64,000 bases of DNA. It comes from a candidate division WOR-3 bacterium (lineage in GTDB: Bacteria > Hydrothermota > UBA3073). Both the position numbers and the translations under genes were made by a program. Shown piece after piece: positions 1 through 64,000 of the stretch. Within the stretch, counting starts at the first letter, position 1. Each line of letters begins with the position of its first letter. Below the pieces are notes generated by a model. It saw only the letters and a list, made by a program, of their open reading frames with translations, made no database searches and was not told the DNA's origin. The stretch covers positions 26,065 to 90,064 of the forward strand of contig JAUWGP010000003.1 of the NCBI GenBank assembly GCA_030606335.1. Direction: 5' to 3'.

Positions 1-2
1 GT

Positions 3-1220
3 GCAAGACTTGCTGCACGGAAACTTAGAGAAGGTCTAAAAAATCTTGTAATACCTACTATCCTCTTTGAAGAACTGGGCTTAACTTATGTTGGCCCACT
101 CGATGGTCATAATATACGAAGCCTGGTTGAGGCGCTTGAATCTGCTAAGGAATCGAACGGACCTCTATTACTACATGTATTGACAGAAAAGGGAAGAGGA
201 TATGAACCAGCAATAAATAATCTGCCATTATTCCATGGACTTGGACCATTTGATGTGGAGTCTGGAAAACTTATAAAAAAGGATGGACCTCCAACCTTTA
301 CAAGGATATTTGGTGAAACCCTTTGTAAGCTTGCTGAAAAGAACGATAAAATTATTGCTATTACTGCAGCAATGCCTGAAGGGACTGGAACATATCATTT
401 CAGAGATAAATTTAAGGATAGATTCTTCGATGTGGGAATTGCTGAGCAGCACGCTGTGACGTTTGCAGCAGGTATGGCTCTTGAGGGTTATATACCAGTA
501 TGTGCCATTTATTCAACATTCCTACAAAGGGGATTTGATCAGATAGTTCATGACATAGCCCTTCAGAATATCCCTGTTATCTTCTGCCTTGACAGGGCTG
601 GTCTTGTGGGAGAAGATGGACCAACTCATCACGGTACATTTGATCTGACTTATCTCCGCATGATACCAAATATGGTTGTTATGAGCCCAAAAGACGAGAA
701 TGAATTCGTTGATATGCTCAGCTTAGCTGTAAACTATAAAAAGGGACCTATTGCAATAAGATATCCAAAGTCCTTTGCAATAGATTCTAATGAAAAACCA
801 TCAAAAATTAAAATTGGAAAAGGAGAGATCATTAGAGAAGGCAATGACGGTTTTATACTTGCCATAGGTTCACTCGTATACCCTGCAATTGAGGCAAGTG
901 ATATTTTAAAGAAGAAAGGATTTGGTGTTGGTGTATTCAACGCAAGATTTGTAAAGCCTATTGATAAAAGTACAATCATCCAGGTTGCAAAAAAGACAAA
1001 CAAAATAATAACCTGTGAAGAAAATGCATTATATGGAGGATTTGGTAGTGCAGTTTTAGAGGTTCTTGCAGATAATAAAATAATATGTAATGTTCTTCGT
1101 CTGGGAATTCCTGATAAATTCATAGAACATGGCTCAAGAACAATACTACTTGAAAAATTAGGACTTACAGCCAATGGCATAACAAAGAAGGTAGAACAAT
1201 TCCTGAAAAAGGAGAATTAA
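3..1220 (+). CDS. dxs: 1-deoxy-D-xylulose-5-phosphate synthase, C-terminal part (5' end lies outside the window)
   Basis: Frame 3 is open from the window start: ...FEELGLTYVGPLDGHNIRSLVEALESAKESNGPLLLHVLTEKGRGYEPA..., which is the transketolase-like pyrimidine-binding and C-terminal region typical of DXS. The ORF track only begins at the internal TTG at 180. Confidence 0.88.
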   Translation, partial: ARLAARKLREGLKNLVIPTILFEELGLTYVGPLDGHNIRSLVEALESAKESNGPLLLHVLTEKGRGYEPAINNLPLFHGLGPFDVESGKLIKKDGPPTFTRIFGETLCKLAEKNDKIIAITAAMPEGTGTYHFRDKFKDRFFDVGIAEQHAVTFAAGMALEGYIPVCAIYSTFLQRGFDQIVHDIALQNIPVIFCLDRAGLVGEDGPTHHGTFDLTYLRMIPNMVVMSPKDENEFVDMLSLAVNYKKGPIAIRYPKSFAIDSNEKPSKIKIGKGEIIREGNDGFILAIGSLVYPAIEASDILKKKGFGVGVFNARFVKPIDKSTIIQVAKKTNKIITCEENALYGGFGSAVLEVLADNKIICNVLRLGIPDKFIEHGSRTILLEKLGLTANGITKKVEQFLKKEN

Positions 1221-1654
1221 TGTCTCTCTTTACCCCACAGGAGCGTAGGATTATATATATTCTTATAGCTATACTGGTAATTGGCTCTTCTATATATTTC
1301 TATAAATTAAAGAACCCTTTTTTTGCACCAGAGCTTGACAAGGCAATTTTAGAAATGAGCTATAATGAGGAATCCATTGACAGTCTTATCAGGTTATCTA
1401 CTTCATCATCAAAAACAGCCACAAATATCACTTCAAAAAAGGGAAACAATATAACTGAATTGATGATAAACATAAATACTGCAAGTAAAGAAGAACTTAC
1501 ATTACTACCAGGAATAGGGCCAGTATATGCAGAAAGAATAATCGAGTATAGAAAAGAGAATGGCGGTTTCAAAAACATAGATGAGATAACGAATGTGAAG
1601 GGTATAGGGGAAAAGAGATTTGAAAATCTAAGGGATAAGATAAAGATAGAATAA
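1220..1654 (+). CDS. comEA: ComEA-like helix-hairpin-helix DNA-binding protein
   Basis: N-terminal transmembrane segment plus C-terminal LPGIGPVYAERIIEYRKENGGFKNIDEITNVKGIGEKRFENL (tandem HhH motif). AAGGAG Shine-Dalgarno upstream; start overlaps the dxs stop (taATG). Confidence 0.75.
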   Translation: MSLFTPQERRIIYILIAILVIGSSIYFYKLKNPFFAPELDKAILEMSYNEESIDSLIRLSTSSSKTATNITSKKGNNITELMININTASKEELTLLPGIGPVYAERIIEYRKENGGFKNIDEITNVKGIGEKRFENLRDKIKIE

Positions 1655-2037
1655 TGGAAATAGAATCAATAATAGAGAAGGCAAAAAAGGCAAGGGAAAA
1701 CGCATACGCGCCTTACTCCGGCATTAAGATAGGAACAGCTATATTGACTAAAAGTGGAAAGACATTTACAGGCTGTAACATTGAGAATGCATCATATGGA
1801 CTAACAATTTGTGCGGAGAGGGTAGCTATAGCAAATGCTATATCAGAAGGAGAAAGAGAATTTGAGCTTCTTGTTATTGCATCTGATGATTTTTCATATC
1901 CCTGTGGCGCCTGCAGGCAGGTCTTAATTGAATTTTCTGGTGATATAAAGATAATATTGGTAAATAAAAAGGGAGATATAATTGATACAACAATCAAGAA
2001 GCTCCTTCCGCACCCTTTTTATATTTCTCGTAAATAA
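1654..2037 (+). CDS. cdd: cytidine deaminase
   Basis: CAER zinc-ligand motif and PCGACRQ motif; 127 aa is the typical tetrameric CDA size; start overlaps the upstream stop. Confidence 0.85.
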   Translation: MEIESIIEKAKKARENAYAPYSGIKIGTAILTKSGKTFTGCNIENASYGLTICAERVAIANAISEGEREFELLVIASDDFSYPCGACRQVLIEFSGDIKIILVNKKGDIIDTTIKKLLPHPFYISRK

Positions 2038-2051
2038 CTATCATTATATTT

Positions 2052-2525
2052 ATGATAAATCCTATCAGATATTTTCTCTCCCTGCCCATGAAAAGACAGA
2101 TCGTAGATATGGGAGAGATAGCAAGACACTCGAGACACATTGCGGTCATATTCCCAATGAATGATAGTAACATGTTTAAAAGCGATATAGTAAAATTGAT
2201 TAAAGATGACTTCAGTGGATGCAAGATATATGCAATTGTTAGCAGAGGAAGCGAAGTAATTAATTTCGATGAAATAGTATATCTTGACTCGAATTTAGTC
2301 ATCTTCGGAAGAAAGTTTTTCAAAACAAAGGCACTTCTAAGAAATCTCCATATCGATATATCGTTTGATTTAAACCAAACGATAGATATAATAACTTATT
2401 TGGTTGGTGCGTCACTAAGAATAGGAATAATAGACTCACCATTTTTTAACGTTGTAGTGAAAGGAGCAAACAATAACCCCAATAAAATGTTCTCTATTTT
2501 TAATAATAATCCTTTGAGTTTATAG
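2052..2525 (+). CDS. hypothetical protein
   Basis: 157-aa ORF, co-directional with and tightly packed between its neighbours; no motif recognised. Confidence 0.35.
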   Translation: MINPIRYFLSLPMKRQIVDMGEIARHSRHIAVIFPMNDSNMFKSDIVKLIKDDFSGCKIYAIVSRGSEVINFDEIVYLDSNLVIFGRKFFKTKALLRNLHIDISFDLNQTIDIITYLVGASLRIGIIDSPFFNVVVKGANNNPNKMFSIFNNNPLSL

Positions 2526-2598
2526 GACAAATACGTCTCACGGTAACGATATAAAAGTTTTTATTTTAAAATTATTGCATTTACTCACGGAGGTATAT

Positions 2599-3003
2599 AT
2601 GAAAGAAGGAAGAGGTGGACTTGCAAATATCCTAATAGCAGGAACTTACCTTAAAGGCAACCTGAAAGCCGATGGTGGTGTAAGGATTGATGGCACTGTA
2701 GAGGGAGAGGTCACTGTTAGCGACACATTCGTTTTAGGAAAGACGGGTGTAGTAAAGGGAACAATAAAAACAAAAGATGCTCTAATTGGAGGTAAGGTTA
2801 TAGGTAATATAAAGAGCCAGGGTAAAGTCGAGTTGAAGACTGGTTCTGTTGTAAATGGAGATATAATCTGCAAGAGACTAACTATGGAAGAGGGAGCAAC
2901 ATTTGATGGTTTCTGTAAAATGACAGAAGATAAACCTGATAAAGAAAGAAAAATGGTTACACTGAATCAGAAGGAAGTGGAGAAAGAACCAGCAATTAGA
3001 TAA
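2599..3003 (+). CDS. bactofilin-family cytoskeletal protein
   Basis: Gly/Val-rich beta-helical repeats (GTVEGEVTVSDTFVLGKTGVVKGTIKTKDALIGGKVIGNIKSQGKVELKTGSVVNGDIIC), the DUF583/bactofilin pattern. GGAGG lies 5 nt upstream of the ATG at 2599; the ORF track starts at 2575. Confidence 0.7.
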   Translation: MKEGRGGLANILIAGTYLKGNLKADGGVRIDGTVEGEVTVSDTFVLGKTGVVKGTIKTKDALIGGKVIGNIKSQGKVELKTGSVVNGDIICKRLTMEEGATFDGFCKMTEDKPDKERKMVTLNQKEVEKEPAIR

Positions 3004-3174
3004 TACAATAAACCTATTAGTATATAAAAAATACCTCGACAACTGAAACCTTGTAATCAACAAACCTGATTTTTGTCGAACTAGCAGATATAATTACCAC
3101 AAAGTACACAATTTTGCGTCAACGCTTTTATAATTACATTTAATCAGCTCTTCAATAAATCAGGAGGTAAAATT

Positions 3175-3957
3175 ATGTGCTGGGGATTGGAAAATCGATT
3201 AAGTCGCATATTTCAGAAGGATAATCATACCATTATGCTGGCAGTAGATCATGGATACTTTTTAGGACCAACATCTGGTCTTGAAGTTCCTAAAAAGACC
3301 ATTGAACCACTGATTTCCTTTGCTGATTCCTTAATGCTAACCAGGGGAATACTTCGCACTTCTATATCCTCTGATATACCTGTTCCTATTGTACTTAGGG
3401 TATCGGGTGGAAATAGTATCATTGGTAAAGAACTCTCTGATGAAGACATTACAGTTTCGATGGAAGATGCAATCCGCCTTAATGTCTCTGCGGTGGCACT
3501 CTCAATATATGTTGGAAGTGAATACCAGCACCGCACTATTATTAATCTTTCCAGATTGGTTGATGAAGGTGAAAAATATGGTATTCCAGTCCTGGCTGTA
3601 ACAGCAGTGGGAAGAGAAATGGTTCGTGATTCGAAATATCTTGCCTTATGCTGTCGCATTGCAGCAGAACATGGTGCACACTTTGTTAAGACATACCATT
3701 GTAAAGATTTCAGGAAGGTTGTAGAGAGTTGTCCTGTACCCTTAGTAATAGCAGGTGGTAAAAAGATTCCAGAGAAAGATGCACTACAAGTTGCATTCAA
3801 TGCAATACAAGATGGTGCTTCCGGTGTTGACATGGGGAGAAATATCTTCCAATCAACTCATCCTGTTGCAATGATTAAAGCTGTGCGTGCAATTGTGCAT
3901 AAGAATGCTTCTGTAGACGATGCATACAATATATTCAACGAATTAAAGTCGAAATAG
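3175..3957 (+). CDS. class I aldolase, DhnA family (fructose-bisphosphate aldolase / ADH-synthase like)
   Basis: About 260 aa TIM-barrel aldolase pattern (IMLAVDHG...VLRVSGG...HFVKTY...PLVIAGG); AGGAGG Shine-Dalgarno at 3163-3168. Confidence 0.65.
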   Translation: MCWGLENRLSRIFQKDNHTIMLAVDHGYFLGPTSGLEVPKKTIEPLISFADSLMLTRGILRTSISSDIPVPIVLRVSGGNSIIGKELSDEDITVSMEDAIRLNVSAVALSIYVGSEYQHRTIINLSRLVDEGEKYGIPVLAVTAVGREMVRDSKYLALCCRIAAEHGAHFVKTYHCKDFRKVVESCPVPLVIAGGKKIPEKDALQVAFNAIQDGASGVDMGRNIFQSTHPVAMIKAVRAIVHKNASVDDAYNIFNELKSK

Positions 3958-3975
3958 TATACGATCACTTTATGA

Positions 3976-4217
3976 AATGTGCCTGTCATTGCGAACGAAC
4001 GGTGTGCATGGCAATCTCATCCCTTGTTATCAATTATTTTTGGAGTGCATTACCTTGGTAATGCAATATGGTAATCCAATTTCTTTATCACTATTACATC
4101 TAAATGAGATTGCTTCACCCGTCAATTCGTCGTACTTCTTGACGGACGACGGGCTCGCAATGACAAAAGTGAATGCCTGTCGTTGCGAGTGAACTTAGTG
4201 AGTGCAGTAATCTCATA
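3976..4217. repeat. composite dispersed repeat, copy A ('tgtcattgcgag...ggcaatctcat' family)
   Basis: gtcattgcgaacgaac...ggcaatctcat at 3985-4020, gtgcattaccttggtaatgca at 4045, and gacggacgacgggctcgcaatgacaaaagtgaatgcctgtcgttgcgag...gtaatctcat at 4150-4217. The same modules recur at 20598, 27421-27660 and 57100-57440. Confidence 0.6.
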
Positions 4218-4239
4218 TAGATAAATATCTTCAAAATCA

Positions 4240-4995
4240 CTAATGTCCTGTTGGTAGGTCTATAAACTCGATATCTATACCAAATTTCGTGTTGATATAA
4301 CTACCAAGTGCCTTTATACCAAGCGTTTCAGTAGCATAGTGTCCGGCAAATATACAGTTCATCTTTGCCTCTTTTGCCACCCAGTAAGCACTGTGGCGTG
4401 GTTCACCAGTCACAAAGACATCAAATCCCAAATCAATTGCCTCTCTCAGATAACCAATTCCTCCCCCGCTTATATATCCTATTGTCCTAATTCTATCCTG
4501 ACCAAATCTCCAGGAGATAATCTGTGTTTTAAACTCACTATTTATCTTATCTATCAACTCCTCTATATGGATAGACTGTTCTAATATTATCTCTTTTCCT
4601 AAACTTATTCCACCCTCTATACCAAAACCTATACCTTCCTTCCCACCAAATAACTTCACCGCCTGAGCATTGTTACCAAGTTCATGATGGACATCAAGAG
4701 GTAAGTGACATGAGTATAATCCTATATTGTTATCAAGTAGAAATTTTATTCTCTCATATAGCACTCCTGATATATGAGATGCAACTTCCTTTTTAAAAAG
4801 TCCATGATGAACAAGGAGTAGATTTGCGCCTCTTTTTTTCGTCTCTATAAATGCCTCAAGCGATGCATCAACTGAAAGGGCTATCTTTTCAATATCACCT
4901 TTATTATCTACCAATAATCCATTTACAAGGATATCATTAATCTTATCTACCTGTAGTAGTTGGTTTATTTTTTCTGCCAGTTCTCTTGATTTCAT
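4240..4995 (-). CDS. Nif3-family dinuclear metal-centre protein (GTP cyclohydrolase 1 type 2 homologue)
   Basis: NIF3 hallmarks (LLLVHHG, HLPLDVH, AGHYATE). The start is taken at the internal ATG at 4995, which has a GGGGAGAG Shine-Dalgarno; the longer ORF to 5076 would run into the upstream repeat element. Confidence 0.8.
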   Translation of the reverse strand: MKSRELAEKINQLLQVDKINDILVNGLLVDNKGDIEKIALSVDASLEAFIETKKRGANLLLVHHGLFKKEVASHISGVLYERIKFLLDNNIGLYSCHLPLDVHHELGNNAQAVKLFGGKEGIGFGIEGGISLGKEIILEQSIHIEELIDKINSEFKTQIISWRFGQDRIRTIGYISGGGIGYLREAIDLGFDVFVTGEPRHSAYWVAKEAKMNCIFAGHYATETLGIKALGSYINTKFGIDIEFIDLPTGH

Positions 4996-5021
4996 ACTCT
5001 CCCCTTGCCTTTTCCTTAATG

Positions 5022-5412
5022 CAAAACTTAACCACAGAGAACACAGAGAAATTAAATCAAAATTACTAATTAGCAATGTGTAATTATAAATTTGTGAAAA
5101 ATCCTTTTTAAACTGCTAACTTTATATTTTACATTGTTTCTTTGTCTCTGTGACCTCTTATCCATCTCAAGATCTGTTCCGTGGGATCCGTATGGAATGA
5201 ATAGGTATAAGGTCACCTTCCTAATTATCTTACCTGCTAGCTGGCAGGTGGTAGACAGACAATTCCTGTGAAATCATATCCGTTAGCTAATGAACATTAT
5301 CTGGATTCACTCTGTTAAATAGTTATAAAATTGAGTAAAAGAAATCACTCCTGGTACTTTATTTAACAGGAGAACCACGGAGAATTAATTTTTCTCTGTG
5401 CTCTCTGTGGTT
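5022..5412. repeat. MITE-like element with CCACAGAGAACACAGAGAA terminal inverted repeats, copy 1
   Basis: ccacagagaacacagagaa at 5022-5040 and its inverse ttctctgtgctctctgtggtt at 5392-5412. The interior shares ctgtgaaatcatatccgttagctaatgaacattatctgga with copy 2. Confidence 0.55.
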
Positions 5413-5425
5413 TATTTCATATTTT

Positions 5426-7405
5426 TTACAGTATCCTCTTTTTTACCATAGATTGTAATTTCCTTATTCTATCCCTTACTTTAATTGCCTCCTCAAAATT
5501 TTCCTCATCTGCAAGTTTCCCCATAATTTTTGTCAGTTTGCTTATCATCTCCATACCTTCTATGCCTTCTAAAATTTCATACACCTCTCCTTTTTCTTTT
5601 ATACGTGTATCTGCTATGGATGTGGAGCGGAGAATCTCCTCCTTAGTTTTATATATAGTCTCTGGAGTTATGTTATGTTTCCTGTTATATTCTAATTGTG
5701 CCCTACGTCTTCTCTCCGTCTCTTCTATAGTTTTCATCATAGAACCTGTGATGTTATCAGCATACATTATTACTTCTCCATTCACATTCCTTGCAGCTCT
5801 CCCTGCAGTCTGTATAAGGGATGTATATGAGCGTAAGAATCCTTCGTGATCTGCATCTAGAATAGCAACGAGAGATACCTCGGGTAGATCCAGTCCCTCC
5901 CTTAGTAGATTTATACCAACAAGGCAATCAAATTCTGAAAGCCTTAGATCCCTCAGGATGTCTACCCTCTCTATAGCATTTATCTCAGAGTGTATATACC
6001 TTACTTTTATATCTAATCTTGCAAGATAATCTGTTAATTCCTCTGCCATTCTTTTTGTCAGGGTTGTAACAAGAATCCTCTCCCCCCTTTCCACTCTCCT
6101 TTTTATCTCCTCTAAAAGATCATCTATCTCATTCTTTTTTGGTTTTACAGTAATCTTCGGGTCTTGAATACCTGTTGGTCTTATGATCTGCTCGACAATA
6201 TGGGATGAATTTCTAAATTCAAAATCACCAGGTGTTGCTGAGGTAAAGATTATCTGTGGAACTTTCTCTAAAAACTCATCAAATGTAAGGGGGCGGTTAT
6301 CGAGTGCAGAAGGTAGTCTGAATCCATATTCAACCAGTGTCTCTTTCCTCGAACGGTCACCAAGATACATGCCTATAATTTGAGGGATAGTAACATGAGA
6401 TTCATCAATTATACAGAGAAAGTCGTCAGGAAAGAAATCAAGCAGACAGAACGGTCTCGAGCCTGGCTTCCTTACTGAAAGATGACGCGAATAGTTTTCT
6501 ATACCTGTGCAGTATCCGACCTCTCTAAGTAGTTCTATATCATATTTCGTGCGTCCTTCAAGTCTCTGAGCCTCAAGTAGTTTTCCCTTATCTTTAAAAT
6601 ACTTCAACCTATCCTCCAGTTCCTGCTCTATGTCTTTTATTGCCCTTCCTAATCTCGTGTGGTCTGTAACAAAGTGTCTTGCGGGATAAATATGTACCCA
6701 TTCCCTTTCTTCAATCTTCTTGCCTGTAAGTGGATCAATCATAGATATCTTTTCTACAGTATCACCAAAAAAATCAATTCTAACACCACCCTCCTCATAT
6801 GCCGGACGAACCTCAACCACATCACCCTTTACCCTGAATGTTCCTCGGAGAAAATCAAGGTCATTTCTCGCATAATGGATGTCAACAAGCCCTTTTAACA
6901 GCTTCTTTCTCGAGATTAATTCGTTCTTTTTTACCCTTACCACATGTTTTTTATAATCCTCTGGGGAACCAAGTCCGTATATACAGGATACTGATGCAAC
7001 GATAACTACATCATTTCTCTCAATGAGTGCACTTGTAGCCCGTAGACGTAATTTATCTATTTCGTCGTTTATGGAGGCGTCCTTCTCTATATAGAGATCT
7101 GTTGCAGGTAAATACGCCTCAGGTTGATAATAGTCGTAATAAGAGATAAAATACTCAACCGAGCTGCCCGGGAAAAAACCCCTATATTCGCCGAATAACT
7201 GCGCAGCAAGAGTCTTATTATGAGAGATGACGATTGTGGGTTTATCCACTCTCGCTATAACATTACCCATTGTGAATGTCTTGCCAGAACCAGTTATGCC
7301 CAGAAGTGTCTGGAACTTATAACCCTTATTAATCCCCTCTACAAGCCTATCCACTGCCTGGGGTTGGTCACCAACAAGTGAGAATTTCGATGTTATATTA
7401 AACAT
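5426..7405 (-). CDS. uvrB: excinuclease ABC subunit B
   Basis: 659 aa. Walker A GITGSGKT, helicase motifs and a C-terminal UVR domain ([13 protein letters not shown]); the whole length follows the UvrB pattern. Confidence 0.95.
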
Positions 7406-7410
7406 ATCCT

Positions 7411-7560
7411 CTTCTCTCTTCCCCCTTCGCCTTATTTATCCCGTAGAATGCGTAGCTATTCTATCGGGACGCCCTACGCCCTATACTCCTCTCTTATCGC
7501 AACGAGGACGTTGCTCCTACCATAGATCGTCCGTCAAACGACGGACTCCTACTTTTAATT
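7411..7560. repeat. dispersed hairpin repeat ('cccgtagaatgcg...ctattctatcggg' module plus 'ctcctctcttatcg-hairpin-ctcctacc' module), copy 1
   Basis: About 75 nt are near-identical to 25140-25215, and 7478-7522 parallels 24999-25048 with a different but still self-complementary stem. Confidence 0.5.
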
Positions 7561-7599
7561 TACTATTTTCGATTGTCGATTTACGACTGCTTTCCAATT

Positions 7600-7990
7600 T
7601 GTTTTCCTCAATAGTCAGTTGTCATTAGTCATTCAATATCCCCAACATTAAACATTAAACATTTCACATACAACATGTATCATTTAACCAATTAACTTTT
7701 CAACTAATTAATTCGTGTGTTTATTGAGTTTATTGAGTTTGTTGTGTTCATTGAGTTTTTTTAGTTGATTTGGTTTATTTAGTTCGTTTAGTTGATTTAG
7801 TTGTTATATATAATAACCAATAACCATTAACTAATAACATTTAACATTAAACATTTAACATTTACTACTCCACTGATAACCGATAACCTAATTAACTAAT
7901 CAACCAATTAACCAATCAACTATTCCTTCTATCGCGACTGGGAAGTCGCTCCTACCTTATGCCATCTGATACATTTAACATTCAACATTT
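7600..7990. repeat. AT-rich low-complexity degenerate tandem repeats
   Basis: Runs of taaacatt/acatttaacatt, tattgagttt and ttagttgattt units. The ttgagtt motif recurs at 24700-24760. Confidence 0.5.
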
Positions 7991-8009
7991 CACATTCAAC
8001 ATTTTCCCT

Positions 8010-10229
8010 TTATCTCTCCTTCACCTCCAGTATGTACGGAATCATATATAGATACTCAGAGGAAAGGAGCGACCTAATAGACGATAAATAATTGTCTAAA
8101 TCAAATGGTGAACCCATCATGCCTAAACTAAATCCTGTCTTCGGTTTAGGATATATATCGACATCTCTTTCCTTGATATCCGCCATTCTCTGTGCCTCAT
8201 CCAGCGCATCGAGCAAGCCTCCTATTTCATCTATAAGCCCTAACTCCTTTGCCTTAATTCCACTCCATATCCTTCCCTCTCCAATGGAGTGTATATATTC
8301 TTTTGAAGTATCCCTCTCTGATGCAACAAGATTGATAAACCTATCATAATACCATTCAACAGATTTTTTGATTCTCTCACGTTCATATTCATCCCACTTA
8401 TGTATCTCAGACATTATATCTGCATGCTTACCCAATTTTACTATATCCCATGATATTCCAATTTTATCATAGAGCTCCTTAAAAATAAAGTTTATCCAGA
8501 AAACACCTATAGAGCCTGTAAGTGTAGTATTGTCTGAAAATATTTTATCCCCATATATGGATATCACATATCCGCCTGAACCTGCAACACCACCCATTGA
8601 GATTATAACAGGTTTATCCTTACTTATATCCCTTAATGCATTTGTGATTAGTTCTGATGCTAATGCATCTCCCCCACCAGAATTCACTCTCAAGACCACT
8701 GCCTTTACATCTTCATCATCCCTTATACCCTCAAGCGTCTTTACCATATCATCTGAGCCCATATAACCCTGTGATGACTTTCCCCGTATGATATTTCCAT
8801 CCGCAATAACAAGTGCTATCTTTTTCTTGCCTTTTCTCCATTCTCTTCCCACTATCTTTTCTTTTTTAAATTTTCTTGCTCCAGAACCAATAAGCGAATC
8901 CAAATCCTGTTTTTCCAGTGCGGCATCTACCAATCTCGCCTCTATTGCTCCATCACTATTAAAAAAAATGCCTTCATCAATGAGTTTTTGCAGGCTATCT
9001 GTTGACATACCCCTTGCCTCAGCGATAATCTCAATTGTAGGATAATAAACATCTTCAAGATACTCTATGATCTGAAGGCTGTCTTCCTCAGACATATCCT
9101 TTCTTTCAAATGTCTCAGGAGTAGATTTAAATCTACCTATTCCTTCAACCTGAGCCTCTACACCGATTTTTTCCATTGTTCCCTTAAAATATATCCTTCT
9201 GATCTGTATGCCAGGTATAACAACTTTTCCAACTGGATGTACAAATATTGAATCTGCTATAGATGAAAGGTATAAAGAGCCCAGACCATAAGATAGCGAG
9301 TATATGTATATTTTCTTACCACTTGCCTTAAATCGACTCAGTTCATTCCTTATCTCCTCCCATTTGCTCATATGCATCAAAGAACCTTTTAATTCCAAAA
9401 CCAGACCTTTACAGGCATCATCCTCTGAAAGTTCCTTTATCTGAGATAATAACTTATAAAAGGGTGCCTCGATCTTCTCAAACAAAAATTGACTTCTTTT
9501 AAGCTCGGGATAAGAACCTTCTATCTTTAGCTCTGCAAAGCAAGGTTTGGGTTTCATGAAGGTTGGATATTTCTCGTTTGATAGGACTAAACCTGCATTA
9601 TAAGTTTCGTTATCATCATTTTTACCATATCTGCCACCTAAACCGATATTACCAAAAGAGATGGAAATACCTGCATTCCATACATCCTCATTACCATAAC
9701 CCTCTATGAAAATTCCATCCACAGGTTCTACCTTCAATCCCACGAAATAATCCGAAGACTCATCCTCAACATTGTAGTTATAATCAAAACTTAGTGTTAT
9801 TCTATCAGTACCTGGTCTAATGCCTATACCAGACTTGAGTAAAAAATTGTCTCCTATCTTATCACCCACAAACCCAAGTGAAAGAAACCTGTGGGGTCTT
9901 ACCGTTGTTCCAATAAGGTAACCCTTTGTATCACCAAATTTGTATCCATAACCCATATGTAGCCAATTGCATATTCGAGCTCCACTTGATAGCACATAAC
10001 TTGTTTGTTCACCCCTTATAACTGTTCCAAAACCCAGATTACCAAGCGAAAGACCGATGGTATGTGAAGTATCTATATCACTAAAACTTCCAAGATAAGA
10101 TAATTCAAGCCCTGGAGATATTGCAATCCCTGACGGATTTACAAATGACGAAAACGACCTCTGAGTTGTTGATACACTTACATCAGCAAAAAGTGTAATC
10201 ACAACAGACATCAGGATGTTTACCAACAT
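8010..10229 (-). CDS. sppA: signal peptide peptidase SppA (67K type, two ClpP-like domains) fused to an N-terminal beta-rich (outer-membrane-barrel-like) domain
   Basis: C-terminal two thirds carry tandem S49 peptidase domains (VLRVNSGGGDALASE...GGVAGSGGYVIS, and a second, degenerate S49 repeat). The N-terminal ~240 aa have alternating hydrophobic and Gly/Ser/Asn-rich strands (GYGYKFG, ISISFGNIGLGGRYG). Confidence 0.8.
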   Translation of the reverse strand: MLVNILMSVVITLFADVSVSTTQRSFSSFVNPSGIAISPGLELSYLGSFSDIDTSHTIGLSLGNLGFGTVIRGEQTSYVLSSGARICNWLHMGYGYKFGDTKGYLIGTTVRPHRFLSLGFVGDKIGDNFLLKSGIGIRPGTDRITLSFDYNYNVEDESSDYFVGLKVEPVDGIFIEGYGNEDVWNAGISISFGNIGLGGRYGKNDDNETYNAGLVLSNEKYPTFMKPKPCFAELKIEGSYPELKRSQFLFEKIEAPFYKLLSQIKELSEDDACKGLVLELKGSLMHMSKWEEIRNELSRFKASGKKIYIYSLSYGLGSLYLSSIADSIFVHPVGKVVIPGIQIRRIYFKGTMEKIGVEAQVEGIGRFKSTPETFERKDMSEEDSLQIIEYLEDVYYPTIEIIAEARGMSTDSLQKLIDEGIFFNSDGAIEARLVDAALEKQDLDSLIGSGARKFKKEKIVGREWRKGKKKIALVIADGNIIRGKSSQGYMGSDDMVKTLEGIRDDEDVKAVVLRVNSGGGDALASELITNALRDISKDKPVIISMGGVAGSGGYVISIYGDKIFSDNTTLTGSIGVFWINFIFKELYDKIGISWDIVKLGKHADIMSEIHKWDEYERERIKKSVEWYYDRFINLVASERDTSKEYIHSIGEGRIWSGIKAKELGLIDEIGGLLDALDEAQRMADIKERDVDIYPKPKTGFSLGMMGSPFDLDNYLSSIRSLLSSEYLYMIPYILEVKER

Positions 10230-10268
10230 ATACCCTCCTTTGTTTATATAGTATTGTTAAAAATCTCA

Positions 10269-10558
10269 CCACAGAGAACACAGAGAATGTTAAGTATTAA
10301 GGAATTATAAAAGATTCTTCTCCCTCCCCCCTGTGGCCTCTCTATATAACCAATCCTTTGACATTTATACATAGAAATTTATAAATTAAAACAGGGATTT
10401 AAAGAGATTGAAAGAAATTCATTTTTTTAAAAATAATACATTCTCTTAAGTTCTCTTTCCATCCCTGTAAAATCATATCTGTTAGTTAACGGACATTGTC
10501 TGGAGAGCACAGAGAATTAAATTTACTCTGTGATCCGTCTGAGACGGACTGTGGTTTC
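10269..10558. repeat. MITE-like element with CCACAGAGAACACAGAGAA terminal inverted repeats, copy 2
   Basis: ccacagagaacacagagaa at 10269-10287 and the inverted copy ctctgtgatccgtctgagacggactgtggtttc at 10526-10558. The interior is shared with copy 1. Confidence 0.55.
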
Positions 10559-10732
10559 ATATTCTATTTGACACTACCAATTGTTTATATAATAAAAATC
10601 CTAACTAACCCGTATTAATAAATACGAAATTTTTCATAAAAAGTTTCACACAATTATAACCTTAAATTTTTTAAAAGTCAAGAGAAAATGATGTCCGATA
10701 GTTTGTAATAAAGTTGTTTTATATAAAAAATC

Positions 10733-10761
10733 TTGCAAAATTAAAAAATCTGTGGTATAAT
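10733..10761 (+). promoter_or_regulatory. sigma70-like promoter upstream of hsdR (TTGCAA-N17-TGgTATAAT)
   Basis: -35 ttgcaa at 10733-10738, 17-nt spacer, extended -10 tggtataat at 10753-10761, about 24 nt upstream of the hsdR ATG. Confidence 0.45.
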
Positions 10762-10784
10762 TCGTAAATTACTTCTAATAAATT

Positions 10785-13133
10785 ATGGAAAAATTTAATA
10801 TGCATCTCAGCGAAGCAGATACAAGAGCAAAATTAATTGACCCCGCTCTCCATCTTTCTGGATGGACAGAAGACCTTGTAAGACGTGAAGAAACTGAGAG
10901 AGGTATTGATATTATAGATGGAAAACCACGCAGAAGAAGAAGGGGACGAATAGATTATATTCTACGCATTAAAGTTAATATTAACTCACAACCCATCGCA
11001 GTTGCTTTAATAGAAGCTAAGAAAAGCGATAACCCACCTGATAAAGGACTCGAACAAGCAAAGAAGTACGCAAGACTAAATAACGTACCTTTTGTATATT
11101 CTTCCAATGGTCATCTCTTTGTGGAATATGACAACTTTACAGGTAAAACTTCTCACCCGAATTCTTTAGAAAAGTTTCCTACACCATTTGAACTACGACA
11201 ACGCCATGAAAAAGGGATTGGTATTTCACTTGATAAAGAAAATGCAAAGCCACTTCTTATCCCGTATCCAGGAGGTGAAGCAAGCCGTCGTTATTATCAG
11301 GATGCAGCAATTCGTGCTACACTCGAGAAAATTATACAGGGAAAAAAACGGATGCTCCTATTCCTTGCTACAGGCTCCGGGAAAACCTTCATTGCGGTTC
11401 GTCTTTTGAAGAAGATTGCAGATGCTGGGCATTTACATCGTGCTTTATTTCTTTGTGACAGGGATGAACTCCGAAATCAGGGACTTTCAGCATATCAAAA
11501 TATTTTTGGTGCTGATGCTGCTCCTGTATCTACTGCAAATCCACAGAAAAACGCAAGAATTTTAATAGCAACATATCAAACTCTTAATGTAGCAGGCGAG
11601 AACGAAGATGCTAAATTCTTACTCGATAACTATCCTGAAAACTATTTCAGTCATATAATAATCGATGAATGCCATAGGAGTGCCTGGGGTAAATGGAGTA
11701 TCGTGCTAAAAAGAAATTCCGATGCAATTCAAATAGGACTTACAGCCACTCCACGTTACTGGGAGGGTGGTAGTAAGGAGGAAAAAAAAGTAGACAAAGA
11801 GATAACTGCTAACAACCTTCAATATTTTGGCGAACCAATTTACGAATACTCAATGTCACAAGGAATTGAAGATGGTTATCTCCCTGCTTGTGAGGTGATA
11901 AGACGCGATGTGAATCTCGATATAATAGGTGTCACACGAAATGATATTAAAGTATTGGGAGCAAGAGATGCTACAACAGGTAAGCAACTTACACCCGACG
12001 AAACCCGTGAGATATACGAAGCTACATCCTTTGAGGATATTATTCAATTGCCTGACAGAGTAGAAACAATGTGTAAAGACCTTTTTAAAATGTTCCTTCA
12101 AACGGGTGGACCTCACCAGAAGACAGTTATTTTTTGTGTGCGTGATACCCATGCAGATGCCATTGCCGCTGAAATAAATAATCTTTATGCTGAGTGGTGT
12201 GATAGAAATAAGCAAAAAAGATATGAGCCTTATGCATTCAAATGCACTGCTTCTGTGGGAGGAAGCAAATATATATCAGATTTGCGTAGCTTAGAGCGAA
12301 GTCATTTTATCGCTACTACAGTTGATTTAATAACTACAGGAGTTGATATACCAATATTACGTAATGTAGTATTCTTTAGATATATCCGTTCTCCAATATA
12401 CTTTCAACAAATGATGGGAAGGGGGTCAAGAATTCATCTTCCTACAAATAAATTGATGTTTCGGGTTTATGATTATACGGATGCTACAAGACTGTTAGGA
12501 GAAGAGTTTAAGTCAAAACCCTCACCCACACGAGAAAAAAAGGAAACAGAAGAGGGAGAAAAAGAAAGAATAATCCGAGTAGAAGGATTTGATGTTCGAA
12601 TTAATCCTGCCGGAACTTATATTGTCACTGAAAAAGAAGGAAGATTATCAATGGTTACAGTAGAGGAGTACAAGCAGACTATTGCAGAGCACTTGGTTGA
12701 AAATGTTAAAACATTAGACGATCTTCGTCATAGATGGATAAATCCTGAGGAACGTGGAGAGCTTATAGATTCCCTTCCCGAAGACGGACGAGGAATAAGA
12801 ATGCTGCAGGAACTTCTTAATCGAAAAGAATATGACCTTTATGATTTAATGGCAGAAATCGGGTTTGGTGTATCCCCTAAAAGTCGTGAGGAAAGAGTTG
12901 AAGCCCTTCAATATAAACATGCTGACTGGTTTAAACATTTACCCTCAGAAACAGCAAAAACATTGTTTGCACTTGCAAGGCAATTTGAAAGAGGCGGTAC
13001 TGAAGAATTAGAAAACCCGTATGTTTTCAATGCTCCTGATGTTGTTAAAGCGGGTGGACATCAAGCTTTAAAGGTGCTTGGTGGACCAAAAGACATTATT
13101 ATTGAGATGAAAAGGAGGTTATTTGCAGCCTGA
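10785..13133 (+). CDS. hsdR: Type I restriction enzyme R subunit (EcoEI-like size class)
   Basis: N-terminal HsdR signature MHLSEADTRAKLIDPALHLSGW; helicase motif I LATGSGKT and motif II IIIDECHRS; 782 aa. Confidence 0.9.
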   Translation: MEKFNMHLSEADTRAKLIDPALHLSGWTEDLVRREETERGIDIIDGKPRRRRRGRIDYILRIKVNINSQPIAVALIEAKKSDNPPDKGLEQAKKYARLNNVPFVYSSNGHLFVEYDNFTGKTSHPNSLEKFPTPFELRQRHEKGIGISLDKENAKPLLIPYPGGEASRRYYQDAAIRATLEKIIQGKKRMLLFLATGSGKTFIAVRLLKKIADAGHLHRALFLCDRDELRNQGLSAYQNIFGADAAPVSTANPQKNARILIATYQTLNVAGENEDAKFLLDNYPENYFSHIIIDECHRSAWGKWSIVLKRNSDAIQIGLTATPRYWEGGSKEEKKVDKEITANNLQYFGEPIYEYSMSQGIEDGYLPACEVIRRDVNLDIIGVTRNDIKVLGARDATTGKQLTPDETREIYEATSFEDIIQLPDRVETMCKDLFKMFLQTGGPHQKTVIFCVRDTHADAIAAEINNLYAEWCDRNKQKRYEPYAFKCTASVGGSKYISDLRSLERSHFIATTVDLITTGVDIPILRNVVFFRYIRSPIYFQQMMGRGSRIHLPTNKLMFRVYDYTDATRLLGEEFKSKPSPTREKKETEEGEKERIIRVEGFDVRINPAGTYIVTEKEGRLSMVTVEEYKQTIAEHLVENVKTLDDLRHRWINPEERGELIDSLPEDGRGIRMLQELLNRKEYDLYDLMAEIGFGVSPKSREERVEALQYKHADWFKHLPSETAKTLFALARQFERGGTEELENPYVFNAPDVVKAGGHQALKVLGGPKDIIIEMKRRLFAA

Positions 13134-14034
13134 AAAGGAGATATTTGATTTTCTTGTTGAAAATGCAATATACCCTATGATTAGTAAGAAGGGTAAGGTC
13201 TTCTTTAAATATCCGAAGAAAGGAATGTTAACTGAGGCTAAAGCAAGAGAAATTATTGAACAATTGGATATTAAGACCAGAAATGACTGCAAAAAATTAA
13301 GGGAAAAAATCAGAAACCTGAGATCTGCATTCAGAGAAAATCGTCCTATAAGCAAATGGATTAAAGAGGAAAGACCAAGGGAGATGCTGGTTAAATACGG
13401 TCCCGAGTTCCTCCCTTTATCAAAACTTCTTGCAATAATATTAAGGATAGGAAGGGAAGGAATAAGTGCAGAAGAACTATCAAAAAGGTTATTGAATAAG
13501 TTTGGTGCATTAAGGAAAATAGATACTGCAACAATTTCTGAGATACGTGAGATAGAAGGAATAGGTCTTGCAAAAGCAGCACAAATAAAAGCTGCACTTG
13601 AACTTGGTAAAAGGCTATATAAAGAAACTGCTGTAAGGAAGAGAAAGATAACAAAACCAGATGAACTTATTGAGTATGTAGCAGAATATTACGGTCCTTA
13701 TCTAAGGGACTCTGTTAAAGAGTTTTTTTATGTCATACTTCTGGATATAAAAAATAAACCTATTGATAACGTGGAAATAAGTAAGGGTAGTATAAATGCA
13801 AGTGTGGTAGATCCAAAGGATATTGTAAAAGAAGCAACTATACGGTCAGCCTCGTCAATAATTTTGGTTCATAATCATCCATCAGGTGAGACAGACCCAT
13901 CTGAAGAGGATAAAAGGTTAACAAAATCAATTATAGATGCCTGTGAACTCATTGATATAAAGGTATTAGACCATATAATCATTGGAAAAAATCAAGAAGA
14001 CTATTTTAGTTTCGTAAAGAACGGATTGATATAA
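13123..14034 (+). CDS. radC: RadC-like JAB/MPN-domain protein with an N-terminal extension
   Basis: ERPREMLVKYGPEFLPLSKLLAIILRIGREG, HhH motif IEGIGLAKAAQI, JAMM motif LVHNHPSGETDPSEEDKRLT. TTG start with AAGGAGG 5 nt upstream; overlaps the hsdR stop by 11 nt. Confidence 0.8.
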   Translation: MQPEKEIFDFLVENAIYPMISKKGKVFFKYPKKGMLTEAKAREIIEQLDIKTRNDCKKLREKIRNLRSAFRENRPISKWIKEERPREMLVKYGPEFLPLSKLLAIILRIGREGISAEELSKRLLNKFGALRKIDTATISEIREIEGIGLAKAAQIKAALELGKRLYKETAVRKRKITKPDELIEYVAEYYGPYLRDSVKEFFYVILLDIKNKPIDNVEISKGSINASVVDPKDIVKEATIRSASSIILVHNHPSGETDPSEEDKRLTKSIIDACELIDIKVLDHIIIGKNQEDYFSFVKNGLI

Positions 14035-14050
14035 TAGAGATTATTTTATT

Positions 14051-15526
14051 ATGAAAAAATATAAAATATTCGTAAGTGGCGTTCAGAGAGAGCTCAAAGA
14101 GGAGCGGTTTGCAGTAAAAGAAATCATCACTCTGAACACTTTTTTAAAGAAATACTTTGATGTCTTTCTTTTTGAGGACCTGCCAGCCAAAAGCAAGCCA
14201 GCAGAAAAGGTCTACCTTGGAAAAGTCTCGGAGAGTGATATCCTGCTATTGTTATTGGGAAAGGAGTATGGACAACCCAGTCCTGATGGTCTTTCAGCTA
14301 CAGAAAGGGAATTTAGAAAGGCTGTGGAACGGAATTTGAAAATCCTGGTTTTTTTGAGAGGAGAAGATGACTCTACCAGAGACAGGCGGGTTAGAAATCT
14401 TATACGGGAGATAAAAAGACCGGGCAGTGGATATACTTATGATGAATTTAATGGTACGTCCGATTTAAAAGAATGTGTTTTCAATAGTCTTGTAGAACTC
14501 CTGGAGGATGATGGTATTCTTGCCAGGCTCCCCTTCGATTCTACAATTTGTGAAGAAGCAACTTATGAAGACATAAATGAAGAACTGGTAGAGAACTTCC
14601 TGAAGTATAGAGCAATAAAACTAAAAGTGGAAGTTCCTGAAATACCCATAAGAGATTTCTTAGTAAAGACTATTAAAGCGGTCCGGGAATTAGACGGAAT
14701 CTTTAAGCTAACTAATGCAGCGATTCTTTTCTTTTGTGATTATCCTCAAGAATTCATTTCTCAAAGCAGTATAAAGATAGCAAGATACAGGGGGAATTCA
14801 AGGATAGAATTTATTGACTCACAGGAACTTACTGGTCCATTCTATAAAATAATTGATGATTTAGAGATATTCTTTAAAAGAAATACCCGATTAGCCAGCA
14901 AGATTGTGGAGTTTAAGAGAGTGGATATTCCCGAGTATCCCTTTGAGGCAATAAGAGAAGGAATAGTCAATGCAATGGCTCACAGAGATTATCTCCGCAT
15001 TGGTTCTAATATTCAGATGGATATCTTTAACGATAGAATAGAGGTCACCAGCCCCGGAGGACTTCTTCCAGGGTTGGACATTAAAAATCTGGAAGGGGTT
15101 CATGAGACGAGAAACAAAAGGATTTGCAAAATCTTTCACGAAACGAAAGATATGGAAAGATATGGGACTGGTATTACTAAAATGAAGAATTGGATGACAG
15201 AACACGGTTTGAAGCCGCCAGTAATAACTCAACCAGGTGATTTCTTCAGAATTAATTTTTATGGTCCGGGTGATAAGATATTAGATTTAGTTCCCAATAT
15301 ACCCGAAGAAAGACAAACAGATTTGAAAAAATTGGGCTTAAATAACAGACAAATAGAAGCATTAAGATTGATGGTAAATGAAGGGAAAGCCTTAACAAAC
15401 AGAAAATACAGAGAATTGTTTAACGTTAGCAATCAAACATTCGTTAGAGATATGCGACTACTGTCCAAGTTGGAATTTGTCACTTCCGAAGGTAAAGGTC
15501 GGTCTTTGCAATACAAAGCAAAATAA
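14051..15526 (+). CDS. DUF4062 / AlbA_2 (divergent AAA) / HATPase_c_4 protein with C-terminal HTH (Schlafen-like 'RecG-related' regulator family)
   Basis: N-terminus KIFVSGVQRELKEERFAVKEII...ILLLLLGKEYG matches the DUF4062 pattern. The middle has AIREGIVNAMAHRDYLRIGSNIQMDIFNDRIEVTSPGGLLPG (HATPase_c_4). The C-terminus has an HTH (NNRQIEALRLMVNEGKALTNRKYRELFNVSNQTFVRDMRLL). Confidence 0.6.
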   Translation: MKKYKIFVSGVQRELKEERFAVKEIITLNTFLKKYFDVFLFEDLPAKSKPAEKVYLGKVSESDILLLLLGKEYGQPSPDGLSATEREFRKAVERNLKILVFLRGEDDSTRDRRVRNLIREIKRPGSGYTYDEFNGTSDLKECVFNSLVELLEDDGILARLPFDSTICEEATYEDINEELVENFLKYRAIKLKVEVPEIPIRDFLVKTIKAVRELDGIFKLTNAAILFFCDYPQEFISQSSIKIARYRGNSRIEFIDSQELTGPFYKIIDDLEIFFKRNTRLASKIVEFKRVDIPEYPFEAIREGIVNAMAHRDYLRIGSNIQMDIFNDRIEVTSPGGLLPGLDIKNLEGVHETRNKRICKIFHETKDMERYGTGITKMKNWMTEHGLKPPVITQPGDFFRINFYGPGDKILDLVPNIPEERQTDLKKLGLNNRQIEALRLMVNEGKALTNRKYRELFNVSNQTFVRDMRLLSKLEFVTSEGKGRSLQYKAK

Positions 15527-15527
15527 C

Positions 15528-15700
15528 AATGTCACGAAACAAGTCCAAATGTCACGAGAATGTCATGAAAAAGCATGTCACGAAAAGTGAGAGAATGTCA
15601 CGGAATGCGTCACGAAAAAAGTATCCACAAAGGTGGAAAATTAATTTAAGAAATGTCCCTAAAAATTAAAAATGTCCTTAATAATGTCCGAAATCAGTAA
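15528..15700. repeat. array of about 9 degenerate AATGTCAC / AATGTCC motifs
   Basis: caATGTCACgaaa, aaATGTCACgag, aATGTCAtgaaa, gcATGTCACgaaa, gaATGTCACgga, gCGTCACgaaa, then aATGTCCct, aATGTCCtta, aATGTCCgaaa, irregularly spaced 12-21 nt apart. Confidence 0.5.
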
Positions 15701-15767
15701 TCCTAAGATAGAACTTCCAGCAGGCTGGCGATGGGTGAGACTGGGCAAGAAGATAGAAATTTATTGA
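15684..15767 (+). pseudogene. hsdS: hsdS N-terminal remnant (27 codons)
   Basis: Encodes MSEISNPKIELPAGWRWVRLGKKIEIY*, matching the N-terminus of the full hsdS (ILPPDWRWVKLGEVCEF); ctggcgatgggtga is shared at the nucleotide level. Confidence 0.5.
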
Positions 15768-15774
15768 TTTATAT

Positions 15775-16458
15775 GTGGAGGTGTCGTTAATGCTTAATCT
15801 ACAGAGAGGAATTCCAATCGAAGATGGAGATTTGTTTATCTTAGATACAAATCCATTCAGATTTTTGTATCTGGCAGCGGAAAGCCTAATCAAAGATGCA
15901 GAGCAAGCTGCAACCAAAAATAAGCATCGGGTTGAAATTAATCATTCTATTGGAGCACTTGTGGTGCTTCTTCTATCTACCGAAGCACTCATAAACAGAG
16001 TGTATGAGTGTTTCCTTAGAAGTAAATTCCCCAGACAGATATACGAAGAGATTATGGGTAAATGGTCTCTCACAATGAAATGGTATTTTGCTCCTCTGAT
16101 TTATAAATCTGGTGGTAACAATAAAACCTTTGATGTTAAAAAAGAACCCTGGCAATCTTTTTCTGAACTGAAAAAGATCAGGGATTATTTTGCTCACCCA
16201 AAGCCAGCCCAATTTCCCTTTACAGTATTAGATGCTAAAAAAAAGATCTTGGATGTTAATGAGGGCGTTATACCAAGATGGCCCCAAACAACAATTCCTA
16301 AAGACTTGAACCATTTTCGTTGGAAGGATGCTCAAACGGTTTTGGAAATTATTAATAAAATGATTGATAAATTAGACTCCTTCATGGGGGGAACAATCAA
16401 AAAGGACGATTGGTATTTAATAGAACAAATGAGTAAATATGAAAAAGCAGCTGAATAA
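15775..16458 (+). CDS. hypothetical protein embedded in the Type I RM locus
   Basis: About 222-227 aa. GGAGG at 15777-15781 precedes the ATG at 15790; the track ORF starts at GTG 15775. No recognisable motif. The 3' end overlaps the hsdS start by 20 nt. Confidence 0.5.
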   Translation: MEVSLMLNLQRGIPIEDGDLFILDTNPFRFLYLAAESLIKDAEQAATKNKHRVEINHSIGALVVLLLSTEALINRVYECFLRSKFPRQIYEEIMGKWSLTMKWYFAPLIYKSGGNNKTFDVKKEPWQSFSELKKIRDYFAHPKPAQFPFTVLDAKKKILDVNEGVIPRWPQTTIPKDLNHFRWKDAQTVLEIINKMIDKLDSFMGGTIKKDDWYLIEQMSKYEKAAE

Positions 16459-17581
16459 AGAAATACTTCCACCCGACTGGCGATGGGTGAAGTTGGGGGA
16501 AGTATGTGAGTTTGCGTATGGTTCAGGATTACCGGTACGAGATAGATTGAAGGGTCTCATTCCTGTATTTGGCTCAAACGGTGTTATTGGTTACCATAAC
16601 ATGGCAATTACTCAAAGTCCTACAATTATAATTGGTCGCAAGGGTTCAATTGGTCAAGTGAATTCTTCAGAATCTCCATGTTGGCCAATTGATACAACTT
16701 ACTACATTGACGAATCCAAAACCTCCTGTTATCTACATTGGCTGTACTGGTTACTTAAGTACCTGAGACTAGACGAACTTAATAAAGCGACTGGGGTGCC
16801 AGGTTTGAATCGTAATGACGCCTATAGTCAAGTTATCCCCCTCCCTCCTCTTTCTGAGCAGAAGCGCATCGCTGCAAAAATTAAGGAGTTAATGCAGGAG
16901 GTAGAACATGCCCGAACAGCCTGCGAAAAGCAATTAGAGGCAGCAAAAGCCCTTCCCTCCGCATATCTGCGAGAGGTCTTTAAAAGCGAAGATGCAAAGA
17001 AGTGGGAGAGTAAGAGGTTGGGAGAGGTTTGTGAGACTACAAGCGGAGGCACTCCATATAGAGGGAATAAAGAGTATTTTGACGGGGATATTCCCTGGGT
17101 GAAATCGGGAGAATTGGAAGACAATTACATCTATGACACGGAAGAGAAAATAACAGAATTAGGTCTTAAAAATTCTAGTGCTAAAATTTTGCCTATGGGA
17201 ACATTGTTAATTGCAATGTATGGAGCAACTGTTGGAAAGTTGGGGGTCTTGAATATTTCCGCTACTACTAATCAAGCTATTTGTGCCATTATTCCAAATT
17301 CCAAAGCCTCGACCAATTTTCTCTTTTTCTTTTTCATGCATTTTAGAAGAGACCTGGTCAATAAATCTTATGGAGGTGCTCAGCCAAATATCAGTCAAGA
17401 ACTAATAAAAGAAACACACATTCCTTTTCCGTCTATAAAAACCCAGCATCGTATTGCCGCTGAACTCAAAGAAAAAAAAGCAGAGGTAGATAAACTTCAC
17501 TCATCCATTGAAAGACAATTTGAAGCAATAAACGCCTTGCCACAGGCAATTTTAAGGAAGGCATTCATAGGGAAGTTGTGA
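16439..17581 (+). CDS. hsdS: Type I restriction-modification specificity subunit (two target-recognition domains)
   Basis: Two half-repeats, each starting with a conserved motif (LPPDWRWVKLGEVCEF / ESKRLGEVCETTSGGTP), each followed by a conserved coiled-coil spacer (LPPLSEQKRIAAKI..., FPSIKTQHRIAAEL...). Confidence 0.9.
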   Translation: MKKQLNKEILPPDWRWVKLGEVCEFAYGSGLPVRDRLKGLIPVFGSNGVIGYHNMAITQSPTIIIGRKGSIGQVNSSESPCWPIDTTYYIDESKTSCYLHWLYWLLKYLRLDELNKATGVPGLNRNDAYSQVIPLPPLSEQKRIAAKIKELMQEVEHARTACEKQLEAAKALPSAYLREVFKSEDAKKWESKRLGEVCETTSGGTPYRGNKEYFDGDIPWVKSGELEDNYIYDTEEKITELGLKNSSAKILPMGTLLIAMYGATVGKLGVLNISATTNQAICAIIPNSKASTNFLFFFFMHFRRDLVNKSYGGAQPNISQELIKETHIPFPSIKTQHRIAAELKEKKAEVDKLHSSIERQFEAINALPQAILRKAFIGKL

Positions 17582-17634
17582 TGGAAATTAAACCTACTAC
17601 ATTTATCTCTGTGATATCAACAAAAATATAAGAA

Positions 17635-18702
17635 ATGAATCTAAATAAACGGTCAAATAGCTTTTCCCAAGAAAATATTACTCGCATTACAGAATTCTTT
17701 AAAAATCAGCAACTTCCTGAACCTCATTTACATCTTTTTAAGAGTGTGGTTTGGAAGGGATATCGTTGGAGAGCAATTTGGAACACTCTCCATTATCGTC
17801 CACTTCATGAAACATTTCATGAATTTATCATATATATTTTGAAAGCAACTTTTGGTGAAAAATGGCGCAAAGAGCAGATGAATTTGTCTGAAGAAGAAAG
17901 ACATATTCTTATTCGCTGGGTTAAATCTTATGGTGAATGGAAAAAAGCTACTCATAATGATGAAAAGAAAGAAGGCGAGTATATCTATGGTGCTATCCCA
18001 AGTGGTGAAGTTATGGCACTCCATTCATTTGCTTATGATATATATTGCCTCCAAGTAGTCAATAAGTTACCAAACTTCTTAGTAAATAGACTGAAGAATA
18101 AAAATGAATTCCAAGGTGCAAGATATGAAATAGCTGTGGCTGCTATTATCGCTCGAGCGGGCTTTGCTATAACCTTCCTCGATGACAAGGTTAAAAGTCA
18201 AAAGCATTGTGAATTCGTCGCCAAGAATAAATATTCTGGGTTACAAATTGGAGTTGAAGCTAAAAGTCGAAGAAGGAAAGGTGTACTCCATGAAAAAGGA
18301 AATTTGAATTACTCTTCAGTTGTAAGAGGAGACATTGAGAACCTTTTTGAAAAGGCTCTTACTCAGAGGCCCAAGAACATGCCATATTTTATTTTCATCG
18401 ACTTGAATGTAATGCCTACCCCAGACCCAGAAATTCCCCCTGACAAAAAACCATGGTTTAAGGATATAAAATTGCTATTAGATAGATATGGGATACCTTC
18501 TAAAGAAAATCCAGATCCGTTTAATGCATTGGTGTTGACTAATTTTTCTTATTATTATTTGGGAAACTTACCTATTACTCATTTGGGAGAATACGGTCTA
18601 ATCATCTCTGAAATTCCAGAATACCCGTGCAAAGATATGCAGGCTATAAGTGAAATATGGGAAAGTTTAGGACGGTATTCTCATATTCCGAAAGATGTAT
18701 AA
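17635..18702 (+). CDS. hypothetical protein between hsdS and hsdM; possible PD-(D/E)xK-like nuclease core (inference)
   Basis: 355 aa with no P-loop. The segment ARYEIAVAAIIARAGFAITFLDDKVKSQKHCEFVAKNKYSGLQIGVEAKSRRRK fits a helix-E, strand-D, strand-ExK arrangement. Confidence 0.45.
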   Translation: MNLNKRSNSFSQENITRITEFFKNQQLPEPHLHLFKSVVWKGYRWRAIWNTLHYRPLHETFHEFIIYILKATFGEKWRKEQMNLSEEERHILIRWVKSYGEWKKATHNDEKKEGEYIYGAIPSGEVMALHSFAYDIYCLQVVNKLPNFLVNRLKNKNEFQGARYEIAVAAIIARAGFAITFLDDKVKSQKHCEFVAKNKYSGLQIGVEAKSRRRKGVLHEKGNLNYSSVVRGDIENLFEKALTQRPKNMPYFIFIDLNVMPTPDPEIPPDKKPWFKDIKLLLDRYGIPSKENPDPFNALVLTNFSYYYLGNLPITHLGEYGLIISEIPEYPCKDMQAISEIWESLGRYSHIPKDV

Positions 18703-18725
18703 CCTTATACCCTAAATTATCTTAT

Positions 18726-20231
18726 ATGCGAAAAAATTCTCACAAAATAACCACACCACAATCTCTGAATGCCTATATCAAGGGTATCTGTGATATTATG
18801 CGGAGGTCGGGAAGAGCTGGGGCTCTCCAGTATGTGCCTGAACTTACCTGGATGCTCTTCCTCCGTATTCTTGATGAAAAAGAGGAGATAGAAGTAGAAT
18901 ATACTAAAGCATTAGGTAGAGAATTTATTCCTTCACTCCAATATCCATATCGCTGGCGAGATTGGGCTGCTCCTGATGGAGAAAAAAGAAAGGAATTACA
19001 AGAGGGAACATTTGGAAGATTTATGAGCTTCGTCGATGGAGACCTGCTCCCTACCCTCAAAAAATTAAAGGATAAACCTGGTGCAACTCCTCGTCAGAAG
19101 GTTGTCAGTCAAGTCTTCTCCTCTTTTGAAAAAACGGGTATTGATACCGAACGCAATCTTTTAGATATACTTGATAAAATTCATGAACTCTCCTTGGAGC
19201 AAGTTGAAGAAACCCACATGTTCACACTCTCCCAGGTCTATGAGGGACTGATACAGAAAATGGGTGAGAAAAACAACGACGGTGGACAGTTTTTCACACC
19301 AAGAGAGGTTATTCGTGTTATGGTTAAAGTGATTGACCCGAAGATTGGAGAAACCGTTTATGACCCCTGCTGTGGAACGGGTGGGTTTCTGGCTCAGGCA
19401 TATCTACATATGAATAAAAATGCAACAATAGCAGATGACATTGAAACCCTCAAGATTAGAACCTTCTACGGTAGAGAGAAAGAAAATCTTGTTTACCCCA
19501 TTGTCCTTGCAAATCTCGTGCTTCATGAGATAGATGAACCACATATATGGCATGGCAACACGCTAACAGGTCATGAGGTTTATGGTGGACTTTTCCAAAG
19601 TGCACCCGTCCTCTTTGATGTAGTCCTCACTAATCCTCCCTTTGGTGGTAAAGAGGGAAAAGATGCTCGGACTCATTTTGCCTATAAAACCAGCTCTACA
19701 CAGGTATTGTTCTTGCAACATGTCATTGATAACCTTAAAAATAGTGGCAGGTGTGGAATCGTAATGGATGAAGGTGTTTTATTCCGCACAAATGAGAAAG
19801 CCTTTGTCCAGACTAAACGCAAACTCTTGAGTGAGTGCAACCTCTATTGTATTGTAAGTCTTCCTCCCAAGGTATTCCTTAATGCTGGTGCAGCAAGTAA
19901 AACCAATCTACTTTTTTTCACTAAAGGTGAACAAACTAAAGAAATATGGTATTATGACCTATCTGATTTAAATGTAACAAAAAGGCAGCCCTTAACTATG
20001 CATCACTTTGAGGAGTTCTTTAAATTATTACCAGAAAAAAAAGAAAGTGAGCATTCCTGGAAGGTTCCAATAGAAGAAATAGAAGAGAAAAATTACGACA
20101 TAAAAGCAGTAAATCCAAACAGAAAAATCGAGGAAGACACAAGAAGCCCGCAAGAGCTATTAGCAATTATTGAGTCCCAGCAAAAAGAAATCACAAACGC
20201 ATTATCAAAATTGAAAGATAAAGGCTTGTGA
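18726..20231 (+). CDS. hsdM: Type I restriction-modification N6-adenine DNA methyltransferase subunit
   Basis: HsdM N-domain (GALQYVPELTWMLFLRILDEKEE), GTGGFL SAM-binding motif, NPPFGG catalytic motif. The start is taken at the ATG at 18726, after the stop of the upstream gene. Confidence 0.9.
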   Translation: MRKNSHKITTPQSLNAYIKGICDIMRRSGRAGALQYVPELTWMLFLRILDEKEEIEVEYTKALGREFIPSLQYPYRWRDWAAPDGEKRKELQEGTFGRFMSFVDGDLLPTLKKLKDKPGATPRQKVVSQVFSSFEKTGIDTERNLLDILDKIHELSLEQVEETHMFTLSQVYEGLIQKMGEKNNDGGQFFTPREVIRVMVKVIDPKIGETVYDPCCGTGGFLAQAYLHMNKNATIADDIETLKIRTFYGREKENLVYPIVLANLVLHEIDEPHIWHGNTLTGHEVYGGLFQSAPVLFDVVLTNPPFGGKEGKDARTHFAYKTSSTQVLFLQHVIDNLKNSGRCGIVMDEGVLFRTNEKAFVQTKRKLLSECNLYCIVSLPPKVFLNAGAASKTNLLFFTKGEQTKEIWYYDLSDLNVTKRQPLTMHHFEEFFKLLPEKKESEHSWKVPIEEIEEKNYDIKAVNPNRKIEEDTRSPQELLAIIESQQKEITNALSKLKDKGL

Positions 20232-20239
20232 GATATAAT

Positions 20240-20451
20240 ATGATAAAATCTAACCCTTTCACTCCAAAGTCTGGTTTGGAGCAGAAAATCTTTTTCAATA
20301 GGGAAGATGAGATAAAATTGCCGATATTGAGATAAAAAGTTTGAATGTTTATCTTCGTAGGTTGGTAGAGAAAGAAATCTTAATTGGTGTTAGGCGTGGC
20401 GAATATAAATTAAAAGACATTCTATTGTGTGAATACCTGAGAAGAAAATAA
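20240..20451 (+). pseudogene. degraded remnant of an AAA-type (PF01637-like) ATPase gene
   Basis: Frame A encodes MIKSNPFTPKSGLEQKIFFNREDEIKLPILR*, the characteristic NPF.P...FxxREDEI N-terminus of 'archaeal-type' ATPases. A second frame at 20353-20451 encodes LRRLVEKEILIGVRRGEYKLKDILLCEYLRRK*, a wHTH-like C-terminus. The body of the gene is missing. Confidence 0.3.
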
Positions 20452-20812
20452 CAAAAATTACAAATCAAGCCTAATGTTGTAATTTCTGTAATTTTGGATA
20501 TAGAATTCTTAGGGATCGTAGGGTCAAGTCTCAACATAAGACATTTTTATTGGCGAGGGAAGTTCGGTGGCGGGGTACTCCAACGAGAGCTGTAATTTGA
20601 GTGCATTACCTTGGTAATGCAAGTGGGCGGTAGCAAGCTATTGCAATTCTTAATCTCTAAGATAGATTTTATTTAATAAAAAGGAAATATTAATAGGGAT
20701 TACAATTAGAAAGATAAACTTCTTTTGGTAAGACTAATGGGGGTCAGTTCTTGGCACACTCCAAAGAAGTTTTAATAGCACTGTAGAAATTAATCAGTAT
20801 TAGGATATAGAT

Positions 20813-21859
20813 ATGTTTAAACCAAAATTCACAATCACCAATAAAATAAACAATTTCCTTCTTGAAATTGAGAGGGCAAGAGGATTTTTGGAGGCGGCAA
20901 AGTTAAAGGAGGCATGGATAAAGGATATGCAAAGTGAAGCACTTATCCTTGAAGCGCACCACTCTACACATATTGAAGGAACTCAACTGACCTTATCCCA
21001 GGCTCAAAGAATTCTTACCGGCAAATCTGTAAAGGGCATTAGGAAAGATGATCGTCAAGAACTCCTGAACTATAAAGAGGCAACTGATTTTGTCTCCGAA
21101 TACCTGGGGAAGAAATTAGAAATCACGGAGGATTTAATTAAGCAGATACACAAGATTTTAGTTAAAGATGTCAGGGGTGGAACCCTTGAGCCAGGAAGAT
21201 ATAGAAAAGTTCAGAATTATGTAGTCAACTCCTTGACAAGAGCAATAATTTATATTCCGCCCCCTCCAGAGGAAGTTCCTAAACTAATGAAAGAATTCGT
21301 TGAATGGTTAAACGTAAAAAAGAAGATATCACCTGTGCTCATGGCAGGGATCAGTCAATATCAGTTTGTTGACATTCATCCCTTCTTAGATGGAAACGGA
21401 AGGACTGCTCGTGTTTTATGTACGCTCATTCTTTATCAGAATGAATATGATTTTAAAAGGCTTTTTTCATTGTCCGAATATTACGACAAAAAACGCCGGA
21501 GGTACTACGACGCCATTCAATCAGTGAGAGAGAATAATATAGATATGACAGAATGGCTCGAATATTTTACAGAAGGACTGAAAAATCAATTGATAGAAGT
21601 AAAAACAAAGGGAGAAAAGGCAATTAAAAAGGAAGTTCTCATTGAGAAGGCTAAAAGATTTAACTTAAACGAGCGTCAACAGAAAATTTTATTACATTTA
21701 TTGGAGCAAAAGCGGATTTCGGTTGAGGAAATCAGACAGAAATATAATTTGGTTAGAAGAACGATTCAACGTGATTTCTCAAAATTGGTTGAGTTAGGTC
21801 TAATAAAGGAAATAGCAAAAAGCAAGACAGACCCTACAAGGTATTATGAATTACTGTGA
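20813..21859 (+). CDS. fic: Fic/DOC family protein (AMPylator-type) with C-terminal winged-helix domain
   Basis: Canonical Fic motif HPFLDGNGRTARVL; 348 aa. Confidence 0.9.
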   Translation: MFKPKFTITNKINNFLLEIERARGFLEAAKLKEAWIKDMQSEALILEAHHSTHIEGTQLTLSQAQRILTGKSVKGIRKDDRQELLNYKEATDFVSEYLGKKLEITEDLIKQIHKILVKDVRGGTLEPGRYRKVQNYVVNSLTRAIIYIPPPPEEVPKLMKEFVEWLNVKKKISPVLMAGISQYQFVDIHPFLDGNGRTARVLCTLILYQNEYDFKRLFSLSEYYDKKRRRYYDAIQSVRENNIDMTEWLEYFTEGLKNQLIEVKTKGEKAIKKEVLIEKAKRFNLNERQQKILLHLLEQKRISVEEIRQKYNLVRRTIQRDFSKLVELGLIKEIAKSKTDPTRYYELL

Positions 21860-21903
21860 CATTTTACTGCGACAATACTGTGACATTTACTGTGACATAA
21901 TTA
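21857..21903. repeat. 4 tandem CTGTGACAT units (12-13 nt period)
   Basis: ctgtgacatttta ctgcgacaata ctgtgacattta ctgtgacataatt immediately after the fic stop. The core GTGACAT is the reverse complement of the ATGTCAC array at 15528-15700. Confidence 0.5.
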
Positions 21904-21973
21904 TTGAGGTCGGGAGACCTCTCCCACAAAGTTTGTATTGGGAGAAATGGGGGTCAGGCTAATGGAGAAATGG

Positions 21974-22142
21974 GGGTCAGGCTAAGAGATAAGAAATAGA
22001 AAATAATCTCACTACTTTGCCACGAAATATCAGATGATAAAAATCTCCTTCATATTCTATCCTCAGTTTCCTGGCATATTTTTATTTTACTATAACTTTC
22101 CCTCTATCTCAAGCAATTATCTCTTATCTTTTAGCCTGACCC
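21974..22142. repeat. about 170 bp MITE-like element, copy 1 (24-nt terminal inverted repeats gggtcaggctaagagataagaaat / atctcttatcttttagcctgaccc)
   Basis: The TIRs are perfect reverse complements over about 20 nt. The interior is near-identical to 24808-24978. A partial extra TIR copy sits at 21942-21964. Confidence 0.6.
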
Positions 22143-22161
22143 ACAATACCACTCTAAAATT

Positions 22162-24702
22162 ATGTTTAGATTATATAGACTAATCCTATTCACAGTCATC
22201 TCATCCTCCCTGTTTGGCAGGGCATTATCATTAGAAGAGGCAAAGGTATGCAACCCTGAGATTAAGAGGTTGATTGAATGTGCAAGTGGAGATGAAAAAG
22301 AGTGGGTGGATTTGCTTCTTCAATATATGCCAACCATTGACCTTGTAACCCTGAAAGCCGATTCTTTTCTTCTTGATTTTAAAGCCCTACAAATTAATCT
22401 TGATTCACTTCCCTGGGTAAAGGAAATACCTCAAGAATTTTTCGACCACTATGTTCTTCCATATCGGGTGTCACAAGAGCCATTGGAGTATTTTCGACTC
22501 CATTATGGAAGAGAGCTCTTCGAACGTGTTCGAGATTGTTCTGACTTAAAGAGTGCAGTACTTTCAGTAAATGAATGGGCTTATGAACAGATGAAATATG
22601 AACCAACATCCAGATGGGACCAATCTGCAGGTCAGACTATTAGACGAGGCATTGGGCGGTGTGAAGAAATGGCTATACTCTTTATTAAGGCATGCAGGTC
22701 AGTAGGTATTCCAACCAGAATGGTATCTTCACCCTGGTGGCCATTTACTAACTCGAATCATGCATGGGTTGAAGTCTGGACACAAGACGGATGGCATTAT
22801 CTTGGAGGTGCTGAGATGACTGCATTAGATAATACCTGGTTTAGAAAGGCAGTCAGAAGAACAGCAATCATAAAAGGTGTTACGTGGGGAGAATTTACTA
22901 AATCAAAAAAGATGGTATATTATAAAGGAGATGAATATACAGTTCTCAATCTAACATCTAACTATAGTGATACAACAGGTCTATCTATAACTGTAATGGA
23001 TACTGATGGAGCACCTGTAGAAAGTGCAGATGTCTGGATATCTGTCTTCAACTACTCATCTCTCCGTTCTGTTGCACATAAATATACCGACAAATCAGGA
23101 AAAACTCATCTGGTAGTTGGAAAGTGTGACCTATTTATTTCCTGTGGGAAGGACTCACTCTGGGATTATGATATACTGCGATTTTCAGAAGGTAATACAA
23201 CAAGCAATATCTCCCTCTTAATCGAGAAGATTTCGATACCAGATACATCCTTCTGGTTCAGGGTAAAGGATAAAGATGATGTTCCAGGAGATACGACCTA
23301 TAAGCCTCCAGAGCTATCCTATGTTCTTCATGACCTCCATCAGGAACAGGTAACCGCTGTAGACCCTGAGATTCTGAAAGAATTACCAGATACATCTTTA
23401 GAATATCGTCTTTTAAAAAACCTGAATCGCTCTCGTGGAAATCGAGAAACATTGATGAACTTCTGGAGAAAGTATGAGGAGGAACCTGAGCTTTTATTAT
23501 CCTTATGGGATGTTATGCACACAAAGGACCTCGTTGCGGTTGACAGCAGCACCATGCAGAAAATTATAGATTTGTCAAAGGATAGGCGAGAGTATTTTGA
23601 CAACTATGAGTACCCGGATTCACTATTCTTCAAATATGTTGCAAATCCAAGGATTCTATGGGAGGATTTTTATAAAGGTTCTGTATTGTTTAAGAATCCA
23701 TTCTTAGAACTCATAAGTAAAAAGCCAAATGAGATTGCAAATTATGTGGTGAGATATATCCAGAAAGAAATAGATACTCTAAGTGATAAGAACTATTTTG
23801 GTGGAAAGATGAATCCTTATCAAACACTTGCCGCAGAAACAGGCAGCTCAATTGAGAGACTGACCCTCTTTGTAGAAGCGATGAGGTCGGTTGGAATACC
23901 TGCACGCATATACTGGGATTATAAAAGTGCAGAATACTATGATGACAATTGGGTATCAGTTAAATTTGATACAACAGTAGAGATAGAAACCCAGGAGACA
24001 GTGATAGCTGCAAGATTCATACAAAATGGTGAAACACGAATAGATGTTAGATACTATTATGATTTTTCAATATGCCAGATTGAGGATGGAGTATTTAAAG
24101 ACATTACCCCCCCAATGGATACATCAATGGGTATTGTCTCCTTTACGGTTCCTACTGGAGAGTATTGCTTTATTACAGGTTTTCGTCAGGCAAAGGGAGA
24201 TGTCTTTGTCAGGGTTAATCCAGTTAAGACAGAGGAAGATACAGTGAAAATTACGGTAGAATTGGGGTTCCCGCCAATAAATGCAATCGGTTCATTTGAC
24301 TTACTCATAAGGGACTTCAAAGAACTTTCTGATATTTCTATTAGGGATACAGATGGTAATGTTCTCTCTCAGTCCGATTGGCAGAATGGTAATATTATTA
24401 TTGCTTTCCTTGACCCTGAGAAGGAAAGTTCAATATCAACTACCAAAAGACTTGCACTGATTAACGATATTCCTTTTTTGATTTTTATAAAGACTGATAA
24501 GAGGGATAACGCATTACATTTTTGTGTTGAAAATAAACTTGAGGGCAGGATCTTTTATGGTGACGAGGAAAAATTAAAAGAGATATTGAAATTCCATGAA
24601 CTCCCTTCAATTCTATTCCTACGGTATGGAAAGGCAATACTCTGGACAGAGGGTTTAAATCTTGAGATTGCAATTATGATAAGGCAAATAAAAGACAATT
24701 GA
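22162..24702 (+). CDS. secreted transglutaminase-like cysteine-protease-fold protein (two TGase-like cores, the second degenerate)
   Basis: Signal peptide. Core 1 has GRCEEMAILFIKACRSVGIPTRMV ... HAWVEVW ... DGWHYLGGAE (Cys-His-Asp). Core 2 has GSSIERLTLFVEAMRSVGIPARIYWDY (Cys replaced by Ser). Confidence 0.7.
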   Translation: MFRLYRLILFTVISSSLFGRALSLEEAKVCNPEIKRLIECASGDEKEWVDLLLQYMPTIDLVTLKADSFLLDFKALQINLDSLPWVKEIPQEFFDHYVLPYRVSQEPLEYFRLHYGRELFERVRDCSDLKSAVLSVNEWAYEQMKYEPTSRWDQSAGQTIRRGIGRCEEMAILFIKACRSVGIPTRMVSSPWWPFTNSNHAWVEVWTQDGWHYLGGAEMTALDNTWFRKAVRRTAIIKGVTWGEFTKSKKMVYYKGDEYTVLNLTSNYSDTTGLSITVMDTDGAPVESADVWISVFNYSSLRSVAHKYTDKSGKTHLVVGKCDLFISCGKDSLWDYDILRFSEGNTTSNISLLIEKISIPDTSFWFRVKDKDDVPGDTTYKPPELSYVLHDLHQEQVTAVDPEILKELPDTSLEYRLLKNLNRSRGNRETLMNFWRKYEEEPELLLSLWDVMHTKDLVAVDSSTMQKIIDLSKDRREYFDNYEYPDSLFFKYVANPRILWEDFYKGSVLFKNPFLELISKKPNEIANYVVRYIQKEIDTLSDKNYFGGKMNPYQTLAAETGSSIERLTLFVEAMRSVGIPARIYWDYKSAEYYDDNWVSVKFDTTVEIETQETVIAARFIQNGETRIDVRYYYDFSICQIEDGVFKDITPPMDTSMGIVSFTVPTGEYCFITGFRQAKGDVFVRVNPVKTEEDTVKITVELGFPPINAIGSFDLLIRDFKELSDISIRDTDGNVLSQSDWQNGNIIIAFLDPEKESSISTTKRLALINDIPFLIFIKTDKRDNALHFCVENKLEGRIFYGDEEKLKEILKFHELPSILFLRYGKAILWTEGLNLEIAIMIRQIKDN

Positions 24703-24807
24703 GTTTCTTGAGTTTTCACAGTTTATTGAGTTTCTTGAGTTATTGGGTTTGTTGGGTCTTAGGGTAGTACTTAAGGGGGTCAAGAAATGGGGGTCATCAA
24801 GAAATGG

Positions 24808-24978
24808 GGGTCAGGCTAAAAGATAAGAGATAGAATATAGTCTCACTCCTATTGCCACGAGATATCAAATGATAAAAATCTCCTTCATATTCTATCCTCA
24901 GTTTCCTGGGCATATTTTCGTTTTACTTTAACTTTCCCTCTGTCTCAAGCAATTATCTCTTATCTTTTAGCCTGACCC
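24808..24978. repeat. about 170 bp MITE-like element, copy 2 (same orientation as copy 1)
   Basis: gggtcaggctaaaagataagagat ... atctcttatcttttagcctgaccc, with an interior matching copy 1. Confidence 0.6.
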
Positions 24979-24998
24979 GCAATATTCCCGCAATATTA

Positions 24999-25262
24999 CG
25001 CCCTACGCTCCTCTCTTATCGCCCCGCCAAAGGCGGGGCTCCTACCTTTTTTCTTTTCTCCTAAGTTATTCTAAATTGCTAATTGCTAATTTTGCATTGA
25101 TAATTGACTTCACCTTCTCTATTCCCTCTTTCCTCATCTCTCTTCCCCCTTCGTTTTATTTATCCCGTAGAATGCGCAGCTATTCTATCGGGACGCTCTA
25201 CGCCCTTCGCCTTACGCTCTACGCCTTACGCCCTACGCCCTTCCCTCATCACTCTTCCGTCT
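24999..25262. repeat. dispersed hairpin repeat, copy 2, plus cttacgcc/ctacgcc microsatellite
   Basis: acgccctacgctcctctcttatcgCCCCGCCaaaGGCGGGGctcctacc, tctcttcccccttcgttttatttatcccgtagaatgcgcagctattctatcgggacgc, and (c)ttacgcc x6. Confidence 0.5.
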
Positions 25263-27146
25263 TCACTTCTCCCACCTATCAGGTGTAATGTAGTCTCCGT
25301 ACTTTTCCCCTGCCTCGTTCAAACGTCTCTTTTCCTCTTCTAAAATTTTAAACAATACGGGGGGTGTATCAGTAACAGTGGTCTCATATATTTTCTTAAT
25401 TCTCTCAATCTTTGAAAGGCTTTCGGGCACCTTGATGGTAAACTGTTTTATGTAATCTTCCCTTGAATATATCTTGTTCAACAGCTCTTTAAAGATTTTC
25501 CTGAGGTCATCGTACATGGGTATATATCCTGTGGGAGTCTTTAATGCATCAATCTCGTTATACACACGCAATTCCATCCACTTGAGCCAGACACCCTTGT
25601 CAACCCTCTCGTTCATAAAATTTCCATTTCTGTCCTTAAGGAAATAGTTAACCCCAAATATCTTAGGTGGTTTTTCCATAGAACTACCGAATTTTAAATT
25701 CATATCTACGTATCTGCCAATTGGCACTGAAAGAAAATCCAGATTTGACATAGGGTTGAATTGTCTAACACCTTCTTTACCAAGTGTGGCAGCAGTTGTT
25801 TCTGATTCGAGTGATGCACCTTTGGTTATTATTCCATGTGTCCAGTCGAATGCCTCCTCTACAGGAACCCATGTATCTGAATCCCTGCCCCCATATATCA
25901 TCCCACCTATCTCAACCCCGTTTGGGTCATTCATCTTAAAGTCCACGCTCTTTAAACTACTCAGTTTAATTGTAAATCGTGCGTTTTTATGTGAGGGTGT
26001 AACCTCATTACCCTCTGTATCCTTTTTACCAGGTACCCATTCACCTGAATGGTTTTTACCCTTCTTAGGCACATCACCATCTTTACCAATCCAGTATACA
26101 CCTTTATCTTCTTTAATTAGAACATTTGAGAATATAATCTCGTTCGGTGAATTTAAAGCATTCCATATTATTGGGTCATCCTTAGAATTTACACCCATTA
26201 TTATCCCAAAAACACCTGATTCTACATTAACTGCATATGCCTTATCCCCTCTCTTCCTGATATAGGCTATGTCATCACCAACTATGGTTTCATGAGGTAT
26301 CATGGCTGTTGAGGTCTTTCCACATAAAGAAGGGAAGGCACCAGTAAAGTATGTAGTTCTTTTATCTGGTCCATGAACACCCATTAAAAGCATGTGTTCT
26401 GTAAGCCATCCCTCCTTTGCGGCTCTATGAATAGCCAAACGCATGGCAAGTTTCTTTAATCCTATCGTATTACCACCATATTGTGTGTTAACTGAATATA
26501 CAACTGCGTCTTCAAAATCAATATATATCCTTCGCTTATCTATATTCCTACTTACCTTTCTTTCATCAAGCTCCCCAGCACTGTGGACAAATTTAAAAAA
26601 CTGAGCCGAACGACCCTGTCTTTTGAATTCTTCATAACCATTTCTATAGAGCAAATCTTCACTGTGTGCCACATAAGCAGAATCAGTAAGCTCAACACAG
26701 GGAATTGAGAACTCTGAATTCGTTGGACCAAGACAGAAAAATCTTATATAGAGTTCATGTCCCTTCATTATGTCTTTCATAATCTCATGAATCTCCTGGA
26801 GACCTTCATGTTTATCAATTGTGTTTAAGTTTGGACCTAAATCTACGCCCTTTGGGACGAGAAATTTAGTGTGTCCTTTATCTCTTGCCTGGTCATAGTA
26901 TCCATCAAAATGAACAGAATGTCCCTCTATAGCCAGCTTCATTTCTTCGCCATTCCTTATTGCAGTTTCTTTGATATACCTTATATCCTCTTCTGAATCT
27001 GTTGAGATAAATACCTTATCTGGATTACACAACTCTATATACTCTGCCACAAATTGGTGCAAATGTGGATTATCTATTGCCATAAGCTTGTGATAATTTT
27101 TTTTATCCAATCTGTTTTCATGCAACTTTATTATATTTTCAGGCAT
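25263..27146 (-). CDS. pckG: phosphoenolpyruvate carboxykinase (GTP)
   Basis: FPSLCGKTSTAM kinase-1a loop, GDDIAY, QYGGNTIGLKK; 627 aa. Confidence 0.9.
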   Translation of the reverse strand: MPENIIKLHENRLDKKNYHKLMAIDNPHLHQFVAEYIELCNPDKVFISTDSEEDIRYIKETAIRNGEEMKLAIEGHSVHFDGYYDQARDKGHTKFLVPKGVDLGPNLNTIDKHEGLQEIHEIMKDIMKGHELYIRFFCLGPTNSEFSIPCVELTDSAYVAHSEDLLYRNGYEEFKRQGRSAQFFKFVHSAGELDERKVSRNIDKRRIYIDFEDAVVYSVNTQYGGNTIGLKKLAMRLAIHRAAKEGWLTEHMLLMGVHGPDKRTTYFTGAFPSLCGKTSTAMIPHETIVGDDIAYIRKRGDKAYAVNVESGVFGIIMGVNSKDDPIIWNALNSPNEIIFSNVLIKEDKGVYWIGKDGDVPKKGKNHSGEWVPGKKDTEGNEVTPSHKNARFTIKLSSLKSVDFKMNDPNGVEIGGMIYGGRDSDTWVPVEEAFDWTHGIITKGASLESETTAATLGKEGVRQFNPMSNLDFLSVPIGRYVDMNLKFGSSMEKPPKIFGVNYFLKDRNGNFMNERVDKGVWLKWMELRVYNEIDALKTPTGYIPMYDDLRKIFKELLNKIYSREDYIKQFTIKVPESLSKIERIKKIYETTVTDTPPVLFKILEEEKRRLNEAGEKYGDYITPDRWEK

Positions 27147-27420
27147 ATTATTCCTCCCCTATTTATGATGTAATACGTCAAAGAATAGCATACCATAATA
27201 TGTGGATAAAATTGGTTTCTATTATAACACCAATTTCTCAAAATGTCAATCTTTTTATATACTTCAATCTCATTTAACCTCTTAAATAACACAAGAATTT
27301 ACTTTCTATAATTTAGTTGATTCAAAATACATACGAGCATATGAATAAACTCTTAAATATAGGAATTATTAAATTTTTCTATAATCGCAGGGCTTACATG
27401 CCTAACAGCAGTCAGTAAGA

Positions 27421-27660
27421 CTTGTCGTATATTCTCTCTATTGTAATGAGATTGCCACGCTCCTGTTAGTCGCTCGCAATGACAAATAAGTCATTAAATG
27501 GTAGGCGTAGACTTTATGCCTGCGAAGGAACGAATGAGATTGCTGCGCTCACTTCGTTCGCTCGCAATGACCGGGGTTGGTATCTGTCATTGCGAGGAGT
27601 CCGTCGTCCGTCAAGAAGTGCGACGGATTGACGGACAACGAAGCAATCTTATCACTTAGA
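27421..27660. repeat. composite dispersed repeat ('cattgcgag' family), copy C
   Basis: gagattgccacgc...gtcgctcgcaatgac, gaacgaatgagattgctgcgctcacttcgttcgctcgcaatgacc, gtcattgcgaggagtccgtcgtccgtcaagaagtgcgacggattgacggacaacgaagcaatc. Inverted relative to copy A. Confidence 0.6.
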
Positions 27661-27752
27661 TTCTATGGAATACTATGTGTTAATCTTATTCTTTTAATAA
27701 TATGATAATTGGCTTTTTCAAATTTATTTTCCTAATGATATACCTAAAATAC

Positions 27753-27781
27753 TTGACAAGTCAAAAAAAATGTGATATAAT
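27753..27781 (+). promoter_or_regulatory. consensus sigma70 promoter upstream of thiC (TTGACA-N17-TGaTATAAT)
   Basis: ttgaca at 27753-27758, 17-nt spacer, extended -10 tgatataat at 27773-27781, 39 nt before the thiC ATG. Confidence 0.55.
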
Positions 27782-27819
27782 AGTCGTGCTTTTAATTTTC
27801 TTACTCAAAATAACCCACT

Positions 27820-29127
27820 ATGACTCTTATAGAAAACGCTAAAAAGGGTAAAATTACCTCAATTTTCAGGACAATAGCTAAGGAAGAGGGACAATTACCT
27901 GAATATATAAGAGAGGGTATATCAAATGGGACTATAGTAATCCCCTCTAATAGTAAAAACCCACCCAGGAAAGCCGTTGGCATAGGTAAGGGATTGCGGA
28001 CTAAAGTTAATGCAAATATAGGTACATCACCTGATATTGCTGATATAGAAACGGAGATTAAGAAGGCACGCATTGCTGATAAATATGGCTCAGATACAAT
28101 AATGGATCTATCAACTGGTGGTGATCTTTCTAATATTAGAAAGAAGATCAGAGAGGAATTTCCAGGTCCGCTTGGAACTGTTCCCATCTATGAGATAGCC
28201 TGTAGAAAGGCTCAAAAAGAAATAGATTTTAGAGATGCGGGTGAAGAGGAGATAATTGATATTATTGAGGAACATGCAAGAGATGGTGTCGATTTCGTAA
28301 CAGTGCACTGTGGGGTTACAAGAGGCGTTGTCGACCTACTCAAAAGCCATGGAAGAGTTATGGACATAGTATCTCGAGGGGGGTCTATTCTTGCTGCATG
28401 GATGGAATACAATAAGAAAGAAAACCCTTTATATACATATTTTGATAGACTTATTGAGATAGCAAGGGAATACGATCTGGTTCTTTCGCTCGGTGATGGA
28501 CTTCGTCCCGGCTCAATTATTGATTCGACAGACAAACCTCAGATAGAAGAAATGATAGTGCTTGGTAAATTAAGAGACAGAGCACTCAAAGCAGGTGTCC
28601 AGGTAATGATAGAGGGACCTGGACACATTCCAATTCATGAAGTAGAAATGAATATCAGGATAGAGAAAAGCATTTGCAAGGGTGCTCCATTTTATGTTCT
28701 TGGTCCAATTGTGACTGATATAGCACCCGGCTATGACCACATTACATCTGCAATCGGTGGTGCACTTGCAGCAGCCTGTGGTGCAGATTTCCTGTGTTAC
28801 GTTACTCCTGCAGAACATATTGGCCTACCTACAGTGGATGATGTAAAAGAAGGTGTAATTGCTGCAAGGATCGCTGCACATGCCGGGGATCTCGCCAAGG
28901 GGATAAGAGGAGCTTCCCAGATAGATAAAGAAATATCCATGGCAAGAAGGAGTCTTGACTGGAAAGAACAGAGAAAACTCGCCATAGACCCGGAAAGAAT
29001 TTCAGAAAAAAAATCAATAGAGACCTGTACAATGTGTGGTAATTATTGCGCAATAAAAATAACAGAACAGTACGTAACCAGTAAGATAGGTAAGAATGCA
29101 AAAAAAATTAAAAAGTCACAGAGATAA
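27820..29127 (+). CDS. thiC: phosphomethylpyrimidine synthase, short form
   Basis: 435 aa. ThiC core motifs including the C-terminal CTMCGNYC Fe-S cluster motif. Confidence 0.9.
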   Translation: MTLIENAKKGKITSIFRTIAKEEGQLPEYIREGISNGTIVIPSNSKNPPRKAVGIGKGLRTKVNANIGTSPDIADIETEIKKARIADKYGSDTIMDLSTGGDLSNIRKKIREEFPGPLGTVPIYEIACRKAQKEIDFRDAGEEEIIDIIEEHARDGVDFVTVHCGVTRGVVDLLKSHGRVMDIVSRGGSILAAWMEYNKKENPLYTYFDRLIEIAREYDLVLSLGDGLRPGSIIDSTDKPQIEEMIVLGKLRDRALKAGVQVMIEGPGHIPIHEVEMNIRIEKSICKGAPFYVLGPIVTDIAPGYDHITSAIGGALAAACGADFLCYVTPAEHIGLPTVDDVKEGVIAARIAAHAGDLAKGIRGASQIDKEISMARRSLDWKEQRKLAIDPERISEKKSIETCTMCGNYCAIKITEQYVTSKIGKNAKKIKKSQR

Positions 29128-29344
29128 ATCAAAAATACATAAGCTAACGTTAAAATTCTAAACAACAATTTCTAAATCCTAAACAACATCTAAATCCCAA
29201 TTTTCCAAATTCCCCGAAACATCACATGATTGTTAGGAATATATAATTTGAAGTTTATTTATAATTTCGTATTTTGAGTTTTAACTTTTTGTTTGTAATT
29301 TTTATATTTGATATTTAATTTTTTATTTTATTATAGGGGGTATT

Positions 29345-30685
29345 ATGGCTGAGAAGAAATTGTCAGTTGAAGAGCTCCTTGCAAAAGCAAATAAGCCTGG
29401 AGAGGATGCTATGAAACTACATCCTTTCTATCGAGGAAAGGTAGAGATTGTTCCTAAGTGCTGTGTTCGTGATTTTGATGACTTTGCAATATGGTATACA
29501 CCCGGAGTTGCAAAACCTTGTAGGGACATAGAGGCACATCCCGAGAAGGTATTCGAGCACACCAACAAGGCAAACTTCGTTGCGGTCATAACAGACGGCA
29601 CCAGGGTACTTGGGCTTGGTGACATAGGTCCTGAGGCGGGAATGCCTGTTATGGAAGGAAAGGCACTTCTCTTTAAATATCTTGGAGGAGTGGATGCATT
29701 CCCAATATGCCTCGATACAAAAGATCCCGAAAAGATCATAGAGACCGCTCTTCTGCTCCAACCAACTTTCGGAGGTATTAACTTAGAGGATATCTCTCAG
29801 CCGAAGTGTTTCCATGTTCTTAACGAGTTGAGGAAGCGTGCCAGAATTCCTGTATGGCATGACGACCAGCAGGGTACTGCCGCTATTATATGTGCTGGAT
29901 TAATCAACGCCGTAAAACTTGTAGGAAAGGAACTGAAAAATGTTAAAATAGTAATGGTCGGAGCTGGTGCAGCAAATATTAGAACTGCATGGGTAATTAT
30001 AAAGGCGGGTGTGGAACCAGCAAATATCATCCTTTGCGATACAAAAGGGACGCTTCACAAAGGGAGAACAGACCTCGTAGAAAAATATAAAGAAAAATGG
30101 GAACTTTGTAAGATTACCAATGCAGAGGGATTAAAAGGAGATGTTGCTGATGCTATGAAGGGAGCCGATGTTTGTATCGCAGCATCTAAACCAGGACCAG
30201 GTACCATAAAACCTGAGTGGGTTAAGAGTATGGCAAAAGATGCTATAGTATTCCCCTGTGCAAATCCAATCCCGGAAATATGGCCCTGGGAGGCAAAGGA
30301 AGCTGGAGCAAGAGTTATAGCCACAGGTAGATCTGATTTTCCTAACCAGATTAACAACTCACTTGGATTCCCTGGAATATTCAGAGGAACACTGGATGTT
30401 ATGGCAACTACTATTACCGATGAGATGTGTATAGCAGCTGCTCAAGAACTTGCAAAATGTGCTGAAGACAAGGGTTTACATGAGGAATACATTATCCCGA
30501 GTATGGGTGAGTGGGAGGTATTCCCCAGAGAGGCAGTTGCCGTCGGGCTCAAGGCTATAGAACAGGGTGTTGCAAGAATAAAACTTGGCAGAGAAGAGCT
30601 GATGAAGATGGCAGAGGAGAAAATCAAGAGGGCAAGAGATGAGACAAGCGTATTGATGAAAGAGGGATTTATTCCTTTGCCGTAG
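29345..30685 (+). CDS. NAD(P)-dependent malic enzyme (short MaeB-type)
   Basis: YTPGVAKPC, VITDGTRVLGLGDIGP, VMVGAGAAN Rossmann motif; 446 aa. Confidence 0.9.
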   Translation: MAEKKLSVEELLAKANKPGEDAMKLHPFYRGKVEIVPKCCVRDFDDFAIWYTPGVAKPCRDIEAHPEKVFEHTNKANFVAVITDGTRVLGLGDIGPEAGMPVMEGKALLFKYLGGVDAFPICLDTKDPEKIIETALLLQPTFGGINLEDISQPKCFHVLNELRKRARIPVWHDDQQGTAAIICAGLINAVKLVGKELKNVKIVMVGAGAANIRTAWVIIKAGVEPANIILCDTKGTLHKGRTDLVEKYKEKWELCKITNAEGLKGDVADAMKGADVCIAASKPGPGTIKPEWVKSMAKDAIVFPCANPIPEIWPWEAKEAGARVIATGRSDFPNQINNSLGFPGIFRGTLDVMATTITDEMCIAAAQELAKCAEDKGLHEEYIIPSMGEWEVFPREAVAVGLKAIEQGVARIKLGREELMKMAEEKIKRARDETSVLMKEGFIPLP

Positions 30686-30749
30686 TTCCTTATTCGTTTA
30701 TTGCTCTCTGTAGTAAGTTTGGCGGATTATACACCAAATAAGAATATAA

Positions 30750-30770
30750 GGACAGGGGTTTTTTCTGTCC
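30750..30770 (+). terminator. rho-independent terminator after the malic enzyme gene
   Basis: ggacaggggttttttctgtcc: a GGACAG/CTGTCC stem with a T-rich loop and tract. Confidence 0.55.
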
Positions 30771-30931
30771 AGAGGTATATCAGCCAATCAGATTATCAGT
30801 AGGAAGAGTATCAGGGCATCAGCATATCCGTTAAGATAAGGGAAGTGCCTGATACCCTGGTAAGCTGATATTCTGCCCGCTGATATAGAGATATCCTGAT
30901 ATGCACTAAAATTAATTGATCAGGGAGGTCT

Positions 30932-31438
30932 ATGTCATATATCATTGCTTTTCTGCTGTTGGTAGTACCCCAGGATTTTTTCCACCTCTCTTTAACATCA
31001 GAAGGGAAGTGCTTTGACCTTTTTCTTCCTCTACAACTTATTGAATATACGGATATATTTATGGAGAGTGAGGGTGGTCTGGATGAGTTACTAAAGAAAG
31101 CAGAACTTCATATTGGAGACACTTTAATAGATATAAATACTGAAGAAGATAAGCTGCTTATGGTTATTGTGGGAAAAGATGAGATATTGGAAAGGGGAGA
31201 AAAGTGTCTAAAGTGGCTTTGTTTGAAGATAGAGGATAAAAAAGAGGGAGACGTTACGATAAAAATTCCAATATGGGCTTTTAATGTATTATCAAAGTTC
31301 GGGGTTGATACGATGGGTGAGTTAGATGCTACTTTTTTATATACACTTGTAGAATCCATAGAGGAGATGGGAGGGGGAAGATATAAGTTTTTGGAGATTA
31401 GAGATGTAGAAAGCTCGATAGATATTTATATAGAATAG
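30932..31438 (+). CDS. hypothetical protein
   Basis: 168-aa ORF, followed by a strong bidirectional terminator. The true start may be the ATG at 31063. No motif recognised. Confidence 0.4.
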   Translation: MSYIIAFLLLVVPQDFFHLSLTSEGKCFDLFLPLQLIEYTDIFMESEGGLDELLKKAELHIGDTLIDINTEEDKLLMVIVGKDEILERGEKCLKWLCLKIEDKKEGDVTIKIPIWAFNVLSKFGVDTMGELDATFLYTLVESIEEMGGGRYKFLEIRDVESSIDIYIE

Positions 31439-31456
31439 AATCTATCTGTTAAAAAA

Positions 31457-31478
31457 GGGGGTGAGTTGTCTCACCCCC
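31457..31478. terminator. bidirectional rho-independent terminator between convergent genes
   Basis: aaaaaaGGGGGTGAGttgtCTCACCCCCtttcc: a perfect 9-bp GC-rich stem flanked by an A-run and a T-run. Confidence 0.65.
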
Positions 31479-31505
31479 TTTCCTTGTTAACCTCTTTTAG
31501 TAGTC

Positions 31506-32306
31506 TCAATCATCCCCCAGTCGCCTGAATCCTGCAACAGGCTGGAATCCGTACTTGAAGATGAAGTTGTGATGACCATTTACCTTTCTACTCGTAACCA
31601 ACATCTTGAGATAGTAACCATTTTCCAGGTAAAGGATATATATACTCCCGGTTGCTGTTATCTCTGCGTAGTTTAGATAAGCCCCTATACCGAATTCCGG
31701 AGCTATCTTTGTATTTGTGAAACCCGTCTCCCCGGTTAATGCTGTAGTATGGAATCTTGTCTCATTAGCATCATCCCACCATGCATCAGTACTTATTATC
31801 TTATCTGTTCCCTTTGCTACGCTCACTGTATCCATATAGAAATCAATTAAATCTTTGTTGCCAACTACCATAGAATATGTATTCCCGGCACCATTTTCAT
31901 CCCATCCATAGGCACTGTATCCAGTGTCAATGGGTGCATCGAACCACCAGACAGGGCCCTGATTTGCAGCAATAATTAGTTCTGTACTTGCCTCTATAGG
32001 ATTGCTCTCATCGTCGTTCCTATACGCCCTAACCCTGTATGTACCAAGTTCTGTTGGGTTATTATGGGTATATTCTGTATTGGTTACATTATCTATACTT
32101 ACATCATTCAGTCTTATGACATATCCATCGATATCAGAAGTAGGAGACGCATCCCAGGTGAGTTTAATGGAAAGACTATCGTTACCCGCAACCTCAATCT
32201 GAAGGTTACTTGGGGCCTGTAATGCCTCTACAGGTTCTGTTTTACAACCGCCGCCTGATAAAATTAGACATATTGGTGTTAGTAAAAACGGGATTAATTT
32301 TTTCAT
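31506..32306 (-). CDS. lipoprotein with fibronectin type III-like domain
   Basis: Signal peptide plus ILSGGGC lipobox-like cysteine; LQIEVAGNDSLSIKLTWDASPTSDIDGYVIRLNDVSI...YRVRAYRND (Fn3 pattern). Confidence 0.55.
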   Translation of the reverse strand: MKKLIPFLLTPICLILSGGGCKTEPVEALQAPSNLQIEVAGNDSLSIKLTWDASPTSDIDGYVIRLNDVSIDNVTNTEYTHNNPTELGTYRVRAYRNDDESNPIEASTELIIAANQGPVWWFDAPIDTGYSAYGWDENGAGNTYSMVVGNKDLIDFYMDTVSVAKGTDKIISTDAWWDDANETRFHTTALTGETGFTNTKIAPEFGIGAYLNYAEITATGSIYILYLENGYYLKMLVTSRKVNGHHNFIFKYGFQPVAGFRRLGDD

Positions 32307-32318
32307 ACCACCTCCTTT

Positions 32319-32855
32319 TTAATATGTTTTCTTTTCTATTTTTTTACGCTCTGCTTCTTTCTCCTCTTCAATTCTTTCTTCTGGCTTCTCGACAGTCTCT
32401 TTCTCTTTCACGTCGATTTTTCCTCCTTTTATATATGCTTTTAGTCCCTCAAGTCTCACACCCTCACCTTTCAATACCTCAATATCTTCAAAAAGTCCCC
32501 CAATCCTATCCCTGATGATAGGGATTTCTTCCTTTATGGGACGGGTTGCTCTGGGGTTCCCTTCTAAAATATTAAGAGAATCATTAATGGTTTTAAGTCT
32601 TATTTCTAATGATATTAACTCACGCATTCGATTCTTGAGTTTGTCTATCTCAGGGATAAGTTCCTCAGATGGATTTTCAATAATTTGCTTTTCAAGGTTA
32701 GAGGCTTGTTCTATTAAATGTTTACCTTCCTTTATATCTTGTGATAGAGAAATTATATCCGCCTTTAATCCCTTCAATCCTATCCTTACAGGATTTGCAC
32801 AGGCAAGAATAAGTACTAATCCCAGAAGCACTGCTATTGTCCATTTAAATTTCAC
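32319..32855 (-). CDS. coiled-coil lipoprotein
   Basis: Signal peptide with LILAC lipobox; heptad-rich, charged C-terminus (EEKEAERKKIEKK). Confidence 0.5.
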   Translation of the reverse strand: MKFKWTIAVLLGLVLILACANPVRIGLKGLKADIISLSQDIKEGKHLIEQASNLEKQIIENPSEELIPEIDKLKNRMRELISLEIRLKTINDSLNILEGNPRATRPIKEEIPIIRDRIGGLFEDIEVLKGEGVRLEGLKAYIKGGKIDVKEKETVEKPEERIEEEKEAERKKIEKKTY

Positions 32856-32906
32856 GATACCCCCATAATAATATTAAATATCAAAAATCAAATTGCAAAA
32901 AATTAA

Positions 32907-33204
32907 CCACAGAGAGCACAGAGATTAAAGATTATTTTCTCTGTGTTCCCTAAAGCACTATGTTTTTCTAATTCATATAATAGAATAAAAGATAATAATT
33001 CCTTTAATCTAATAGTGTAGGTGCTTTTTAAAAGAAAAACAAGTTTATTCGAAGAATCCTCCTGAAAAGTTCTCAAATCTTTCACCCTCTTATTTTGAAA
33101 TAGGAGAGCACACAGAGGAACCAAAGAGTTCTTATTTCTTTTTCCCTGCTCGCTCTATGTCTCGCTAAGGCGGGACGACCTCTGTGGTTACACTTCTGTG
33201 GTTT
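32907..33204. repeat. MITE-like element with CCACAGAGAGCACAGAGA-type ends, copy 3
   Basis: ccacagagagcacagaga at 32907-32924, ggagagcacacagagg at 33103-33118, and inverted cctctgtggttacacttctgtggttt at 33179-33204. Confidence 0.5.
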
Positions 33205-33341
33205 ATTCATAAATTTAACATAACCATTAAGAATATCAAAGATAAATCCACAAAAATATTATAAACCAATTTTAATGTTTTGTCAAGGAAATTTTTAGAG
33301 AGCTCAAAGGTAGTTTTTTAGAAGCTCTCTAAAAAATTTAC

Positions 33342-33369
33342 TTGACTTTTTCAGGATTTGTGATATAAT
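33342..33369 (+). promoter_or_regulatory. consensus sigma70 promoter (TTGACT-N16-TGaTATAAT)
   Basis: ttgact at 33342-33347, 16-nt spacer, tgatataat at 33361-33369, 12 nt before the 33382 start. Confidence 0.5.
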
Positions 33370-33381
33370 TATGAATACTAT

Positions 33382-35505
33382 ATGGAAACAATTATATCCA
33401 TATTAATCCTTACTACACTTATTTCTAATAATGGAAACATCGAAAATTTCCTGAACTCAAGCCATATATATAGTATGTTCCACAATGAGAACTTGATATA
33501 TTGTGCAACAAGTGGTGGTGCAGCGATTTTTGATACAAGTACAGGTAGTTTTGATAGAATTTTCACAGGCAAAGGACTTGCTAAAAATGATGTAAGAGAT
33601 ATTATTTTAGATAAATATGGCAATATTTGGTTTCTATGCTATGGTAAAGGTATATCGATTTTATCACCTAATAATATATGGAAAGAAGTAAGCGGCGAAT
33701 GGTATGAGATTCCTGAGTCGGTATTTTGTATAAATATCCTTTCTGATACTGTCCTTGTTGGAACTCACGATGGAATTAGATTATGGGACATAAAAAATAC
33801 GAACCCAATGGAAAAGACAGACAAAATGGAAAAAATCTCAACATATCCAGGAAATTTTGTAAAAAATATAATTTTTTTAAATGACACCTTATATATATGT
33901 ACTGATGAGGGAATCGGAAAGGTCACCCTGTCAAACATCGAGCATTTCTCAGAATGGAATACTATTACTGAAATTGGTAACGTTAATTCTGTTGAGATGT
34001 TAAGAGATACGTTATGGATAGCAACATCAGGTGGTATCTCATACATTAATGACGGAGATTATCATTATGTTGCCTCATATGACTCAAGAGATTTTACTGT
34101 TTGGGGTGGAAAATTATGGGTTGCGACATACAACGGACTCCGCCGATGGAATGGTACAGGATTCTCATTTACCCCAATCATAAAGGAATTAAGATGTTTT
34201 CTTCCTCTGTCCAAGCTCTGGATAGGTTCCTGGGGAGAGGGTATCTTAGAGTTTAATTACGATACGGTAATAACTCATATTCCTGAAGGACCAGGAGATA
34301 ATAGGATTGGTGATATAGCCGTTGATGAAGCTGGAAACCTCTGGAGTATTAATGGAGGATGTATGGTTTCTAAATACAATGTAGAGGAAGGTATATGGGA
34401 AATTTTCAATCTAAATAACGAGTGGAATGTACAAGGAGGCGGTTTAAGTGCGCTGGCAGTTGCAAAAGATAGTAAAGTATGGTTGGGTGTTTGGAACTGG
34501 TCTAACGAGGGACCTGCTCTTATACGACTATATCCTGATGGCACCCTCGACACCCTCTTCCGTCTTCAGGGTAACAATGTAATAAGTGATATTGCAATTA
34601 GTGATAGTAATGATGTATGGGTTTCAACATGGAAAATAGAGGGGGAAATTTCACGCCTTCGAAGATATAGGCGGGGTTCTATTGATTCTATTGATATTTT
34701 TACCTTTCCACCTGGAATTAACCGTATTACATTTGATAACCAGTTAAATACATGGGTTGGGTGTACCTATGAACTAAGTGGAGGTGTTTATAGAATAATA
34801 AATCAATCTGAAGCAGAAGAGCTCTTATGTCCCGAAATCCAGGGAGAGGAAATTCATTCTCTTGCATTTGACTTTGAGGGGAGAATATGGATTGGAACAC
34901 CAGCAGGGACATATGTGATCAGAGACGGAATCATAGAATATTTACTAACGAGCGGGGATACAGATGTGGTAGGAGACGTAGCACAAGACATCATATGTGA
35001 CATCCATGGCAACATCTGGCTATTACTCGAACCAACTCCTGGTGTTACTGAAGGGGGCTTAACAAAAGTCACAAGTAACTTTGAGTTCTCATCCATTACA
35101 CATGCAGATGGACTTCTACCTGTGAGTATAGACTACAGCAAAGGAAAAGACTATCTTGCCTATGACGCAACAAGAGGCTGGTTATGGATAGCAACCAGTG
35201 AGGGTATTTCAAGATACGACACTGGGATTACCCCCCCCTCCACAATCTTCTCGGTACTGGTCTATCCAAATCCCTTTTTAGAAGATGTACATACCTTCAT
35301 TAAGTTCTATTCTGATGATTTAATGGGGGGGAGCATAAGAATATACTCTCTTAGCGGTCAATGTATAAAAACATTCTCTAACATAAACGGAGATACACTA
35401 AAATGGATAAACCCTGTTCTTGCAAGCGGGGTTTACATATATACTGCATATGCTGGTTCTGAGAATAAAGATAAAACGATAGGAAAATTTTCAGTTATTC
35501 GTTAA
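33382..35505 (+). CDS. secreted beta-propeller (two-component-regulator-propeller, Reg_prop-type repeats) protein with T9SS C-terminal sorting domain
   Basis: Repeated W/G-rich blades (NIWFLCYGKGISIL, LWIATSGGISYI, LWVATYNGLRRW, RIWIGTPAGTYVI, WLWIATSEGISRYD). C-terminus VLVYPNPF...GVYIYTAYAGSENKDKTIGKFSVIR is the por-secretion-tail pattern. Confidence 0.7.
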   Translation: METIISILILTTLISNNGNIENFLNSSHIYSMFHNENLIYCATSGGAAIFDTSTGSFDRIFTGKGLAKNDVRDIILDKYGNIWFLCYGKGISILSPNNIWKEVSGEWYEIPESVFCINILSDTVLVGTHDGIRLWDIKNTNPMEKTDKMEKISTYPGNFVKNIIFLNDTLYICTDEGIGKVTLSNIEHFSEWNTITEIGNVNSVEMLRDTLWIATSGGISYINDGDYHYVASYDSRDFTVWGGKLWVATYNGLRRWNGTGFSFTPIIKELRCFLPLSKLWIGSWGEGILEFNYDTVITHIPEGPGDNRIGDIAVDEAGNLWSINGGCMVSKYNVEEGIWEIFNLNNEWNVQGGGLSALAVAKDSKVWLGVWNWSNEGPALIRLYPDGTLDTLFRLQGNNVISDIAISDSNDVWVSTWKIEGEISRLRRYRRGSIDSIDIFTFPPGINRITFDNQLNTWVGCTYELSGGVYRIINQSEAEELLCPEIQGEEIHSLAFDFEGRIWIGTPAGTYVIRDGIIEYLLTSGDTDVVGDVAQDIICDIHGNIWLLLEPTPGVTEGGLTKVTSNFEFSSITHADGLLPVSIDYSKGKDYLAYDATRGWLWIATSEGISRYDTGITPPSTIFSVLVYPNPFLEDVHTFIKFYSDDLMGGSIRIYSLSGQCIKTFSNINGDTLKWINPVLASGVYIYTAYAGSENKDKTIGKFSVIR

Positions 35506-35529
35506 TATCTACTAATTTGAATTTTTTTC

Positions 35530-35558
35530 TTGACAAATCAGGTTTTTTTTGTTAAAAT
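35530..35558 (+). promoter_or_regulatory. consensus sigma70 promoter (TTGACA-N17-TAAAAT with upstream TG)
   Basis: cttgacaaatcaggttttttttgttaaaat; nearly identical in architecture to the promoter at 61470. Confidence 0.5.
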
Positions 35559-35634
35559 ATACTAAGCACTAAAGACCTTTAGTTTTTCTTATGTTGTTTT
35601 TAATATAAACCTATCACCCCAAAAAGGAGGGGAT

Positions 35635-36801
35635 ATGCTGTTCAACTTTAAGGACATACTACGCTCCATGCGGCTTGGCTTTTCTGCCAAAAAGATATGG
35701 GTTGGGTTCCTTGGCATCCTTATTGGAACCATATTATATTCGATACTCTCATATGTAGCATTTACTCTATCACCAGACTGGAATTGGATTGAGGTTTGGA
35801 GAGAGTATAGGTTTATCCCTGTCCCAATAATAGGTTACACATTAATGCCATGGTTTAGTTGGTTAATATGGGGAGTTGGTATTGCATTCTTTGTTTTCAT
35901 AAAACTACTTGCAATTGGTGCAATATCTAAGATAACATACGAACAGCTTAAGGGAGACGAGTTCTATGAGGTCACCGAGGGAATCAAGTTCTCACTGAAG
36001 AAGTGGAAGGCTATAATATTATCTCCTATAACACTTATTATAATAACCGCTGTTATACTTCTATGTGGATTTATTTTTGGTGTGGTTGGCAGGATTCCTT
36101 ATTTTGGACAACTTGCAATTGGCATTCTCTTTATACCTATAGCTCTTGGTGCCCTATTTCTTGTATACCTTACTGTGGTACTTTTCCTTTCATTTCTTAT
36201 TGCACCCTCTGTTGTTGCCACCACCAAAAGCGATACATTTGATACACTGTTCGAGGTCTTCAGTGTACTCAATGACCAGACATGGAGGCTGGTAGTCTGG
36301 GAGATATTGGTGGCGTTTCTTTCTCTTGCTGGCACAACGATATTAGCCTTGTTTACAAAGAAGGCCTTCAGGCTTACCTATTTTGCTATTTCTTTCTGGC
36401 AGGGTCCAAGGGAATGGTTTGAAGTAATGTGGAACAATGCATTATGGTATCTACCATCCTGCCCTCCCGTTATCTGGACTGAGAATATTATAGGTAGATT
36501 TCTACCTACACTCCTTCTTCCTCATACATGGGCAACCCAGAACTGGGCAACTACATTTGGTGGTTTCTGTGTCGGAATAAGCTTTCACTTAGTTGCAATT
36601 TTCGTACTCGCCTATGGTTTATCTATATGGAGTGTTGGACAGACGATGATATATACTGTCCTTGTTAAAATGAAGGACGATAAAAACCTCCTTGAGGTAA
36701 AAGAAGAAGAGTTTGAAGAAGAGTTTGAAGAAGAAAAGGAGGAGAAGTTAGAAGAAGAAAAAGAAGAGAAATCAGAGGAAGAAAAAGAAGAAAATAATTA
36801 A
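35635..36801 (+). CDS. polytopic membrane protein with poly-Glu/Lys acidic C-terminal tail
   Basis: At least 8 predicted hydrophobic helices. C-terminus EEEFEEEFEEEKEEKLEEEKEEKSEEEKEENN. AAAGGAGG Shine-Dalgarno upstream. Confidence 0.55.
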   Translation: MLFNFKDILRSMRLGFSAKKIWVGFLGILIGTILYSILSYVAFTLSPDWNWIEVWREYRFIPVPIIGYTLMPWFSWLIWGVGIAFFVFIKLLAIGAISKITYEQLKGDEFYEVTEGIKFSLKKWKAIILSPITLIIITAVILLCGFIFGVVGRIPYFGQLAIGILFIPIALGALFLVYLTVVLFLSFLIAPSVVATTKSDTFDTLFEVFSVLNDQTWRLVVWEILVAFLSLAGTTILALFTKKAFRLTYFAISFWQGPREWFEVMWNNALWYLPSCPPVIWTENIIGRFLPTLLLPHTWATQNWATTFGGFCVGISFHLVAIFVLAYGLSIWSVGQTMIYTVLVKMKDDKNLLEVKEEEFEEEFEEEKEEKLEEEKEEKSEEEKEENN

Positions 36802-36922
36802 GAATACACAAACCTGGAGCTTTTTGCTGACAAGCCTGTCTATCGAGAGCTCCAGGTTTTTCATACTAAATGTGGTTTCGTAGGAAAGGTTAGGTTCGAC
36901 GCTATACCTCATAATATATATA

Positions 36923-37213
36923 ATGAAAGAAGATTTGATAAAGAAAATCGAGAATTTGATAAACAAGGTTCTGTGGGATAAGAACATACGTCTTGTTAGG
37001 TTGGAGCTTAAAGGATGTGAACCATATTCAATCTTAAGAGTATTTATAGATAAACCGGGTGGGGTTACAGTCGAGGATTGTAGTAATGTTTCAAAGGAAC
37101 TTTCAAATTTACTTGACATTGAAGATCCTATAAAACCGAGGTATACCCTTGAAGTATCATCACCTGGTATTGATATTAACTCTGATGTAAAAATCAATAA
37201 GAAGAAACGGTGA
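36923..37213 (+). CDS. rimP: ribosome maturation factor RimP, N-terminal domain only
   Basis: [38 protein letters not shown] matches the RimP N-domain. Sits directly upstream of nusA-infB-rbfA. Only 96 aa, with no room for the C-terminal domain. Confidence 0.6.
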
Positions 37214-37295
37214 GAAAATATAAAAAACCACACCTTCCTGCAAGCAAGCAGGTCTGTGGTTTGGCTACTAACAATAAAAAGGGTAAGGTGAATAT

Positions 37296-38534
37296 ATGAC
37301 AGTGTATAACGTATCACACTTTCTAAACCAGCTTGCAGAGGACAGGAAAATTGATCTATCCAAGGTTCAAGAACTGTTTGAAGATACTATCAAAACTATA
37401 GCCAGAAAGACCTTTGGAAGGGATACCGATGTAAATGTAAATATAAATGAATCTGATGGTTCTATATCAGTTATTATCTTAAAAGAGGTGGTAAAAAGAG
37501 TCGAACTTCAATCAAAAGAGATAGCACTGAAAGACGCAGTAAAATATGATGAGTCTGTAAAGATAGGTGATACATTGAGCATTCCCATAGAATTTGAAAC
37601 ATTTGGAAGAAATGCTATTCTATTAACCAAGCAACTTCTTTTCCAAAAACTCCGAGAGGTAGAAAGAGATGCAATATATTCTTCCTTTGAACAAAGAGTA
37701 GGTGAGATTGTAACAGGCAGCATAAGAAGAATAGAAGGAAAAAGAATATTAATTAGTCTCGATAAAACTGAAGGAGTACTCCAAAAAAAAGAACAAATTC
37801 AGGGAGAATACTTCCGCCAGGGAAGCATAATAAAGACATATATACTCTCGGTAGATCTAAAAGATGGTATACAACTATCTCGAACACATCCAGATTTCCT
37901 CAGGGGATTATTTGAATCTGAGGTTCCTGAAATTAAGGAAGGGATAGTAGAAATAAAGGACATTGTAAGGATTCCCGGGATCAGGGCAAAAGTAGCTGTC
38001 ATCAGCAATGATCCGAGGATTGATCCAGTTGGTGCATGCGTTGGTGTAAAAGGATCAAGGGTTCAGGTTGTGGTTAAAGAACTGGCAGGTGAAAAGATAG
38101 ATGTTATACAGTGGAGTCAGGATTCTCTCGTTTATGTTTCAAGGTCACTTTCTGGTGTAAAAATATTAAAAGAGGACAGGGATGAAGATAGTAAGAGAAT
38201 ACAAATTATTGTAGGCGATGATGAACTTCCCATTGCAATTGGTAAGAATGGACAAAATGCATTTCTATCCTCAAAATTGACCGGATACAGAATTGATATT
38301 ATTTCTGAAAGTATGTACAACAAAACTTCCATTGCTAACATAAAAGGATTAGCATCAGGTCTAAAAACAAAACTTCTTGATAGTGGATTTATAAGTGCGT
38401 ACGATGTTGTATTTAATGGTTTACCAAAACTACTTAAAATAAAAGGTATAGGAAAAAACCTTGCGAATAAGGCTTACGAAATTTCATCCGAAGTTGTAAA
38501 AAATATTAAACATTCGTCCGTCAATAAATCTTAA
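37296..38534 (+). CDS. nusA: transcription termination/antitermination factor NusA
   Basis: S1 domain (GEIVTGSIRRIEGKRILISL) and KH domains (PVGACVGVKGSRVQ; IGKNGQNAFLSSKLTG), within the conserved operon. Confidence 0.9.
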   Translation: MTVYNVSHFLNQLAEDRKIDLSKVQELFEDTIKTIARKTFGRDTDVNVNINESDGSISVIILKEVVKRVELQSKEIALKDAVKYDESVKIGDTLSIPIEFETFGRNAILLTKQLLFQKLREVERDAIYSSFEQRVGEIVTGSIRRIEGKRILISLDKTEGVLQKKEQIQGEYFRQGSIIKTYILSVDLKDGIQLSRTHPDFLRGLFESEVPEIKEGIVEIKDIVRIPGIRAKVAVISNDPRIDPVGACVGVKGSRVQVVVKELAGEKIDVIQWSQDSLVYVSRSLSGVKILKEDRDEDSKRIQIIVGDDELPIAIGKNGQNAFLSSKLTGYRIDIISESMYNKTSIANIKGLASGLKTKLLDSGFISAYDVVFNGLPKLLKIKGIGKNLANKAYEISSEVVKNIKHSSVNKS

Positions 38535-38577
38535 ATTGACATATCTATTGTTATATTGAGATATTTACTTAAACCTT

Positions 38578-40680
38578 ATGGAACATCTCCGAGTATATGA
38601 AGTTGCAAAAGAATTGAATCTATCAAGCGAGGCATTAACCCACCTCTTGAGAGAACAAGGCTTTAAGGTCCGCGGTTATATGAGTGTGGTTACTCAGGAA
38701 ATGCTCGATAAAGTCAAAAAAAGGATGGACGAGGACAAGCAAAGCATAAAGAAAAAGGACATGCGAAAGGAAAGACTTCGTAGAAGAAGGAAAGGAAAAT
38801 TAGAGAAGACGTTAAAGAGACCAGAAGAAAAGAAAAGAGCTGAGCTTAAAGTTAAGGAAACTCTCACTAAAATAAAGATAGGTGAGCAAAAACCTACAAA
38901 AAAGAAAGAAAAGGCTGAACAAGTTCCATCAGATGAAAAGAAAGATGAAAGAATTATACAATTACCTGAACTTATCAGTGTAGAGGAACTCGCAAAACTC
39001 CTTCTTATTTCCCCGCTTTCACTTATTAGCAAATGCGTTGAACTTGGACTCATGGTTACTATAAACCAGCGTCTGGATTATGAGACAGCAAGCATGATAG
39101 CATCTGAGTATGACTACGATACTAAACTTATATCATATTATGAAGAAGTTGCAGAAGATGAAGAAGCAAAGATAGAGAGGGCTCCCGTTGTAACACTAAT
39201 GGGACATGTTGATCATGGGAAAACCACACTTCTGGACTATGTAAGAAAGACAAATGTCGTAGCTGGTGAGAAGGGTGGAATAACACAACATATTGGAGCT
39301 TCTATGGTTGTACACCATAATAAGAAAATAACCTTCCTGGATACACCTGGTCATGAGGCATTCACAGCCATGAGAGCAAGAGGTGCACAGGTTACAGATA
39401 TAATTCTAATAGTCGTTGCTGCTGATGACGGAGTTATGCCCCAAACCGTAGAAGCAATAGACCATGCCCGTGATGCGAAGGTTCCTATAATTGTGGCAAT
39501 AAATAAAACTGACCTTGAGAATGCACACCCTGATAAGATTAAACAACAACTAATACAGCATAAACTTATGTTGGAAGAAATGGGTGGTGATATACCTACT
39601 ATTCTTGTCTCAGCAAAAAAGGGAGATGGAGTTGATGAACTCCTCGACTCAATACTTTTAATTGCTGAGATGGAGGAACTCAAGGCTCAAGAAAAGGGTA
39701 GAGCTAAAGGGTATGTAATTGAAGCGAAATTGGATAGATATAAAGGTACTGTAGCAACTATTCTCATAACTGGTGGTAGATTAAAGAAAGGAGACAGTTT
39801 TGTAGTAGGAACTACATATGGAAAGGTTCGCGCCATATATGATGAATTTGATGATATTGTAGAGGAAGCACAACCATCAGAACCTGTTATGGTACTTGGT
39901 TTCGAGGATATCCCCAGAGCTGGTGATAGATTCGTAGTTATAGAGGAAGACAGGCAAGCAAGAGAGATTGCCCGTAAAAGAAAATTAGCTAAGAAGGAGA
40001 TGACTTACCGTCCAACTGCTGTGAGAACCCTCCAATCTATTCAAGATCAGATCCAAAGTGGAGAAGCAAAAGAACTAAAAGTAATAATTAAAGGAGATGT
40101 TAGTGGCTCTGTCGAGGCCATTTCAGATTCTTTCAGGGAATTATCTACAGAAGATACAAAAATCTTGGTTGTTCATAGTGGTGTTGGAGAGATCACAGAA
40201 TCCGATGTCCTTCTGGCAAATGTCTCAGGTTCAATAATAGTTGGATATCATATTGGAGCTCCAAGCAATGTAAAAGTATTAGCTAAGAGCGAGGGTGTAG
40301 AGTTAAGGATGTATGATGTAATATACAAAGCACTTGAAGATATAAAACTAGCACTTACAGGTTTACTTGAACCCGTTTTCGAAGAAAAATTGATTGGCAA
40401 AGCTGAAATAAGAGAGGTATTTACCATACCCAGGATTGGCAAAATTGCAGGCTGCTATGTAAAGGACGGTGTGGTTGTAAAAAATGCAACTGTTAAAATC
40501 CTTAGAGATACAGAGGTTATAGGAGAGGGAAAAATAATTTCATTAAGAAGGATAAAGGACGTAGTAAATGAGGTGACAGCAGGATTCGAATGTGGGATAG
40601 GATTAGAGGATATAGATGAGTTTTATAAAGGAGATATGATTCAGGTGTATGAGGTGATTGAAAAGAATAGGGAGATTTAA
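38578..40680 (+). CDS. infB: translation initiation factor IF-2
   Basis: GHVDHGKTTLLD G1 motif, DTPGHEAF, NKTD, and a lysine/glutamate-rich N-terminal linker; 700 aa. Confidence 0.95.
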   Translation: MEHLRVYEVAKELNLSSEALTHLLREQGFKVRGYMSVVTQEMLDKVKKRMDEDKQSIKKKDMRKERLRRRRKGKLEKTLKRPEEKKRAELKVKETLTKIKIGEQKPTKKKEKAEQVPSDEKKDERIIQLPELISVEELAKLLLISPLSLISKCVELGLMVTINQRLDYETASMIASEYDYDTKLISYYEEVAEDEEAKIERAPVVTLMGHVDHGKTTLLDYVRKTNVVAGEKGGITQHIGASMVVHHNKKITFLDTPGHEAFTAMRARGAQVTDIILIVVAADDGVMPQTVEAIDHARDAKVPIIVAINKTDLENAHPDKIKQQLIQHKLMLEEMGGDIPTILVSAKKGDGVDELLDSILLIAEMEELKAQEKGRAKGYVIEAKLDRYKGTVATILITGGRLKKGDSFVVGTTYGKVRAIYDEFDDIVEEAQPSEPVMVLGFEDIPRAGDRFVVIEEDRQAREIARKRKLAKKEMTYRPTAVRTLQSIQDQIQSGEAKELKVIIKGDVSGSVEAISDSFRELSTEDTKILVVHSGVGEITESDVLLANVSGSIIVGYHIGAPSNVKVLAKSEGVELRMYDVIYKALEDIKLALTGLLEPVFEEKLIGKAEIREVFTIPRIGKIAGCYVKDGVVVKNATVKILRDTEVIGEGKIISLRRIKDVVNEVTAGFECGIGLEDIDEFYKGDMIQVYEVIEKNREI

Positions 40681-40689
40681 CAAACAAGA

Positions 40690-41001
40690 ATGCGAGATTA
40701 CTCCGATAGGAAAAATAGAAGAACAGAGACACTTTTTAAAGAAGAAATTGCCAGAATCCTTACTGAGAGAAAGGATCCTGAAATTGGTTTTGTTACAGTA
40801 ACGAGAGTGATAATCGGAAAAGATAGAAGAAAATTATTCTGTTATGTGAAATTTCTATCTGATAAAGAGAAAGGTTTGGCTGCTCTTGTATATGTAAAAA
40901 ATTCTATAAAGTCTGCAATAGCCTCAAGCGTCCCCCTAAGATTCATGCCTGATATAGAATTTCTATTAGATGAAGAATCTTATTATTCAACAATAAGCTA
41001 A
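40690..41001 (+). CDS. rbfA: ribosome-binding factor A
   Basis: About 100 aa; FVTVTRV...KL KH-like RbfA pattern; positioned after infB. Confidence 0.8.
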   Translation: MRDYSDRKNRRTETLFKEEIARILTERKDPEIGFVTVTRVIIGKDRRKLFCYVKFLSDKEKGLAALVYVKNSIKSAIASSVPLRFMPDIEFLLDEESYYSTIS

Positions 41002-41011
41002 CTTACCATAA

Positions 41012-43633
41012 ATGAGAAAGACCACACTTTTACTATTAATTACTTCTTTATTTTATCTCACCCAGGATACAAGCACAGCATCTATTCATCCATCCTCAGA
41101 AAGTGAAAAATTAACTCTATCAAATGGTCTTACTGTCATATTGGCACCAATAGACGCCTCTCCTATTTTATATACTGCAGTTTGCGTTAATGCAGGAAGT
41201 ATATATGAGGATGAATATCTCGGATGCGGTATATCACATTTCGTAGAACATACATTGACTGAGAGTACCCACAATATGACCCACAAGGAAATAGAAAGAA
41301 TGAGAGATAAAATGGGTGGGATTGAAAACGCATACACCACATATGACCATACCTGCTACCATATCACTATAACCCCGAAATACCTCTCCAACGCGCTATA
41401 CCTTCTATCATCTTACATCATGTATTCTGCCTTTGATGAATTTTTTGTTAATCAAGAGAGGGAGGTTATCTTAAGGGAAATTACAATGGGTGAAGATGAA
41501 CCAGACAATGTTATCTATAAAAAGTTTATCGAGACAATGATGAGTGAACATCCAATGAGATACCCAATTATTGGATGCACCGAGCTCTTTAAGACACTGA
41601 CAAGGGATGACCTTGTAAAATATTATGAGAGAATGTATCACCCTGAAAATACAACAGTAATAATAGCCGGTGGATTCGATAAAGATTCCGCAACTACTCT
41701 GATAGATAATTACTTTTCTGAATGGGAACGAAAACCAAACAGGAACCCTATTATTAGAGATGAATCCCCTCAGATAAGTCAAAGAAGGATTTATGTAGAT
41801 AAGGAGAGTGGTTTATCTCATCTGTTTATCGGATTCCATACCGTTAGTATAACCCATCCTGATATGTACCCCCTTGATGTTCTTTCTACTATTCTTGGTG
41901 GCAGTGAAAGCTCCCTGCTTCAGAGAGAGATAATCCAGAAAAAAGGATCGGCTTATAACGTATATTCATATTCATATACACCCCATTTTGGGGGTGGATA
42001 TTTAGGAATTTATGCCATGTGTGAACCAGGTAAAGAGATGAAATTAGAAAATGCGATTCTTAATGTGCTTGGAAATATAGAAAAGGAGGTATCTGAACAG
42101 GGTATTATAACTGCAAAAAGGAGAATGAGACGAAGGTATGAACTTGCAATCCAGACACCAGAAGACAAGGCTCAAATCCTTATTAGCAATGAGCTATCTA
42201 CTGGAGACATTGAATTTACAAATACGTACCTCTTAAACATAGAAAAGGTAGAAAAAGAAAATATTATTAATGTATGGGAGAAATATCTAACAAGGGATAA
42301 CATGACTGTAGCTGTTCTGGGCAAAGAAGAATTGCTTGAAGAAATTAGCTATGAGATTCCCTCATTCTCACAAAAACACTGGACAGACGACATAATCTAT
42401 GATACATTGAGTAATGGCATAAGGTATCTTATAAGAGAAGATTATAGTTCTTCTGTACTTTCAATTCAGTTGGTGATACTCGGTGGAGTAAGAATCGAAA
42501 CAGAGGGTAACAATGGAATATCAAATTTATTATTAAATACCTTAATACGCTCTACTGAAAAAAGGGAAACACAAGAAATTAACCAGATATTGGACGATAT
42601 GGGAACAAGTTTCAAGCCTTTTGTAGGTAACAATACTATGGGAATATCCATAGATGTGGTTAAGGAAGATAGTGAGAGAGGTATAGCACTTTTATCCGAA
42701 ATAATAAATTTTCCCTCATTCGATGAGATTGAACCAGCCAGAAAAGAGATTCTGGGTACAATAGAAAAGCAAAACGAACAACCCGCATTTTTTACCATAA
42801 ATAAAACCAAGGGGGTCTTATATAGTTCCCACCCTTACTCATTAAACCCAAAAGGAAGAAGAGAGGTTGTAGAGAATTTAACCAGGAAAGACCTAAAGGA
42901 TTTTTATGCTGCATATCTACCAACAAAGGAAATTGTAATCTCGATATTTGGAAACACGGATAAAGAGGAGGTTAAGATACTCTTAGAAAGATACTTTGGT
43001 AACATAAATGAGAAGAAAAAAGTTATTCCAGTCTTTATGAGTATTGAATTCCCTGACTCGAGCATAACAACTGAAGTTGCAGCGAATTTTGGGCAGGTAG
43101 TTGTATGTATAGCATTCCCTGGTATAGACAATAAAAATTATGACAGGTTTGCATTTGATGTAATGGATGCAGTACTAACAGGTTCATACATGCCTTCGGG
43201 CTGGCTTCATCAGGCATTGAGAGGAGAAGGCAAGGGGTATGCATACTGGATGCAGGGTGGTAATATCACTGGAATAGATGGAGGTATGTACTACTTGATT
43301 GCTGGTACTACTGAGGAATACCTGGAAACTGTAAAGGAGATAATGCTCGACCTTGTAAAAAGAATAAAGGAGTCACAGGTAACAGAAGAAGAAATTGAAG
43401 TCGCAAGAACAAGGTGTATTATGGCAAATGCCACATCTCAGCAGAAGAATAGTGATATGGGACTCAACTCTACCCTTAATGAAATATACGGACTTGGTTA
43501 TGACGCAGATAGAGACTACGAGTCTAATATTATGAAAATTTCACCCTCCGATATAAACAAGATCGCCAACAAGTATCTGAATGAATATGTTATGGTAGTT
43601 CTTACCTCAAAGGCTAATAAAGATGATCCCTGA
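41012..43633 (+). CDS. secreted M16-family zinc metallopeptidase (two-half pitrilysin-like)
   Basis: Signal peptide. Inverted zinc motif HFVEH plus a downstream Glu (EREVILRE); 873 aa, two M16 halves. Confidence 0.8.
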   Translation: MRKTTLLLLITSLFYLTQDTSTASIHPSSESEKLTLSNGLTVILAPIDASPILYTAVCVNAGSIYEDEYLGCGISHFVEHTLTESTHNMTHKEIERMRDKMGGIENAYTTYDHTCYHITITPKYLSNALYLLSSYIMYSAFDEFFVNQEREVILREITMGEDEPDNVIYKKFIETMMSEHPMRYPIIGCTELFKTLTRDDLVKYYERMYHPENTTVIIAGGFDKDSATTLIDNYFSEWERKPNRNPIIRDESPQISQRRIYVDKESGLSHLFIGFHTVSITHPDMYPLDVLSTILGGSESSLLQREIIQKKGSAYNVYSYSYTPHFGGGYLGIYAMCEPGKEMKLENAILNVLGNIEKEVSEQGIITAKRRMRRRYELAIQTPEDKAQILISNELSTGDIEFTNTYLLNIEKVEKENIINVWEKYLTRDNMTVAVLGKEELLEEISYEIPSFSQKHWTDDIIYDTLSNGIRYLIREDYSSSVLSIQLVILGGVRIETEGNNGISNLLLNTLIRSTEKRETQEINQILDDMGTSFKPFVGNNTMGISIDVVKEDSERGIALLSEIINFPSFDEIEPARKEILGTIEKQNEQPAFFTINKTKGVLYSSHPYSLNPKGRREVVENLTRKDLKDFYAAYLPTKEIVISIFGNTDKEEVKILLERYFGNINEKKKVIPVFMSIEFPDSSITTEVAANFGQVVVCIAFPGIDNKNYDRFAFDVMDAVLTGSYMPSGWLHQALRGEGKGYAYWMQGGNITGIDGGMYYLIAGTTEEYLETVKEIMLDLVKRIKESQVTEEEIEVARTRCIMANATSQQKNSDMGLNSTLNEIYGLGYDADRDYESNIMKISPSDINKIANKYLNEYVMVVLTSKANKDDP

Positions 43634-43691
43634 TGATGTTGAAAGCTTTGCATCTAATGTCATACGTTAGACAATATCATTGATTCATTTT

Positions 43692-45167
43692 TTATTTGCT
43701 AGTCTTCACAAATTTCACTGCCTTAATATAATCCTCAGAACATCTTACTCCAATAATTTTCTCTTTTAATCTCTTAATAATTTCTTCTTGTTTCATAAAA
43801 CCGAATTCTCCATCAATCTTATATCCTTCGGAGAGAATCTGCTGCATACTATTTTCGTATTCTTCAACAATATCATATGTACCCCTATATCTTATAATAA
43901 ACCACACCTCATCTAACTTAGTGATTCCCATGAGCGAATCAAGTTTATCTACACCAAGGTATGTATCCAACTTTGTACTTCCATAGAACCGAAATGGAAA
44001 TTCTGCTGTCATTACAATCGAATTATCGCTTGCTTCTTCTTCTACAGTTTCTACAATCTCTCTCCAGGGTACGATATATGCTTGATTGTGGAAATGCCTT
44101 ACCGTGTAGTAATTGAAAAGTCCATATAGATTACAGCAGATCAATAGAAAAAGGAGTGTATTACCAAATTTGGTTTCTTTTACACCTGCTGCTACAATAG
44201 TATAGGCAATCGGTGCAAGAAAAATTAGTCTGCTGGAAGAAAATGGAAAAAGTATTTGGGCAAATACAGTTGAAAGAGCAGTTGTACCAATAATAAGTGG
44301 AAGAATAAAAAAGGAAAAAGAGTATTTAGGATACCTCAGCATCCCCTTGAAGAATAGAAAATAGAATATCACTATAGTCGGTAGAGCAATAAAGAATTCC
44401 CATAGAAATATCGTCTCACCAATAGAGTAAGAGTATAGTGGATATAGCAATTTAAGGAAAAAATCTAAAGGAAGGTATGTTAAATTTCCTCCGATATGTA
44501 GAAAAAGAAGAACATAAATCCATGGAAGAAAGAGAAATACCACGATTGATTGCATAAATATCCATGTAGATAGACTGACTACCCTCTTTTCTTTCTTCTT
44601 GATAAGAAAATAAACGTTTTCTGCTACAAATAATATAACTCCTGGGTAAGCTGTATACAAGAGTAGAATATTGGACACACAGTAAAGCAATTTCCACCTT
44701 CTTTCAGGTCTCTTTATAATTTCGAGAAGTGATATTATAGACAAAACACCAAAAAACATCATAAGTGAGTAATATCTTCCCATTCGTGAATACATTACTA
44801 TGAATGGTGATGACATAAATAATAATAAGGATGAAATACCCAATTTACTCTTCTTGAAGTAGAAAAACATAAGAATGAGTGTTAACATAGAGAATACAAT
44901 GGAAGGGAATCTCAAAGCAAATTCACTTTGACCAAATGGAATCATCCAGAAATGAATAAAAATATAGTACATCGGGGAATGAATATCTATTACAAGGAGG
45001 TGTTTTAATATCTGTGATAACGGTTTTGATGCAACAATTATTGTACCTATCTCATCCCCCCAGAAGGCAAGGTTACCCAGTCTATAAATGAGTAACATGA
45101 AGAATACAATTATTAATAACCATTTATACCCCTCTATCTTATGAACCGATGATAAGAATTTATTCAT
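43692..45167 (-). CDS. GT-C fold membrane glycosyltransferase (ArnT/PMT-like, polyprenyl-phosphate-sugar dependent)
   Basis: About 11 TM helices. Acidic WGDE motif in the first extracytoplasmic loop. C-terminal soluble domain. Confidence 0.5.
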   Translation of the reverse strand: MNKFLSSVHKIEGYKWLLIIVFFMLLIYRLGNLAFWGDEIGTIIVASKPLSQILKHLLVIDIHSPMYYIFIHFWMIPFGQSEFALRFPSIVFSMLTLILMFFYFKKSKLGISSLLLFMSSPFIVMYSRMGRYYSLMMFFGVLSIISLLEIIKRPERRWKLLYCVSNILLLYTAYPGVILFVAENVYFLIKKKEKRVVSLSTWIFMQSIVVFLFLPWIYVLLFLHIGGNLTYLPLDFFLKLLYPLYSYSIGETIFLWEFFIALPTIVIFYFLFFKGMLRYPKYSFSFFILPLIIGTTALSTVFAQILFPFSSSRLIFLAPIAYTIVAAGVKETKFGNTLLFLLICCNLYGLFNYYTVRHFHNQAYIVPWREIVETVEEEASDNSIVMTAEFPFRFYGSTKLDTYLGVDKLDSLMGITKLDEVWFIIRYRGTYDIVEEYENSMQQILSEGYKIDGEFGFMKQEEIIKRLKEKIIGVRCSEDYIKAVKFVKTSK

Positions 45168-45179
45168 AAATCTCCTCCC

Positions 45180-46619
45180 TTATTTCATATAATCCTTTGT
45201 ATTTCTTAGTAGGAATATGGAGATGCCATTGCATTCCTTTATCTTTTCATAGCCCATTTCTCTTAATCTAAAAAACTCTAAGTCTTCATCATCAATTACA
45301 TCTACTATTAACCGGGGTTTATAACGTTGTAAAAGATTAGGGATATCTTCATAGGTAATAAGGTGATATCTCTCCCTTAATCTTGGAGCCACATTCTCAC
45401 TTACGTCATAGTTCGGTATCGCAAACTCAGGAACAGTTTCTCTGTCTGCCAGAAATCCAAAATAGAATCCAAAGGAAACTACCTTGTCATCCTTTTCTGT
45501 AACTGCTTCAATAGCCCTGGTTACATCTCTTATATTTGAAATTATATATTTCTTCTGCCATTCTCTTACATTAGAGAAATACATAAGAGAGCACGGAATG
45601 TAGGATGTTATGTATAAGATAAGAAGCCATTTGCTCCATGTTTTTCTTTTTAGATAACCAATATATGGTACAAGTAAGAATAAAAGAAATGGATAAATCT
45701 CTGTCATATAGCCGAAATGCGTAGGAGTAAGTATGAAATAGTATACTATAAAAAGAACTACAGCACAAATTAATGCCAACAATTCCTCTCTTCTCATTTT
45801 TCTCCACTTAATAGCTATTGCAAGTAGTATAAAAAGCACAATATTTGATGGAAAAAAGACAACCTTGGCAAGAATTAGGAATCTGTGGGTTATAAACCAA
45901 TAAAATGAAGGGGTAGTTCTGTTGAAATGATATAAAAAGTTACAGAAAAGAAAACAATCCGTATATTTAAAAAAATAATACAATGATGGAATAATACCAA
46001 GAACAAAACCAGCAACTGTATAAAGTATCATCTTCCACTCTCGCCTAAAGAGAAGAAGAATAATCGTAATAATAAGTAATACAATAAATATTGAGCGAAA
46101 ACTCACTGAAAGACCAATACAAATACCAGAAAGCAAAGAATATATACACCTTCTTCTCTTCAGGGAAAAGGAAAATAAAATAAGAAATAGAATATTTAAT
46201 AAATTCACCCAGGCTCTTTGTGTTGCCTGGATGGAGTTGTAGAAAAGCACTGCGTTACCTGTCCAGAGTATACCCATATAAACGGTCTCCTTCTTAGACT
46301 TATTAATATAAAATGTATATAGAAGGAGGATAACACCTGAGATAAGAGCAATAAGGGAAGATGATATTCTGGCGAGAAAGAAATTAGACCAACCACCACC
46401 AGAAAAAGGCAGAAAGACTAAAGCTGAGAGCGGCATCTGAGGGAAGAAAAAATCTTTATATAAGTGCATTCCTCTCGATATTAGTCTTGCTGCGGGAAAA
46501 TAATAGCTCAATTCATCTGTGAAAACATTTTGTATAAAGACAAGAGCAATAAGAATACTACCACTTATAATACAGTATAATATAATAAATTTGGATATGC
46601 TATTTCTACTTTGTTTCAT
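45180..46619 (-). CDS. GT-C-like polytopic membrane glycosyltransferase, paralogue 1
   Basis: 479 aa. TDELSYY acidic motif after TM1. About 85% identical to the 46901-48331 product. Confidence 0.5.
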   Translation of the reverse strand: MKQSRNSISKFIILYCIISGSILIALVFIQNVFTDELSYYFPAARLISRGMHLYKDFFFPQMPLSALVFLPFSGGGWSNFFLARISSSLIALISGVILLLYTFYINKSKKETVYMGILWTGNAVLFYNSIQATQRAWVNLLNILFLILFSFSLKRRRCIYSLLSGICIGLSVSFRSIFIVLLIITIILLLFRREWKMILYTVAGFVLGIIPSLYYFFKYTDCFLFCNFLYHFNRTTPSFYWFITHRFLILAKVVFFPSNIVLFILLAIAIKWRKMRREELLALICAVVLFIVYYFILTPTHFGYMTEIYPFLLFLLVPYIGYLKRKTWSKWLLILYITSYIPCSLMYFSNVREWQKKYIISNIRDVTRAIEAVTEKDDKVVSFGFYFGFLADRETVPEFAIPNYDVSENVAPRLRERYHLITYEDIPNLLQRYKPRLIVDVIDDEDLEFFRLREMGYEKIKECNGISIFLLRNTKDYMK

Positions 46620-46639
46620 TAAAATCCCTTAAGGATTTT

Positions 46640-46760
46640 CTAATTTATTTCTATGTGTTTTAAGAAGTTGGTGGTGGGTCTAAGCTGTTTTCATAGCAAT
46701 CCTGTCCCAAGAAAAATACTATTTGACAAACCCTTTATCACTACGAGATAGGGTTTCTTT
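46640..46760 (-). pseudogene. degraded 3' fragment of the GT4 glycosyltransferase gene (duplication scar)
   Basis: The reverse complement reads ETLSRSDKGFVK*YFSWDRIAMKTA*, against the intact C-terminus ETLSHKGKKLVKEYFSWDRIAVKTAETYQQL of the 48342-49526 gene. Confidence 0.5.
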
Positions 46761-46900
46761 TTTATTTTTACCCTTTAATAAATGTATAAGAAAGTCAGTT
46801 CTGCAGCATTTTATCACTGATTGTATTAAAAATTAATTTTATTTACCTTTCTGGGTTCCTATGGAAAGTAAGTAAAATTTACAAACTTATCTTTTATATC

Positions 46901-48331
46901 TCAATCACCAACTAATAAAAGCGATATACCCCTGTAATCTCCTATTTTCTTATAACCTAATTCCTTTAACTTAAAGTATTCTAATTCTGTCTTATCAATC
47001 ACATTTACTATTAGCCTGGGTCTATAGCGTTGTAAAAGCTGCGGGATGTCCTCATAAGTAGTAAGATGATACCTTTCCCTCTGTTTTGGACTTATATCCT
47101 CGCTTATGTCGTGAAGATAAAAAGCAAGTTCTGAAACAGTTTTTCTTTTCGCCAGAAATCCAAAATAGAATCCAAAGGAAACTACCTTATCATCCTTTTC
47201 TGTAACTGTTTCAATAGCCCTGGTTACATCTCTTATATTTGAAATTGAATGCCCCTTTTGCCAATCTCTGATGTTAAAGGAATACATTAAAGAGCACGGT
47301 ATATATGATGCAATATAGACAATTAGAAGCCATTTACTCCATGTTTTTCTTCTTAGATAACAGATATAGGGTACAAGTAAGAATAAAAGAAATGGGTAGA
47401 CCTCAGTCATATAACCGAAATGTGTAGGGGTAAGTAAGAAATAGTAAACTATAAAAAGGACTGCAGCACAAATTAATGCTAACAATTCCTCTCTTTTTAT
47501 TTTTCTCCACTTAACAGCTATTGAAAGTAATATAAAAAGCACAATATTTGATGGAAAAAAGATAACCTTGGAAAGAATTAGAAATCTGTGGGTTACAAAC
47601 CAATAAAATGAAGGGGTAGTCCTATTAAAATGATATAACAAATTACAGAAAATAAAATTATCCGGATATTTAAAAAAGTAATATAATGAAGGAATGACAC
47701 CAAGAACAAAACCAGCAACTGTATATAGTATCATTTTCCACTCTCGCTTAAAGAGAAGAAGAACAATCGCAATGATTAACAGTATTACAAATATTGAGCG
47801 AAAACTCACTGAAAGACCAATACAAACTCCAGAAAGTAAAGAATATATACATTTTCTTCTCTTTAAGGAAAGGGAAAATAAAATAAGAAACAGAATATTC
47901 AGTAAATTCACCCAGGCTCTTTGTGTTGCCTGGATGGAGTTGTAGAAAAGCACTGCGTTACCACTCCACAGGACACCAATATAAATAGTATCTCTCTTAG
48001 ATTTATTAATATGAAAGGTATATAGAAGAAGGATAACACCTGATATAAGTGTAAGTATGGAAGAAGATACTCTGGCGAGAAAGAAATTTGTCCATCCACC
48101 ATTTGAAAAAGGCAGAAAGACTAAAGCTGAGAGTGGCATTTGATTAAAGAAAAAATCTTTATATAATTTCTTTCCTATTGCTATTAAAGATGCTGCAGGA
48201 ATATAAGTACTTAATTCATCCGTATAAACATTTTGAGTAAAGATAAGAGCGACAAGAATACCTCCACTTATGATGCAGAATAATATGATAATTTTAAATA
48301 TGCTATCCTGACTTCGCCTCATGAAAACCAT
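46901..48331 (-). CDS. GT-C-like polytopic membrane glycosyltransferase, paralogue 2
   Basis: 476 aa, collinear with paralogue 1; even the antisense ORF shadows match (46205-46399 and 47908-48102). Confidence 0.5.
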   Translation of the reverse strand: MVFMRRSQDSIFKIIILFCIISGGILVALIFTQNVYTDELSTYIPAASLIAIGKKLYKDFFFNQMPLSALVFLPFSNGGWTNFFLARVSSSILTLISGVILLLYTFHINKSKRDTIYIGVLWSGNAVLFYNSIQATQRAWVNLLNILFLILFSLSLKRRKCIYSLLSGVCIGLSVSFRSIFVILLIIAIVLLLFKREWKMILYTVAGFVLGVIPSLYYFFKYPDNFIFCNLLYHFNRTTPSFYWFVTHRFLILSKVIFFPSNIVLFILLSIAVKWRKIKREELLALICAAVLFIVYYFLLTPTHFGYMTEVYPFLLFLLVPYICYLRRKTWSKWLLIVYIASYIPCSLMYSFNIRDWQKGHSISNIRDVTRAIETVTEKDDKVVSFGFYFGFLAKRKTVSELAFYLHDISEDISPKQRERYHLTTYEDIPQLLQRYRPRLIVNVIDKTELEYFKLKELGYKKIGDYRGISLLLVGD

Positions 48332-48341
48332 TTAAAGATTT

Positions 48342-49526
48342 TCAACTAACTACTGTGTGTTTTTTAACAAGTTGTTGGTAGGTTTCGGCTGTTTTTACAG
48401 CAATCCTGTCCCAGGAAAAATACTCTTTGACGAGCTTTTTACCCTTATGAGATAAAGTTTCTCTTAATTTCATGTCCTTCAACACATGTATAATCTTTTG
48501 TGCAATTTGCTCCTGATTTTGAGGGTCAATGAGCACTGCACTTCCTTCAATCAATCCAACGACATCCCTTACTGGACCAATATCTGATGCGATAACAGGA
48601 ACTCCAAATGCCATAGCTTCAATTAGCACTATCCCTTGAGTTTCGTAAAGTGTTGGGAAAACAAAAATACTCGCCTTTTTATATAACTCGTATATTTTCT
48701 GTCTTGGTAGGGGTCCAGTAAACTCTATATTTGAGGTTAGGTTGTTTTCCTTTATAAATTTCTGCAGTGAGTTAAAATAACCTTTTTCATCTACAGGTCC
48801 AGCGAAGATAAACATCGTATCAGGAACTTCTTTTAAAACACCTATAGATGCCCTTACTAAAGCTAACTGATTTTTTCTCCTGCAAATTCTTGCAGGGTAC
48901 ATCACAATATGTCTTTTTTCCCTGTTAGATTTATTATAATTAATATATTCCTTTATTTTTTCTACCTCTAATCCATAGTGTATCGAAGTAATTTTCAAAG
49001 AATTTAATCCAAAATGAGACACAAGTGTGTTCTTTACGCTTATAGTGGGGGTAAATATGTGGTCAATCCTCTTAAGTAGTATAGACTCTGCTATGTGCTT
49101 TATCCTGTTTAAAAGTGAGGGGTTGAGTATAAACTTAGTGTTATGAGTGGTATATAATATAACTATATGCCATTTGAAAATACTCTTTGCAATCAGTACA
49201 AACAAACCTGCAAATTGTGAGTGACTATGAATTATATCTACAGGCTTCTCTTTTAATAAGTAGTATAATTTAGGTATTGTACTATAGGCAAATGAGAGAA
49301 CCTGTAATAATGGGTGAACATCACATAGGGAGGGTATCTTTACCTCACAGAAAACAATTCCTGTTTTTCCTCTATCTATATTCGATTTTATATCGATTAT
49401 ATCAACACTATTTCCATATTTAACTAGCTTCTTAGAAAGTTCATATATTGCATTCTCTACGGCACCGACACCAATAGGTGGGATAGACATAATACCCGTA
49501 CCAATATGGACAATATTCATTCCCAT
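48342..49526 (-). CDS. GT4-family (group 1) glycosyltransferase
   Basis: GT-B C-terminal motif E...GIVLIEAMAFGVPVIASDIGPVRDVV; 394 aa. Confidence 0.8.
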   Translation of the reverse strand: MGMNIVHIGTGIMSIPPIGVGAVENAIYELSKKLVKYGNSVDIIDIKSNIDRGKTGIVFCEVKIPSLCDVHPLLQVLSFAYSTIPKLYYLLKEKPVDIIHSHSQFAGLFVLIAKSIFKWHIVILYTTHNTKFILNPSLLNRIKHIAESILLKRIDHIFTPTISVKNTLVSHFGLNSLKITSIHYGLEVEKIKEYINYNKSNREKRHIVMYPARICRRKNQLALVRASIGVLKEVPDTMFIFAGPVDEKGYFNSLQKFIKENNLTSNIEFTGPLPRQKIYELYKKASIFVFPTLYETQGIVLIEAMAFGVPVIASDIGPVRDVVGLIEGSAVLIDPQNQEQIAQKIIHVLKDMKLRETLSHKGKKLVKEYFSWDRIAVKTAETYQQLVKKHTVVS

Positions 49527-49592
49527 ATTATCCGTCTTGTATAAAAATCCTAATTTTTATGTCATCTATCACCAGATCCATATAATAACATA

Positions 49593-52500
49593 CTATCTGA
49601 TATATACAAGTTTAGATGTTTTAAGTTCGCCCTCTGTATCGAGAACAATAAAATAGACCCCATTTGCAACCTTGTTTCCGTTTTCACCTACTCCACTCCA
49701 TTTTAATGTATAAGTTCCACCCTCTCTGGGCTCGTCAAGAAGTGTCTTTATGACTCTGCCACATACATCATACACTTTTATCTTCACATGTTTAATAGAG
49801 GATATTTGATACCTTATATCAACTATTCCTCTCATGGGATTAGGATAAGGTGGAAAAATACAGTCTATATACGGAAAGTCCATAGTAACTTCTGTAATTT
49901 CAGGTATAACAAATCCGTAAAGTCCTGTGTTCCATCTATCATGTCTTGCTGAGCCCCATTCAATACTATCTCCCTCAACCTCCCATACGTATAAATAAGT
50001 TCCCTGATAGTTAGTCACCAGAAGTTCATTCATACCGTCGTCATCTATATCATCAATCACAGGAGACCTCTTTATGTTATGGTATGTCTGTACTGGAAAG
50101 CCCGGCGTGAATGAACCATCTGCCTCTATAGAATATACAGCGCCATCTGTTCCTCCAACAACCACCTCCATGTTACCATCACCATCAACATCGGCTATCA
50201 GGGGTGGAGATGCAGGGAGTGCATCTCTATGTCTCATCCTCAAGTGAACAGGCCAACCTGAAAGTAACATTCCTTCTTTATTCCATGCAGTAACCTGATC
50301 AAAACACACCATTACTATATCAGGTTCGCCATTACCTGTTACATCACCCACTGCAATACCAGGTCCCTCAGATGGAGGAGGAGAATATTCCTGTGGCCAT
50401 CCTGTTAGTGGTCTGCCAAACCTATTCAAAACCCACAACTTTTCTTCTGTAGCTGTAATAATCTCAAGTCCATCCATCTTTAAGTCTATATCTGCGATTG
50501 ACGGGTTCACTATGACATCAGCCTCAAGCCATACAGGAAAGCTGTCAATTACCTCTCCTTCAGGATTCCATACATAAAGGCTGTCTCCACCTGCAATTAT
50601 CTCAAGTGTGTCATCTCCATCTATATCGGCAATAGAAGGTGAAATTAAACTTGGGTTGACTCCAACATTAGAAAAAAGGTTCACACTCCCTGTATGCTCA
50701 ATTAAATATATATTTCCAGAAAAGGTGAGAACAATAATCTCAAGAAATCCATTGCCATATATATCTTGCAGAACAGGTGAACCAATAAGACCAACTCCTG
50801 CATCAGGTAGTAGTACAGGGAAACCCTGTTCAATCTGCCCCTCTCCATTAAAAACATATATTGAACAACATGAGGAAGCCCAAAATGGTGCAATTATAAT
50901 CTCCTCCTCTCCGTCTGCATCAATATCTCCTACAGCTGACCTGCCCCATACAGGATATTCTACATTAGCAAATTCTTCCTCATCTAAAAGCGTAGAACCA
51001 TCACAATGCCATCCATAAAGTCGACCATCATCACACCCACAAAAAACCTCTTTCCCGGTATGAGTTTTATCTATATCTGCGCAGACTACTACCCAGAAAG
51101 GCTTTTCCTTTGGTCCCTTCTTGGGCCATCCGGTTTTCATCACGGGATTTGTCTTGCCATAAATATGAGCTGATAGCCCACTTTCATTCATAAAGGAATC
51201 TATTGCACTTACTCTGTAGTAGTAGCCTGTCCATGGTAAAAGACCCTGATCGAGTAACATAGAATTTTCACTCTGTATAATTGAGTTTAATTTAATATAT
51301 CCAGTTTCTTCTACACCACTCCTGTAGATGTTGTATCCAATAGCATAATCTACAGGTTGCCAGAAAATTCTCATGCTTGTCTCACCTGGAAAGACATATA
51401 AACCCTCCGGAGGTAGTAAATTCCTTACTATAAAAGTATCCACCCATGTCCTGTCTAATCCATCTATCACCACAATACTAAAGATTGAATCACCTCCTGT
51501 ATAGGAAAATGCATCTTCTATTAGAAGGAGTGTATCGGGTTCAAATAAATCGATATTATATATACTATCAATTATATTGCTGGAGCTCAATGTTGCTGTC
51601 AGACTCTCTACCTCTCCAAATCCTGAATTCCTTAAAACAATTGACATAGAGAAGGTATCTGTTGATATTTCATTTATACTATGTCCATAGTGAAAAATCT
51701 CTGGATAATAAATATAAAGTAGGGTAGAATCCCTTGAACTCAATGTGTCATTATAATAAATATTAAAGGCAAGATATACTATAGGATCTTCCATCTCCTT
51801 GTTTATAAGAATGGTTGCAATAACTGTATCACTCTCACCTTGAGAGAGGTCCTTCATAATAAATAATGTATCTATCAGGTTGACAAGCGTGTCATTGGTA
51901 TAACCTTTTGCAGATATATTCCAGGCATCTGAACCACCACTATTCATAAACTCACATAAAAACGAAATAGAATCACCTGAAGATAAAATCTCAGGCGAGA
52001 AATCCTTAATTATAATATAAGGTTGCTCGGGTTCTACATACAGCTCACCCTCATAAGGTATATAATTATGTGCTGTCACAACAATCGATAGCATACCCTC
52101 TACCTCTGGTGTCAGCTCAAATGAGGCAACGCCGCTTTCATCTGTATATGCAGTGGCATATACATTCTCGTTTGATACACATATATAGGCACCTGAAAAA
52201 GGAAATTCATCATCGGTTACATATATATCAAATATCTGTTGTCCAACATCCACTGTGTCATCGTAGACTACAGATAATGTGTCAGGAAAATCCGTCCAGA
52301 GGTATATCTCAGGGTCTCCCAGATAATTAAGTGCATAGTTCTCCCATCTCCACCAGACCCCAGTTCCTCCAGTTATCTTGGATGCTGCATCTGCCTCTGC
52401 TGGAGAGAATAGAGAGTCGGTAAAAATAGCCTTAAAGAATGCTCTATTTATAGGTCTGGAACATTCGGGAAAGTCTGACCTTGTTGAGGCAATTATCCCA

Positions 52501-53987
52501 ATTCCACCGCCAAGGTTGCTCTCAATGTAATGTGCACAGAAGTTGTCTGAATCATAGGAATTTGTCCAACATGTTGTTAGATACATAAATCCAGATGGGT
52601 TTATCAGTGAATCCCAGTCACTTCTCCAGATAGGTGGCCATCTGGAGAGCATAACCCTTAGATCTTCGATGTACCCATGACATACAGCATACACCATATT
52701 ATAACCGGTTACGATTGAATCCAGAAATTCCTCTCTTGTGGGATATCCATAATACTCATACATCTTGCTAACAGTAAAATCATCTGGCAACTCATCTGCT
52801 ATATCCTCACAGTGTTCCATTCCATCTAAACCCCATTCTCCATTACCTGAGAAGAGCTCTGAACCTACAAGCATAATCTTCTTCTGATAGCCATATAGGG
52901 GAGATTTTTCGTATAAAAGGAGTTTTTCAACAAGACTCTCTGCTCCTTCCCTGGTTTGTACAGGTAATCTTCCTATAAATACATCATATCCCATATCGAC
53001 GTCATCCTCAGACTCGCCAAATATTCCATTGTCATTTGCATCCCAGTCTCCATCAAGACAGGCATAATACATATCAGTTGGTATCAGTTCACCTAAATTA
53101 TACTCTGCCTGAATGAATGCATACCTCACTGGTATTATATTTATACCTCCCCCAATTACTATATAACATAACCCCCACTTCTGGTACGCATCCTTTATAA
53201 AGTTTCTTATCTTCTCAGATACATCACATCCTGTATAGTATGACTCGATCCATTCCAGAGTCCTAATGGTCGACCTTACTCCCTTTCTTGATTTCCAGTA
53301 TATTAGCGGCATAAAGGATTCTTTCAGTGAATCGCTGGTTATAAGACATAGGTCTATCCTATCAGAGGTGTAACTTGGTAACTCTGTCTCGCTTTTCATT
53401 TTTAAAACTGAAAATCTTTCTTTACAATTCTTAGACCAATCACTCTCAAATATTGATAGAAACCTGTTAATTCTCTCTCTTGTGTAAATGCTTCTTTCTG
53501 GAGAGACAACGTATACTGGTTTATAACTGAATGAGAAATCAATATTCTGAATAAATGAAATACTGCTGTCTTCAGGATGATAAAGCAGTGGGTGAACTGC
53601 TATAGTAACTATTCTTTCACCAAAATATACATCCTCCCTTTTTATCTCAACTATAGAAGACGGATATATATCTGCACATTCTAATGAAATAAATGGTCCC
53701 TCTTCATTGTCAAGCCTTTTATATGGTTGAAAGGGATAGGGTATGAACTTGCCATCGAGTGATATCATCATTATATTTTCCAATCTTACTTTAGAGATTG
53801 CCATGCCATGCGGCATGACAAAATGAAGAAGTCTTTCAGGTAGTTCAGGTTGACCTACCTTCTCAGTTTTAGTACATCCACACATGGATATTCTATCGTA
53901 ACAACCCTGCTTAAGGATTGTTAAATCTCCTATATCGAAGGTCAGAGTGGTAGTAAATAATGAAATCGTTATGAAGATGCTTATCAT
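49593..53987 (-). CDS. C25 (gingipain-like) cysteine peptidase with Fn3 domain, FG-GAP/VCBS repeats and T9SS C-terminal sorting domain
   Basis: C25 core (LCLITSD...WKSRKG...IVIGGG...DMYYACLDGDWD...FIGRLPV); catalytic His (AVCHGY) and Cys (YLTTCWT); Fn3 (IFWQPVDYAIGYNIYRSG); repeated DIDADGEEEI / DVDGDGNMEV / DIDDDGMNEL FG-GAP units. C-terminus PYPNPM...KWSGVGENGNKVANGVYFIVLDTEGELKTSKLVYIR. Confidence 0.7.
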   Translation of the reverse strand: MISIFITISLFTTTLTFDIGDLTILKQGCYDRISMCGCTKTEKVGQPELPERLLHFVMPHGMAISKVRLENIMMISLDGKFIPYPFQPYKRLDNEEGPFISLECADIYPSSIVEIKREDVYFGERIVTIAVHPLLYHPEDSSISFIQNIDFSFSYKPVYVVSPERSIYTRERINRFLSIFESDWSKNCKERFSVLKMKSETELPSYTSDRIDLCLITSDSLKESFMPLIYWKSRKGVRSTIRTLEWIESYYTGCDVSEKIRNFIKDAYQKWGLCYIVIGGGINIIPVRYAFIQAEYNLGELIPTDMYYACLDGDWDANDNGIFGESEDDVDMGYDVFIGRLPVQTREGAESLVEKLLLYEKSPLYGYQKKIMLVGSELFSGNGEWGLDGMEHCEDIADELPDDFTVSKMYEYYGYPTREEFLDSIVTGYNMVYAVCHGYIEDLRVMLSRWPPIWRSDWDSLINPSGFMYLTTCWTNSYDSDNFCAHYIESNLGGGIGIIASTRSDFPECSRPINRAFFKAIFTDSLFSPAEADAASKITGGTGVWWRWENYALNYLGDPEIYLWTDFPDTLSVVYDDTVDVGQQIFDIYVTDDEFPFSGAYICVSNENVYATAYTDESGVASFELTPEVEGMLSIVVTAHNYIPYEGELYVEPEQPYIIIKDFSPEILSSGDSISFLCEFMNSGGSDAWNISAKGYTNDTLVNLIDTLFIMKDLSQGESDTVIATILINKEMEDPIVYLAFNIYYNDTLSSRDSTLLYIYYPEIFHYGHSINEISTDTFSMSIVLRNSGFGEVESLTATLSSSNIIDSIYNIDLFEPDTLLLIEDAFSYTGGDSIFSIVVIDGLDRTWVDTFIVRNLLPPEGLYVFPGETSMRIFWQPVDYAIGYNIYRSGVEETGYIKLNSIIQSENSMLLDQGLLPWTGYYYRVSAIDSFMNESGLSAHIYGKTNPVMKTGWPKKGPKEKPFWVVVCADIDKTHTGKEVFCGCDDGRLYGWHCDGSTLLDEEEFANVEYPVWGRSAVGDIDADGEEEIIIAPFWASSCCSIYVFNGEGQIEQGFPVLLPDAGVGLIGSPVLQDIYGNGFLEIIVLTFSGNIYLIEHTGSVNLFSNVGVNPSLISPSIADIDGDDTLEIIAGGDSLYVWNPEGEVIDSFPVWLEADVIVNPSIADIDLKMDGLEIITATEEKLWVLNRFGRPLTGWPQEYSPPPSEGPGIAVGDVTGNGEPDIVMVCFDQVTAWNKEGMLLSGWPVHLRMRHRDALPASPPLIADVDGDGNMEVVVGGTDGAVYSIEADGSFTPGFPVQTYHNIKRSPVIDDIDDDGMNELLVTNYQGTYLYVWEVEGDSIEWGSARHDRWNTGLYGFVIPEITEVTMDFPYIDCIFPPYPNPMRGIVDIRYQISSIKHVKIKVYDVCGRVIKTLLDEPREGGTYTLKWSGVGENGNKVANGVYFIVLDTEGELKTSKLVYIR

Positions 53988-54079
53988 AATAAAAAATTAG
54001 TTATTGGTTTACCCTGCCTGCCATATTTAATGTTTCACTTTATTACATTATGGCTTGTCCTGTAGCACAGTGTACAGGG

Positions 54080-54165
54080 TGAAATGCGAACTTGTGAGCT
54101 ATTTCATCAGGGTCATTAGTTTACCCTATGAAATGTGAACTCGTGAGCTATTTCATTGGGGTCAT
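54080..54165. repeat. tandem about 49-bp duplication, each unit carrying an ATGAAAT/ATTTCAT hairpin
   Basis: gtgaaatgcgaacttgtgagctatttcatcagggtcattagtttaccct followed by atgaaatgtgaactcgtgagctatttcattggggtcattgggctattcc. Confidence 0.5.
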
Positions 54166-55097
54166 TGGGCTATTCCCAACCTCCTTGGTAAATACATGGC
54201 AGCAAGGTCCACTGTTCTCTGACAGTTTAACCAACATCGATTACATCGGGTAAATGAACGAATCGCTTCTTTTGTCTTTCTATCTCTCCATATCTGTCCG
54301 AAACTTCTCTTATGTAGATTACCAAGCTTTATTTTCCTTGCCTCACACAGTTCAACATCACCATTTGGTTTTATTACCGGTCTAACATATATACTAAGGC
54401 AGGGAAGGTTTAACCTCCTATTTGCCCATAGAGAATAAAGGCTGTAATAATCTGAAGTAAACATATCCGATACATCATAGAGTTCTAATACTTCTCTTTC
54501 TATACCGAAATATTCAACAAAAGAGAAGTATCCAACACTGAGTCCAATATTGTGACTTTTGGTAAAATCAAGTACAAACTCCAAGTCCTCTTTTGTGTTC
54601 CATTTACTTATTGTATATTCAATCTCAATACTGCTGAACTCCTTAATTTCATCAACAATTTTCTCGACGTTCCTAAATGTATCTATACCCCTTATATACT
54701 TGTTGGTTTCAGGTTTTCCATCAAGTGAAACTGAGACATATTTCACCTTTTCGTCCTTTACAAGCGAAATCAGTTCATCTACTAAGATTCCGTTCGAAAA
54801 AACCCTTATATTTTTCCCTCTGAAAAGGGATACAATCTCTCTGCATTCAGGATGAAGGAGAAAATCACCACCTGTGATAATAAATTCCATATCATCTCCA
54901 ATTTCATCATCCGCTAATAGCATTTCAATTATAGACTTATCCAGGTCAATTTTTTCTACCATTCTCCATATATTACAGGTCCTACATCTCGATGTACATC
55001 TATTAGTTATATATATAGGCATGGAGAGAATTCGTCTTCTCCTTATCGAATAAATAAGCCTTGAGAGATTAAACGCTTTATTAAAAAATCTATCCAT
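54162..55097 (-). CDS. radical SAM enzyme with C-terminal SPASM/twitch-like Cys cluster
   Basis: CTSRCRTC (CxxxCxxC) near the N-terminus. C-terminal CEARK...CNRCWLNC cysteine cluster. The start may be the internal ATG at 55022. Confidence 0.75.
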   Translation of the reverse strand: MDRFFNKAFNLSRLIYSIRRRRILSMPIYITNRCTSRCRTCNIWRMVEKIDLDKSIIEMLLADDEIGDDMEFIITGGDFLLHPECREIVSLFRGKNIRVFSNGILVDELISLVKDEKVKYVSVSLDGKPETNKYIRGIDTFRNVEKIVDEIKEFSSIEIEYTISKWNTKEDLEFVLDFTKSHNIGLSVGYFSFVEYFGIEREVLELYDVSDMFTSDYYSLYSLWANRRLNLPCLSIYVRPVIKPNGDVELCEARKIKLGNLHKRSFGQIWRDRKTKEAIRSFTRCNRCWLNCQRTVDLAAMYLPRRLGIAQ

Positions 55098-55227
55098 TTA
55101 TAAAGCCAGATTAATATAAAATTCAGCTGTATTATAGTTATATTTAATGAACTTTTATGTAAATAATTATACCATACATAAAAAGAAATGTCAATAATTT
55201 AAAAATAAAAGACTGACCAAACATTCT

Positions 55228-56229
55228 TCAAAGATTTCCTATCAGAGATTTTAAAATTTTATAATAGCAATCCTTCGAACCAAAATATCTTGTGATAGAC
55301 CTTTTTCCAAAATCTATAAACACACCAGGTGCGTAATAAAAAAACCATGAAAGAATTTTTGCAGGCATAAAATTCTTATGAAACTCCCTAAAATATGGGT
55401 CTAAAAACGGTTTTTGGAATTTTAGATGTTGTTCTATCATCTTACCTGCCAATAATGCTGAAAGAACTCCAGAGTATATACCTGCTGCAGTAATTGGTGA
55501 GGCAAAAGCTCCTGCATCACCAATCAGAATCATATTTTTCTTTATCCTTATCCCTTCTCTCCAAATTGGGTAGCGATAGTGGTATACCTTTCCACATAGT
55601 TCAATCTCTAATTCTTCTCTCAGTTTTATTGCCCACCTTTTAGGGTCCTCAAACCCTCCAGCGCCAAAAGCAACTGTGCTTTTCTTTGGCCAGAACCATG
55701 TATATCCTGCTCCAGGTCCAATTGAAACTATAAAATCTTCAGCGCGAAGGGGTAATTCCCATTCAACAGTTTCAATCCATCGAGGATACTGGATACCTAT
55801 AGTTTTCCTCACTATGCTGAACGGTCCATCAGCACCTACAATAATTCTAGCTTCATATATAGAATTACCTGTATATACATAATTATCCTTGACCCTTCGA
55901 ACCATCTCAAAGACAACTTTGGCTCCAGCATCTGTTGCCATATCGAGCAGATAACAATCAAAATCTTCCCGTTTCACAGTAACTATTGGAGCAGCGAGTT
56001 TTAATTGCCAGCTTCTATTACCCTTTTTTAGAGTTAGATGGTCAAATCTACGCTCAAAAGGGAAATCACCTATCAGTTCACTCAGAATAAAGGGAATAGC
56101 TCCCGCACAGACCTTATACCTGGGGAATTTTCTCTTCTCAATTATCAGGACATCAAATCCTTTCGATGAAAGTAATCTACCCAATGTAGAACCTGAGGGT
56201 CCCCCACCAACAACTATTACATCGTACAT
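55228..56229 (-). CDS. FAD-dependent oxidoreductase, geranylgeranyl-reductase family
   Basis: YDVIVVGGGPSGSTLGRLLSSKGFDVLIIEKR dinucleotide fold with CAGAI; 333 aa, the typical GGR/FixC-like length. Confidence 0.7.
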   Translation of the reverse strand: MYDVIVVGGGPSGSTLGRLLSSKGFDVLIIEKRKFPRYKVCAGAIPFILSELIGDFPFERRFDHLTLKKGNRSWQLKLAAPIVTVKREDFDCYLLDMATDAGAKVVFEMVRRVKDNYVYTGNSIYEARIIVGADGPFSIVRKTIGIQYPRWIETVEWELPLRAEDFIVSIGPGAGYTWFWPKKSTVAFGAGGFEDPKRWAIKLREELEIELCGKVYHYRYPIWREGIRIKKNMILIGDAGAFASPITAAGIYSGVLSALLAGKMIEQHLKFQKPFLDPYFREFHKNFMPAKILSWFFYYAPGVFIDFGKRSITRYFGSKDCYYKILKSLIGNL

Positions 56230-56312
56230 ATAACCTTATTATATTATAAACAAATCGATTTATAAAAAAGTTACCAGGCAGGTTCCTATTTTTAAAGCTA
56301 AATATTTCCTTT

Positions 56313-56975
56313 TTAAGTTCTTCGGTGAGCCTTCAGGAATATATGCACCCCGAATCGACCACTTTTTATATTGAAGTATAAACTCTCATTTATATGTCTT
56401 ATGAATGGTATCCCAAGCGGTTTTGTATAAACTTTATCAACATTAAATCCAGCTTTTAAAAAGAGCGATAAAAGGCTTTTATGGTTGAACAACTGGATAT
56501 GAAGAGGGTCATATAGATAGTCATAGCCAGTAATAGCAGACTTAATTTTATGCAGAAATGCCCATCTATTGGGTGTAGAGACAACAATCCTCCCCTCCTT
56601 CTTGAGTAATCTCTTTATGCTGCGTAGTGTATTGAGAGGCTTGGGTAGATGTTCAACAACCTCTATCATTGTTACTGCATCATAGATATCCTTATCCATA
56701 TCTTTCAGCTTTATATTTTTAAATGATATGTCTGGATAGTTTGAAGATGCTATTTTAAGTGCCTTTTCATTTATATCTATCCCCTCTGGGACCGCTTCAT
56801 ATTTCTTTTCCAGGAGATAACAGAATTCCCCTGTTCCACATCCTACATCAAGTATCCTCTCCCCCTTCTTTGGCGAAAGGATTGTAATAATCTCCCTAAA
56901 CTCCCAATTATCGTAATCCTTAAGATGGAGTATGGCGTATCTATAGTCGTATTCCATAGTAAAATCAAAAATCAA
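56313..56975 (-). CDS. class I SAM-dependent methyltransferase
   Basis: Motif I ILDVGCGTGEF; motif post-I/II (GIDINEKALKIA; AVTMIEVVEHL). Confidence 0.75.
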   Translation of the reverse strand: MIFDFTMEYDYRYAILHLKDYDNWEFREIITILSPKKGERILDVGCGTGEFCYLLEKKYEAVPEGIDINEKALKIASSNYPDISFKNIKLKDMDKDIYDAVTMIEVVEHLPKPLNTLRSIKRLLKKEGRIVVSTPNRWAFLHKIKSAITGYDYLYDPLHIQLFNHKSLLSLFLKAGFNVDKVYTKPLGIPFIRHINESLYFNIKSGRFGVHIFLKAHRRT

Positions 56976-57099
56976 ATATTAAATATCAAAATTTTTAGCC
57001 ACAGATTACACAGATTCTCGATCTCACCTCTTTTTAAACAGGGACTTGAACGAGACATAAACGAGATTTTATCTAAAGAATAACGTGCAAGAGAGCCTA

Positions 57100-57440
57100 T
57101 GTTATTGCGAGTTAATTCCATCCTGGCTGGTGTCTTGTTAACTAACTTAGTTCACCTTTTTTCTTTGTCAAGATGCTATGGTAGTATCAGGTTCCTACCT
57201 ACGATTATGAGTCACAACGAGCCTGTCTACCGTCAGGTAGATAGGTTGCTCCAACCTCCAAAGGATACATTATTTTATAGAACACTAACTGTCATTGCGA
57301 GACTGAACGAAGTGAAGTCGTGGCAATCTCATCCTTTACTTCTAATATCTAAATGCGATTGCTTCACCTATGGTTCGCAATGACAAAAGTGAATGCCTGT
57401 CATTGCGAGCGAACAAAGTGAGCGTGGCAATCTCATTCTT
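57100..57440. repeat. composite dispersed repeat ('cattgcgag' family), copy D
   Basis: gttattgcgag..., tgtcattgcgagactgaacgaagtgaagtcgtggcaatctcat, gattgcttcacc...ttcgcaatgacaaaagtgaatgcctgtcattgcgagcgaacaaagtgagcgtggcaatctcat. The 94-aa ORF here is repeat-derived. Confidence 0.6.
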
Positions 57441-58839
57441 TATTACCTAAAACAACCCTTATATCCTCTTTTGTTATCCCCTTCATAATATAGAGTAAAA
57501 ATGTATATATAACTGCACCAATAAACACAAGCAGAATAACATTTAACGACCTCAAGAAGTAAAGAATGGCACACATTATTGCTGAAGCAAAAATCGGCTT
57601 TCCAAAAAATGTAAACAACCTAAACTTCACTACTCTATGAAAAACACGATACATAAGGTAGAACATAATTAACTCAGCACATATAGTTGCTAAAGCCGCT
57701 CCTATTATACCAAGTCTTGGTATCATAATCACATTCAGAATTATATTCGACACAGTGCCTGTCACCATTGCTACTGCATATCTCTTCTCCTGTCCTGTGC
57801 CAATTAACCCCTGTGTGTATATACTTCCTATCGTAGTAATTGCCAGGGTCCATATAAGTATCTGGAGGACTGGAGTTGAGGATGTGTAACCTTGTCCAAA
57901 TATAAACCTTATGATGGGCATTGCAAGCAAGGTCCCTCCGGCACATATTGGAATAACTACAGTTATAACTGCCCTGGCAGCCATAGAGAGTATCTCCTCA
58001 AGTTTCTTAATCGATTCCTTATAATATCTCGAAATAAGGGGAAGTATAACCATTGAAAAAACCCTATCCACAAGTAGAAGAAACATTAGAAGTTTATAGG
58101 CAACAGTATAAAGACCAACATCCGTTGTGCCTCTTATAAATCCAAGCATAGTAATATCGAAGTTAAAATATATCTGAGTCATCACAGTTCCTATTCCTAT
58201 AGGTAGGGCATGTTTCAATATTTCCCAGGTTCTGATTTCCAATCTCGGACCAACGACCTTCAGCTCACTTCTTCTTCGCACCATTAAACCGAGATATAGA
58301 GCCGCCACTGCACTTCCAGTAAACCAGAGAATCGGTACAAGATATATATTACCCGTACTTCTGACAAATAAAAGCACCAGAAATAGATACGAACCATATG
58401 ACATTATCATTGATGTACCTATGTTTCTCATCTCCTCGATTCCTCGGAAAAACCACTCAAGGGATAATGCGTATGGAAAGACAGAAAGGCAATAGAGGAT
58501 TATAAGCAGCCTCATATCCATCATGCCTTTGATAAGGAAGGTTAATATTGTAATAATTGTAAAGGCGGTTGCTGCAAGTAAAAATTTTAAGGGAATTATT
58601 TTAGTTATGTAGTCTTTTGAAAGGAGGGGTGCCTTTGCAATCTCTCTTGTGCCAATAGTTGATAAACCGAGGTCAGTAAAAATGAGTGCATAACCGAGGA
58701 ATGTGAAGGCAAAACTTAATGCGCCAAATCCTGCGACTCCCAGCACTCTCGCAAGCCAGATTGTAGCAAAAAAACCCAGGAGACGAGATAAAACATCTCC
58801 AGAGAATACAAATAGAATGTTCTTTGCAATTCTTCTCAC
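57433..58839 (-). CDS. MOP-superfamily polysaccharide/oligosaccharide flippase (Wzx-like)
   Basis: About 12-14 TM helices; N-terminus KNILFVFSGDVLSRLLGFFATIWLARVLGVAGFGALSFAF is the Polysacc_synt pattern. Confidence 0.75.
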   Translation of the reverse strand: MRRIAKNILFVFSGDVLSRLLGFFATIWLARVLGVAGFGALSFAFTFLGYALIFTDLGLSTIGTREIAKAPLLSKDYITKIIPLKFLLAATAFTIITILTFLIKGMMDMRLLIILYCLSVFPYALSLEWFFRGIEEMRNIGTSMIMSYGSYLFLVLLFVRSTGNIYLVPILWFTGSAVAALYLGLMVRRRSELKVVGPRLEIRTWEILKHALPIGIGTVMTQIYFNFDITMLGFIRGTTDVGLYTVAYKLLMFLLLVDRVFSMVILPLISRYYKESIKKLEEILSMAARAVITVVIPICAGGTLLAMPIIRFIFGQGYTSSTPVLQILIWTLAITTIGSIYTQGLIGTGQEKRYAVAMVTGTVSNIILNVIMIPRLGIIGAALATICAELIMFYLMYRVFHRVVKFRLFTFFGKPIFASAIMCAILYFLRSLNVILLVFIGAVIYTFLLYIMKGITKEDIRVVLGNKE

Positions 58840-58843
58840 AGTT

Positions 58844-59740
58844 TTAATCTATATCCTCAAGCTTCTCAACATTCGTTATCTCTACATCTGGTAGGGTTCT
58901 TTTTATCAATCCTTTCAATACCTTGCCAGGACCCACCTCTACAAACCGACTCACACCGTATTCTTTCATCGCCGTAACACATTCTACCCATCTCACAGGT
59001 GAGACTATCTGTTTCTTGAGTGCATCTTCTATCTGATTTACATCTCTGGTTAATGCTCCGGTCACGTTCAAGGCAACAGGAATATTGGGTGTGTTAAATT
59101 TGAATTTGGTCAAAACCTTACCGAATTTTTCAAAGGCAGACTGCATAAGAGGAGAATGAAATGCACCTGAAACCTGCAGCTTGATAACTCTTTTTGCACC
59201 TGCCTTCAAAGCCCTGGCAGAAGCAATCTCAACTGCCTTCTCATTTCCCGATATCACAGTTTGTGCAGGTGAATTGTAATTCGCAATAATAACATTATCG
59301 ATCTCATCTATTATTTCCTTTACCGCAGTCGTATTAAGTCCAATAATTGCACACATAGCACCAGGACTCTTCTTTCCAGCCTCTGACATAAGTTCTCCCC
59401 TGAATCTAACAATATGTAGTACATCATCAAATGAGAATACACCAGCAGCATAAAGCGCAGAATATTCTCCAAGTGAGTGTCCAGCAAAACAGTCCGGATT
59501 TAAACCCTTTTCTTTGAGTAACTCAAAACATATAATGGAATTCATAAGTATGGCAACCTGGGCATTTTTGGATTCTTTTAGAATATCTTCAGGTCCACTA
59601 AAAAGTATGTCTTTTATGTCAAAACCGAGAACCTTCTTAGAACTCTCAAAGAAATATTTTGCCTTTTCACTACCATCGTACAGGTCTTTTGCCATACCAA
59701 CATACTGTGAACCCTGTCCCGGAAAGACAAATCCAATCAT
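58844..59740 (-). CDS. fabD: malonyl-CoA:ACP transacylase
   Basis: FPGQGSQYVGM, GHSLGEYSALYAAG active-site motif. Confidence 0.9.
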   Translation of the reverse strand: MIGFVFPGQGSQYVGMAKDLYDGSEKAKYFFESSKKVLGFDIKDILFSGPEDILKESKNAQVAILMNSIICFELLKEKGLNPDCFAGHSLGEYSALYAAGVFSFDDVLHIVRFRGELMSEAGKKSPGAMCAIIGLNTTAVKEIIDEIDNVIIANYNSPAQTVISGNEKAVEIASARALKAGAKRVIKLQVSGAFHSPLMQSAFEKFGKVLTKFKFNTPNIPVALNVTGALTRDVNQIEDALKKQIVSPVRWVECVTAMKEYGVSRFVEVGPGKVLKGLIKRTLPDVEITNVEKLEDID

Positions 59741-59754
59741 AAATCCTCCTTAAC

Positions 59755-60010
59755 TCTTAAACGCAGATTACGCAGATATTTACTCTTAAACGCAGATTGC
59801 ACGGATTACACAGATTTCCACAGACTAAAATAATCTCAAATTATGTGTTAAGAAACCATTCACCCCGTGAAATAATTTATTTCACAGGGCAGGGATTATC
59901 ACAAGATACAAATCATTAAGTTATTTCCAAGCTTGTTCTTTAATTACTTAATTACCCAATAACCCAATTACCTTTTTTGATATAATCAGTAAAATCCGTG
60001 AAATCTGTGG
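59755..60010. repeat. CGCAGATT/CACAGATT-type repeat block with inverted ends (MITE-like)
   Basis: ctcttaaacgcagattacgcagat / ctcttaaacgcagattgcacggattacacagatttccacag at the left end; inverted aatccgtgaaatctgtggc at 59990-60010. A related tagccacagattacacagatt sits at 56990. Confidence 0.45.
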
Positions 60011-60030
60011 CTTAAGCTAATCCGTGGTCC

Positions 60031-60753
60031 CTACAATCGAAATCGCTCTCCTAAGTATATCCTTCTTGCTTCTTCATTATTTATCAGTTCTTCTGTTTTT
60101 CCAGATAGAAGTACTTTGCCATCATATATTACATAGGCACTGTCAGTTATCTCCAGTGTCTCTCTTACATTGTGGTCCGTTATAAGAATACCTATCCCCA
60201 TTTCCCTAAGGTTCATTATAATATCCTGTAAATCACTCCTTGAAATTGGGTCAATACCTGTAAAAGGCTCGTCAAGAAGCAAAAAGACGGGTTTTGTAGC
60301 AAGTGCTCTTGCAATCTCGACCTTCCGCCTCTCTCCTCCAGATAATATAGATGCCCTACTCTTTCTTACTTTGTTCAGATTGAATTTATTTATAAGTTCG
60401 TCAGTCCTTTTTTTTCGCTCTTCCTTTGGCTCTCTCATTATCTCCAGTATAGCAAGTATATTCTCCTCTACAGTGAGTTTGCGGAATACAGAAGCCTCTT
60501 GAGGAAGATAACTAATACCTCTTCTTGCCCTTAAGTGCATCGGCAATCTCGTGACATCCTCTTCATCAATATATATCCTACCACTTTCCGGGGTAAGAAG
60601 TCCTACAATCATATAGAAGGTGGTGGTTTTGCCTGCTCCATTTGGACCAAGAAGGCCGACAACCTCACCATTTTTTACCTCTATAGTGACCTCGTTAACT
60701 ACTTTCCTCCTGCTATAAACCTTTACAAGTTTTTCTGCTCTGAGTACAGCCAT
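60031..60753 (-). CDS. lptB: LPS-export ABC transporter ATP-binding protein LptB
   Basis: Walker [13 protein letters not shown] signature [15 protein letters not shown], Walker B LLLDEP; about 240 aa. Confidence 0.85.
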
Positions 60754-61246
60754 ATATAATAATTAAAGTTATTAATAACATCCAGTAGTATTATACATTA
60801 TATACAAACAAAAGTCAAGCAAAAAATTGGACGTCCCGCCTTTGGCGGGATCCCGAAGAAAGCGGGACAGATTCACCCTGTTAAATAACTACAATGGTAA
60901 ATGTTAAAAATCACTAATAGCTGGATATTTAACACGGTAACCGCTGATTACTCCTAATTTCTTTATTTTTGTAATTGAAAAACATTTGATACCAAAAAAA
61001 TGCTTATACTAAGCTGTATCCTCGTTTCATGTTTATCATCTTTATTCCTTTTACCCCGCCAAAGGTGGGGAAACGAAGCTTCCCAGAATTCGTATCCATA
61101 CGACCCTACGGCTCGTTCACAGAATCCGTATGGATGTGAGATCCTTACAATCTACCTAAAAAACATCATAGTAATTAGATTTGTATAATACTATTTTTAA
61201 CCAGTTAGTGTAAAAATTTTATAAATACCAATTCCTTTTGAAATCC

Positions 61247-61310
61247 GTTGAATAAATGTAATCTGCTCAATCCGTTGAATCCGTTGAATAAATATAATCT
61301 GCTCAATCCC
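61247..61310. repeat. 2.x tandem copies of a 30-nt unit (aatccgttgaataaatRtaatctgctcaatcc)
   Basis: Direct visual repeat in the 1.29-kb non-coding gap. Confidence 0.5.
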
Positions 61311-61469
61311 TGCCTACCGGCAGGCAGGCGTTGACCTGATTTTTTATAATTTTGTGAACGTATAAGCTACATTCACAGATAGAAACCTGGAAACCTTTTC
61401 CCACAATCATTCAATATTTGCTATTCACTATTTACTACTAAATATTTACTATTTAATATCATTTTTTCC

Positions 61470-61498
61470 TTGACAAATTGGTATTTTTTGATTATAAT
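61470..61498 (+). promoter_or_regulatory. consensus sigma70 promoter (TTGACA-N17-TATAAT)
   Basis: ccttgacaaattggtattttttgattataat; same architecture as the 35530 promoter. Confidence 0.5.
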
Positions 61499-62040
61499 AT
61501 ATATAAAGAGTTTTTGTAAAAATTTTTCTTCAATCTACTAAAAATATATAGGGGGTGAGGATTTATGAGGTGAGATGATTGGAGATTATTTATACCTGGT
61601 ATTTCCATGGTTTTTTGACCACTGACTACGCAATCTGAGTAAAAATCACTATAAAATAGATAAAATTACTGTTATATTTCCCATTCTTACCAAAAGAATC
61701 ATTATAGTACTTCCTCGTTAAGGATTGAAAAATTCACTCACCTTTGATCTTACAAACTAACTATAAATTTCAAGCAGCTTAAATCTCCTACCACATTTTT
61801 CTAAAATCTTCTACTATACTCAAAAAAATTCTTTACTCTATAGAAGTTTGGTTCGTATATTTTCTATTACTTACACGCAAAAAGTAATGAATTAGAAAAA
61901 AGTAAAGAGCTCTTATAAAAAATTATAGAGGATCACTATAATATAGGGAGTAAAGTTTCACAAAAAAAGAGTTTAAGCTATCTTCTATTGTATTCAAATT
62001 AGGAAAATTTACAATACAAGCTCTTTGAAAAGGAGGACAA

Positions 62041-64000
62041 GATGAAGAGTGTAAAGATATTTCTTGTAATGCTACTCGTAGGTACTATTACAAGTGGCAT
62101 ATACGCAAGACCGGTTGAAGTGTACCTCCTGCCGTCCAGTCCTGGTGAACCAAGTAAAATGATATCGCCTGATAAGCCCTCAGGCGAGTGGCTAATACAG
62201 TATGACGGCGGAGAAGGTATTTGGTATCTCATAGGACTCTTTCCCGGCGATACACTGGGTGTTTTTTTTACACCACCTGCAGCCTGTTCTCTTGTTGAGG
62301 TGCACTTCTGCAAAAAGAGATGGGGTGACGAAAGTGGTCCAACTCAATACTATGGTATTGCTGCTTATGTACCAGGAGGTGTAACACTTGATGATTATGA
62401 TGAATATCACTCCGATGCATCTATGCCTGGTCCAAGCTGCATTGGTACTATTCTTGCTGGACCCACTGCATTGGATATTAATGCTTTTGATGAGTTCGAG
62501 TGGGACACCCTTGATGTGCCTGGTAATCCTGATATAGGCACGAACAACTTCTGGGCTGGAACGACAATAGAGGATACAACGCATTCAACGAGAATAGATG
62601 CAACTGTGGACCCTCCACATCGTGCGATATGCTATAAGCAGGGAGGTACCGGACCAGAGACTAACGGTCCCGGTTGGTACTCCTCATGGCACCTCTTCTG
62701 GGTGAGGGCACTTGTTAGGGTATATGAGAACATCCCTCCTATTGTTGATGCTGATGCGTTGCTGGGAACATATGACACAAGTGACAGAACTGTGTATATC
62801 TACACAGAGGACTTTGGTCCAGTAGCTCCAGGAATTGATGAAATATACCTGTATTATTACTTAGAAGGGAAAACTGATACTCTTGCAGCTATTATGGTTC
62901 AGGATTCAGTCCTCACAGAAGGTAGTTTTGAATATGCATGGTGGCATGCAGATATACCCGGACAGTCGGCTGGATCAGTTGTACATTATTGGGTCGAATG
63001 TACTGATAATGAAGGTGCCGACGGCTCATCAGGCGAATTCTCCTATGGTGTAGGCGCAGGTACATCTGGATATGGTCTTTTATACGTGGAAAGTGATGAT
63101 GTATATGGAGATGTGGGTGTGCACGATGCATTTGGTGCTTTTTTATGGGATGTATGGTACGAATCGACCAATGGCGTCGCTGACAATACCGTAACAGACT
63201 TCTATATCAGTGGGGCTGGTGTAAAGGCGGTTTCATGGCTCAGTTTTTCAAGCTATAGTTTTGCCAACTGGTCCTTCACTCAGGCATTTAGTGACTTCAT
63301 GGATAATGGAGGATGTGTATTTATTTCCTCAGAAGATGTGGTTGGTAGTGGCTATGGTTTAGGATATGGAGGGTGGTCAGCACCATCACCACACCCACTC
63401 AGGGACTATCTAAAGGCCTATACAGGCACCGATGATTACATCACCACATCACCATTCACATTGTATGTTGAAAATACTGATTTCCTGACAGCGGGTATGC
63501 AAGATGAGCTGACAGTTGACTGTGATTCTATTGGACCCGGCACCTGGGTTGGTATATTCACAGACATTGATGCCAACTGCGTTCCTCTGTTTTATGACGG
63601 TGAAGGCAACATCCTGGGATATAGGTATGAGTCATCTAAGGGTTTTAAGGTTGTGTTTCTTTATTTTCCGTTTCATGGTATAACCTCTACAGACGACCAG
63701 GATGAATTTATATCTAACATCACTGGCTGGTTTGGTGTCGGAGCAGACATCACTGTATCTCCCGATTCTTTATACATTATAACACCCATAATAGTTACTG
63801 ATTCTTTCTGGATTGGAAATTTGGGTTCTGTTTCGCTTTCTGTAGACTCTATAACCCATGCTGCTACATGGATTACTGATATCTCACCAACAAACTTCAC
63901 AGTTGACTCAGGGGATTCTACTCCTGTGTATATAACGATGGATCCAGACTCCTTTGTATTGGGCGTTTTTGTAGGTAAAGATACACTCTGGATATGGTCT
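62041..64000 (+). CDS. large secreted protein, N-terminal about 650 aa (3' end lies outside the window)
   Basis: AAGGAGG Shine-Dalgarno at 62030-62036. Signal peptide MKSVKIFLVMLLVGTITSGIYA. Frame 1 appears open to the window end by my manual translation, and no long ORF exists on either strand here in the supplied track. No motif recognised. Confidence 0.5.

Follow-up and report, generated by a model that had tools for sequence, protein, structure and literature searches.

We found that a small gene of an unannotated family, here called X, lies in a type I R-M operon of a candidate division WOR-3 bacterium between a short 5′ stub of hsdS and an intact hsdS, whose start it overlaps. The overall reading that we favour, and hold to be probable, is that the stub is the displaced start of the operon's resident hsdS, that X arrived on a block imported via the conserved N-terminal region (NCR) of hsdS, and that X is likely a HEPN RNase partner of the R-M enzyme. 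The analysis covers a stretch of 64,000 nucleotides (the window, W), to which coordinates refer unless another locus is named; the loci compared with it carry L numbers.

The operon is of type I, encoding HsdR, HsdM and an HsdS with two TRDs (Pfam ResIII/EcoEI_R_C, N6_Mtase/HsdM_N and Methylase_S twice), and hsdR, hsdS and hsdM are all intact around X. A complete hsd operon also surrounds X in L001/L009, and L004 shows hsdR and hsdS. In the window, hsdM is followed by a Fic gene, and a sigma-70 promoter scan of 15300-18800 returned no plus-strand promoter. The longest hsdM ORF begins at 18657 and would overlap the 355-aa cargo gene; we favour a start near ATG 18726, because hsdM homology to the closely related locus L024 (see below) begins at 18735.

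Features of the operon around gene X, in window coordinates (host or cassette origin and the function of X are as proposed in the text)
Feature	Position	Strand	Remarks
hsdR	10785-13133	+	first gene of operon; Pfam ResIII, SWI2_SNF2, EcoEI_R_C, HSDR_N
RadC/JAB cargo gene	13123-14034	+	Pfam; between hsdR and hsdS
491-aa DUF4062 + HATPase_c_4 cargo gene	14051-15526	+	Pfam; between hsdR and hsdS
hsdS 5′ stub	15672-15767 (ATG 15684 alternative)	+	31 codons, MSLIMSEISNPKIELPAGWRWVRLGKKIEIY and stop
Stub 5′ half, putatively host-derived	15672-15724	+	start codon and first ~17 codons of the presumed displaced resident hsdS
Crossover core CTGGCGATGGGTGA (proposed)	15725-15738	+	inside stub; codons for WRWV
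Stub tail (putatively cassette-derived) and spacer	15739-15789	+	RLGKKIEIY, TGA 15765-15767; GGAGGTG 15777-15783
Gene X	15790-16458	+	222 aa; predicted HEPN fold, unannotated family, putative RNase
Rx4H motif codons of X	16180-16197	+	R131-D-Y-F-A-H136
hsdS, intact	16439-17581	+	380 aa, two TRDs; Pfam Methylase_S x2
355-aa cargo gene	17635-18702	+	no function in libraries; between hsdS and hsdM; segment differing from L024
hsdM	18726-20231	+	Pfam N6_Mtase, HsdM_N

The cargo genes of the operon vary between loci. For the 355-aa gene, Pfam, PADLOC, NCBIfam and PHROGs gave no match, and none of the fetched loci has a homologue. Its slot between hsdS and hsdM is taken by an unrelated 223-aa ORF in L024 and by Mrr_cat, 296-aa ORF and PIN genes in L001/L009, which suggests a second site of variable cargo in the operon. 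Residues ~160-390 of the 491-aa protein match pAgo-associated models of PADLOC (Aga_SIR2-PNTD1-PNTD2, E 4e-17; pAgo model PDLC02394, E 7e-17); the gene is probably one more defence-related cargo gene within the hsd operon. The protein is only 39-41% identical (amino acids) in L004, and in L016 (positions 1-330) its gene has apparently been cut to a short C-terminal fragment right after RadC, with stub, X and hsdS kept. Directly after the stop of the 491-aa gene, six copies of (A)TGTCACGA occur within ~90 nt (15529-15617), where 5 of the 11 window-wide matches to this word with at most one mismatch cluster. At the equivalent position other loci (L016 ~225-300, L004 ~4030-4150, L001 ~2810-2860, L008 ~70-140) have short repeated words of their own: TGGCTCG; AAACCAGACA plus AAATGCGCA; ATGAGCC; GTTCAA/TTGAAC. 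These short repeats may be putative operator sites that co-vary with a candidate C-terminal DNA-binding domain of the upstream protein.

The origin of the stub is best seen from an empty site. By scanning species-representative genomes with the HsdR of the window we found L024, a WOR-3 MAG contig (JAGMCL010000052.1) whose HsdR is 97% identical at the amino-acid level. At the nucleotide level L024 is ~93% identical to window positions 7993-15735, the segment with RadC and the 491-aa gene included (about 93%), and to 18735-20504 on the hsdM side (92.8% from 18735). Between these matching stretches L024 has an intact 401-aa hsdS, followed by the 223-aa ORF, and lacks both X and a counterpart of the 355-aa gene. 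The L024 hsdS begins MSVIMSEISNHQTELPGGWRW, which shows the stub sequence to be the genuine 5′ end of the hsdS resident in this lineage. The initial annotation had described the stub as an hsdS remnant beside an inserted unknown gene and had proposed comparison with relatives lacking that gene; on this comparison the stub is a genuine hsdS 5′ remnant, since its sequence opens the intact hsdS of the near-isogenic L024, and X lies on DNA foreign to the resident hsdS. The annotated stub ORF of 27 codons plus TGA (15684-15767) exists as described, but is better taken as 31 codons, because the orthologous L024 hsdS starts at the upstream ATG.

Homology of L024 to the window ends at 15735, inside GGCTGGCG(A/G)TGGG. 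Upstream of the core, the 5′ half of the stub (15672-15724) is 87% (46/53) identical to L024, 58% to L004 and 53% to L016. The tail and spacer (15739-15789) are 98% identical to L004, 88% to L016 and, at 24%, unrelated to L024. Since the 5′ half matches L024 and the tail matches L004 and L016, the stub is a chimera with its crossover in the motif. As judged from these alignments, it is a resident hsdS start joined to an imported tail, and not a copy of the downstream hsdS. The window and L024 hsdS genes have unrelated TRDs, and their conserved regions are about 80-82% identical, against 93% for the backbone.

A second hsdS 5′ stub is present upstream of hsdR in L024 (9784-9860, MSLKMSEISNHWTKLIRGWRWVSL...) and in L004 (45-125, MSQKISEMNNSQSKLPPGWRWVNLNTN and stop), in both cases just upstream of a promoter-like TTGCA-N17-TATAAT that precedes hsdR. 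The L024 stub falls within a segment absent from the window (L024 8550-9929), which also contains an ORF of 150 aa and a piece similar to the C-terminal end of the 491-aa protein. In L024, hsdR, RadC and the 491-aa gene are thus flanked by a direct repeat of 75 nt (81%).

Within the window, the exact 14-mer core of the stub recurs at 16477-16490, in the 5′ end of hsdS, and with up to 2 mismatches it has 3 matches against 0.16 expected. A 25-nt pattern with three variable positions has exactly two sites, the stub and hsdS, against 0.00 expected in 100 shuffles. The search for flanking direct repeats suggested in the initial annotation yielded one of 33 nt at 82% (15713-15745 and 16465-16497), direct and not inverted. 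The similarity, thus, is not confined to the 14-nt core, the case in which the remnant reading was to fall: it spans 33 nt, and the 25-nt pattern is far above background. Over 36 positions the stub shares 27 with its own hsdS, 28 with that of L016, 28 with that of L025 and 27 with that of L024. Being no nearer to its own hsdS than to others, it resembles the latter through a conserved N-terminal motif, LPxxWRWVxLG, and not as a local copy. Concerted evolution or local duplication was accordingly rejected, as identity of the stub to its own hsdS is not clearly above that to other hsdS genes; the permutation value (p = 0.04) is driven by one GC-rich locus, and the window ranks third.

Between 15651 and 15690, AAATGTCC occurs three times in 40 nt, the last two copies giving the two alternative ATGs of the stub; relatives, too, have repeats of their own start word of hsdS (ATGAGCCAAA) ahead of the stub. 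Within X, at 16193-16209, the core recurs in inverted orientation (15/17 nt); this was dismissed as coincidence, as the codons for AHPKP explain the match and synonymous sites are not conserved.

The arrangement of stub, X and hsdS recurs in L016, L004, L008/L014, L012, L001 and L015, that is, in at least six lineages besides the window, which contradicts the idea of a local one-off event. The stub is an intact ORF in the window, in L001/L009 (X 65% identical to that of the window), where its stop overlaps the start of X (ATGA in L001), and in L015 (X 56%). It carries a CGA>TGA stop in L004 (X 88%) and L016 (X 92%) and a TGG>TAG stop in L008/L014 (X 73/70%), has no start codon in L012 (X 70%), and is absent from L011 and L010 (X 59% in each). 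In 8/8 lineages that keep hsdS, X immediately precedes this gene, with an overlap or a gap of at most 8 nt, and the contigs of X homologues are type I operons with variable cargo around X. Several arrangements and junctions were found in independent assemblies, and assembly chimeras are therefore unlikely. In L010 (339-1760) the hsd locus is degenerate, with an hsdR reduced to an 84-aa fusion of N- and C-terminal parts, no hsdS and a C-terminal relic of hsdM; X is intact there, with its Rx4H motif, despite this decay.

Comparison of X with its surroundings points to mobility. The blastn blocks in common with the window begin at 15723/15724 in L004, L008 and L014, and their right ends fall at 16486-16510. 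For L004, L016 and L008 the shared block stops at 16510, TRD1 is unrelated in every other locus, and the first ~24 hsdS codons (to about 16510) belong to the block travelling with X. Identity of this block to other metagenomic loci is 98% in the tail and 92-96% in the gene. Synonymous divergence is far lower in X than in its neighbours: between the window and L004, dS is 1.85 for hsdR and 0.245 for X; between the window and L012, 1.83 for RadC and 0.61 for X; between the window and L001/L003, pS is 0.85-0.88 for hsdR and hsdM and 0.55 for X. GC3 of X is 29-38% in every locus, and that of neighbour genes reaches 46-65%. Together, these sequence comparisons demonstrate the mosaic structure, the empty site and the breakpoints, and show X to be horizontally mobile among type I R-M operons, on the evidence of divergence and composition.

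Three other accounts of the stub were weighed against this evidence. That it is a chance short ORF sharing a 14-nt core with hsdS could draw on its length of merely 27-31 codons and on the shortness of the exact identity. Two occurrences of the 25-nt pattern where none is expected, the orthology of the stub to the start of the intact L024 hsdS and the homologous stubs in six other lineages leave this account practically no probability, and we take it as refuted by the pattern statistics and the L024 orthology. The stub might instead be a functional upstream ORF or leader peptide that drives or couples translation of X, or regulates the operon, as the intact frame in W, L001 and L015 and the overlap of stub stop and X start in L001 would allow. 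Such a role is very unlikely given the in-frame stops in L004, L016 and L008/L014, the missing start codon in L012 and the lack of any stub in L011 and L010; in the window, moreover, X begins 22 nt past the stub stop with a Shine-Dalgarno sequence of its own.

The remaining account is a vertical one: an ancestral tandem pair of hsdS genes had X between them, the upstream copy was once deleted down to the stub, and everything since has been vertical descent with ordinary TRD swapping, with no cassette mobility. Homology of the stub tail and junction across lineages is what one ancestral junction close to the NCR/TRD1 boundary would leave, and type I loci often have hsdS in duplicate (PMC7394358). 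Vertical descent is, however, hard to reconcile with a synonymous divergence of X several-fold under that of the flanking hsdR, hsdM and RadC, with its uniformly low GC3 in higher-GC hosts, with a stub whose 5′ half tracks the host (L024) and whose tail tracks the donor (L004), and with a 93%-identical relative that has an intact hsdS at the site. We consider this account improbable.

In the import that we prefer, the stub would be the displaced 5′ end (start codon and NCR) of the operon's original hsdS. The left crossover would have occurred by homologous recombination inside the NCR core CTGGCGATGGGTGA, joining the resident 5′ end to an imported block made of three parts: a short dead hsdS tail, then X and the ribosome-binding site belonging to it, and last a new hsdS start and NCR overlapping the end of X. 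As the block carries a replacement hsdS start, hsdS would stay intact and be co-expressed with X, to which it is probably translationally coupled. In the window the exchange would have run right to the hsdM start, bringing another hsdS body and another cargo gene with it. The unit of NCR tail, X and hsdS start with NCR, about 790 nt (15724-16510), would behave as a cassette that moves between type I R-M operons of differing host GC without a dedicated recombinase, the NCR, at which TRD1 exchange also has its left boundary, serving as a portable homology handle. Each transfer would remake the stub from the recipient's hsdS start, after which it would decay, so that stubs are fresh in some lineages and decayed in others.

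Of the two possibilities raised in the initial annotation, insertion into an ancestral hsdS 5′ end was right in essence, but the event was no simple insertion that duplicated its target: the hsdS downstream is another allele, whose 5′ end travels with X, and everything from the motif up to the start of hsdM has been exchanged, including the cargo gene between hsdS and hsdM. Half-gene shuffling holds only in so far as the crossover falls in the conserved N-terminal region, which is likewise a boundary of TRD1 exchange. The statement that no recombinase is nearby agrees with our scan, which found none among large ORFs (≥260 aa) within about 8-10 kb on either side. The block ends have neither terminal inverted repeats nor a short exact target duplication. 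The locus, thus, does not look like a transposon or IS insertion, the flanking repeats being 33 nt long, 82% alike and coding, with neither recombinase nor terminal inverted repeats found; nor does it look like a shufflon or inverton, as the stub and hsdS repeats are direct and no recombinase was found.

The route of recombination was likely general homologous or microhomology-mediated. Homology at the core is only about 15-35 nt, short for RecA, which counts against the proposed recombination. The direction of change may be read either way: an incoming hsdS recombining at the stub NCR could equally have restored the L024 hsdS and deleted X, so that the difference would be a loss in L024 and not a gain in W. 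A right boundary at the NCR is equally expected from ordinary TRD1 swapping, so that the cassette may not run strictly from NCR to NCR.

The product of X had been annotated as a 227-aa ORF 8 nt after the stub. An ORF from GTG 15775 does exist and follows the stub closely, but the gap is 7 nt and the real start is ATG 15790, giving 222 aa, because homologues with a full N-terminus align there and a Shine-Dalgarno sequence (GGAGGTG) lies 6 nt upstream. The annotated 20-nt overlap of the X 3′ end with hsdS is exact. Eleven homologues are mostly 210-222 aa long (range 164-231). The family is rare: close homologues form only 11 clusters among 5.8 billion, an exhaustive HMMER search gave 80 representatives of the wider family, and a scan of GTDB representative genomes and IMG/VR found no relatives. 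The 223-aa ORF of L024 was considered as a divergent X and rejected. X is under purifying selection (dN/dS 0.22-0.37). Distant relatives (42-34% identity) occur in non-defence contexts with no R-M linkage; within the family, the clade embedded in R-M operons forms a specialised branch.

X itself had no Pfam match even at E≤10 and none in PADLOC, NCBIfam or PHROGs, and a family-profile sequence search of the PDB returned only noise. In an alignment of 53 family members the only invariant columns are R131 and H136, of the motif RDYFAH; the family consensus is IRNxxVH, an Rx4H motif, and E65, N69 and E126 are near-invariant. With the deeper family alignment, AlphaFold gave a model of pLDDT 92.3 (62 in a first AF2 run on 12 close homologues only). 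X thus has the conserved Rx4-6H motif of HEPN proteins and is predicted to form an all-alpha, up-down helical bundle matching solved HEPN domains, with extra N- and C-terminal elements and a beta-hairpin insert in the family; Foldseek ranked HEPN domains first, at a level that is not significant. Distant relatives recurrently match PF18735 (RiboL-PSP-HEPN) at E 0.002-0.1, under the 28.4-bit cutoff, and no Pfam HEPN model reaches its gathering score. We conclude from the model and the motif that X is a predicted HEPN-fold protein of a previously undescribed, unannotated family. Its Rx4H site and predicted fold make it most likely an RNase.

The literature documents both HEPN families within R-M operons and the PrrC guard model (PMC3710099, PMC12707154). 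By analogy, and because X is co-expressed with HsdS, we infer that X may act as a second-line, abortive-infection-type partner of the R-M enzyme, a PrrC-like guard. On control by the R-M complex the indirect evidence is mixed: linkage to hsdS is conserved, but the intact X of L010 speaks against a protein unleashed simply by R-M loss. The lack of a regulatory NTPase domain in X likewise counts against plain release on loss of the R-M enzyme. X might instead assist or regulate HsdS or the methyltransferase without catalysis (as an assembly, specificity or restriction-alleviation factor), or be an addiction toxin unrelated to phage sensing. The tight, conserved coupling of X and hsdS, the persistence of X after hsd decay in L010, the family members outside R-M contexts and the lack of an ATPase or sensor domain and of any PADLOC model match all fit such roles. 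They are nonetheless unlikely, since Rx4H, the sole invariant feature over 53 diverse sequences, is the catalytic HEPN RNase signature (PMC3710099) and the dN/dS of X is above that of hsdR, as is typical of conflict genes.

The import of a candidate HEPN RNase as set out above has several implications. It would add a rare, unannotated HEPN family to the accessory RNases riding in R-M operons, with X as a candidate minimal PrrC-like second defence line that works without an ATPase regulator. The empty-site comparison suggests that the hsdS N-terminal region can be a crossover point for importing whole non-hsd genes and not just TRDs. Import of this kind would explain dead hsdS 5′ fragments in genomes, and the order of hsdS stub, ORF and intact hsdS offers a possible route to more R-M-linked cargo genes. 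A bolder extension makes the hsdS N-terminal region a universal, recombinase-free docking site at which self-contained cassettes, in the window a minimal HEPN RNase gene with a replacement hsdS start, hop among the type I operons of unrelated bacteria and leave these operons functional, adding translationally coupled guards that sense inhibition of the R-M enzyme. We offer this only tentatively and regard it as rather doubtful; if true, hsdS 5′ stubs without a gene of their own, such as the ones ahead of hsdR in L024 and L004, would be footprints of a general exchange of cassettes within R-M loci.

Among known systems, PrrC/EcoprrI and the stand-alone HEPN families found within R-M loci come closest by function. 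PrrC, in the EcoprrI type IC locus, is held to be a latent RNase kept by the R-M enzyme and freed when phage anti-restriction disables it (PMC3710099, PMC12707154, PMC1484252); like X, a putative RNase, PrrC and RloC are HEPN-type RNases encoded inside type I hsd operons. X differs from PrrC in having 222 aa with a single HEPN-like domain and no ABC-ATPase/NTPase motif, hence no N-terminal ABC-type NTPase, in the lack of detectable sequence similarity, in lying upstream of hsdS and overlapping it, in an hsdR-first operon with an EcoEI-type HsdR C-terminus, and, unlike a PrrC guard, in surviving hsd decay in L010. Abi2/AbiD/AbiF and ApeA are likewise small HEPN proteins with Rx4-6H in R-M neighbourhoods (PMC3710099), and RiboL-PSP-HEPN (PF18735) is the weak Pfam match that recurs among distant relatives of X. 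The X family, by contrast, scores below the Pfam gathering thresholds and has its extra terminal elements and beta-hairpin insert, and its close clade, the one linked to R-M, is of great rarity, with 11 clusters in 5.8e9.

By mechanism, the closest is TRD reassortment, or 'domain movement', in hsdS, which also uses a conserved-region crossover flanking TRD1, needs no site-specific recombinase and yields new alleles (PMC3077401, PMC3874165, PMC7394358). Known cases swap TRDs within hsdS genes; the exchange in the window, in contrast, brings in an entire non-hsd gene and leaves the N-terminal region in duplicate, with one of the two as a dead stub. Integron cassettes and Campbell-type integration similarly place a promoterless gene at a fixed conserved site between flanking direct repeats, with downstream expression kept. 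The window, however, has no integrase, attC or attI, its repeats are coding sequence of the target gene and about 82% alike, and the X block presumably moved by general homologous or microhomology-mediated recombination, unlike integrons. A HEPN gene embedded in an R-M operon is thus of a known kind, and what is modestly new is a whole accessory gene travelling between hsdS N-terminal repeats.

Follow-up and report, generated by a model that had tools for sequence, protein, structure and literature searches.

The window analysed here, a 64,000-nucleotide stretch of a contig from a candidate division WOR-3 bacterium, contains a co-directional gene cluster on the plus strand that includes Type I restriction-modification (R-M) genes and runs in the order hsdR, RadC/JAB, DUF4062 + HATPase_c_4, a 227-aa open reading frame (ORF), hsdS, gene X and hsdM, followed by a gene for a Fic protein. 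The first gene of the cluster, hsdR (10785..13133), encodes the restriction subunit with matches to ResIII, SWI2_SNF2, EcoEI_R_C and HSDR_N, and its end is overlapped by the RadC/JAB gene (13123-14034). The next gene (14051-15526) combines DUF4062 with HATPase_c_4 ('RecG C-terminal', Schlafen/AlbA-like) and matches the PADLOC models for pAgo-associated SIR2-PNTD (4e-17). The unnamed ORF at 15775-16458 (227 aa, or 222 aa with the start at 15790 that is used in an independent gene call) overlaps the start of hsdS by 20 nt; it matches nothing in Pfam, NCBIfam, PADLOC or PHROGs and is without a counterpart across the 80 homologue loci surveyed below, i.e. it is another unexplained cargo gene of the Type I operon. 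The gene for the specificity subunit, hsdS (16439..17581; Methylase_S, 1.1e-45), lies directly upstream of X, the gene for the methyltransferase, hsdM (18726..20231; N6_Mtase, 2.6e-66, and HsdM_N), directly downstream, and the Fic gene (20813-21859; PADLOC SoFic model, 1.7e-71) is located ~580 nt past hsdM. The Type I operon of this genome is a multi-gene defence island.

Gene X, whose product belongs to an as yet unnamed family of two-domain proteins, occupies positions 17635..18702 and consists of an ATG start, 355 codons and a stop. The first-pass annotation had placed a 355-aa ORF at exactly these positions between hsdS and hsdM, and its boundaries are found both in the ORF list and in independent gene calls on a public contig of identical sequence. 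A gap of 53 nt separates the hsdS stop at 17581 from the start of X, and 23 nt separate the end of X from the likely start of hsdM. The mechanical ORF start of hsdM at 18657 would give a 46-nt overlap with X (region 18657-18725), but the ATG at 18726 is favoured both by the independent gene call and by the way the HsdM_N domain aligns. As the gaps on either side are short and no terminator-like site was found on the plus strand between 15970 and 20627, X is probably co-transcribed with the hsd genes; promoter-like matches around X occurred at chance level in a promoter scan. The GC content of the locus is uniform (0.34-0.41), giving no compositional trace of recent transfer, and no tRNA was found within the window.

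Protein X has no match in Pfam, NCBIfam, PADLOC or PHROGs, even at E ≤ 1, and none in a PDB sequence search with X alone; in a PDB sequence search with the profile of its family the only part to match was the SEC-C motif, a zinc knuckle that is described below. The AlphaFold2 model of X, calculated from an alignment of 49 sequences, has a mean pLDDT of 89.9 and a pTM of 0.89 and comprises two domains. The N-terminal domain (residues 1-158; 17635..18108) contains a three-stranded β element (38-56) followed by a helical bundle, and its conserved residues in the homologue alignment are ETFHEF (59-64), W77, H90, G124 and D135. The C-terminal domain (residues 159-355; 18109..18699), assigned as a PD-(D/E)xK nuclease domain from predicted fold and conservation, is modelled with helix α1 (159-174), strands β1 (177-181), β2 (194-198) and β3 (204-211) and helix α2 (234-242), and further with β4 (251-256), α3 (273-285) and β5 (298-303). 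In this high-confidence model the elements follow the α-β-β-β-α-β order with a mixed central sheet by which membership of the PD-(D/E)xK superfamily is judged, and fold searches with the model matched almost exclusively PD-(D/E)xK nucleases, so that the core proposed in the first-pass annotation is borne out. The structural neighbours of X include Hjc, VRR-NUC/FAN1, TnsA and XisH-like proteins, most of the neighbours being DNases, and CdiA-CT toxins have the fold in common with X. X is very likely a genuine nuclease of the restriction-endonuclease fold. When the family was compared by hhalign with the nuclease domain of the HsdR encoded in the window, no signal emerged. X also lacks a P-loop, as had been claimed: neither [GA]xxxxGK[ST] nor GK[ST] occurs anywhere in the protein, and Pfam returned no ATPase family.

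Candidate active-site residues were assessed in an alignment of 238 near-full-length homologues. On helix α1, E165 (codon 18127..18129) is a Glu in all 238. E193 (18211..18213), located one residue before strand β2 within an HCEF motif, is a Glu in 227 and an Asp in 9 homologues, so that 236/238 have an acidic residue at this site, which corresponds to the canonical 'D' of the PD motif; residue 192 is a Pro in 43/238, resulting in a literal P-(D/E) motif in those members. The (D/E)xK motif on strand β3 is E208-A-K210 (18256..18264), with the Glu present in 237 and the Lys in 236 of the 238, and right after it follows a basic run, S211-R-R-R214, in which S211 is conserved in 233 and R214 in 227 homologues. 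E165, E193, E208 and K210 are each found at the expected secondary-structure element, E165 on helix 1, E193 where strand 2 starts, and E208 and K210 on strand 3. D256-L-N258 (18400..18408), where strand β4 ends, shows D/E at position 256 and N at position 258, each in 237/238, and this near-invariant polar pair is possibly a second metal or substrate contact. Based on conservation and the model, we regard E165, E193, E208 and K210 as the putative catalytic residues of X, possibly assisted by D256/N258.

This set agrees only in part with the one proposed from the letters. The helix Glu and the ExK motif were rightly chosen and are conserved, whereas the Asp at the end of strand 1 was not: after this strand, D183 is an Asp in only 160/238 homologues, with K, R or P elsewhere, and D184 in only 90/238. 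D183/184 was consequently rejected as a catalytic residue, E193 standing in its place. The residue numbers were moreover 5-7 too high, as the stretch quoted, from ARYEIAV to SRRRK, comprises residues 162-215 of X; its ExK is E208/K210 rather than E215/K217, and 'D188' is D183/D184. Mutating D188 as first suggested would probably give a misleading negative result. The predicted structure and conservation among homologues had both been named as tests that could refute the nuclease fold, and with the fold predicted as proposed and E165, E208 and K210 invariant or nearly so the hypothesis survives the two. The bare pattern E...[DE]...[DE]xK is uninformative on its own, since 950 of 1000 shuffles of X (95%) contain it; what raises the motif above chance is its conservation across the 238 homologues combined with the predicted fold.

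A word-indexed search yielded 301 homologues of X at E ≤ 1e-3, and when 1.84 billion representatives were searched exhaustively with a profile, the family came to ~1,004 clusters at 50% identity (E ≤ 1e-30). Matches in genomes span Omnitrophota, Planctomycetota, Bacillota, Patescibacteria (CPR), Acidobacteriota, Actinomycetota, Gammaproteobacteria and others, and among 2.9 million viral contigs only three distant relatives were detected. In most family members a SEC-C zinc knuckle (GRNDPCPCGSGKKYKKCC) comes first, and NCBI names some of the homologues 'YecA family' or 'SEC-C domain-containing'. The same CxC...C(C/H) knuckle is found in YecA, YchJ and the C-terminus of SecA; nevertheless, only this motif of ~20 residues is common to YecA/YchJ and the family, whose members are devoid of the UPF0149 and NTF2-like bodies, and X lacks the motif altogether. 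An in-frame stop lies directly upstream of X and no remnant of the motif is present in any frame. The N-terminus of P0002, the nearest relative (81% identity), is just as short, and thus the two proteins represent a small lineage with a real loss of SEC-C, the only clean loss among the relatives examined. P0004, P0008, P0011 and P0039 seemingly lack the motif as well, yet it is encoded in frame upstream of entries that were called from an internal Met; such upstream SEC-C-coding stretches are present at 9875-10000 in locus L001, at 9932-10000 in L004, and also in L082 and L094. Hence, protein databases understate the frequency of SEC-C in the family. Across the homologue loci, loss of SEC-C and Type I association are not linked (Fisher p=1.0).

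Among the long family members SEC-C is the only fused domain, with the exception of P0225 (456 aa, family match at residues 144-454), where matches to a HicB-like antitoxin and a HicA toxin lie N-terminal to the family domain; this region may reflect a gene-call fusion or a real toxin-antitoxin link. SEC-C motifs also occur in 1,144 PLSDB plasmid records, fused to YecA, UPF0149, TPR, DUF4238 and DUF4145 proteins, and the DUF4145 domain has a tie to Type I R-M. This suggests that SEC-C is a widely reused add-on of plasmid and defence-associated proteins. As for the family itself, it is an undescribed two-domain family inside a well-known nuclease superfamily. X has no detectable sequence similarity to Hjc, VRR-NUC/FAN1 or the catalytic domains of the Type IIS enzymes PaqCI, BsmI and FokI, and compared with minimal PD-(D/E)xK nucleases it adds a large conserved N-terminal domain, the D256/N258 pair and extra C-terminal strands and has a Glu instead of the Asp at the 'PD' position.

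The genomic context was surveyed in 80 homologue loci, taking in up to 10 kb of flanking sequence per side. An hsdM-like gene is present in 8/80 and any Type I gene in 9/80 loci. Clustering of 1,399 neighbouring ORFs revealed no conserved partner, the commonest clusters (ABC ATPases, serine recombinases and integrases) occurring in no more than 11 loci each, in scattered places, and no conserved neighbour emerged from a Pfam scan of the 148 ORFs at positions ±1/±2, which returned 140 families, none more than four times. In at least four lineages homologues reside in or beside Type I operons, each time in a different gene order, i.e. hsdS-X-hsdM in the window, hsdM-hsdS-(1162 aa)-YgjP-X in L001, hsdM-Fic-...-X-...-hsdR in L004, and hsdR-hsdM-hsdS-X in L016. 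P0002 is linked to Type I genes as well and repeats the hsdS-X junction of the window, as three independent contigs each show its gene starting 22 nt past hsdS; the 150 nt that follow the gene contain no ORF. Other close relatives are located between a BamHI-type system and an Mrr gene, next to an integrase and close to methylase and ResIII genes, within a resolvase/DUF932/methylase element, or within a HEPN/SNase/GIY-YIG/SocA island, and relatives at 58-61% identity adjoin glycogen or other metabolic genes, or genes without known function. These scattered contexts and the rarity of Type I linkage argue for a self-sufficient mobile defence-island gene rather than a component that depends on the Type I system. 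Some neighbours seen in the window recur near X homologues elsewhere: Fic in L004, L020 and L077, RadC in L041, and genes like DUF4062 + HATPase_c_4 in L004 and L025; SLFN_AlbA_2 domains are found in 2/148 ORFs adjacent to X homologues.

On balance, we lean slightly towards the view that X is a metal-dependent PD-(D/E)xK endonuclease of a mobile single-gene family that acts on its own, in immunity or in an abortive-infection-type response, rather than as a PrrC-like effector. In such a scheme the gene would be horizontally mobile and settle in variable regions, i.e. restriction-modification clusters, other defence islands and integrated mobile elements, and the SEC-C-less lineage would have lodged between hsdS and hsdM in the window genome. 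X would then cut as a stand-alone, metal-dependent enzyme, with the equally conserved N-terminal domain targeting or gating the nuclease active site; substrate binding or gating is the probable function of this domain, as a lone nuclease without an immunity gene needs some restraint. By analogy with the structural neighbours, most of which cut DNA, the substrate is more likely DNA. As an immunity or abortive-infection-type nuclease X would not be checked by the Type I enzyme. It would also stand apart from HamA (Hachiman), NucC (CBASS/Type III CRISPR), Shedu SduA and the Mrr/MspJI-type Type IV enzymes, as X matches no PADLOC model and has no detectable counterpart of the partner helicase, cyclic-nucleotide signal or modified-DNA reader associated with those defence effectors.

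PrrC is kept inactive by EcoprrI, and the first-pass annotation had cast X as a candidate R-M-guarded suicide nuclease. On such a model X would be a latent enzyme that is held by the Type I complex and freed when a phage anti-restriction factor disables the complex. Like PrrC and RloC, X is an extra ORF inside a Type I hsd cluster that encodes a predicted nuclease and comes without a cognate immunity gene. Its tight, terminator-free placement between hsdS and hsdM (gaps of 53 nt and 23 nt), the four or more lineages with homologues in or beside Type I operons, and a share of Type I loci (~10%) that we infer to be far above a rough expectation for a random gene are all consistent with a guard relation, as are the position of P0002 directly 3' of hsdS and the clean SEC-C loss that, among the relatives examined, only X and P0002 show. 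Nevertheless, no Type I gene lies within 10 kb in ~90% of the homologue loci, the place inside the operon differs in every Type I case, relatives as close as 58-61% identity lie beside metabolic or functionally unassigned genes, and the many unrelated cargo genes at the same locus point to an insertion hotspot rather than to a specific partnership. PrrC and RloC combine an ABC/Rad50-like ATPase domain with a HEPN-type RNase domain, whereas X has no NTPase domain with a Walker A motif that could be regulatory, its C-terminal domain is predicted to adopt the PD-(D/E)xK and not the HEPN fold, Pfam and PADLOC searches reveal no similarity to either protein, and its family has no consistent Type I linkage (8-9/80 loci within 10 kb). 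For the family as a whole the guard proposal is thus not supported, and for X we consider it decidedly improbable; a functional tie to the Type I enzyme that is limited to the SEC-C-less pair is possible, as the nearest relative of X also directly follows hsdS. It is quite improbable, too, that X is a housekeeping or mobile-element nuclease engaged in repair, recombination or element maintenance, and thus a non-immune passenger of the Type I locus. Relatives among metabolic genes or in integrase or resolvase elements, structural neighbours such as Hjc, VRR-NUC/FAN1, TnsA and XisH-like proteins, and the lack of matching PADLOC defence-system models would fit this role, but core repair genes do not show the patchy distribution across phyla and the absence of conserved synteny seen here, and adjacency to restriction and other defence genes is found repeatedly. 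Finally, SEC-C/SecA-type metal-binding domains can bind ribosomes and SecB, some PD-(D/E)xK toxins are tRNases, and the CdiA-CT toxins have the same fold, so the family might cut RNA at or near the ribosome; as the structural neighbours are mostly DNases and X, if active at all, acts without SEC-C, we hold this to be very unlikely.

A further candidate for comparison is Rugutis, a single-gene antiphage system of lactococcal plasmids (PMC11381338, PMC12184496) that is reported to protect against phages, its toxicity being set off by the phage large terminase (PMC12184496), and whose fold was reported to be unlike anything in the PDB (PMC11381338, PMC12184496). Typical members of the X family resemble Rugutis (~359 aa) in having an N-terminal SEC-C motif, a length of ~360 aa, a single gene and a confident model with no strong PDB match; X itself is devoid of SEC-C and its family shows a clear PD-(D/E)xK core, in a comparison based on the published description of Rugutis (protein pUCCL633_059). 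A tblastn search of plasmids with two family members and the SEC-C consensus returned no usable Lactococcus protein. An Enterococcus plasmid protein with SEC-C was rejected as a Rugutis-like member owing to its different architecture (C-terminal motif, 455 aa), and P0299, which has exactly 359 aa, stems from short (~2 kb) environmental metagenome contigs, so that the match in length is a coincidence. If X belonged to the Rugutis family, it would be an abortive-infection nuclease set off by the phage large terminase, which we regard as unlikely, since tblastn with the two family members matched no Lactococcus plasmid, the named matches include no Lactococcus or Pontibacillus protein, X lacks the motif, and SEC-C is borne by so many unrelated plasmid proteins (1,144 records) that sharing it means little. 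The broader proposal, i.e. that the X family is a wider clade of Rugutis-type antiphage proteins, that Rugutis is a PD-(D/E)xK nuclease with an E/E/ExK site, gated by a novel N-terminal domain sensing the terminase, and that the SEC-C-less lineage of the window was captured by the Type I operon and is expressed along with it to provide a second line of defence, is distinctly unlikely.

In databases, members of the X family are labelled merely 'hypothetical' or 'SEC-C domain-containing'. For this family of ~1,000 clusters, which has no model in curated libraries, our analysis provides a predicted fold, a putative catalytic site and E165, E193, E208 and K210 as targets for point mutants. With X, one more gene joins the cargo that gathers inside Type I restriction operons, and the location in such an operon is not in itself evidence of a PrrC-like guard relationship. 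Should the family be related to Rugutis, the nuclease predicted here would provide the effector mechanism that this experimentally validated antiphage system still lacks.

Follow-up and report, generated by a model that had tools for sequence, protein, structure and literature searches.

The two short repeats that bracket a transglutaminase-like gene in the window (the whole stretch of WOR-3 DNA analysed here, 64,000 nucleotides long) are best read as internal-deletion derivatives of a TIRtron. With a probability of about 0.8, they are non-autonomous miniatures mobilised in trans by the transposase of their parent element. Judged by its sequence, this parent is a TIRYT/TIRtron, and it encodes a RAYT-like HUH/Y1 transposase whose C-terminal HTH is of the subclass 2.1.2 type. 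The sections of Di Nocera et al. 2013 (PMC3733652) on this class define TIRYTs/TIRtrons as RAYT-like genes flanked by terminal inverted repeats (TIRs) with a GGGGWSAS motif. According to the corresponding sections of Quentin et al. 2018 (PMC6006769), TIRYTs fall mostly in TnpA_REP subclass 2.1, and subgroup 2.1.2 carries a Bac_DnaA_C-like C-terminal domain.

A first-pass annotation had described two near-identical, directly oriented and TIR-bounded elements around an 846-aa gene. Both are present. Copy A occupies 21964..22149 of the plus strand, an extent of family homology that includes both TIRs and GGAGAAAT, a conserved sequence at the outer side of this copy. Copy B, also on the plus strand, covers about 24797..24985 by the same homology. 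The TIRs of copy A (left 21971-21998, right 22118-22145) are 28 nt long and 89% complementary; those of copy B (left 24805-24832, right 24954-24981) have the same length and are 96% complementary. The copies share their orientation and are 93% identical over ~180 nt, with identical runs of up to ~36-40 nt. The element as such measures ~180 bp, with TIRs of 25-28 nt starting GGGGTCAGGCTAA. A 21-nt TIR pattern with at most 3 mismatches recovers just these four arms (0 in shuffled sequence), and an nhmmer profile of the element family finds no third copy within the 64-kb window. The MITE-like nature proposed by the annotation stands: the copies are short, TIR-bounded, non-coding (a 27-codon remnant in place of a transposase gene) and, as a family, multi-copy. 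Rfam at gathering thresholds and ARAGORN gave no match across the whole window, so a known small RNA, riboswitch or tRNA-derived element is unsupported.

Before both copies stand truncated tandem duplicates of the left end, a detail absent from the first-pass annotation. Copy A has a single 23-nt unit, GGAGAAATGGGGGTCAGGCTAAT, at 21941..21963 of the plus strand. Copy B has two units at 24775..24796 of the same strand, arranged as GGGGGTCA-AGAAAT-GGGGGTCA; the two GGGGGTCA lie at 24775-24782 and 24789-24796, and the spacers are of the AGAAAT type. Truncated duplicates of this kind, a short flank plus GGGGTCA(G), occur at five element ends at different loci. Short repeat modules of other kinds are abundant in the intergenic regions of the window genome.

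The window holds no TIRYT gene. The link to one comes from a sister genome, the WOR-3 MAG RS_17_14 (JAGMCL01), and from a 96%-identical TIRYT in a different metagenome sample. Locus L021 of the sister genome carries an autonomous element of 1029 bp (5732-6760), in which the same TIRs (26-28 nt) surround a 306-aa ORF. The first-pass annotation had raised the idea of a cognate transposase elsewhere; this is one, and it is of the HUH/Y1 tyrosine type (a RAYT-like TIRYT), not DDE. The protein matches Y1_Tnp at 1.1e-16 (61.5 bits; Pfam cut-off 23), and its HUH motif HIHLL and tyrosine motif RYIHLNP are legible. Its C-terminus matches Bac_DnaA_C at 3e-7, with 30.8 bits, just below the Pfam cut-off of 31.5. 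Among NCBIfam models, the REP-associated tyrosine transposase (REP_Tyr_transpos) matches best, at 60.7 bits and thus below the cut-off of 80; the IS200 model gives a weak 18.7 bits (cut-off 55). A phmmer search of the PDB with the transposase matched DnaA domain IV alone (entry 2z4r, 2.7e-4) and no solved Y1 relative. The protein has more than 7,500 homologs, most with the same two domains (precomputed PF08299), and many are named RayT. The L021 gene has a perfect promoter, TTGACA-17-TATAAT, followed by the ATG 6 nt later.

All TIR arms start (G)GGGGTCAG, which fits GGGGWSAS. TIRs of 26-28 nt are also present at L028 (890 and 1922) and in L029 and L030. A reading of the arms as REP palindromes was rejected: alone, they fold at 0 kcal/mol, and they have neither self-complementarity nor GTAG. 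In another WOR-3 genome, a 63%-identical Y1 homolog has the same GAPDH ... L32-EF-G neighbours and is flanked by TIRs TGGGGTCAGGCTACAAGATAC. The shared GAPDH-TIRYT-L32-EF-G synteny suggests vertical inheritance across the two lineages compared. Among the TIR-bearing loci of the sister MAG there is one intact Y1 gene, a count that applies to incomplete MAGs and two lineages.

These termini and their gene bear on a different reading, in which the repeats are classical DDE-type MITEs. On that reading, an unrelated cut-and-paste DDE transposase, encoded elsewhere in the genome, would recognise their TIRs, and the Y1 gene would only be carried along as a passenger. Long, perfect and non-self-palindromic TIRs are indeed a DDE hallmark, and movement of TIR-bounded DNA by a TIRYT is without biochemical proof in the sections of PMC3733652 on these genes. 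However, the Y1 gene is the only ORF between the identical TIRs of L021. TIRs starting GGGGTCAGGCTA also surround the 63%-identity homolog, which means that the TIR is kept alongside the Y1 gene. The motif GGGGWSAS is itself published for TIRs around TIRYT genes, in the parts of PMC3733652 and PMC6006769 that treat them. Finally, the 12 copies compared have no target-site duplication: no repeat of at least 3 nt was common to the majority of them at any pair of boundary offsets. A Y1 enzyme accounts for this better than a DDE enzyme would, and we regard the DDE reading as very improbable.

The derivation from the TIRtron is legible in the miniatures themselves. The window copies align to both ends of the L021 element across a deletion junction at TCTATATT. 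From the gene-proximal end they retain ~150 bp, with the TIR, codons 1-27 and a degenerate transposase promoter; from the gene-distal end they retain ~34 bp. The two parts meet at the TCTATATT microhomology. In copy B, the transposase remnant spans 24833..24948 of the minus strand. It consists of a promoter, TTGAGA-17-TAAAAC (24948-24920), and codons 1-27 (24913-24833), with 81% amino-acid identity to the intact gene (tblastn E = 1e-8). In copy A, the promoter remnant TTGAGA-17-TAAAAT lies at 22084..22112 of the minus strand and scores 10/12 in the promoter scan. The remnant start codon and N-terminal codons follow at 22075-22019 on the same strand and are frameshifted (tblastn). Loci L019, L022, L003 and L015 hold different deletion derivatives of the same element.

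The family is dispersed in the sister genome. Across species-representative genomes, the TIR pattern gave 24 loci, 15 of them in JAGMCL01. BLAST recovered 11 full-length copies of ~180 bp there, 77-93% identical to the window copies, and the total for this MAG is at least 12. The first-pass annotation had allowed that the two window copies might be the only ones and a simple local duplication. With at least 12 copies and an autonomous partner in the sister genome, the pair is not a local duplication. Copies cluster at L002 (two), at L009 (three) and in the window (two). Of 13 copies, 12 point the same way as their neighbouring genes, a bias that comes from only 8 independent loci (7 vs 1). In metagenome contigs, the TIR scan found only 3 uninformative loci, one of them an apparent chance match that also occurs in a Saccharibacteria MAG. 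It gave 0 matches in viral contigs, so there is no phage link.

Copy B could also have arisen without a transposase, by ectopic recombination, gene conversion or patchwork repair, and the window copies would then be immobile fossils. Its intergenic region is a mosaic that differs from the orthologous locus of the sister genome (L017) beyond the element itself, other short repeat modules crowd such regions of the genome, and the promoter and coding remnants are degenerate in both window copies. Against this, the family has been amplified to dispersed and unlinked sites, where copies share one deletion junction and end sharply. Copy B is homologous up to the boundaries common to every other copy and no further. 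Moreover, a subfamily of five sister-genome copies has 93-97% identity, which points to recent amplification and hence recent activity there. An origin of copy B without a transposase is improbable on this evidence, slightly less so than the DDE reading.

The transglutaminase-like gene (22162..24702, plus strand, 846 aa) matches Pfam Transglut_core at 3.8e-30 in two stretches, and the N-terminus of its protein appears hydrophobic by eye. Upstream of its ATG, the right TIR of copy A stops at a distance of 16 nt and the family homology at 12 nt. The left TIR of copy B begins ~100 nt past its stop codon. Copy B lies between this stop codon and a terminator-like hairpin at 25021..25057 of the plus strand (GCCCCGCC-AAA-GGCGGGGC, then TCCTACC and a T-run). 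This hairpin, 3' of copy B, is part of the surroundings and outside the element; at the corresponding place L017 also has a hairpin, likewise with the TCCTACCTTTT tail. Since the T-run begins 7 nt beyond the stem, the terminator scan passed over the window hairpin.

L017 and the window locus are 92-95% identical, about 93% overall. The transglutaminase-like ortholog (93% nucleotide identity) has the same place, between an RM/Fic region and PEPCK, as in the window. The ortholog of copy A (L017 4397-4579, 95% identity) occupies the same site upstream of the same gene. At this site the 23-nt duplicate of 21941..21963 is missing, and a 1.4-kb FadL-like gene abuts the element at the equivalent position. 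The corresponding intergenic region of L017 is without copy B. No clean empty site was found there, as the flanking filler differs too, so the exact boundaries of copy B are unreadable and insertion is indistinguishable from loss. The identities of A to B (93%) and of A to the L017 copy (95%), over ~180 positions, are too close to order the events.

This comparison decides against a composite or cassette-like mobile unit made of copy A, the gene as cargo and copy B. The first-pass annotation had proposed that the pair could mobilise the intervening 2.6 kb, and three loci do have direct pairs or triplets around one gene whose product is likely secreted or on the surface: the window, L002 (Exo_endo_phos protein, T9SS tail) and L009. 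But the sister genome has the same gene in the same syntenic place with the upstream copy alone, so the pair moving the gene as a unit is unsupported and the reading is largely refuted. In addition, the bracketed genes are unrelated to each other, miniatures survive in intergenic DNA only, and local hopping alone would yield such bracketing. We consider the composite unit hardly credible, the least probable of the readings weighed here. The transglutaminase-like gene belongs to the resident chromosome; its bracketing is incidental, and it is not cargo. An integron-attC-like cassette boundary, suggested by the same direct copies around single genes, was rejected since there are no attC-type core sites, transposase remnants lie inside the element and an autonomous partner exists.

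Deletion of the gene was the other outcome proposed for the pair. Its loss through homologous recombination between copies A and B is possible in principle, and no instance of such a deletion was observed. Exact look-ups of the transglutaminase-like protein and of PEPCK from the window yielded nothing but short Logan contigs, of 2.6 and 2.3 kb, and these two contained no allele without the gene. The transglutaminase contig runs from inside copy A to a point ~25 nt beyond the stop codon, short of copy B. Its end within copy A hints that the sample contains the element more than once.

The claim that the upstream copy must supply the promoter of the gene is not established. The strong promoter of copy A is the former transposase promoter (minus strand, 22112-22084) and is directed away from the transglutaminase-like gene. 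The match that faces the gene, TTGCCA-16-AAAAAT at 22017-22044, is weak (9/12). Promoter matches across the region number 17 against 11.6 ± 3.5 in shuffles, no clear excess. At the RNA level, the whole element folds as a single long hairpin; in copy B the TIRs pair into a long stem of -59.3 kcal/mol (z = -7.1).

Such a stem raises the question of a use by the host, as a REP-like hairpin that ends or stabilises the upstream mRNA, or of copy A as a promoter or 5' UTR. REP elements stabilise upstream mRNA. An upstream gene in the same orientation usually ends, with its stop codon, 12-110 nt before the left end of the element. Two species have kept copy A, 6-13 nt ahead of the start codon, and the weak plus-strand match is conserved in copies A and B and in L017. 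On the other hand, the sister genome does without copy B, the copies are conserved rather evenly along their sequence instead of at one functional motif, and the gene-facing promoter stays at 9/12 in a region that shows no clear excess over shuffles. A host use is compatible with the TIRtron origin, and we hold it to be unlikely, with an appreciable chance.

For the miniatures of the TIRtron, we propose the following mechanism. The miniature would be mobilised in trans by a single-copy, vertically inherited TIRYT gene, in the way that REPINs are by RAYTs. The two TIRs of one miniature may pair in single-stranded DNA and form a stem of ~28 bp. Near the GGGGTCAG ends, the Y1 enzyme would then cut and rejoin single-stranded DNA; reinsertion of the element would leave no target-site duplication and would often be close by. 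This single-strand mechanism is modelled on RAYT and IS200/IS605 biochemistry. In the sections of PMC3733652 and PMC6006769 on TIRYTs, binding, cleavage and movement of TIR-bounded DNA by these enzymes are undemonstrated, and both papers call for tests.

Copy A is old, as the sister species has it too, at the same site just before the transglutaminase-like gene. Copy B, which appears to be its closest relative, has no counterpart there. Most likely, copy B either came from a 2.8-kb local hop into the 3' untranslated region of the gene or was lost in the sister lineage. As likely side effects, transcripts that run across the copies would form a very stable hairpin, and the copies would offer recombination a substrate for the occasional deletion of the gene.

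A wider proposal is tentative, and we think it less likely than its negation. It says that WOR-3 has a REPIN-like system, where a syntenic, vertically inherited and leaderless Y1 gene maintains deletion-derived miniatures, and where the tandem duplicates are footprints of Y1 cuts. If true, it would supply a "missing link" for REPIN-type populations that arise from a transposase locus, and the footprints would make the TIRYT cleavage site predictable from sequence alone.

The conspicuous repeat pair is thus explained as a miniature derivative of a tyrosine-transposase element, and the likely mobilising gene is identified. The little-studied TIRYT/TIRtron class is extended to an uncultured phylum. 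For the annotation of the window, the gene is resident, the downstream copy varies between sister species and the element promoter faces away. For the RAYT/REPIN field, there is a natural series that starts with an intact element, passes through several deletion derivatives of independent origin and arrives at one amplified miniature family. This series offers a clean basis for designing TIRYT cleavage and mobility assays.

DDE-derived MITEs, such as the Correia elements of Neisseria, generate target-site duplications, depend on a DDE transposase and are often co-transcribed with neighbouring genes as stable hairpins. The window elements resemble them in being short, TIR-bounded, non-coding, multi-copy and intergenic, but they show no duplication and their autonomous partner encodes a Y1 enzyme. 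With IS200/IS605 elements and their miniature derivatives they share an HUH/Y1 transposase (Y1_Tnp), the lack of target-site duplication, asymmetric ends (here ~8 conserved nt outside the left TIR only) and perhaps a bias of strand or orientation. IS200/IS605 elements lack TIRs and have subterminal hairpins instead; the gene here appears single-copy and syntenic, not multi-copy.

The REPIN-RAYT systems (PMC3116915, Bertels & Rainey 2011; PMC5581495, Bertels et al. 2017) are closer. As there, a Y1 gene, here apparently single-copy and vertically inherited, is flanked by a repeat that also forms dispersed, hairpin-forming and non-autonomous elements, with intergenic copies and no target-site duplication. 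Unlike in REPINs, the arms here are not REP palindromes and have no GTAG tag, the spacer of ~120 nt comes from the transposase gene, the copies number in tens and not hundreds, and the protein has an extra DnaA-like domain.

The closest match is with TIRtrons. These have the RAYT-like HUH/Y1 enzyme with a C-terminal Bac_DnaA_C-like HTH, long TIRs around the gene instead of REP palindromes (the GGGGTCAG start fits GGGGWSAS), and TIRs that are also a moderately abundant repeat family, sometimes clustered. The differences are of host and form. The WOR-3 phylum lies outside the surveys in the sections of PMC3733652 and PMC6006769 on these genes. The repeat here is a ~180-bp internal-deletion form with a promoter and 27 codons, whereas those sections describe single, dimeric and grouped TIRs. 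The window has miniatures only, without the gene. The pair is an ordinary, though tidy, case of an already known class.

Two miniature elements flank the gene of an 846-aa transglutaminase-like protein. Copy A (21964-22149) and copy B (24797-24985) have the same orientation and share 93% identity over ~180 nt. Each is bounded by terminal inverted repeats (TIRs) with the arm sequence TGGGGGTCAGGCTAAAAGATAAGAGATA, as the first-pass annotation had described. The arms of copy A (21971-21998 and 22118-22145) are complementary at 25 of 28 nt, and those of copy B (24805-24832 and 24954-24981) at 27 of 28. These four arms are the sole matches in the 64-kb window to a 21-nt TIR pattern, allowing up to 3 mismatches; shuffled sequences gave 0. 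Likewise, a profile HMM of the family found no third copy in the 64-kb window. The gene (22162-24702) has Transglut_core matches and, by eye, a hydrophobic N-terminus. Its ATG lies 16 nt beyond the end of the right TIR of copy A, and ~100 nt separate its stop codon from the left TIR of copy B. An array of 9-nt units (TTGAGTTTA/C) at 24696-24750 spans this stop codon and is kept in the orthologous locus of a sister MAG (L017); another such array occupies 7712-7793.

The same elements occur in other genomes. We scanned a database of one genome per species with the TIR query GGGTCAGGCTAARAGATAAG and obtained 24 loci. Fifteen belong to the MAG "candidate division WOR-3 bacterium RS_17_14" (JAGMCL01), and a small number of further MAGs account for the remainder. 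A BLAST search with copy B recovered 11 full-length ~180-bp copies in JAGMCL01, with 77-93% identity to the window copies. The alternative of a simple local duplication gives way to a dispersed family. Twelve aligned copies have common sharp boundaries and asymmetric ends: ~8 conserved nt (RGGAAAT) precede GGGGGTCAGG on the left, and homology stops just past CCTGACCC(C) on the right. Five JAGMCL01 copies form a subfamily with 93-97% mutual identity, which indicates recent amplification.

Copies are also clustered. Besides the pair in the window, locus L002 has two copies 2.8 kb apart, and L009 has three in 3.2 kb. About 0.2 such close pairs are expected for 12 copies placed at random, assuming a genome size of 2-3 Mb. 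Nearby copies tend to be close kin (copies A and B, 93% identity; the L002 pair, 95%). Twelve of 13 copies, corresponding to 7 of 8 independent loci, point in the same direction as neighbouring genes. The exact transglutaminase-like gene is also held by a 2615-bp contig of a short-read assembly (Logan SRR14876847_172936). One end of this contig falls ~25 nt beyond the stop codon, short of copy B. The other falls inside copy A, as would be expected of an element repeated in that genome.

The cognate transposase, whose search had been proposed, was found in the sister MAG. In locus L021, TIRs of this family at 5732 and 6760, 1029 bp apart, bound an autonomous partner element and surround a single minus-strand ORF of 306 aa. 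It matches Y1_Tnp (1.1e-16) and Bac_DnaA_C (3e-7) in Pfam, and its translation shows a HUH motif (NHIHLL) and a tyrosine motif (RYIHLNP). Its top NCBIfam model is the REP-associated tyrosine transposase, with a score under the model cut-off. A perfect TTGACA-17-TATAAT promoter lies just inside the gene-proximal TIR, and the ATG follows 6 nt further. The transposase mRNA is probably leaderless.

The miniature element derives from this unit. With tblastn, codons 1-27 of the ORF are still detected in the window copies, at 24913-24833 in copy B (81% identity, E = 1e-8) and with a frameshift in copy A. Other deletion derivatives retain residues 183-306 (L019), 1-51 and 229-260 (L022), 4-45 (L003), or 1-20 and 256-306 (L015) of the protein. 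In a four-way alignment, the miniature consists of the gene-proximal end of L021 up to ...GAGTCTATATT, joined to the final 34 bp of the gene-distal end, with the junction inside a TCTATATT microhomology. Because this junction is identical in all ~180-bp copies, one deletion product spread, and this implies mobilisation in trans. The initial reading of the pair as MITE-like was right in kind; the family derives from a Y1 (TIRYT) transposase unit and is not a DDE MITE.

No target-site duplication was found at any boundary offset of the copies. When folded, the whole element is one long hairpin, both as DNA (-24.3 kcal/mol, z = -4.6) and as RNA (-59.3 kcal/mol, z = -7.1). By analogy with the biochemistry of RAYT and IS200/IS605, the Y1 enzyme would work on single-stranded DNA with both TIRs paired. 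The miniature would be a better substrate than its 1-kb parent owing to its short loop, and reinsertion would frequently be local.

Five ends carry truncated tandem duplicates, in which 6-10 nt of flank are joined to the initial 8-9 nt of the TIR (14-15 nt for copy A). They are at 21941-21963 (copy A), 24775-24796 (copy B), ~7940-7961 (third copy of L009), ~1177-1195 (L003) and ~4911-4930 (L015, counted once with L026, which is the same element). The break follows GGGGTCA(G) in four of the five. Base composition predicts ~0.1 cases among ~45 ends, so these duplicates are far commoner than chance. They may mark a nicking site, or polymerase stalling or slippage at the hairpin base.

The L017 locus aligns with the window at 89-95% identity in hsdM, in the intergenic stretch that follows the Fic gene, over copy A together with the complete transglutaminase-like gene, and in PEPCK. 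This places the window in a sister species or strain of JAGMCL01. Copy A is orthologous in both (95% identity) and lies 6-13 nt upstream of the start codon. It is thus older than the split of the two genomes, and its retention there makes it compatible with expression of the gene. The first-pass annotation held that copy A must supply or lie within the promoter of the gene, which is unproven. Its strongest promoter (22112-22084, minus strand, TTGAGA-17-TAAAAT) is the former transposase promoter and is directed away from the gene, and the only gene-facing match (22017-22044, plus strand) is 9/12. The gene may thus be transcribed either from within copy A or by read-through.

Copy B is missing in L017, where other filler occupies the site. 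Since the stop codon precedes it and a hairpin with a T-run (25021-25057) of conserved position follows, it probably belongs to the 3' UTR of the gene. It had also been proposed that the pair could mobilise the intervening 2.6 kb. This is unproven and is contradicted by L017, where the gene is syntenic with a single copy, which argues against composite mobilisation. Copies A and B share identical runs of up to about 36-40 nt, so homologous recombination between them could in principle delete the gene; no such event was seen.

L017 has an extra 1.4-kb gene (2966-4396) for a 407-aa FadL/Toluene_X-like outer-membrane protein, abutting the left end of copy A. At the matching place (21941-21966), the window has nothing but a partial end duplicate of 23 nt. 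The boundary of this indel coincides with the end of copy A, suggesting that a rearrangement was associated with this end. The Fic-HTH gene is immediately followed in the window by three ACTGTGACAT-type repeats plus a GAGGTC-GGGA-GACCTC hairpin (21855-21925). They are 89% conserved at L017 2880-2925, though the Fic gene there is a divergent allele.

The window contains other repeats. A 76-nt repeat (7407-7482 and 25131-25206, 93% identity) bears GTAG in an imperfect palindrome, CCCGTAGAATGCG[T/C]AGCTATTCTATCGGG, and looks like a classical REP. Arrays of (C/T)TACGCC-type heptamers come after it at 25193-25250, with further ones at 24996-25018. An intergenic family at 4119-4216, 27445-27634 and 57305-57441, in both orientations, has a hairpin core GCTCGCAATGAC...GTCATTGCGAG with AATGAGATTGCCACGC-type flanks. 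Two adjacent minus-strand genes (45180-46619 and 46901-48331; 479 and 476 aa) are tandem paralogs with 85% identity over 300 nt, and their upstream segments are repeated too. A 49-nt unit occurs twice in tandem (54069-54166, 82% identity), directly 3' of the stop codon of the minus-strand gene 54162-55097.

The L021 transposase gene is located between GAPDH and L32-EF-G. Another WOR-3 genome, JGI_Cruoil_03_44_89, has a homolog of 63% identity with the same neighbourhood and orientation. Its TIRs (TGGGGTCAGGCTACAAGATAC) conserve the first 12-13 nt, and the remainder diverged along with the protein. A 2-kb metagenome contig has a 96%-identity homolog with the same GAPDH-side flank and TIRs. These features agree with what has been described for RAYTs, namely a single copy and vertical inheritance. 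As MAGs are incomplete, vertical inheritance is a provisional conclusion.

RAYT-like genes flanked by TIRs have been named "TIRYT", and their units "TIRtrons" (Di Nocera et al. 2013, PMC3733652). The motif GGGGWSAS is common to many of these TIRs, and certain TIRs belong to moderately abundant repeat families, arranged as singles, dimers or clusters (PMC3733652). Most TIRYTs fall in TnpA_REP subclass 2.1, and in its subgroup 2.1.2 the C-terminal domain is of the Bac_DnaA_C-like or HTH type (Quentin et al. 2018, PMC6006769). A protein search gave >7,500 homologs of the transposase; most contain both of its domains, and the name "REP element-mobilizing transposase RayT" is frequent among them. 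In a distant WOR-3 genome, a second solo TIR lies 17 nt past the gene-distal TIR of a TIRYT element (L030, 2211-2275), which matches the "dimer" arrangement of TIR families. The single arms of the present element are non-palindromic (0 kcal/mol when folded alone), which makes them TIRs rather than REPs. They begin with GGGGTCAG, which fits GGGGWSAS. The element shows each of the sequence features given above from the two papers. The family adds a member to a known, little-studied class, in whose descriptions in PMC3733652 and PMC6006769 WOR-3 does not appear.

Follow-up and report, generated by a model that had tools for sequence, protein, structure and literature searches.

In Haloferax volcanii, N-glycosylation by the agl system involves AglR, a Wzx-like flippase, AglS, a Dol-P-Man GT-C enzyme, and the methyltransferase AglP. 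The anchor glycan of P. gingivalis is built by cytoplasmic glycosyltransferases and ligated by WaaL, in a model that names no GT-C enzyme (PMC13086638). The O-glycosylation pathway of the Bacteroidota was likened to eukaryotic O-mannosylation in a 2025 review, with the oligosaccharyltransferase itself yet to be identified (PMC12871550). Members of the geranylgeranyl reductase (GGR) family carry the signature motifs GxGxxG, a catalytic Cys, RxxFD, (P)xxYxWxFP and LxGD (PMC10821996). The C-terminal domains of cleaved T9SS cargo span 67-88 residues and those of PorU and PorZ 96-108 residues, and a structure of PorU has been deposited as 6ZA2 (PMC11285876).

The window, by which we mean the whole 64,000-nucleotide stretch of WOR-3 DNA that was analyzed, contains genes that bear comparison with these systems (Table 1). 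A first-pass annotation had described a single minus-strand locus of nine genes, and all nine were recovered by open reading frame matching and Pfam/NCBIfam hits or, for one GT-C enzyme, similarity to its neighbor, as minus-strand reading frames at the positions and in the families that it gave. The combination of GT-C enzymes, a GT4 and a Wzx flippase would fit lipid-linked envelope glycosylation, as the annotation had it, and the genes most likely serve to decorate the surface of this uncultured candidate division WOR-3 bacterium with sugars. Rather than one single pathway, the locus comprises several separable modules. With about even confidence, we regard it as a composite, strain-variable envelope-glycosylation region of at least three such modules, namely a C25-GT4-GT-C core, a radical SAM (rSAM) enzyme and a FabD-Wzx-methyltransferase-reductase unit.

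Table 1. Position and supporting evidence of the features discussed, numbered along the window.
Feature	Position	Strand	Evidence
PorZ-like beta-propeller with T9SS C-terminal domain	33382..35505	+	NCBIfam T9SS_PorZ 99.8 bits (cut-off 260); Por_Secre_tail 35 bits
PMT_2-type GT-C glycosyltransferase, 491 aa	43692..45167	-	Pfam PMT_2 41.2 bits vs cut-off 26.1; DE at D38-E39
ArnT-like GT-C paralog a, 479 aa	45180..46619	-	GT87 borderline, 25.5 vs 25; DE at D35-E36
Dead copy of GT4 3' end in duplication spacer, in-frame stop	46638..46789	-	Spacer YFSWDRIAMKTA (stop) vs GT4 C-terminus YFSWDRIAVKTAE
ArnT-like GT-C paralog b, 476 aa	46901..48331	-	No Pfam hit; 78% aa identity to paralog a; DE at D38-E39
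GT4 (GT-B fold) cytoplasmic glycosyltransferase	48342..49526	-	Glycos_transf_1 123 bits, Glyco_transf_4 69 bits
Gingipain-like C25 cysteine peptidase zymogen, 1464 aa	49593..53987	-	Peptidase_C25 146 bits, FG-GAP, TIGR04183
Radical SAM/SPASM enzyme, 311 aa	54162..55097	-	Radical_SAM 52 vs 29.5, SPASM 34 vs 21.5
Sigma-70-like promoter match TTGACA-17-TATAAT with TG, between reductase and rSAM	55166..55194	-	12/12 consensus; consensus may not be that of WOR-3
Geranylgeranyl-reductase-family flavoprotein, short (333 aa), orphan clade	55228..56229	-	GG-red-SF 134.2 bits, E 8e-39
Class I SAM-dependent methyltransferase, 220 aa	56313..56975	-	Methyltransf_23 94 bits
Dispersed intergenic repeat, two copies (CTGTCATTGCGAG ... 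CGTGGCAATCTCAT)	57289..57442	+	In the 458-nt Wzx-methyltransferase gap
Wzx-type MOP flippase, 468 aa	57433..58839	-	Polysacc_synt 122 bits
FabD malonyl-CoA-ACP transacylase	58844..59740	-	TIGR00128 324 bits vs 261; ends 4 nt before Wzx start

The module boundaries were drawn from six gene arrangements. One relative (L013) has the same arrangement as the window and another (L012) has C25-GT4-GT-C-PMT_2, while L009-L011 carry rSAM-C25-GT4-GT-C followed by a dead PMT_2 gene, with no Wzx, methyltransferase (MT) or GGR gene. The order Wzx-MT-GGR-rSAM-C25 is found in L006/L007, with a cut gene that stops 4 nt short of the Wzx start in L007, and the rSAM gene stands alone beside rbfA in L019.

In the proposed scheme, module 1 is the recurrent core and would run from a gingipain-like T9SS cargo protease through a cytoplasmic GT4 to ArnT/PMT-type GT-C transferases, one of which has recently been duplicated. 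The three GT-C enzymes had been singled out for an acidic DE motif in loop 1, and profiles, AlphaFold/Foldseek and hhalign agree that they are real ArnT/PMT-type GT-C enzymes. An ortholog of the PMT_2-type protein is named "glycosyltransferase family 39 protein" by NCBI, and 34 of the 64 members of the family to which the paralog pair belongs match PMT_2. The profile of this family finds TMEM260, a protein O-mannosyltransferase, as its best sequence match in the PDB (E 2.8e-7) as well as ArnT (E 2.8e-6), whose DEG lines up with the DE motif. This motif is near-invariant across the 64 members and aligns between the PMT_2 protein and the pair (hhalign probability 95%). The AlphaFold model of paralog a (pLDDT 92) combines a polytopic membrane domain with a periplasmic domain, which is the GT-C fold, and Foldseek places ArnT first (5F15, TM 0.70, E 8e-8), followed by ALG12, STT3, ALG9 and PglB.

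By analogy with all characterized GT-C enzymes, these proteins would take a sugar from a polyprenyl-phosphate-linked donor and add it to an acceptor at the periplasmic face. For the donor we infer this from family membership only, and profile searches found no donor synthase gene within the window. The likeliest acceptors would be exported or T9SS-delivered proteins, or an LPS-type glycolipid that tethers T9SS cargo. The pathway is incomplete as encoded at the locus, since profile searches of locus and window proteins placed no initiating phosphoglycosyltransferase, polyprenyl-phosphate-sugar synthase (GT2), Wzy or WaaL there. Likewise, of the components of a Wzx/Wzy-dependent O-antigen or capsule system only Wzx was detected in locus or window proteins, and the phosphoglycosyltransferase, Wzy, chain-length regulator and ligase were not.

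A recent tandem duplication gave rise to two of the three GT-C genes: blastn aligns positions 45240-46789 with 46943-48493 at 82.5% nucleotide identity, and relatives at 70% identity have a single GT-C copy. The window and L013 have intact copies of both paralogs, between which dN/dS is 0.23, and the remnant of the GT4 3' end in the spacer is also present in L013 and L014. The intact GT4 reached no NCBIfam equivalog cut-off. In the L009-L011 lineage, where a deletion of residues 50-231 and a frameshift have made it a pseudogene, the PMT_2 gene is dispensable. Between two near-identical genomes, the GT-C and PMT_2 genes have a dS of 0.18-0.40 vs. 0.03-0.06 in the flanks, at a dN/dS of ~0.2 for GT-C, PMT_2 and flanking genes alike. 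Faster divergence of this kind is frequent among surface-glycan genes.

The protease within the locus is T9SS cargo, as first annotated: residues 1381-1461 score above the cut-offs of both TIGR04183 (32.7 vs. 23) and Por_Secre_tail (29.7 vs. 27). From the N-terminus, the protein consists of a prodomain, the C25 domain, Ig-like and FN3 domains, an FG-GAP propeller and a T9SS type A C-terminal domain, and 8 homologs all share the catalytic H437-G438 and C473. A profile search of the PDB returned RgpB (3.8e-18), Kgp and the Kgp prodomain (2.4e-8), and no PorU chain. The PorZ-like gene lies ~8 kb from the GT-C genes, past the nusA-infB operon, and is kept at the same position in L010, L012, L014, and L019. 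The closest relatives of the GT-C enzymes outside WOR-3 are 23-29% identical, and one lineage shares the gene row PorZ-GT4-(413 aa)-GT4-GT-C-GT2 (L104, L105, L107, L114, L120, L125, and L126), with PorZ present in L105, L107, L114, and L120 and matched over its full length in L105 (226 bits). In three loci of this lineage a convergent C25/T9SS protease follows the glycosyltransferase row, and a PorZ-like gene is found near GT-C in L111 as well. The earlier proposal of T9SS cargo or its anchor as the target of the pathway thus has some support, of an indirect kind, from the PorZ-linked gene row and from the sequon enrichment of the C25 protein described below.

The GT-C enzymes could also modify LPS in the manner of ArnT, placing a sugar on lipid A or core, and would then be unrelated to the protease beside them, with an inherited gene order that has no functional meaning. 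ArnT is the best structural match, C-terminal periplasmic domain included, and is matched by the sequence profile too, but the top PDB sequence match is a protein O-mannosyltransferase. LptB is encoded nearby, but ArnA/B/C-like genes for the L-Ara4N donor were not found in the window. As synteny within WOR-3 is shallow (IF2 is 76-77% identical) and the flanking housekeeping genes are syntenic to the same degree, the adjacency of the C25 and glycosyltransferase genes may merely be inherited gene order, and 36 of the 40 loci of at least 8 kb with GT-C family members have no C25 neighbor. Against this stands the recurrence of a similar GT4/GT-C/C25 neighborhood, with PorZ, where both proteins are only ~27% identical, and the joint absence of C25, GT4, GT-C, and PMT_2 at the L019 site, which one indel event may explain. 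On balance, we consider the LPS modifier reading unlikely.

Sequons of the form D-[ST]-[AILVMT] occur 18 times in the C25 protein where 5.4 are expected (z 5.7, with control motifs between -1.5 and 1.1), and 16 of the 18 are conserved in orthologs. The signal-peptide proteins of this one 64-kb window, a small sample, contain 56 sequons vs. 22 expected and the cytoplasmic proteins 18 vs. 21, an enrichment of ~2.5-fold in predicted exported proteins that the cytoplasmic ones do not share. In the L105 lineage, which shares the GT-C row, sequons are not enriched; L019 retains sequon-rich proteins with no GT-C module at the site. It is quite unlikely, in our estimate, that WOR-3 has a Bacteroidota-like, sequon-directed O-glycosylation in which the PMT/ArnT-type GT-C enzymes, GT4 and Wzx of the locus glycosylate exported or T9SS cargo such as the adjacent protease. 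If it does, the GT-C enzymes of the locus would be candidate catalysts of the transferase step that is so far missing in the Bacteroidota, and a reductase-modified carrier lipid would also merit testing.

Within the composite region, module 2 would consist of the radical SAM/SPASM enzyme, whose family occurs in sugar-tailoring clusters. Its CX3CX2C motif reads C34-x3-C38-x2-C41, no NCBIfam equivalog cut-off was reached, and genes for GT2, DegT, and polysaccharide deacetylase cluster with its homologs of 41-47% identity. FabD, Wzx, the methyltransferase and the reductase would form module 3, a separate unit upstream. For the methyltransferase, the UbiG and UbiE models score far under their cut-offs. 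An 11-mer of the intergenic repeat occurs 6 times in the window vs. 0.02 expected.

The reductase of module 3 is a true GGR-family member and, by motifs and model scores, falls outside MenJ, ChlP/BchP, archaeal DGGGPL reductase, and FixC. Its score is below the cut-off of TIGR02032 (GG-red-SF; 158.8 bits), but this is the top family for 12 of 12 members of its clade (best E 7.8e-52). All 12 conserve the motifs GxGxxG, C41, R87xxF90D91, GYTWFWP, and LIGDAG, with G8-G10-G13, C41, R87/F90/D91, Y176-x-W178-x-x-P181, and G237-D238 invariant; the protein of the window has W where the (P)xxYxWxFP motif has F. The clade, 11 clusters among 5.8 billion proteins, is sharply set apart from other GGRs (E drops from 1e-55 to 1e-28). 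More specific identities were rejected on scores of 82 vs. 343 for BchP-ChlP, 51 vs. 505 for ChlP, 39 vs. 700 for MenJ and 42 vs. 580 for DGGGPL reductase, and FixC on a match to 7KOE of 57 bits that covers the N-terminal half only. Judging from its family and motifs, the enzyme probably saturates an isoprenoid chain, and nothing supports a specific tie to the carrier lipid.

Such a tie had been proposed at first, with the reductase saturating isoprene units of the polyprenyl-phosphate carrier to give a dolichol-like lipid for the three GT-C enzymes, all in one integrated pathway with Wzx and GT4. There is precedent, as Haloferax depends on its GGR for saturated dolichol phosphate and HepR of mycobacteria acts as a reductase of Z,E-heptaprenyl diphosphate (PMC10821996). 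The reductase has all GGR signature motifs, is no equivalog of MenJ, ChlP, DGGGPL reductase or FixC, and adjoins the cluster in two lineages; one clade member has genes for Fe-S and flavin electron transfer beside it, along with one for an LPG_synthase_TM membrane protein, which fits a lipid reductase. Gene conservation, however, does not support dolichol-like carrier chemistry. Relatives of at least 64% identity are the only ones to keep Wzx-MT-GGR-rSAM in this order, and in clade members of lower identity (56, 54, 41, and 37%) the neighborhoods are unrelated. Conversely, the JGI_Cruoil lineage has the C25-GT4-GT-C module with neither Wzx, MT nor GGR beside it, and the GT-C relatives of other lineages have none of the three nearby. 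The coupling of the reductase to the GT-C pathway therefore fails on co-conservation, a test that the annotation itself had suggested. In addition, a strong promoter-like site parts the reductase from the downstream genes, neither a cis-prenyltransferase nor a polyprenyl-phosphate-sugar synthase was found nearby, and the sub-threshold protein is ~60 residues shorter than typical GGRs. Carrier saturation is thus very unlikely.

It is extremely improbable that the lineage uses the C25 protein as its PorU-type sortase, in a T9SS attachment module that would also include the PorZ-like protein and the glycosyltransferases and would both build and couple the anchor glycolipid. In favor of this reading, PorU gives the highest NCBIfam score on the C25 domain (57 bits in the window, 96 bits in L105) and PorZ-like genes lie nearby in three lineages. 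Both scores, however, are a long way short of the NF033707 cut-off of 420, with the 57 bits covering model positions 367-537 only, and the profile search retrieved gingipain chains instead of PorU. The prodomain is of the gingipain type, the long N-terminal stretch of PorU is missing, and the C-terminal domain has ~84 residues, as in cleaved cargo and unlike PorU or PorZ.

When the proposed composite, strain-variable region is compared with known systems, each is matched in part. The GT-C enzymes share with ArnT (GT83) and the protein O-mannosyltransferases (GT39, PMT; TMEM260) the GT-C fold, a multi-helix membrane domain, the Asp-Glu of periplasmic loop 1 and a small periplasmic domain at the C-terminus. 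They differ in being only 12-16% identical, with the pair under curated cut-offs save for the borderline GT87, and in having no GT2 of the ArnC, Ppm1 or Dpm1 type at the locus. Similar to the GGRs of Thermoplasma/Sulfolobus and Haloferax, HepR, and MenJ, the reductase has the FAD fold, the catalytic cysteine and the other four signature motifs; in contrast to the archaeal and mycobacterial enzymes it has 333 aa instead of ~390-450, scores under the GG-red-SF cut-off and belongs to a separate small clade.

The resemblance to the agl genes of H. volcanii would lie at the generic family level, in a Wzx-like flippase, a PMT_2-type GT-C enzyme and a SAM methyltransferase, and the locus differs in its bacterial host and in having no AglB/STT3 oligosaccharyltransferase. 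In contrast to the A-LPS/T9SS attachment system of P. gingivalis (PorU, PorZ, WbaP, GtfC, GtfF, VimF, Wzx, Wzy, and WaaL), GT-C enzymes dominate the locus, WbaP, Wzy, and WaaL are absent from it, and the protease adds an FG-GAP propeller to the gingipain architecture. The two have in common the prodomain-C25-Ig protease with its cleavable-type T9SS C-terminal domain, the GT4, the Wzx and, nearby in the window, a PorZ-like gene. Compared with the general O-glycosylation of the Bacteroidota (D-S/T-A/I/L/V/M/T), WOR-3 lies outside that phylum and the locus is not present in all relatives, but a sequon that is conserved and enriched in predicted exported proteins, together with Wzx and glycosyltransferases, is common to both.

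The nine open reading frames that the first-pass annotation had placed on the minus strand were all found intact by ORF calling, with coordinates as it described, and most of its family assignments were borne out by Pfam and NCBIfam (see table); the observation is confirmed. Its interpretation as one integrated, lipid-linked glycan pathway acting on T9SS cargo is partly supported. The best reading is that the GT-C enzymes, the GT4 and the Wzx flippase have a predicted function in polyprenyl-linked envelope glycosylation, and a connection of the locus to T9SS cargo or its anchor appears plausible. Names carried by near-identical public proteins assign the window to a candidate division WOR-3 bacterium. 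NCBI names for the genes are bland ("FAD-dependent monooxygenase", "hypothetical protein", "glycosyltransferase family 39 protein") and literature searches found no publication on this locus. The remainder of the window is housekeeping, with the exception of a type I restriction-modification system (HsdR, HsdS, HsdM, interspersed with RadC-like, DUF4062 and unknown genes), after which a Fic/DOC gene follows. Searches of the window for tRNAs and Rfam families gave zero matches, and outside the locus dxs, at the far end of the window, is the only other isoprenoid or glycan gene. With its transketolase domains and a GPLDGHN motif visible in the sequence, this dxs-like gene, of which the 3' part is present 54 kb away from the reductase gene, indicates a predicted MEP isoprenoid pathway.

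Features of the window and of the loci compared with it
Feature	Locus	Position	Strand	Basis or remark
dxs-like gene	window	1-1220	+	
Type I restriction-modification	window	10785-20231		
Fic/DOC gene	window	20813-21859		
Predicted exported protein	window	22162-24702		sequon-enriched
PorZ-like gene	window	33382-35505	+	99.8 bits; sequon-enriched
GT-C, PMT_2 type, 491 aa	window	43692-45167	-	Pfam/NCBIfam
GT-C paralog a, ~478 aa	window	45180-46619	-	borderline GT87 match at most
GT-C paralog b, ~478 aa	window	46901-48331	-	borderline GT87 match at most
GT-C duplication units	window	45240-46789; 46943-48493		
GT4	window	48342-49526	-	strong Pfam/NCBIfam match
Gingipain-type prodomain, Peptidase_C25, Ig-like, FN3, FG-GAP repeats, T9SS type A sorting domain, 1464 aa	window	49593-53987	-	Pfam/NCBIfam; sequon-enriched
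Radical SAM/SPASM enzyme, C34-x3-C38-x2-C41	window	54162-55097	-	Pfam/NCBIfam
Sigma-70 consensus match	window	55166-55194		12/12
Flavoprotein, top family GGR superfamily	window	55228-56229	-	NCBIfam, 134 bits, below cut-off of 158.8
Class I methyltransferase	window	56313-56975	-	Pfam/NCBIfam
Dispersed repeat	window	57289-57442; 27473-27596; 4154-4164		
Wzx-type flippase	window	57433-58839	-	Pfam/NCBIfam
FabD	window	58844-59740		
Long intergenic stretch	window	60754-62038		
Tandem direct repeat	window	61242-61309		
Sigma-70 consensus match	window	61470-61498		12/12
Large exported ORF	window	62039-64000	+	sequon-enriched
Reductase and electron-transfer row	L003	2882-7825		
Decayed PMT_2 gene	L009	11461-12398		
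GT-C segment, compared with window 43692-48331	L013	8298-12928		
Glycan cluster	L015	4212-13203		
PorZ-headed row	L105	3606-12425		
Exported protein	L111	16363-18387		sequon-enriched
Exported protein	L102	15753-18086		sequon-enriched
Exported protein	L019	9040-11154		sequon-enriched

Word-index searches with the ArnT-like pair returned only 8 homologs, and an exhaustive HMM search 2037 representatives at E <=0.001, all of about 500 aa. A PMT_2 match is present in 34 of 64 aligned members of this GT-C family. PDB searches by single sequence or shallow profile gave no match; the family profile matched the O-mannosyltransferase TMEM260 and ArnT, its D-E in register with the D-E-G of ArnT. An AlphaFold model from the 64-sequence alignment reached pLDDT 92 (an earlier model from 8 sequences, pLDDT 50, was discarded), and Foldseek placed ArnT on top (TM 0.70), followed by ALG12, STT3, ALG9 and PglB. 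The same family aligns with the PMT_2 protein, whose D38-E39 also falls in register. This profile, AlphaFold, Foldseek and D-E register evidence confirms that the locus has three GT-C enzymes and that they carry an acidic motif in loop 1. Tandem duplication made the pair (82.5% nucleotide identity between the units) and carried along the final ~150 nt of the GT4 gene, of which a dead remnant is left in the spacer; only one copy exists in relatives at 70% identity, and purifying selection acts on both members of the pair (dN/dS ~0.2).

Between the window and L013, a locus of the same species, the three GT-C genes (PMT_2 included) show dS of 0.18-0.40, versus 0.03-0.06 in the flanking genes and 0.03 in IF2, in otherwise near-identical genomes. 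Their synonymous divergence, 3 to 13 times that of the flanks, suggests a recombined, strain-variable segment, reflecting recombination or strain-level glycan variation. Strain-variable recombined segments are typical of surface-glycan genes. The PMT_2 gene of WOR-3 JGI_Cruoil_03_44_89 (L009) lacks residues 50-231 and carries a frameshift; this state is identical in three independent assemblies (L009, L010, L011), where the C25, GT4 and GT-C genes beside it are intact.

Neighbourhood comparison across loci, together with a tblastn map, does not sustain the single integrated pathway. The arrangement of the window recurs in L013. Two loci at 64-67% identity (L006/L007) carry Wzx-methyltransferase-GGR-rSAM-C25, the JGI_Cruoil lineage carries rSAM-C25-GT4-GT-C and the internally deleted, frameshifted PMT_2, with no Wzx, methyltransferase or reductase gene, a locus at ~70% identity (L012) has C25-GT4-GT-C-PMT_2, and L019 has the rSAM gene only (72% identity), adjoining rbfA. 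Relatives of the reductase lie in other contexts, namely with riboflavin genes and a canonical GGR (56% identity), unrelated genes (54%), Fe-S/flavin electron-transfer genes and an LPG_synthase_TM protein (41%, L003) or pyrimidine genes (37%). From these differing arrangements and contexts, the region consists of at least three modules: FabD-Wzx-methyltransferase-GGR, rSAM, and C25-GT4-GT-C(-PMT_2). Adjacency alone says little, since WOR-3 synteny is shallow throughout and the nusA-infB-rbfA flank is equally conserved.

A perfect sigma-70 consensus match, a putative promoter by consensus only, separates the reductase gene from the rSAM gene; a second is found in a 1.2-kb non-coding stretch upstream of lptB. 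The long intergenic stretch also holds a 32-nt tandem direct repeat (36-nt spacing, 97% identity). A short dispersed intergenic repeat contains GTCATTGCGAG, which occurs 6 times in the window versus 0.02 expected and is often followed ~20 nt later by CGTGGCAATCTC; two copies of the repeat fill the unusually long gap between the Wzx and methyltransferase genes (458 nt; 130 nt in L007).

Homologs of the reductase form a tight clade (11 clusters, 333-360 aa, 37-95% identity), separated from ordinary GGRs by a sharp step in E-value from 1e-55 to 1e-28. The FAD motif, the catalytic cysteine C41, RxxFD, the YxWx(F/W)P cavity motif and LxGD, as defined for GGRs (PMC10821996), are conserved in 12/12 aligned members. 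GG-red-SF is the best model for every member, and none comes near the MenJ, ChlP/BchP, DGGGPL-reductase or FixC models; with scores so far off, the grouping with menaquinone or chlorophyll reductases or FixC that the first-pass annotation had named as its counter-evidence was not found. Because the motifs are conserved, GG-red-SF scores best and no characterised sub-family model is approached, we take the protein to be a real GGR-family enzyme of a short, uncharacterised sub-type. A profile scan of genome contigs with the reductase alignment, which relied on generic FAD-binding patterns and gave no synteny information, had among the matches listed only distant GGRs (<=32% identity) and no WOR-3 orthologs. 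As Haloferax GGR and mycobacterial HepR set a precedent for GGR enzymes whose substrates are carrier lipids of glycans (PMC10821996), the proposed saturation of a dolichol-like carrier is chemically reasonable, but it is not supported here: specific support is lacking and the reductase is not co-conserved with the GT-C module. Quinone modification by a methyltransferase-reductase pair was rejected, with the UbiG, UbiE and MenJ models far below cut-offs. In L003, the clade member stands in a row with FlpD, two Fe-S proteins and an NAD/FAD-binding Fe-S protein, then the LPG_synthase_TM membrane protein; together these may supply reductases of this kind with electrons of their own.

The rSAM enzyme has homologs at 41-47% identity, sometimes two per cluster, whose neighbours include several GT2s, a DegT aminotransferase, an epimerase and a polysaccharide deacetylase; this company favours the tailoring of sugars or glycans over the maturation of peptides. 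Some doubt comes from a 53-aa ORF in homolog clusters, next to a third and more distant rSAM gene, as would fit a RiPP maturase, although the distant rSAM homologs themselves are located in sugar clusters. One such large glycan cluster (L015; also L016-L018) has three radical SAM/SPASM genes, several GT2s, DegT, the 53-aa ORF, a HemB-like gene and a polysaccharide deacetylase.

If the conservative reading is true, the locus is an ordinary surface-glycan region specific to its lineage. Its main value would then be to help annotate hypothetical proteins, namely a large GT-C family of which most members are unnamed and, as a second gain, an orphan clade of short reductases of GGR type. The hypotheses raised by two side results, sequons and a PorZ-headed row, could matter more.

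The C25 protein is predicted to be a gingipain-like T9SS cargo: its catalytic residues H437-G438 and C473 are invariant in 8/8 homologs, its profile matched RgpB, Kgp and the Kgp prodomain in the PDB, and its C-terminal domain is as long as those cleaved from cargo proteins (PMC11285876). That cargo-like length, a PorU model score of 57 bits (cut-off 420) and the lack of a PorU chain among the PDB matches rejected a PorU sortase. The protease contains 18 sequons of the Bacteroidota O-glycosylation motif D-[ST]-[AILVMT] versus 5.4 ± 2.2 expected from composition (z 5.7), whereas permuted motifs and motifs with E or N substituted, used as controls, show no enrichment. Of the 18, 16 are still sequons in orthologs at 63% identity, often via allowed substitutions, where class-wise residue retention predicts 39% (binomial estimate ~2e-5, the two orthologs compared being close to each other). 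Summed per protein, signal-peptide proteins of the window hold 56 sequons versus 22 expected (~2.5-fold), and cytoplasmic proteins 18 versus 21. The large ORF at the window end has a signal peptide and at least 653 aa, runs past the end and holds 10 sequons versus 3.6 expected; it explains the higher GC there.

According to a 2025 review, the oligosaccharyltransferase, ligase and core-glycan flippase of Bacteroidota are undiscovered, and the core O-glycosylation pathway is likened to eukaryotic O-mannosylation (PMC12871550); our literature searches likewise found no identified Bacteroidota O-oligosaccharyltransferase. Since the transferase is undiscovered and the pathway O-mannosylation-like, the PMT-like GT-C enzymes adjoining sequon-rich cargo are candidates for it, and sequons enriched and conserved in WOR-3 exported proteins beside them would make these candidates concrete. 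The association is unproven: the L105 lineage has the GT-C with no sequon signal, its fold-matched PorZ and C25 homologs showing no enrichment, and L019 has the signal with no GT-C at this site.

Within the T9SS, delivery of the anchor glycolipid falls to PorZ. Scanning metagenomes with the GT-C family yielded 80 loci, among which a same-strand row PorZ-GT4-(413 aa)-GT4-GT-C-GT2 was found in L105, L107, L114 and L120 and partly in L104, L125 and L126, with PorZ present in the first four. The L105 lineage is one among the closest non-WOR-3 relatives of the GT-C; its row, in which the second GT4 is GT4-like, lies between lnt and the mraW-ftsI division genes, and its PorZ is full length at 226 bits (cut-off 260). 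In L105, L114 and L125, a shorter gingipain-like T9SS protease (prodomain-C25-CTD) is convergent to the row. L111 and the window each have a PorZ-like gene as well, at 5 kb and 8 kb from the GT-C, respectively. The proposed link to T9SS thus holds as a plausible connection to cargo or its anchor, through the row and the sequons; a strict GT-C/C25 link is counted against by the absence of a C25 neighbour in 36/40 longer GT-C family loci. The occurrence of GT-C relatives in a PorZ-headed row points to a possible role in T9SS surface attachment outside Bacteroidota. As the anchor glycan of P. gingivalis is made by cytoplasmic glycosyltransferases and WaaL, in a model that names no GT-C enzyme (PMC13086638), GT-C involvement here would be a variant of that pathway.
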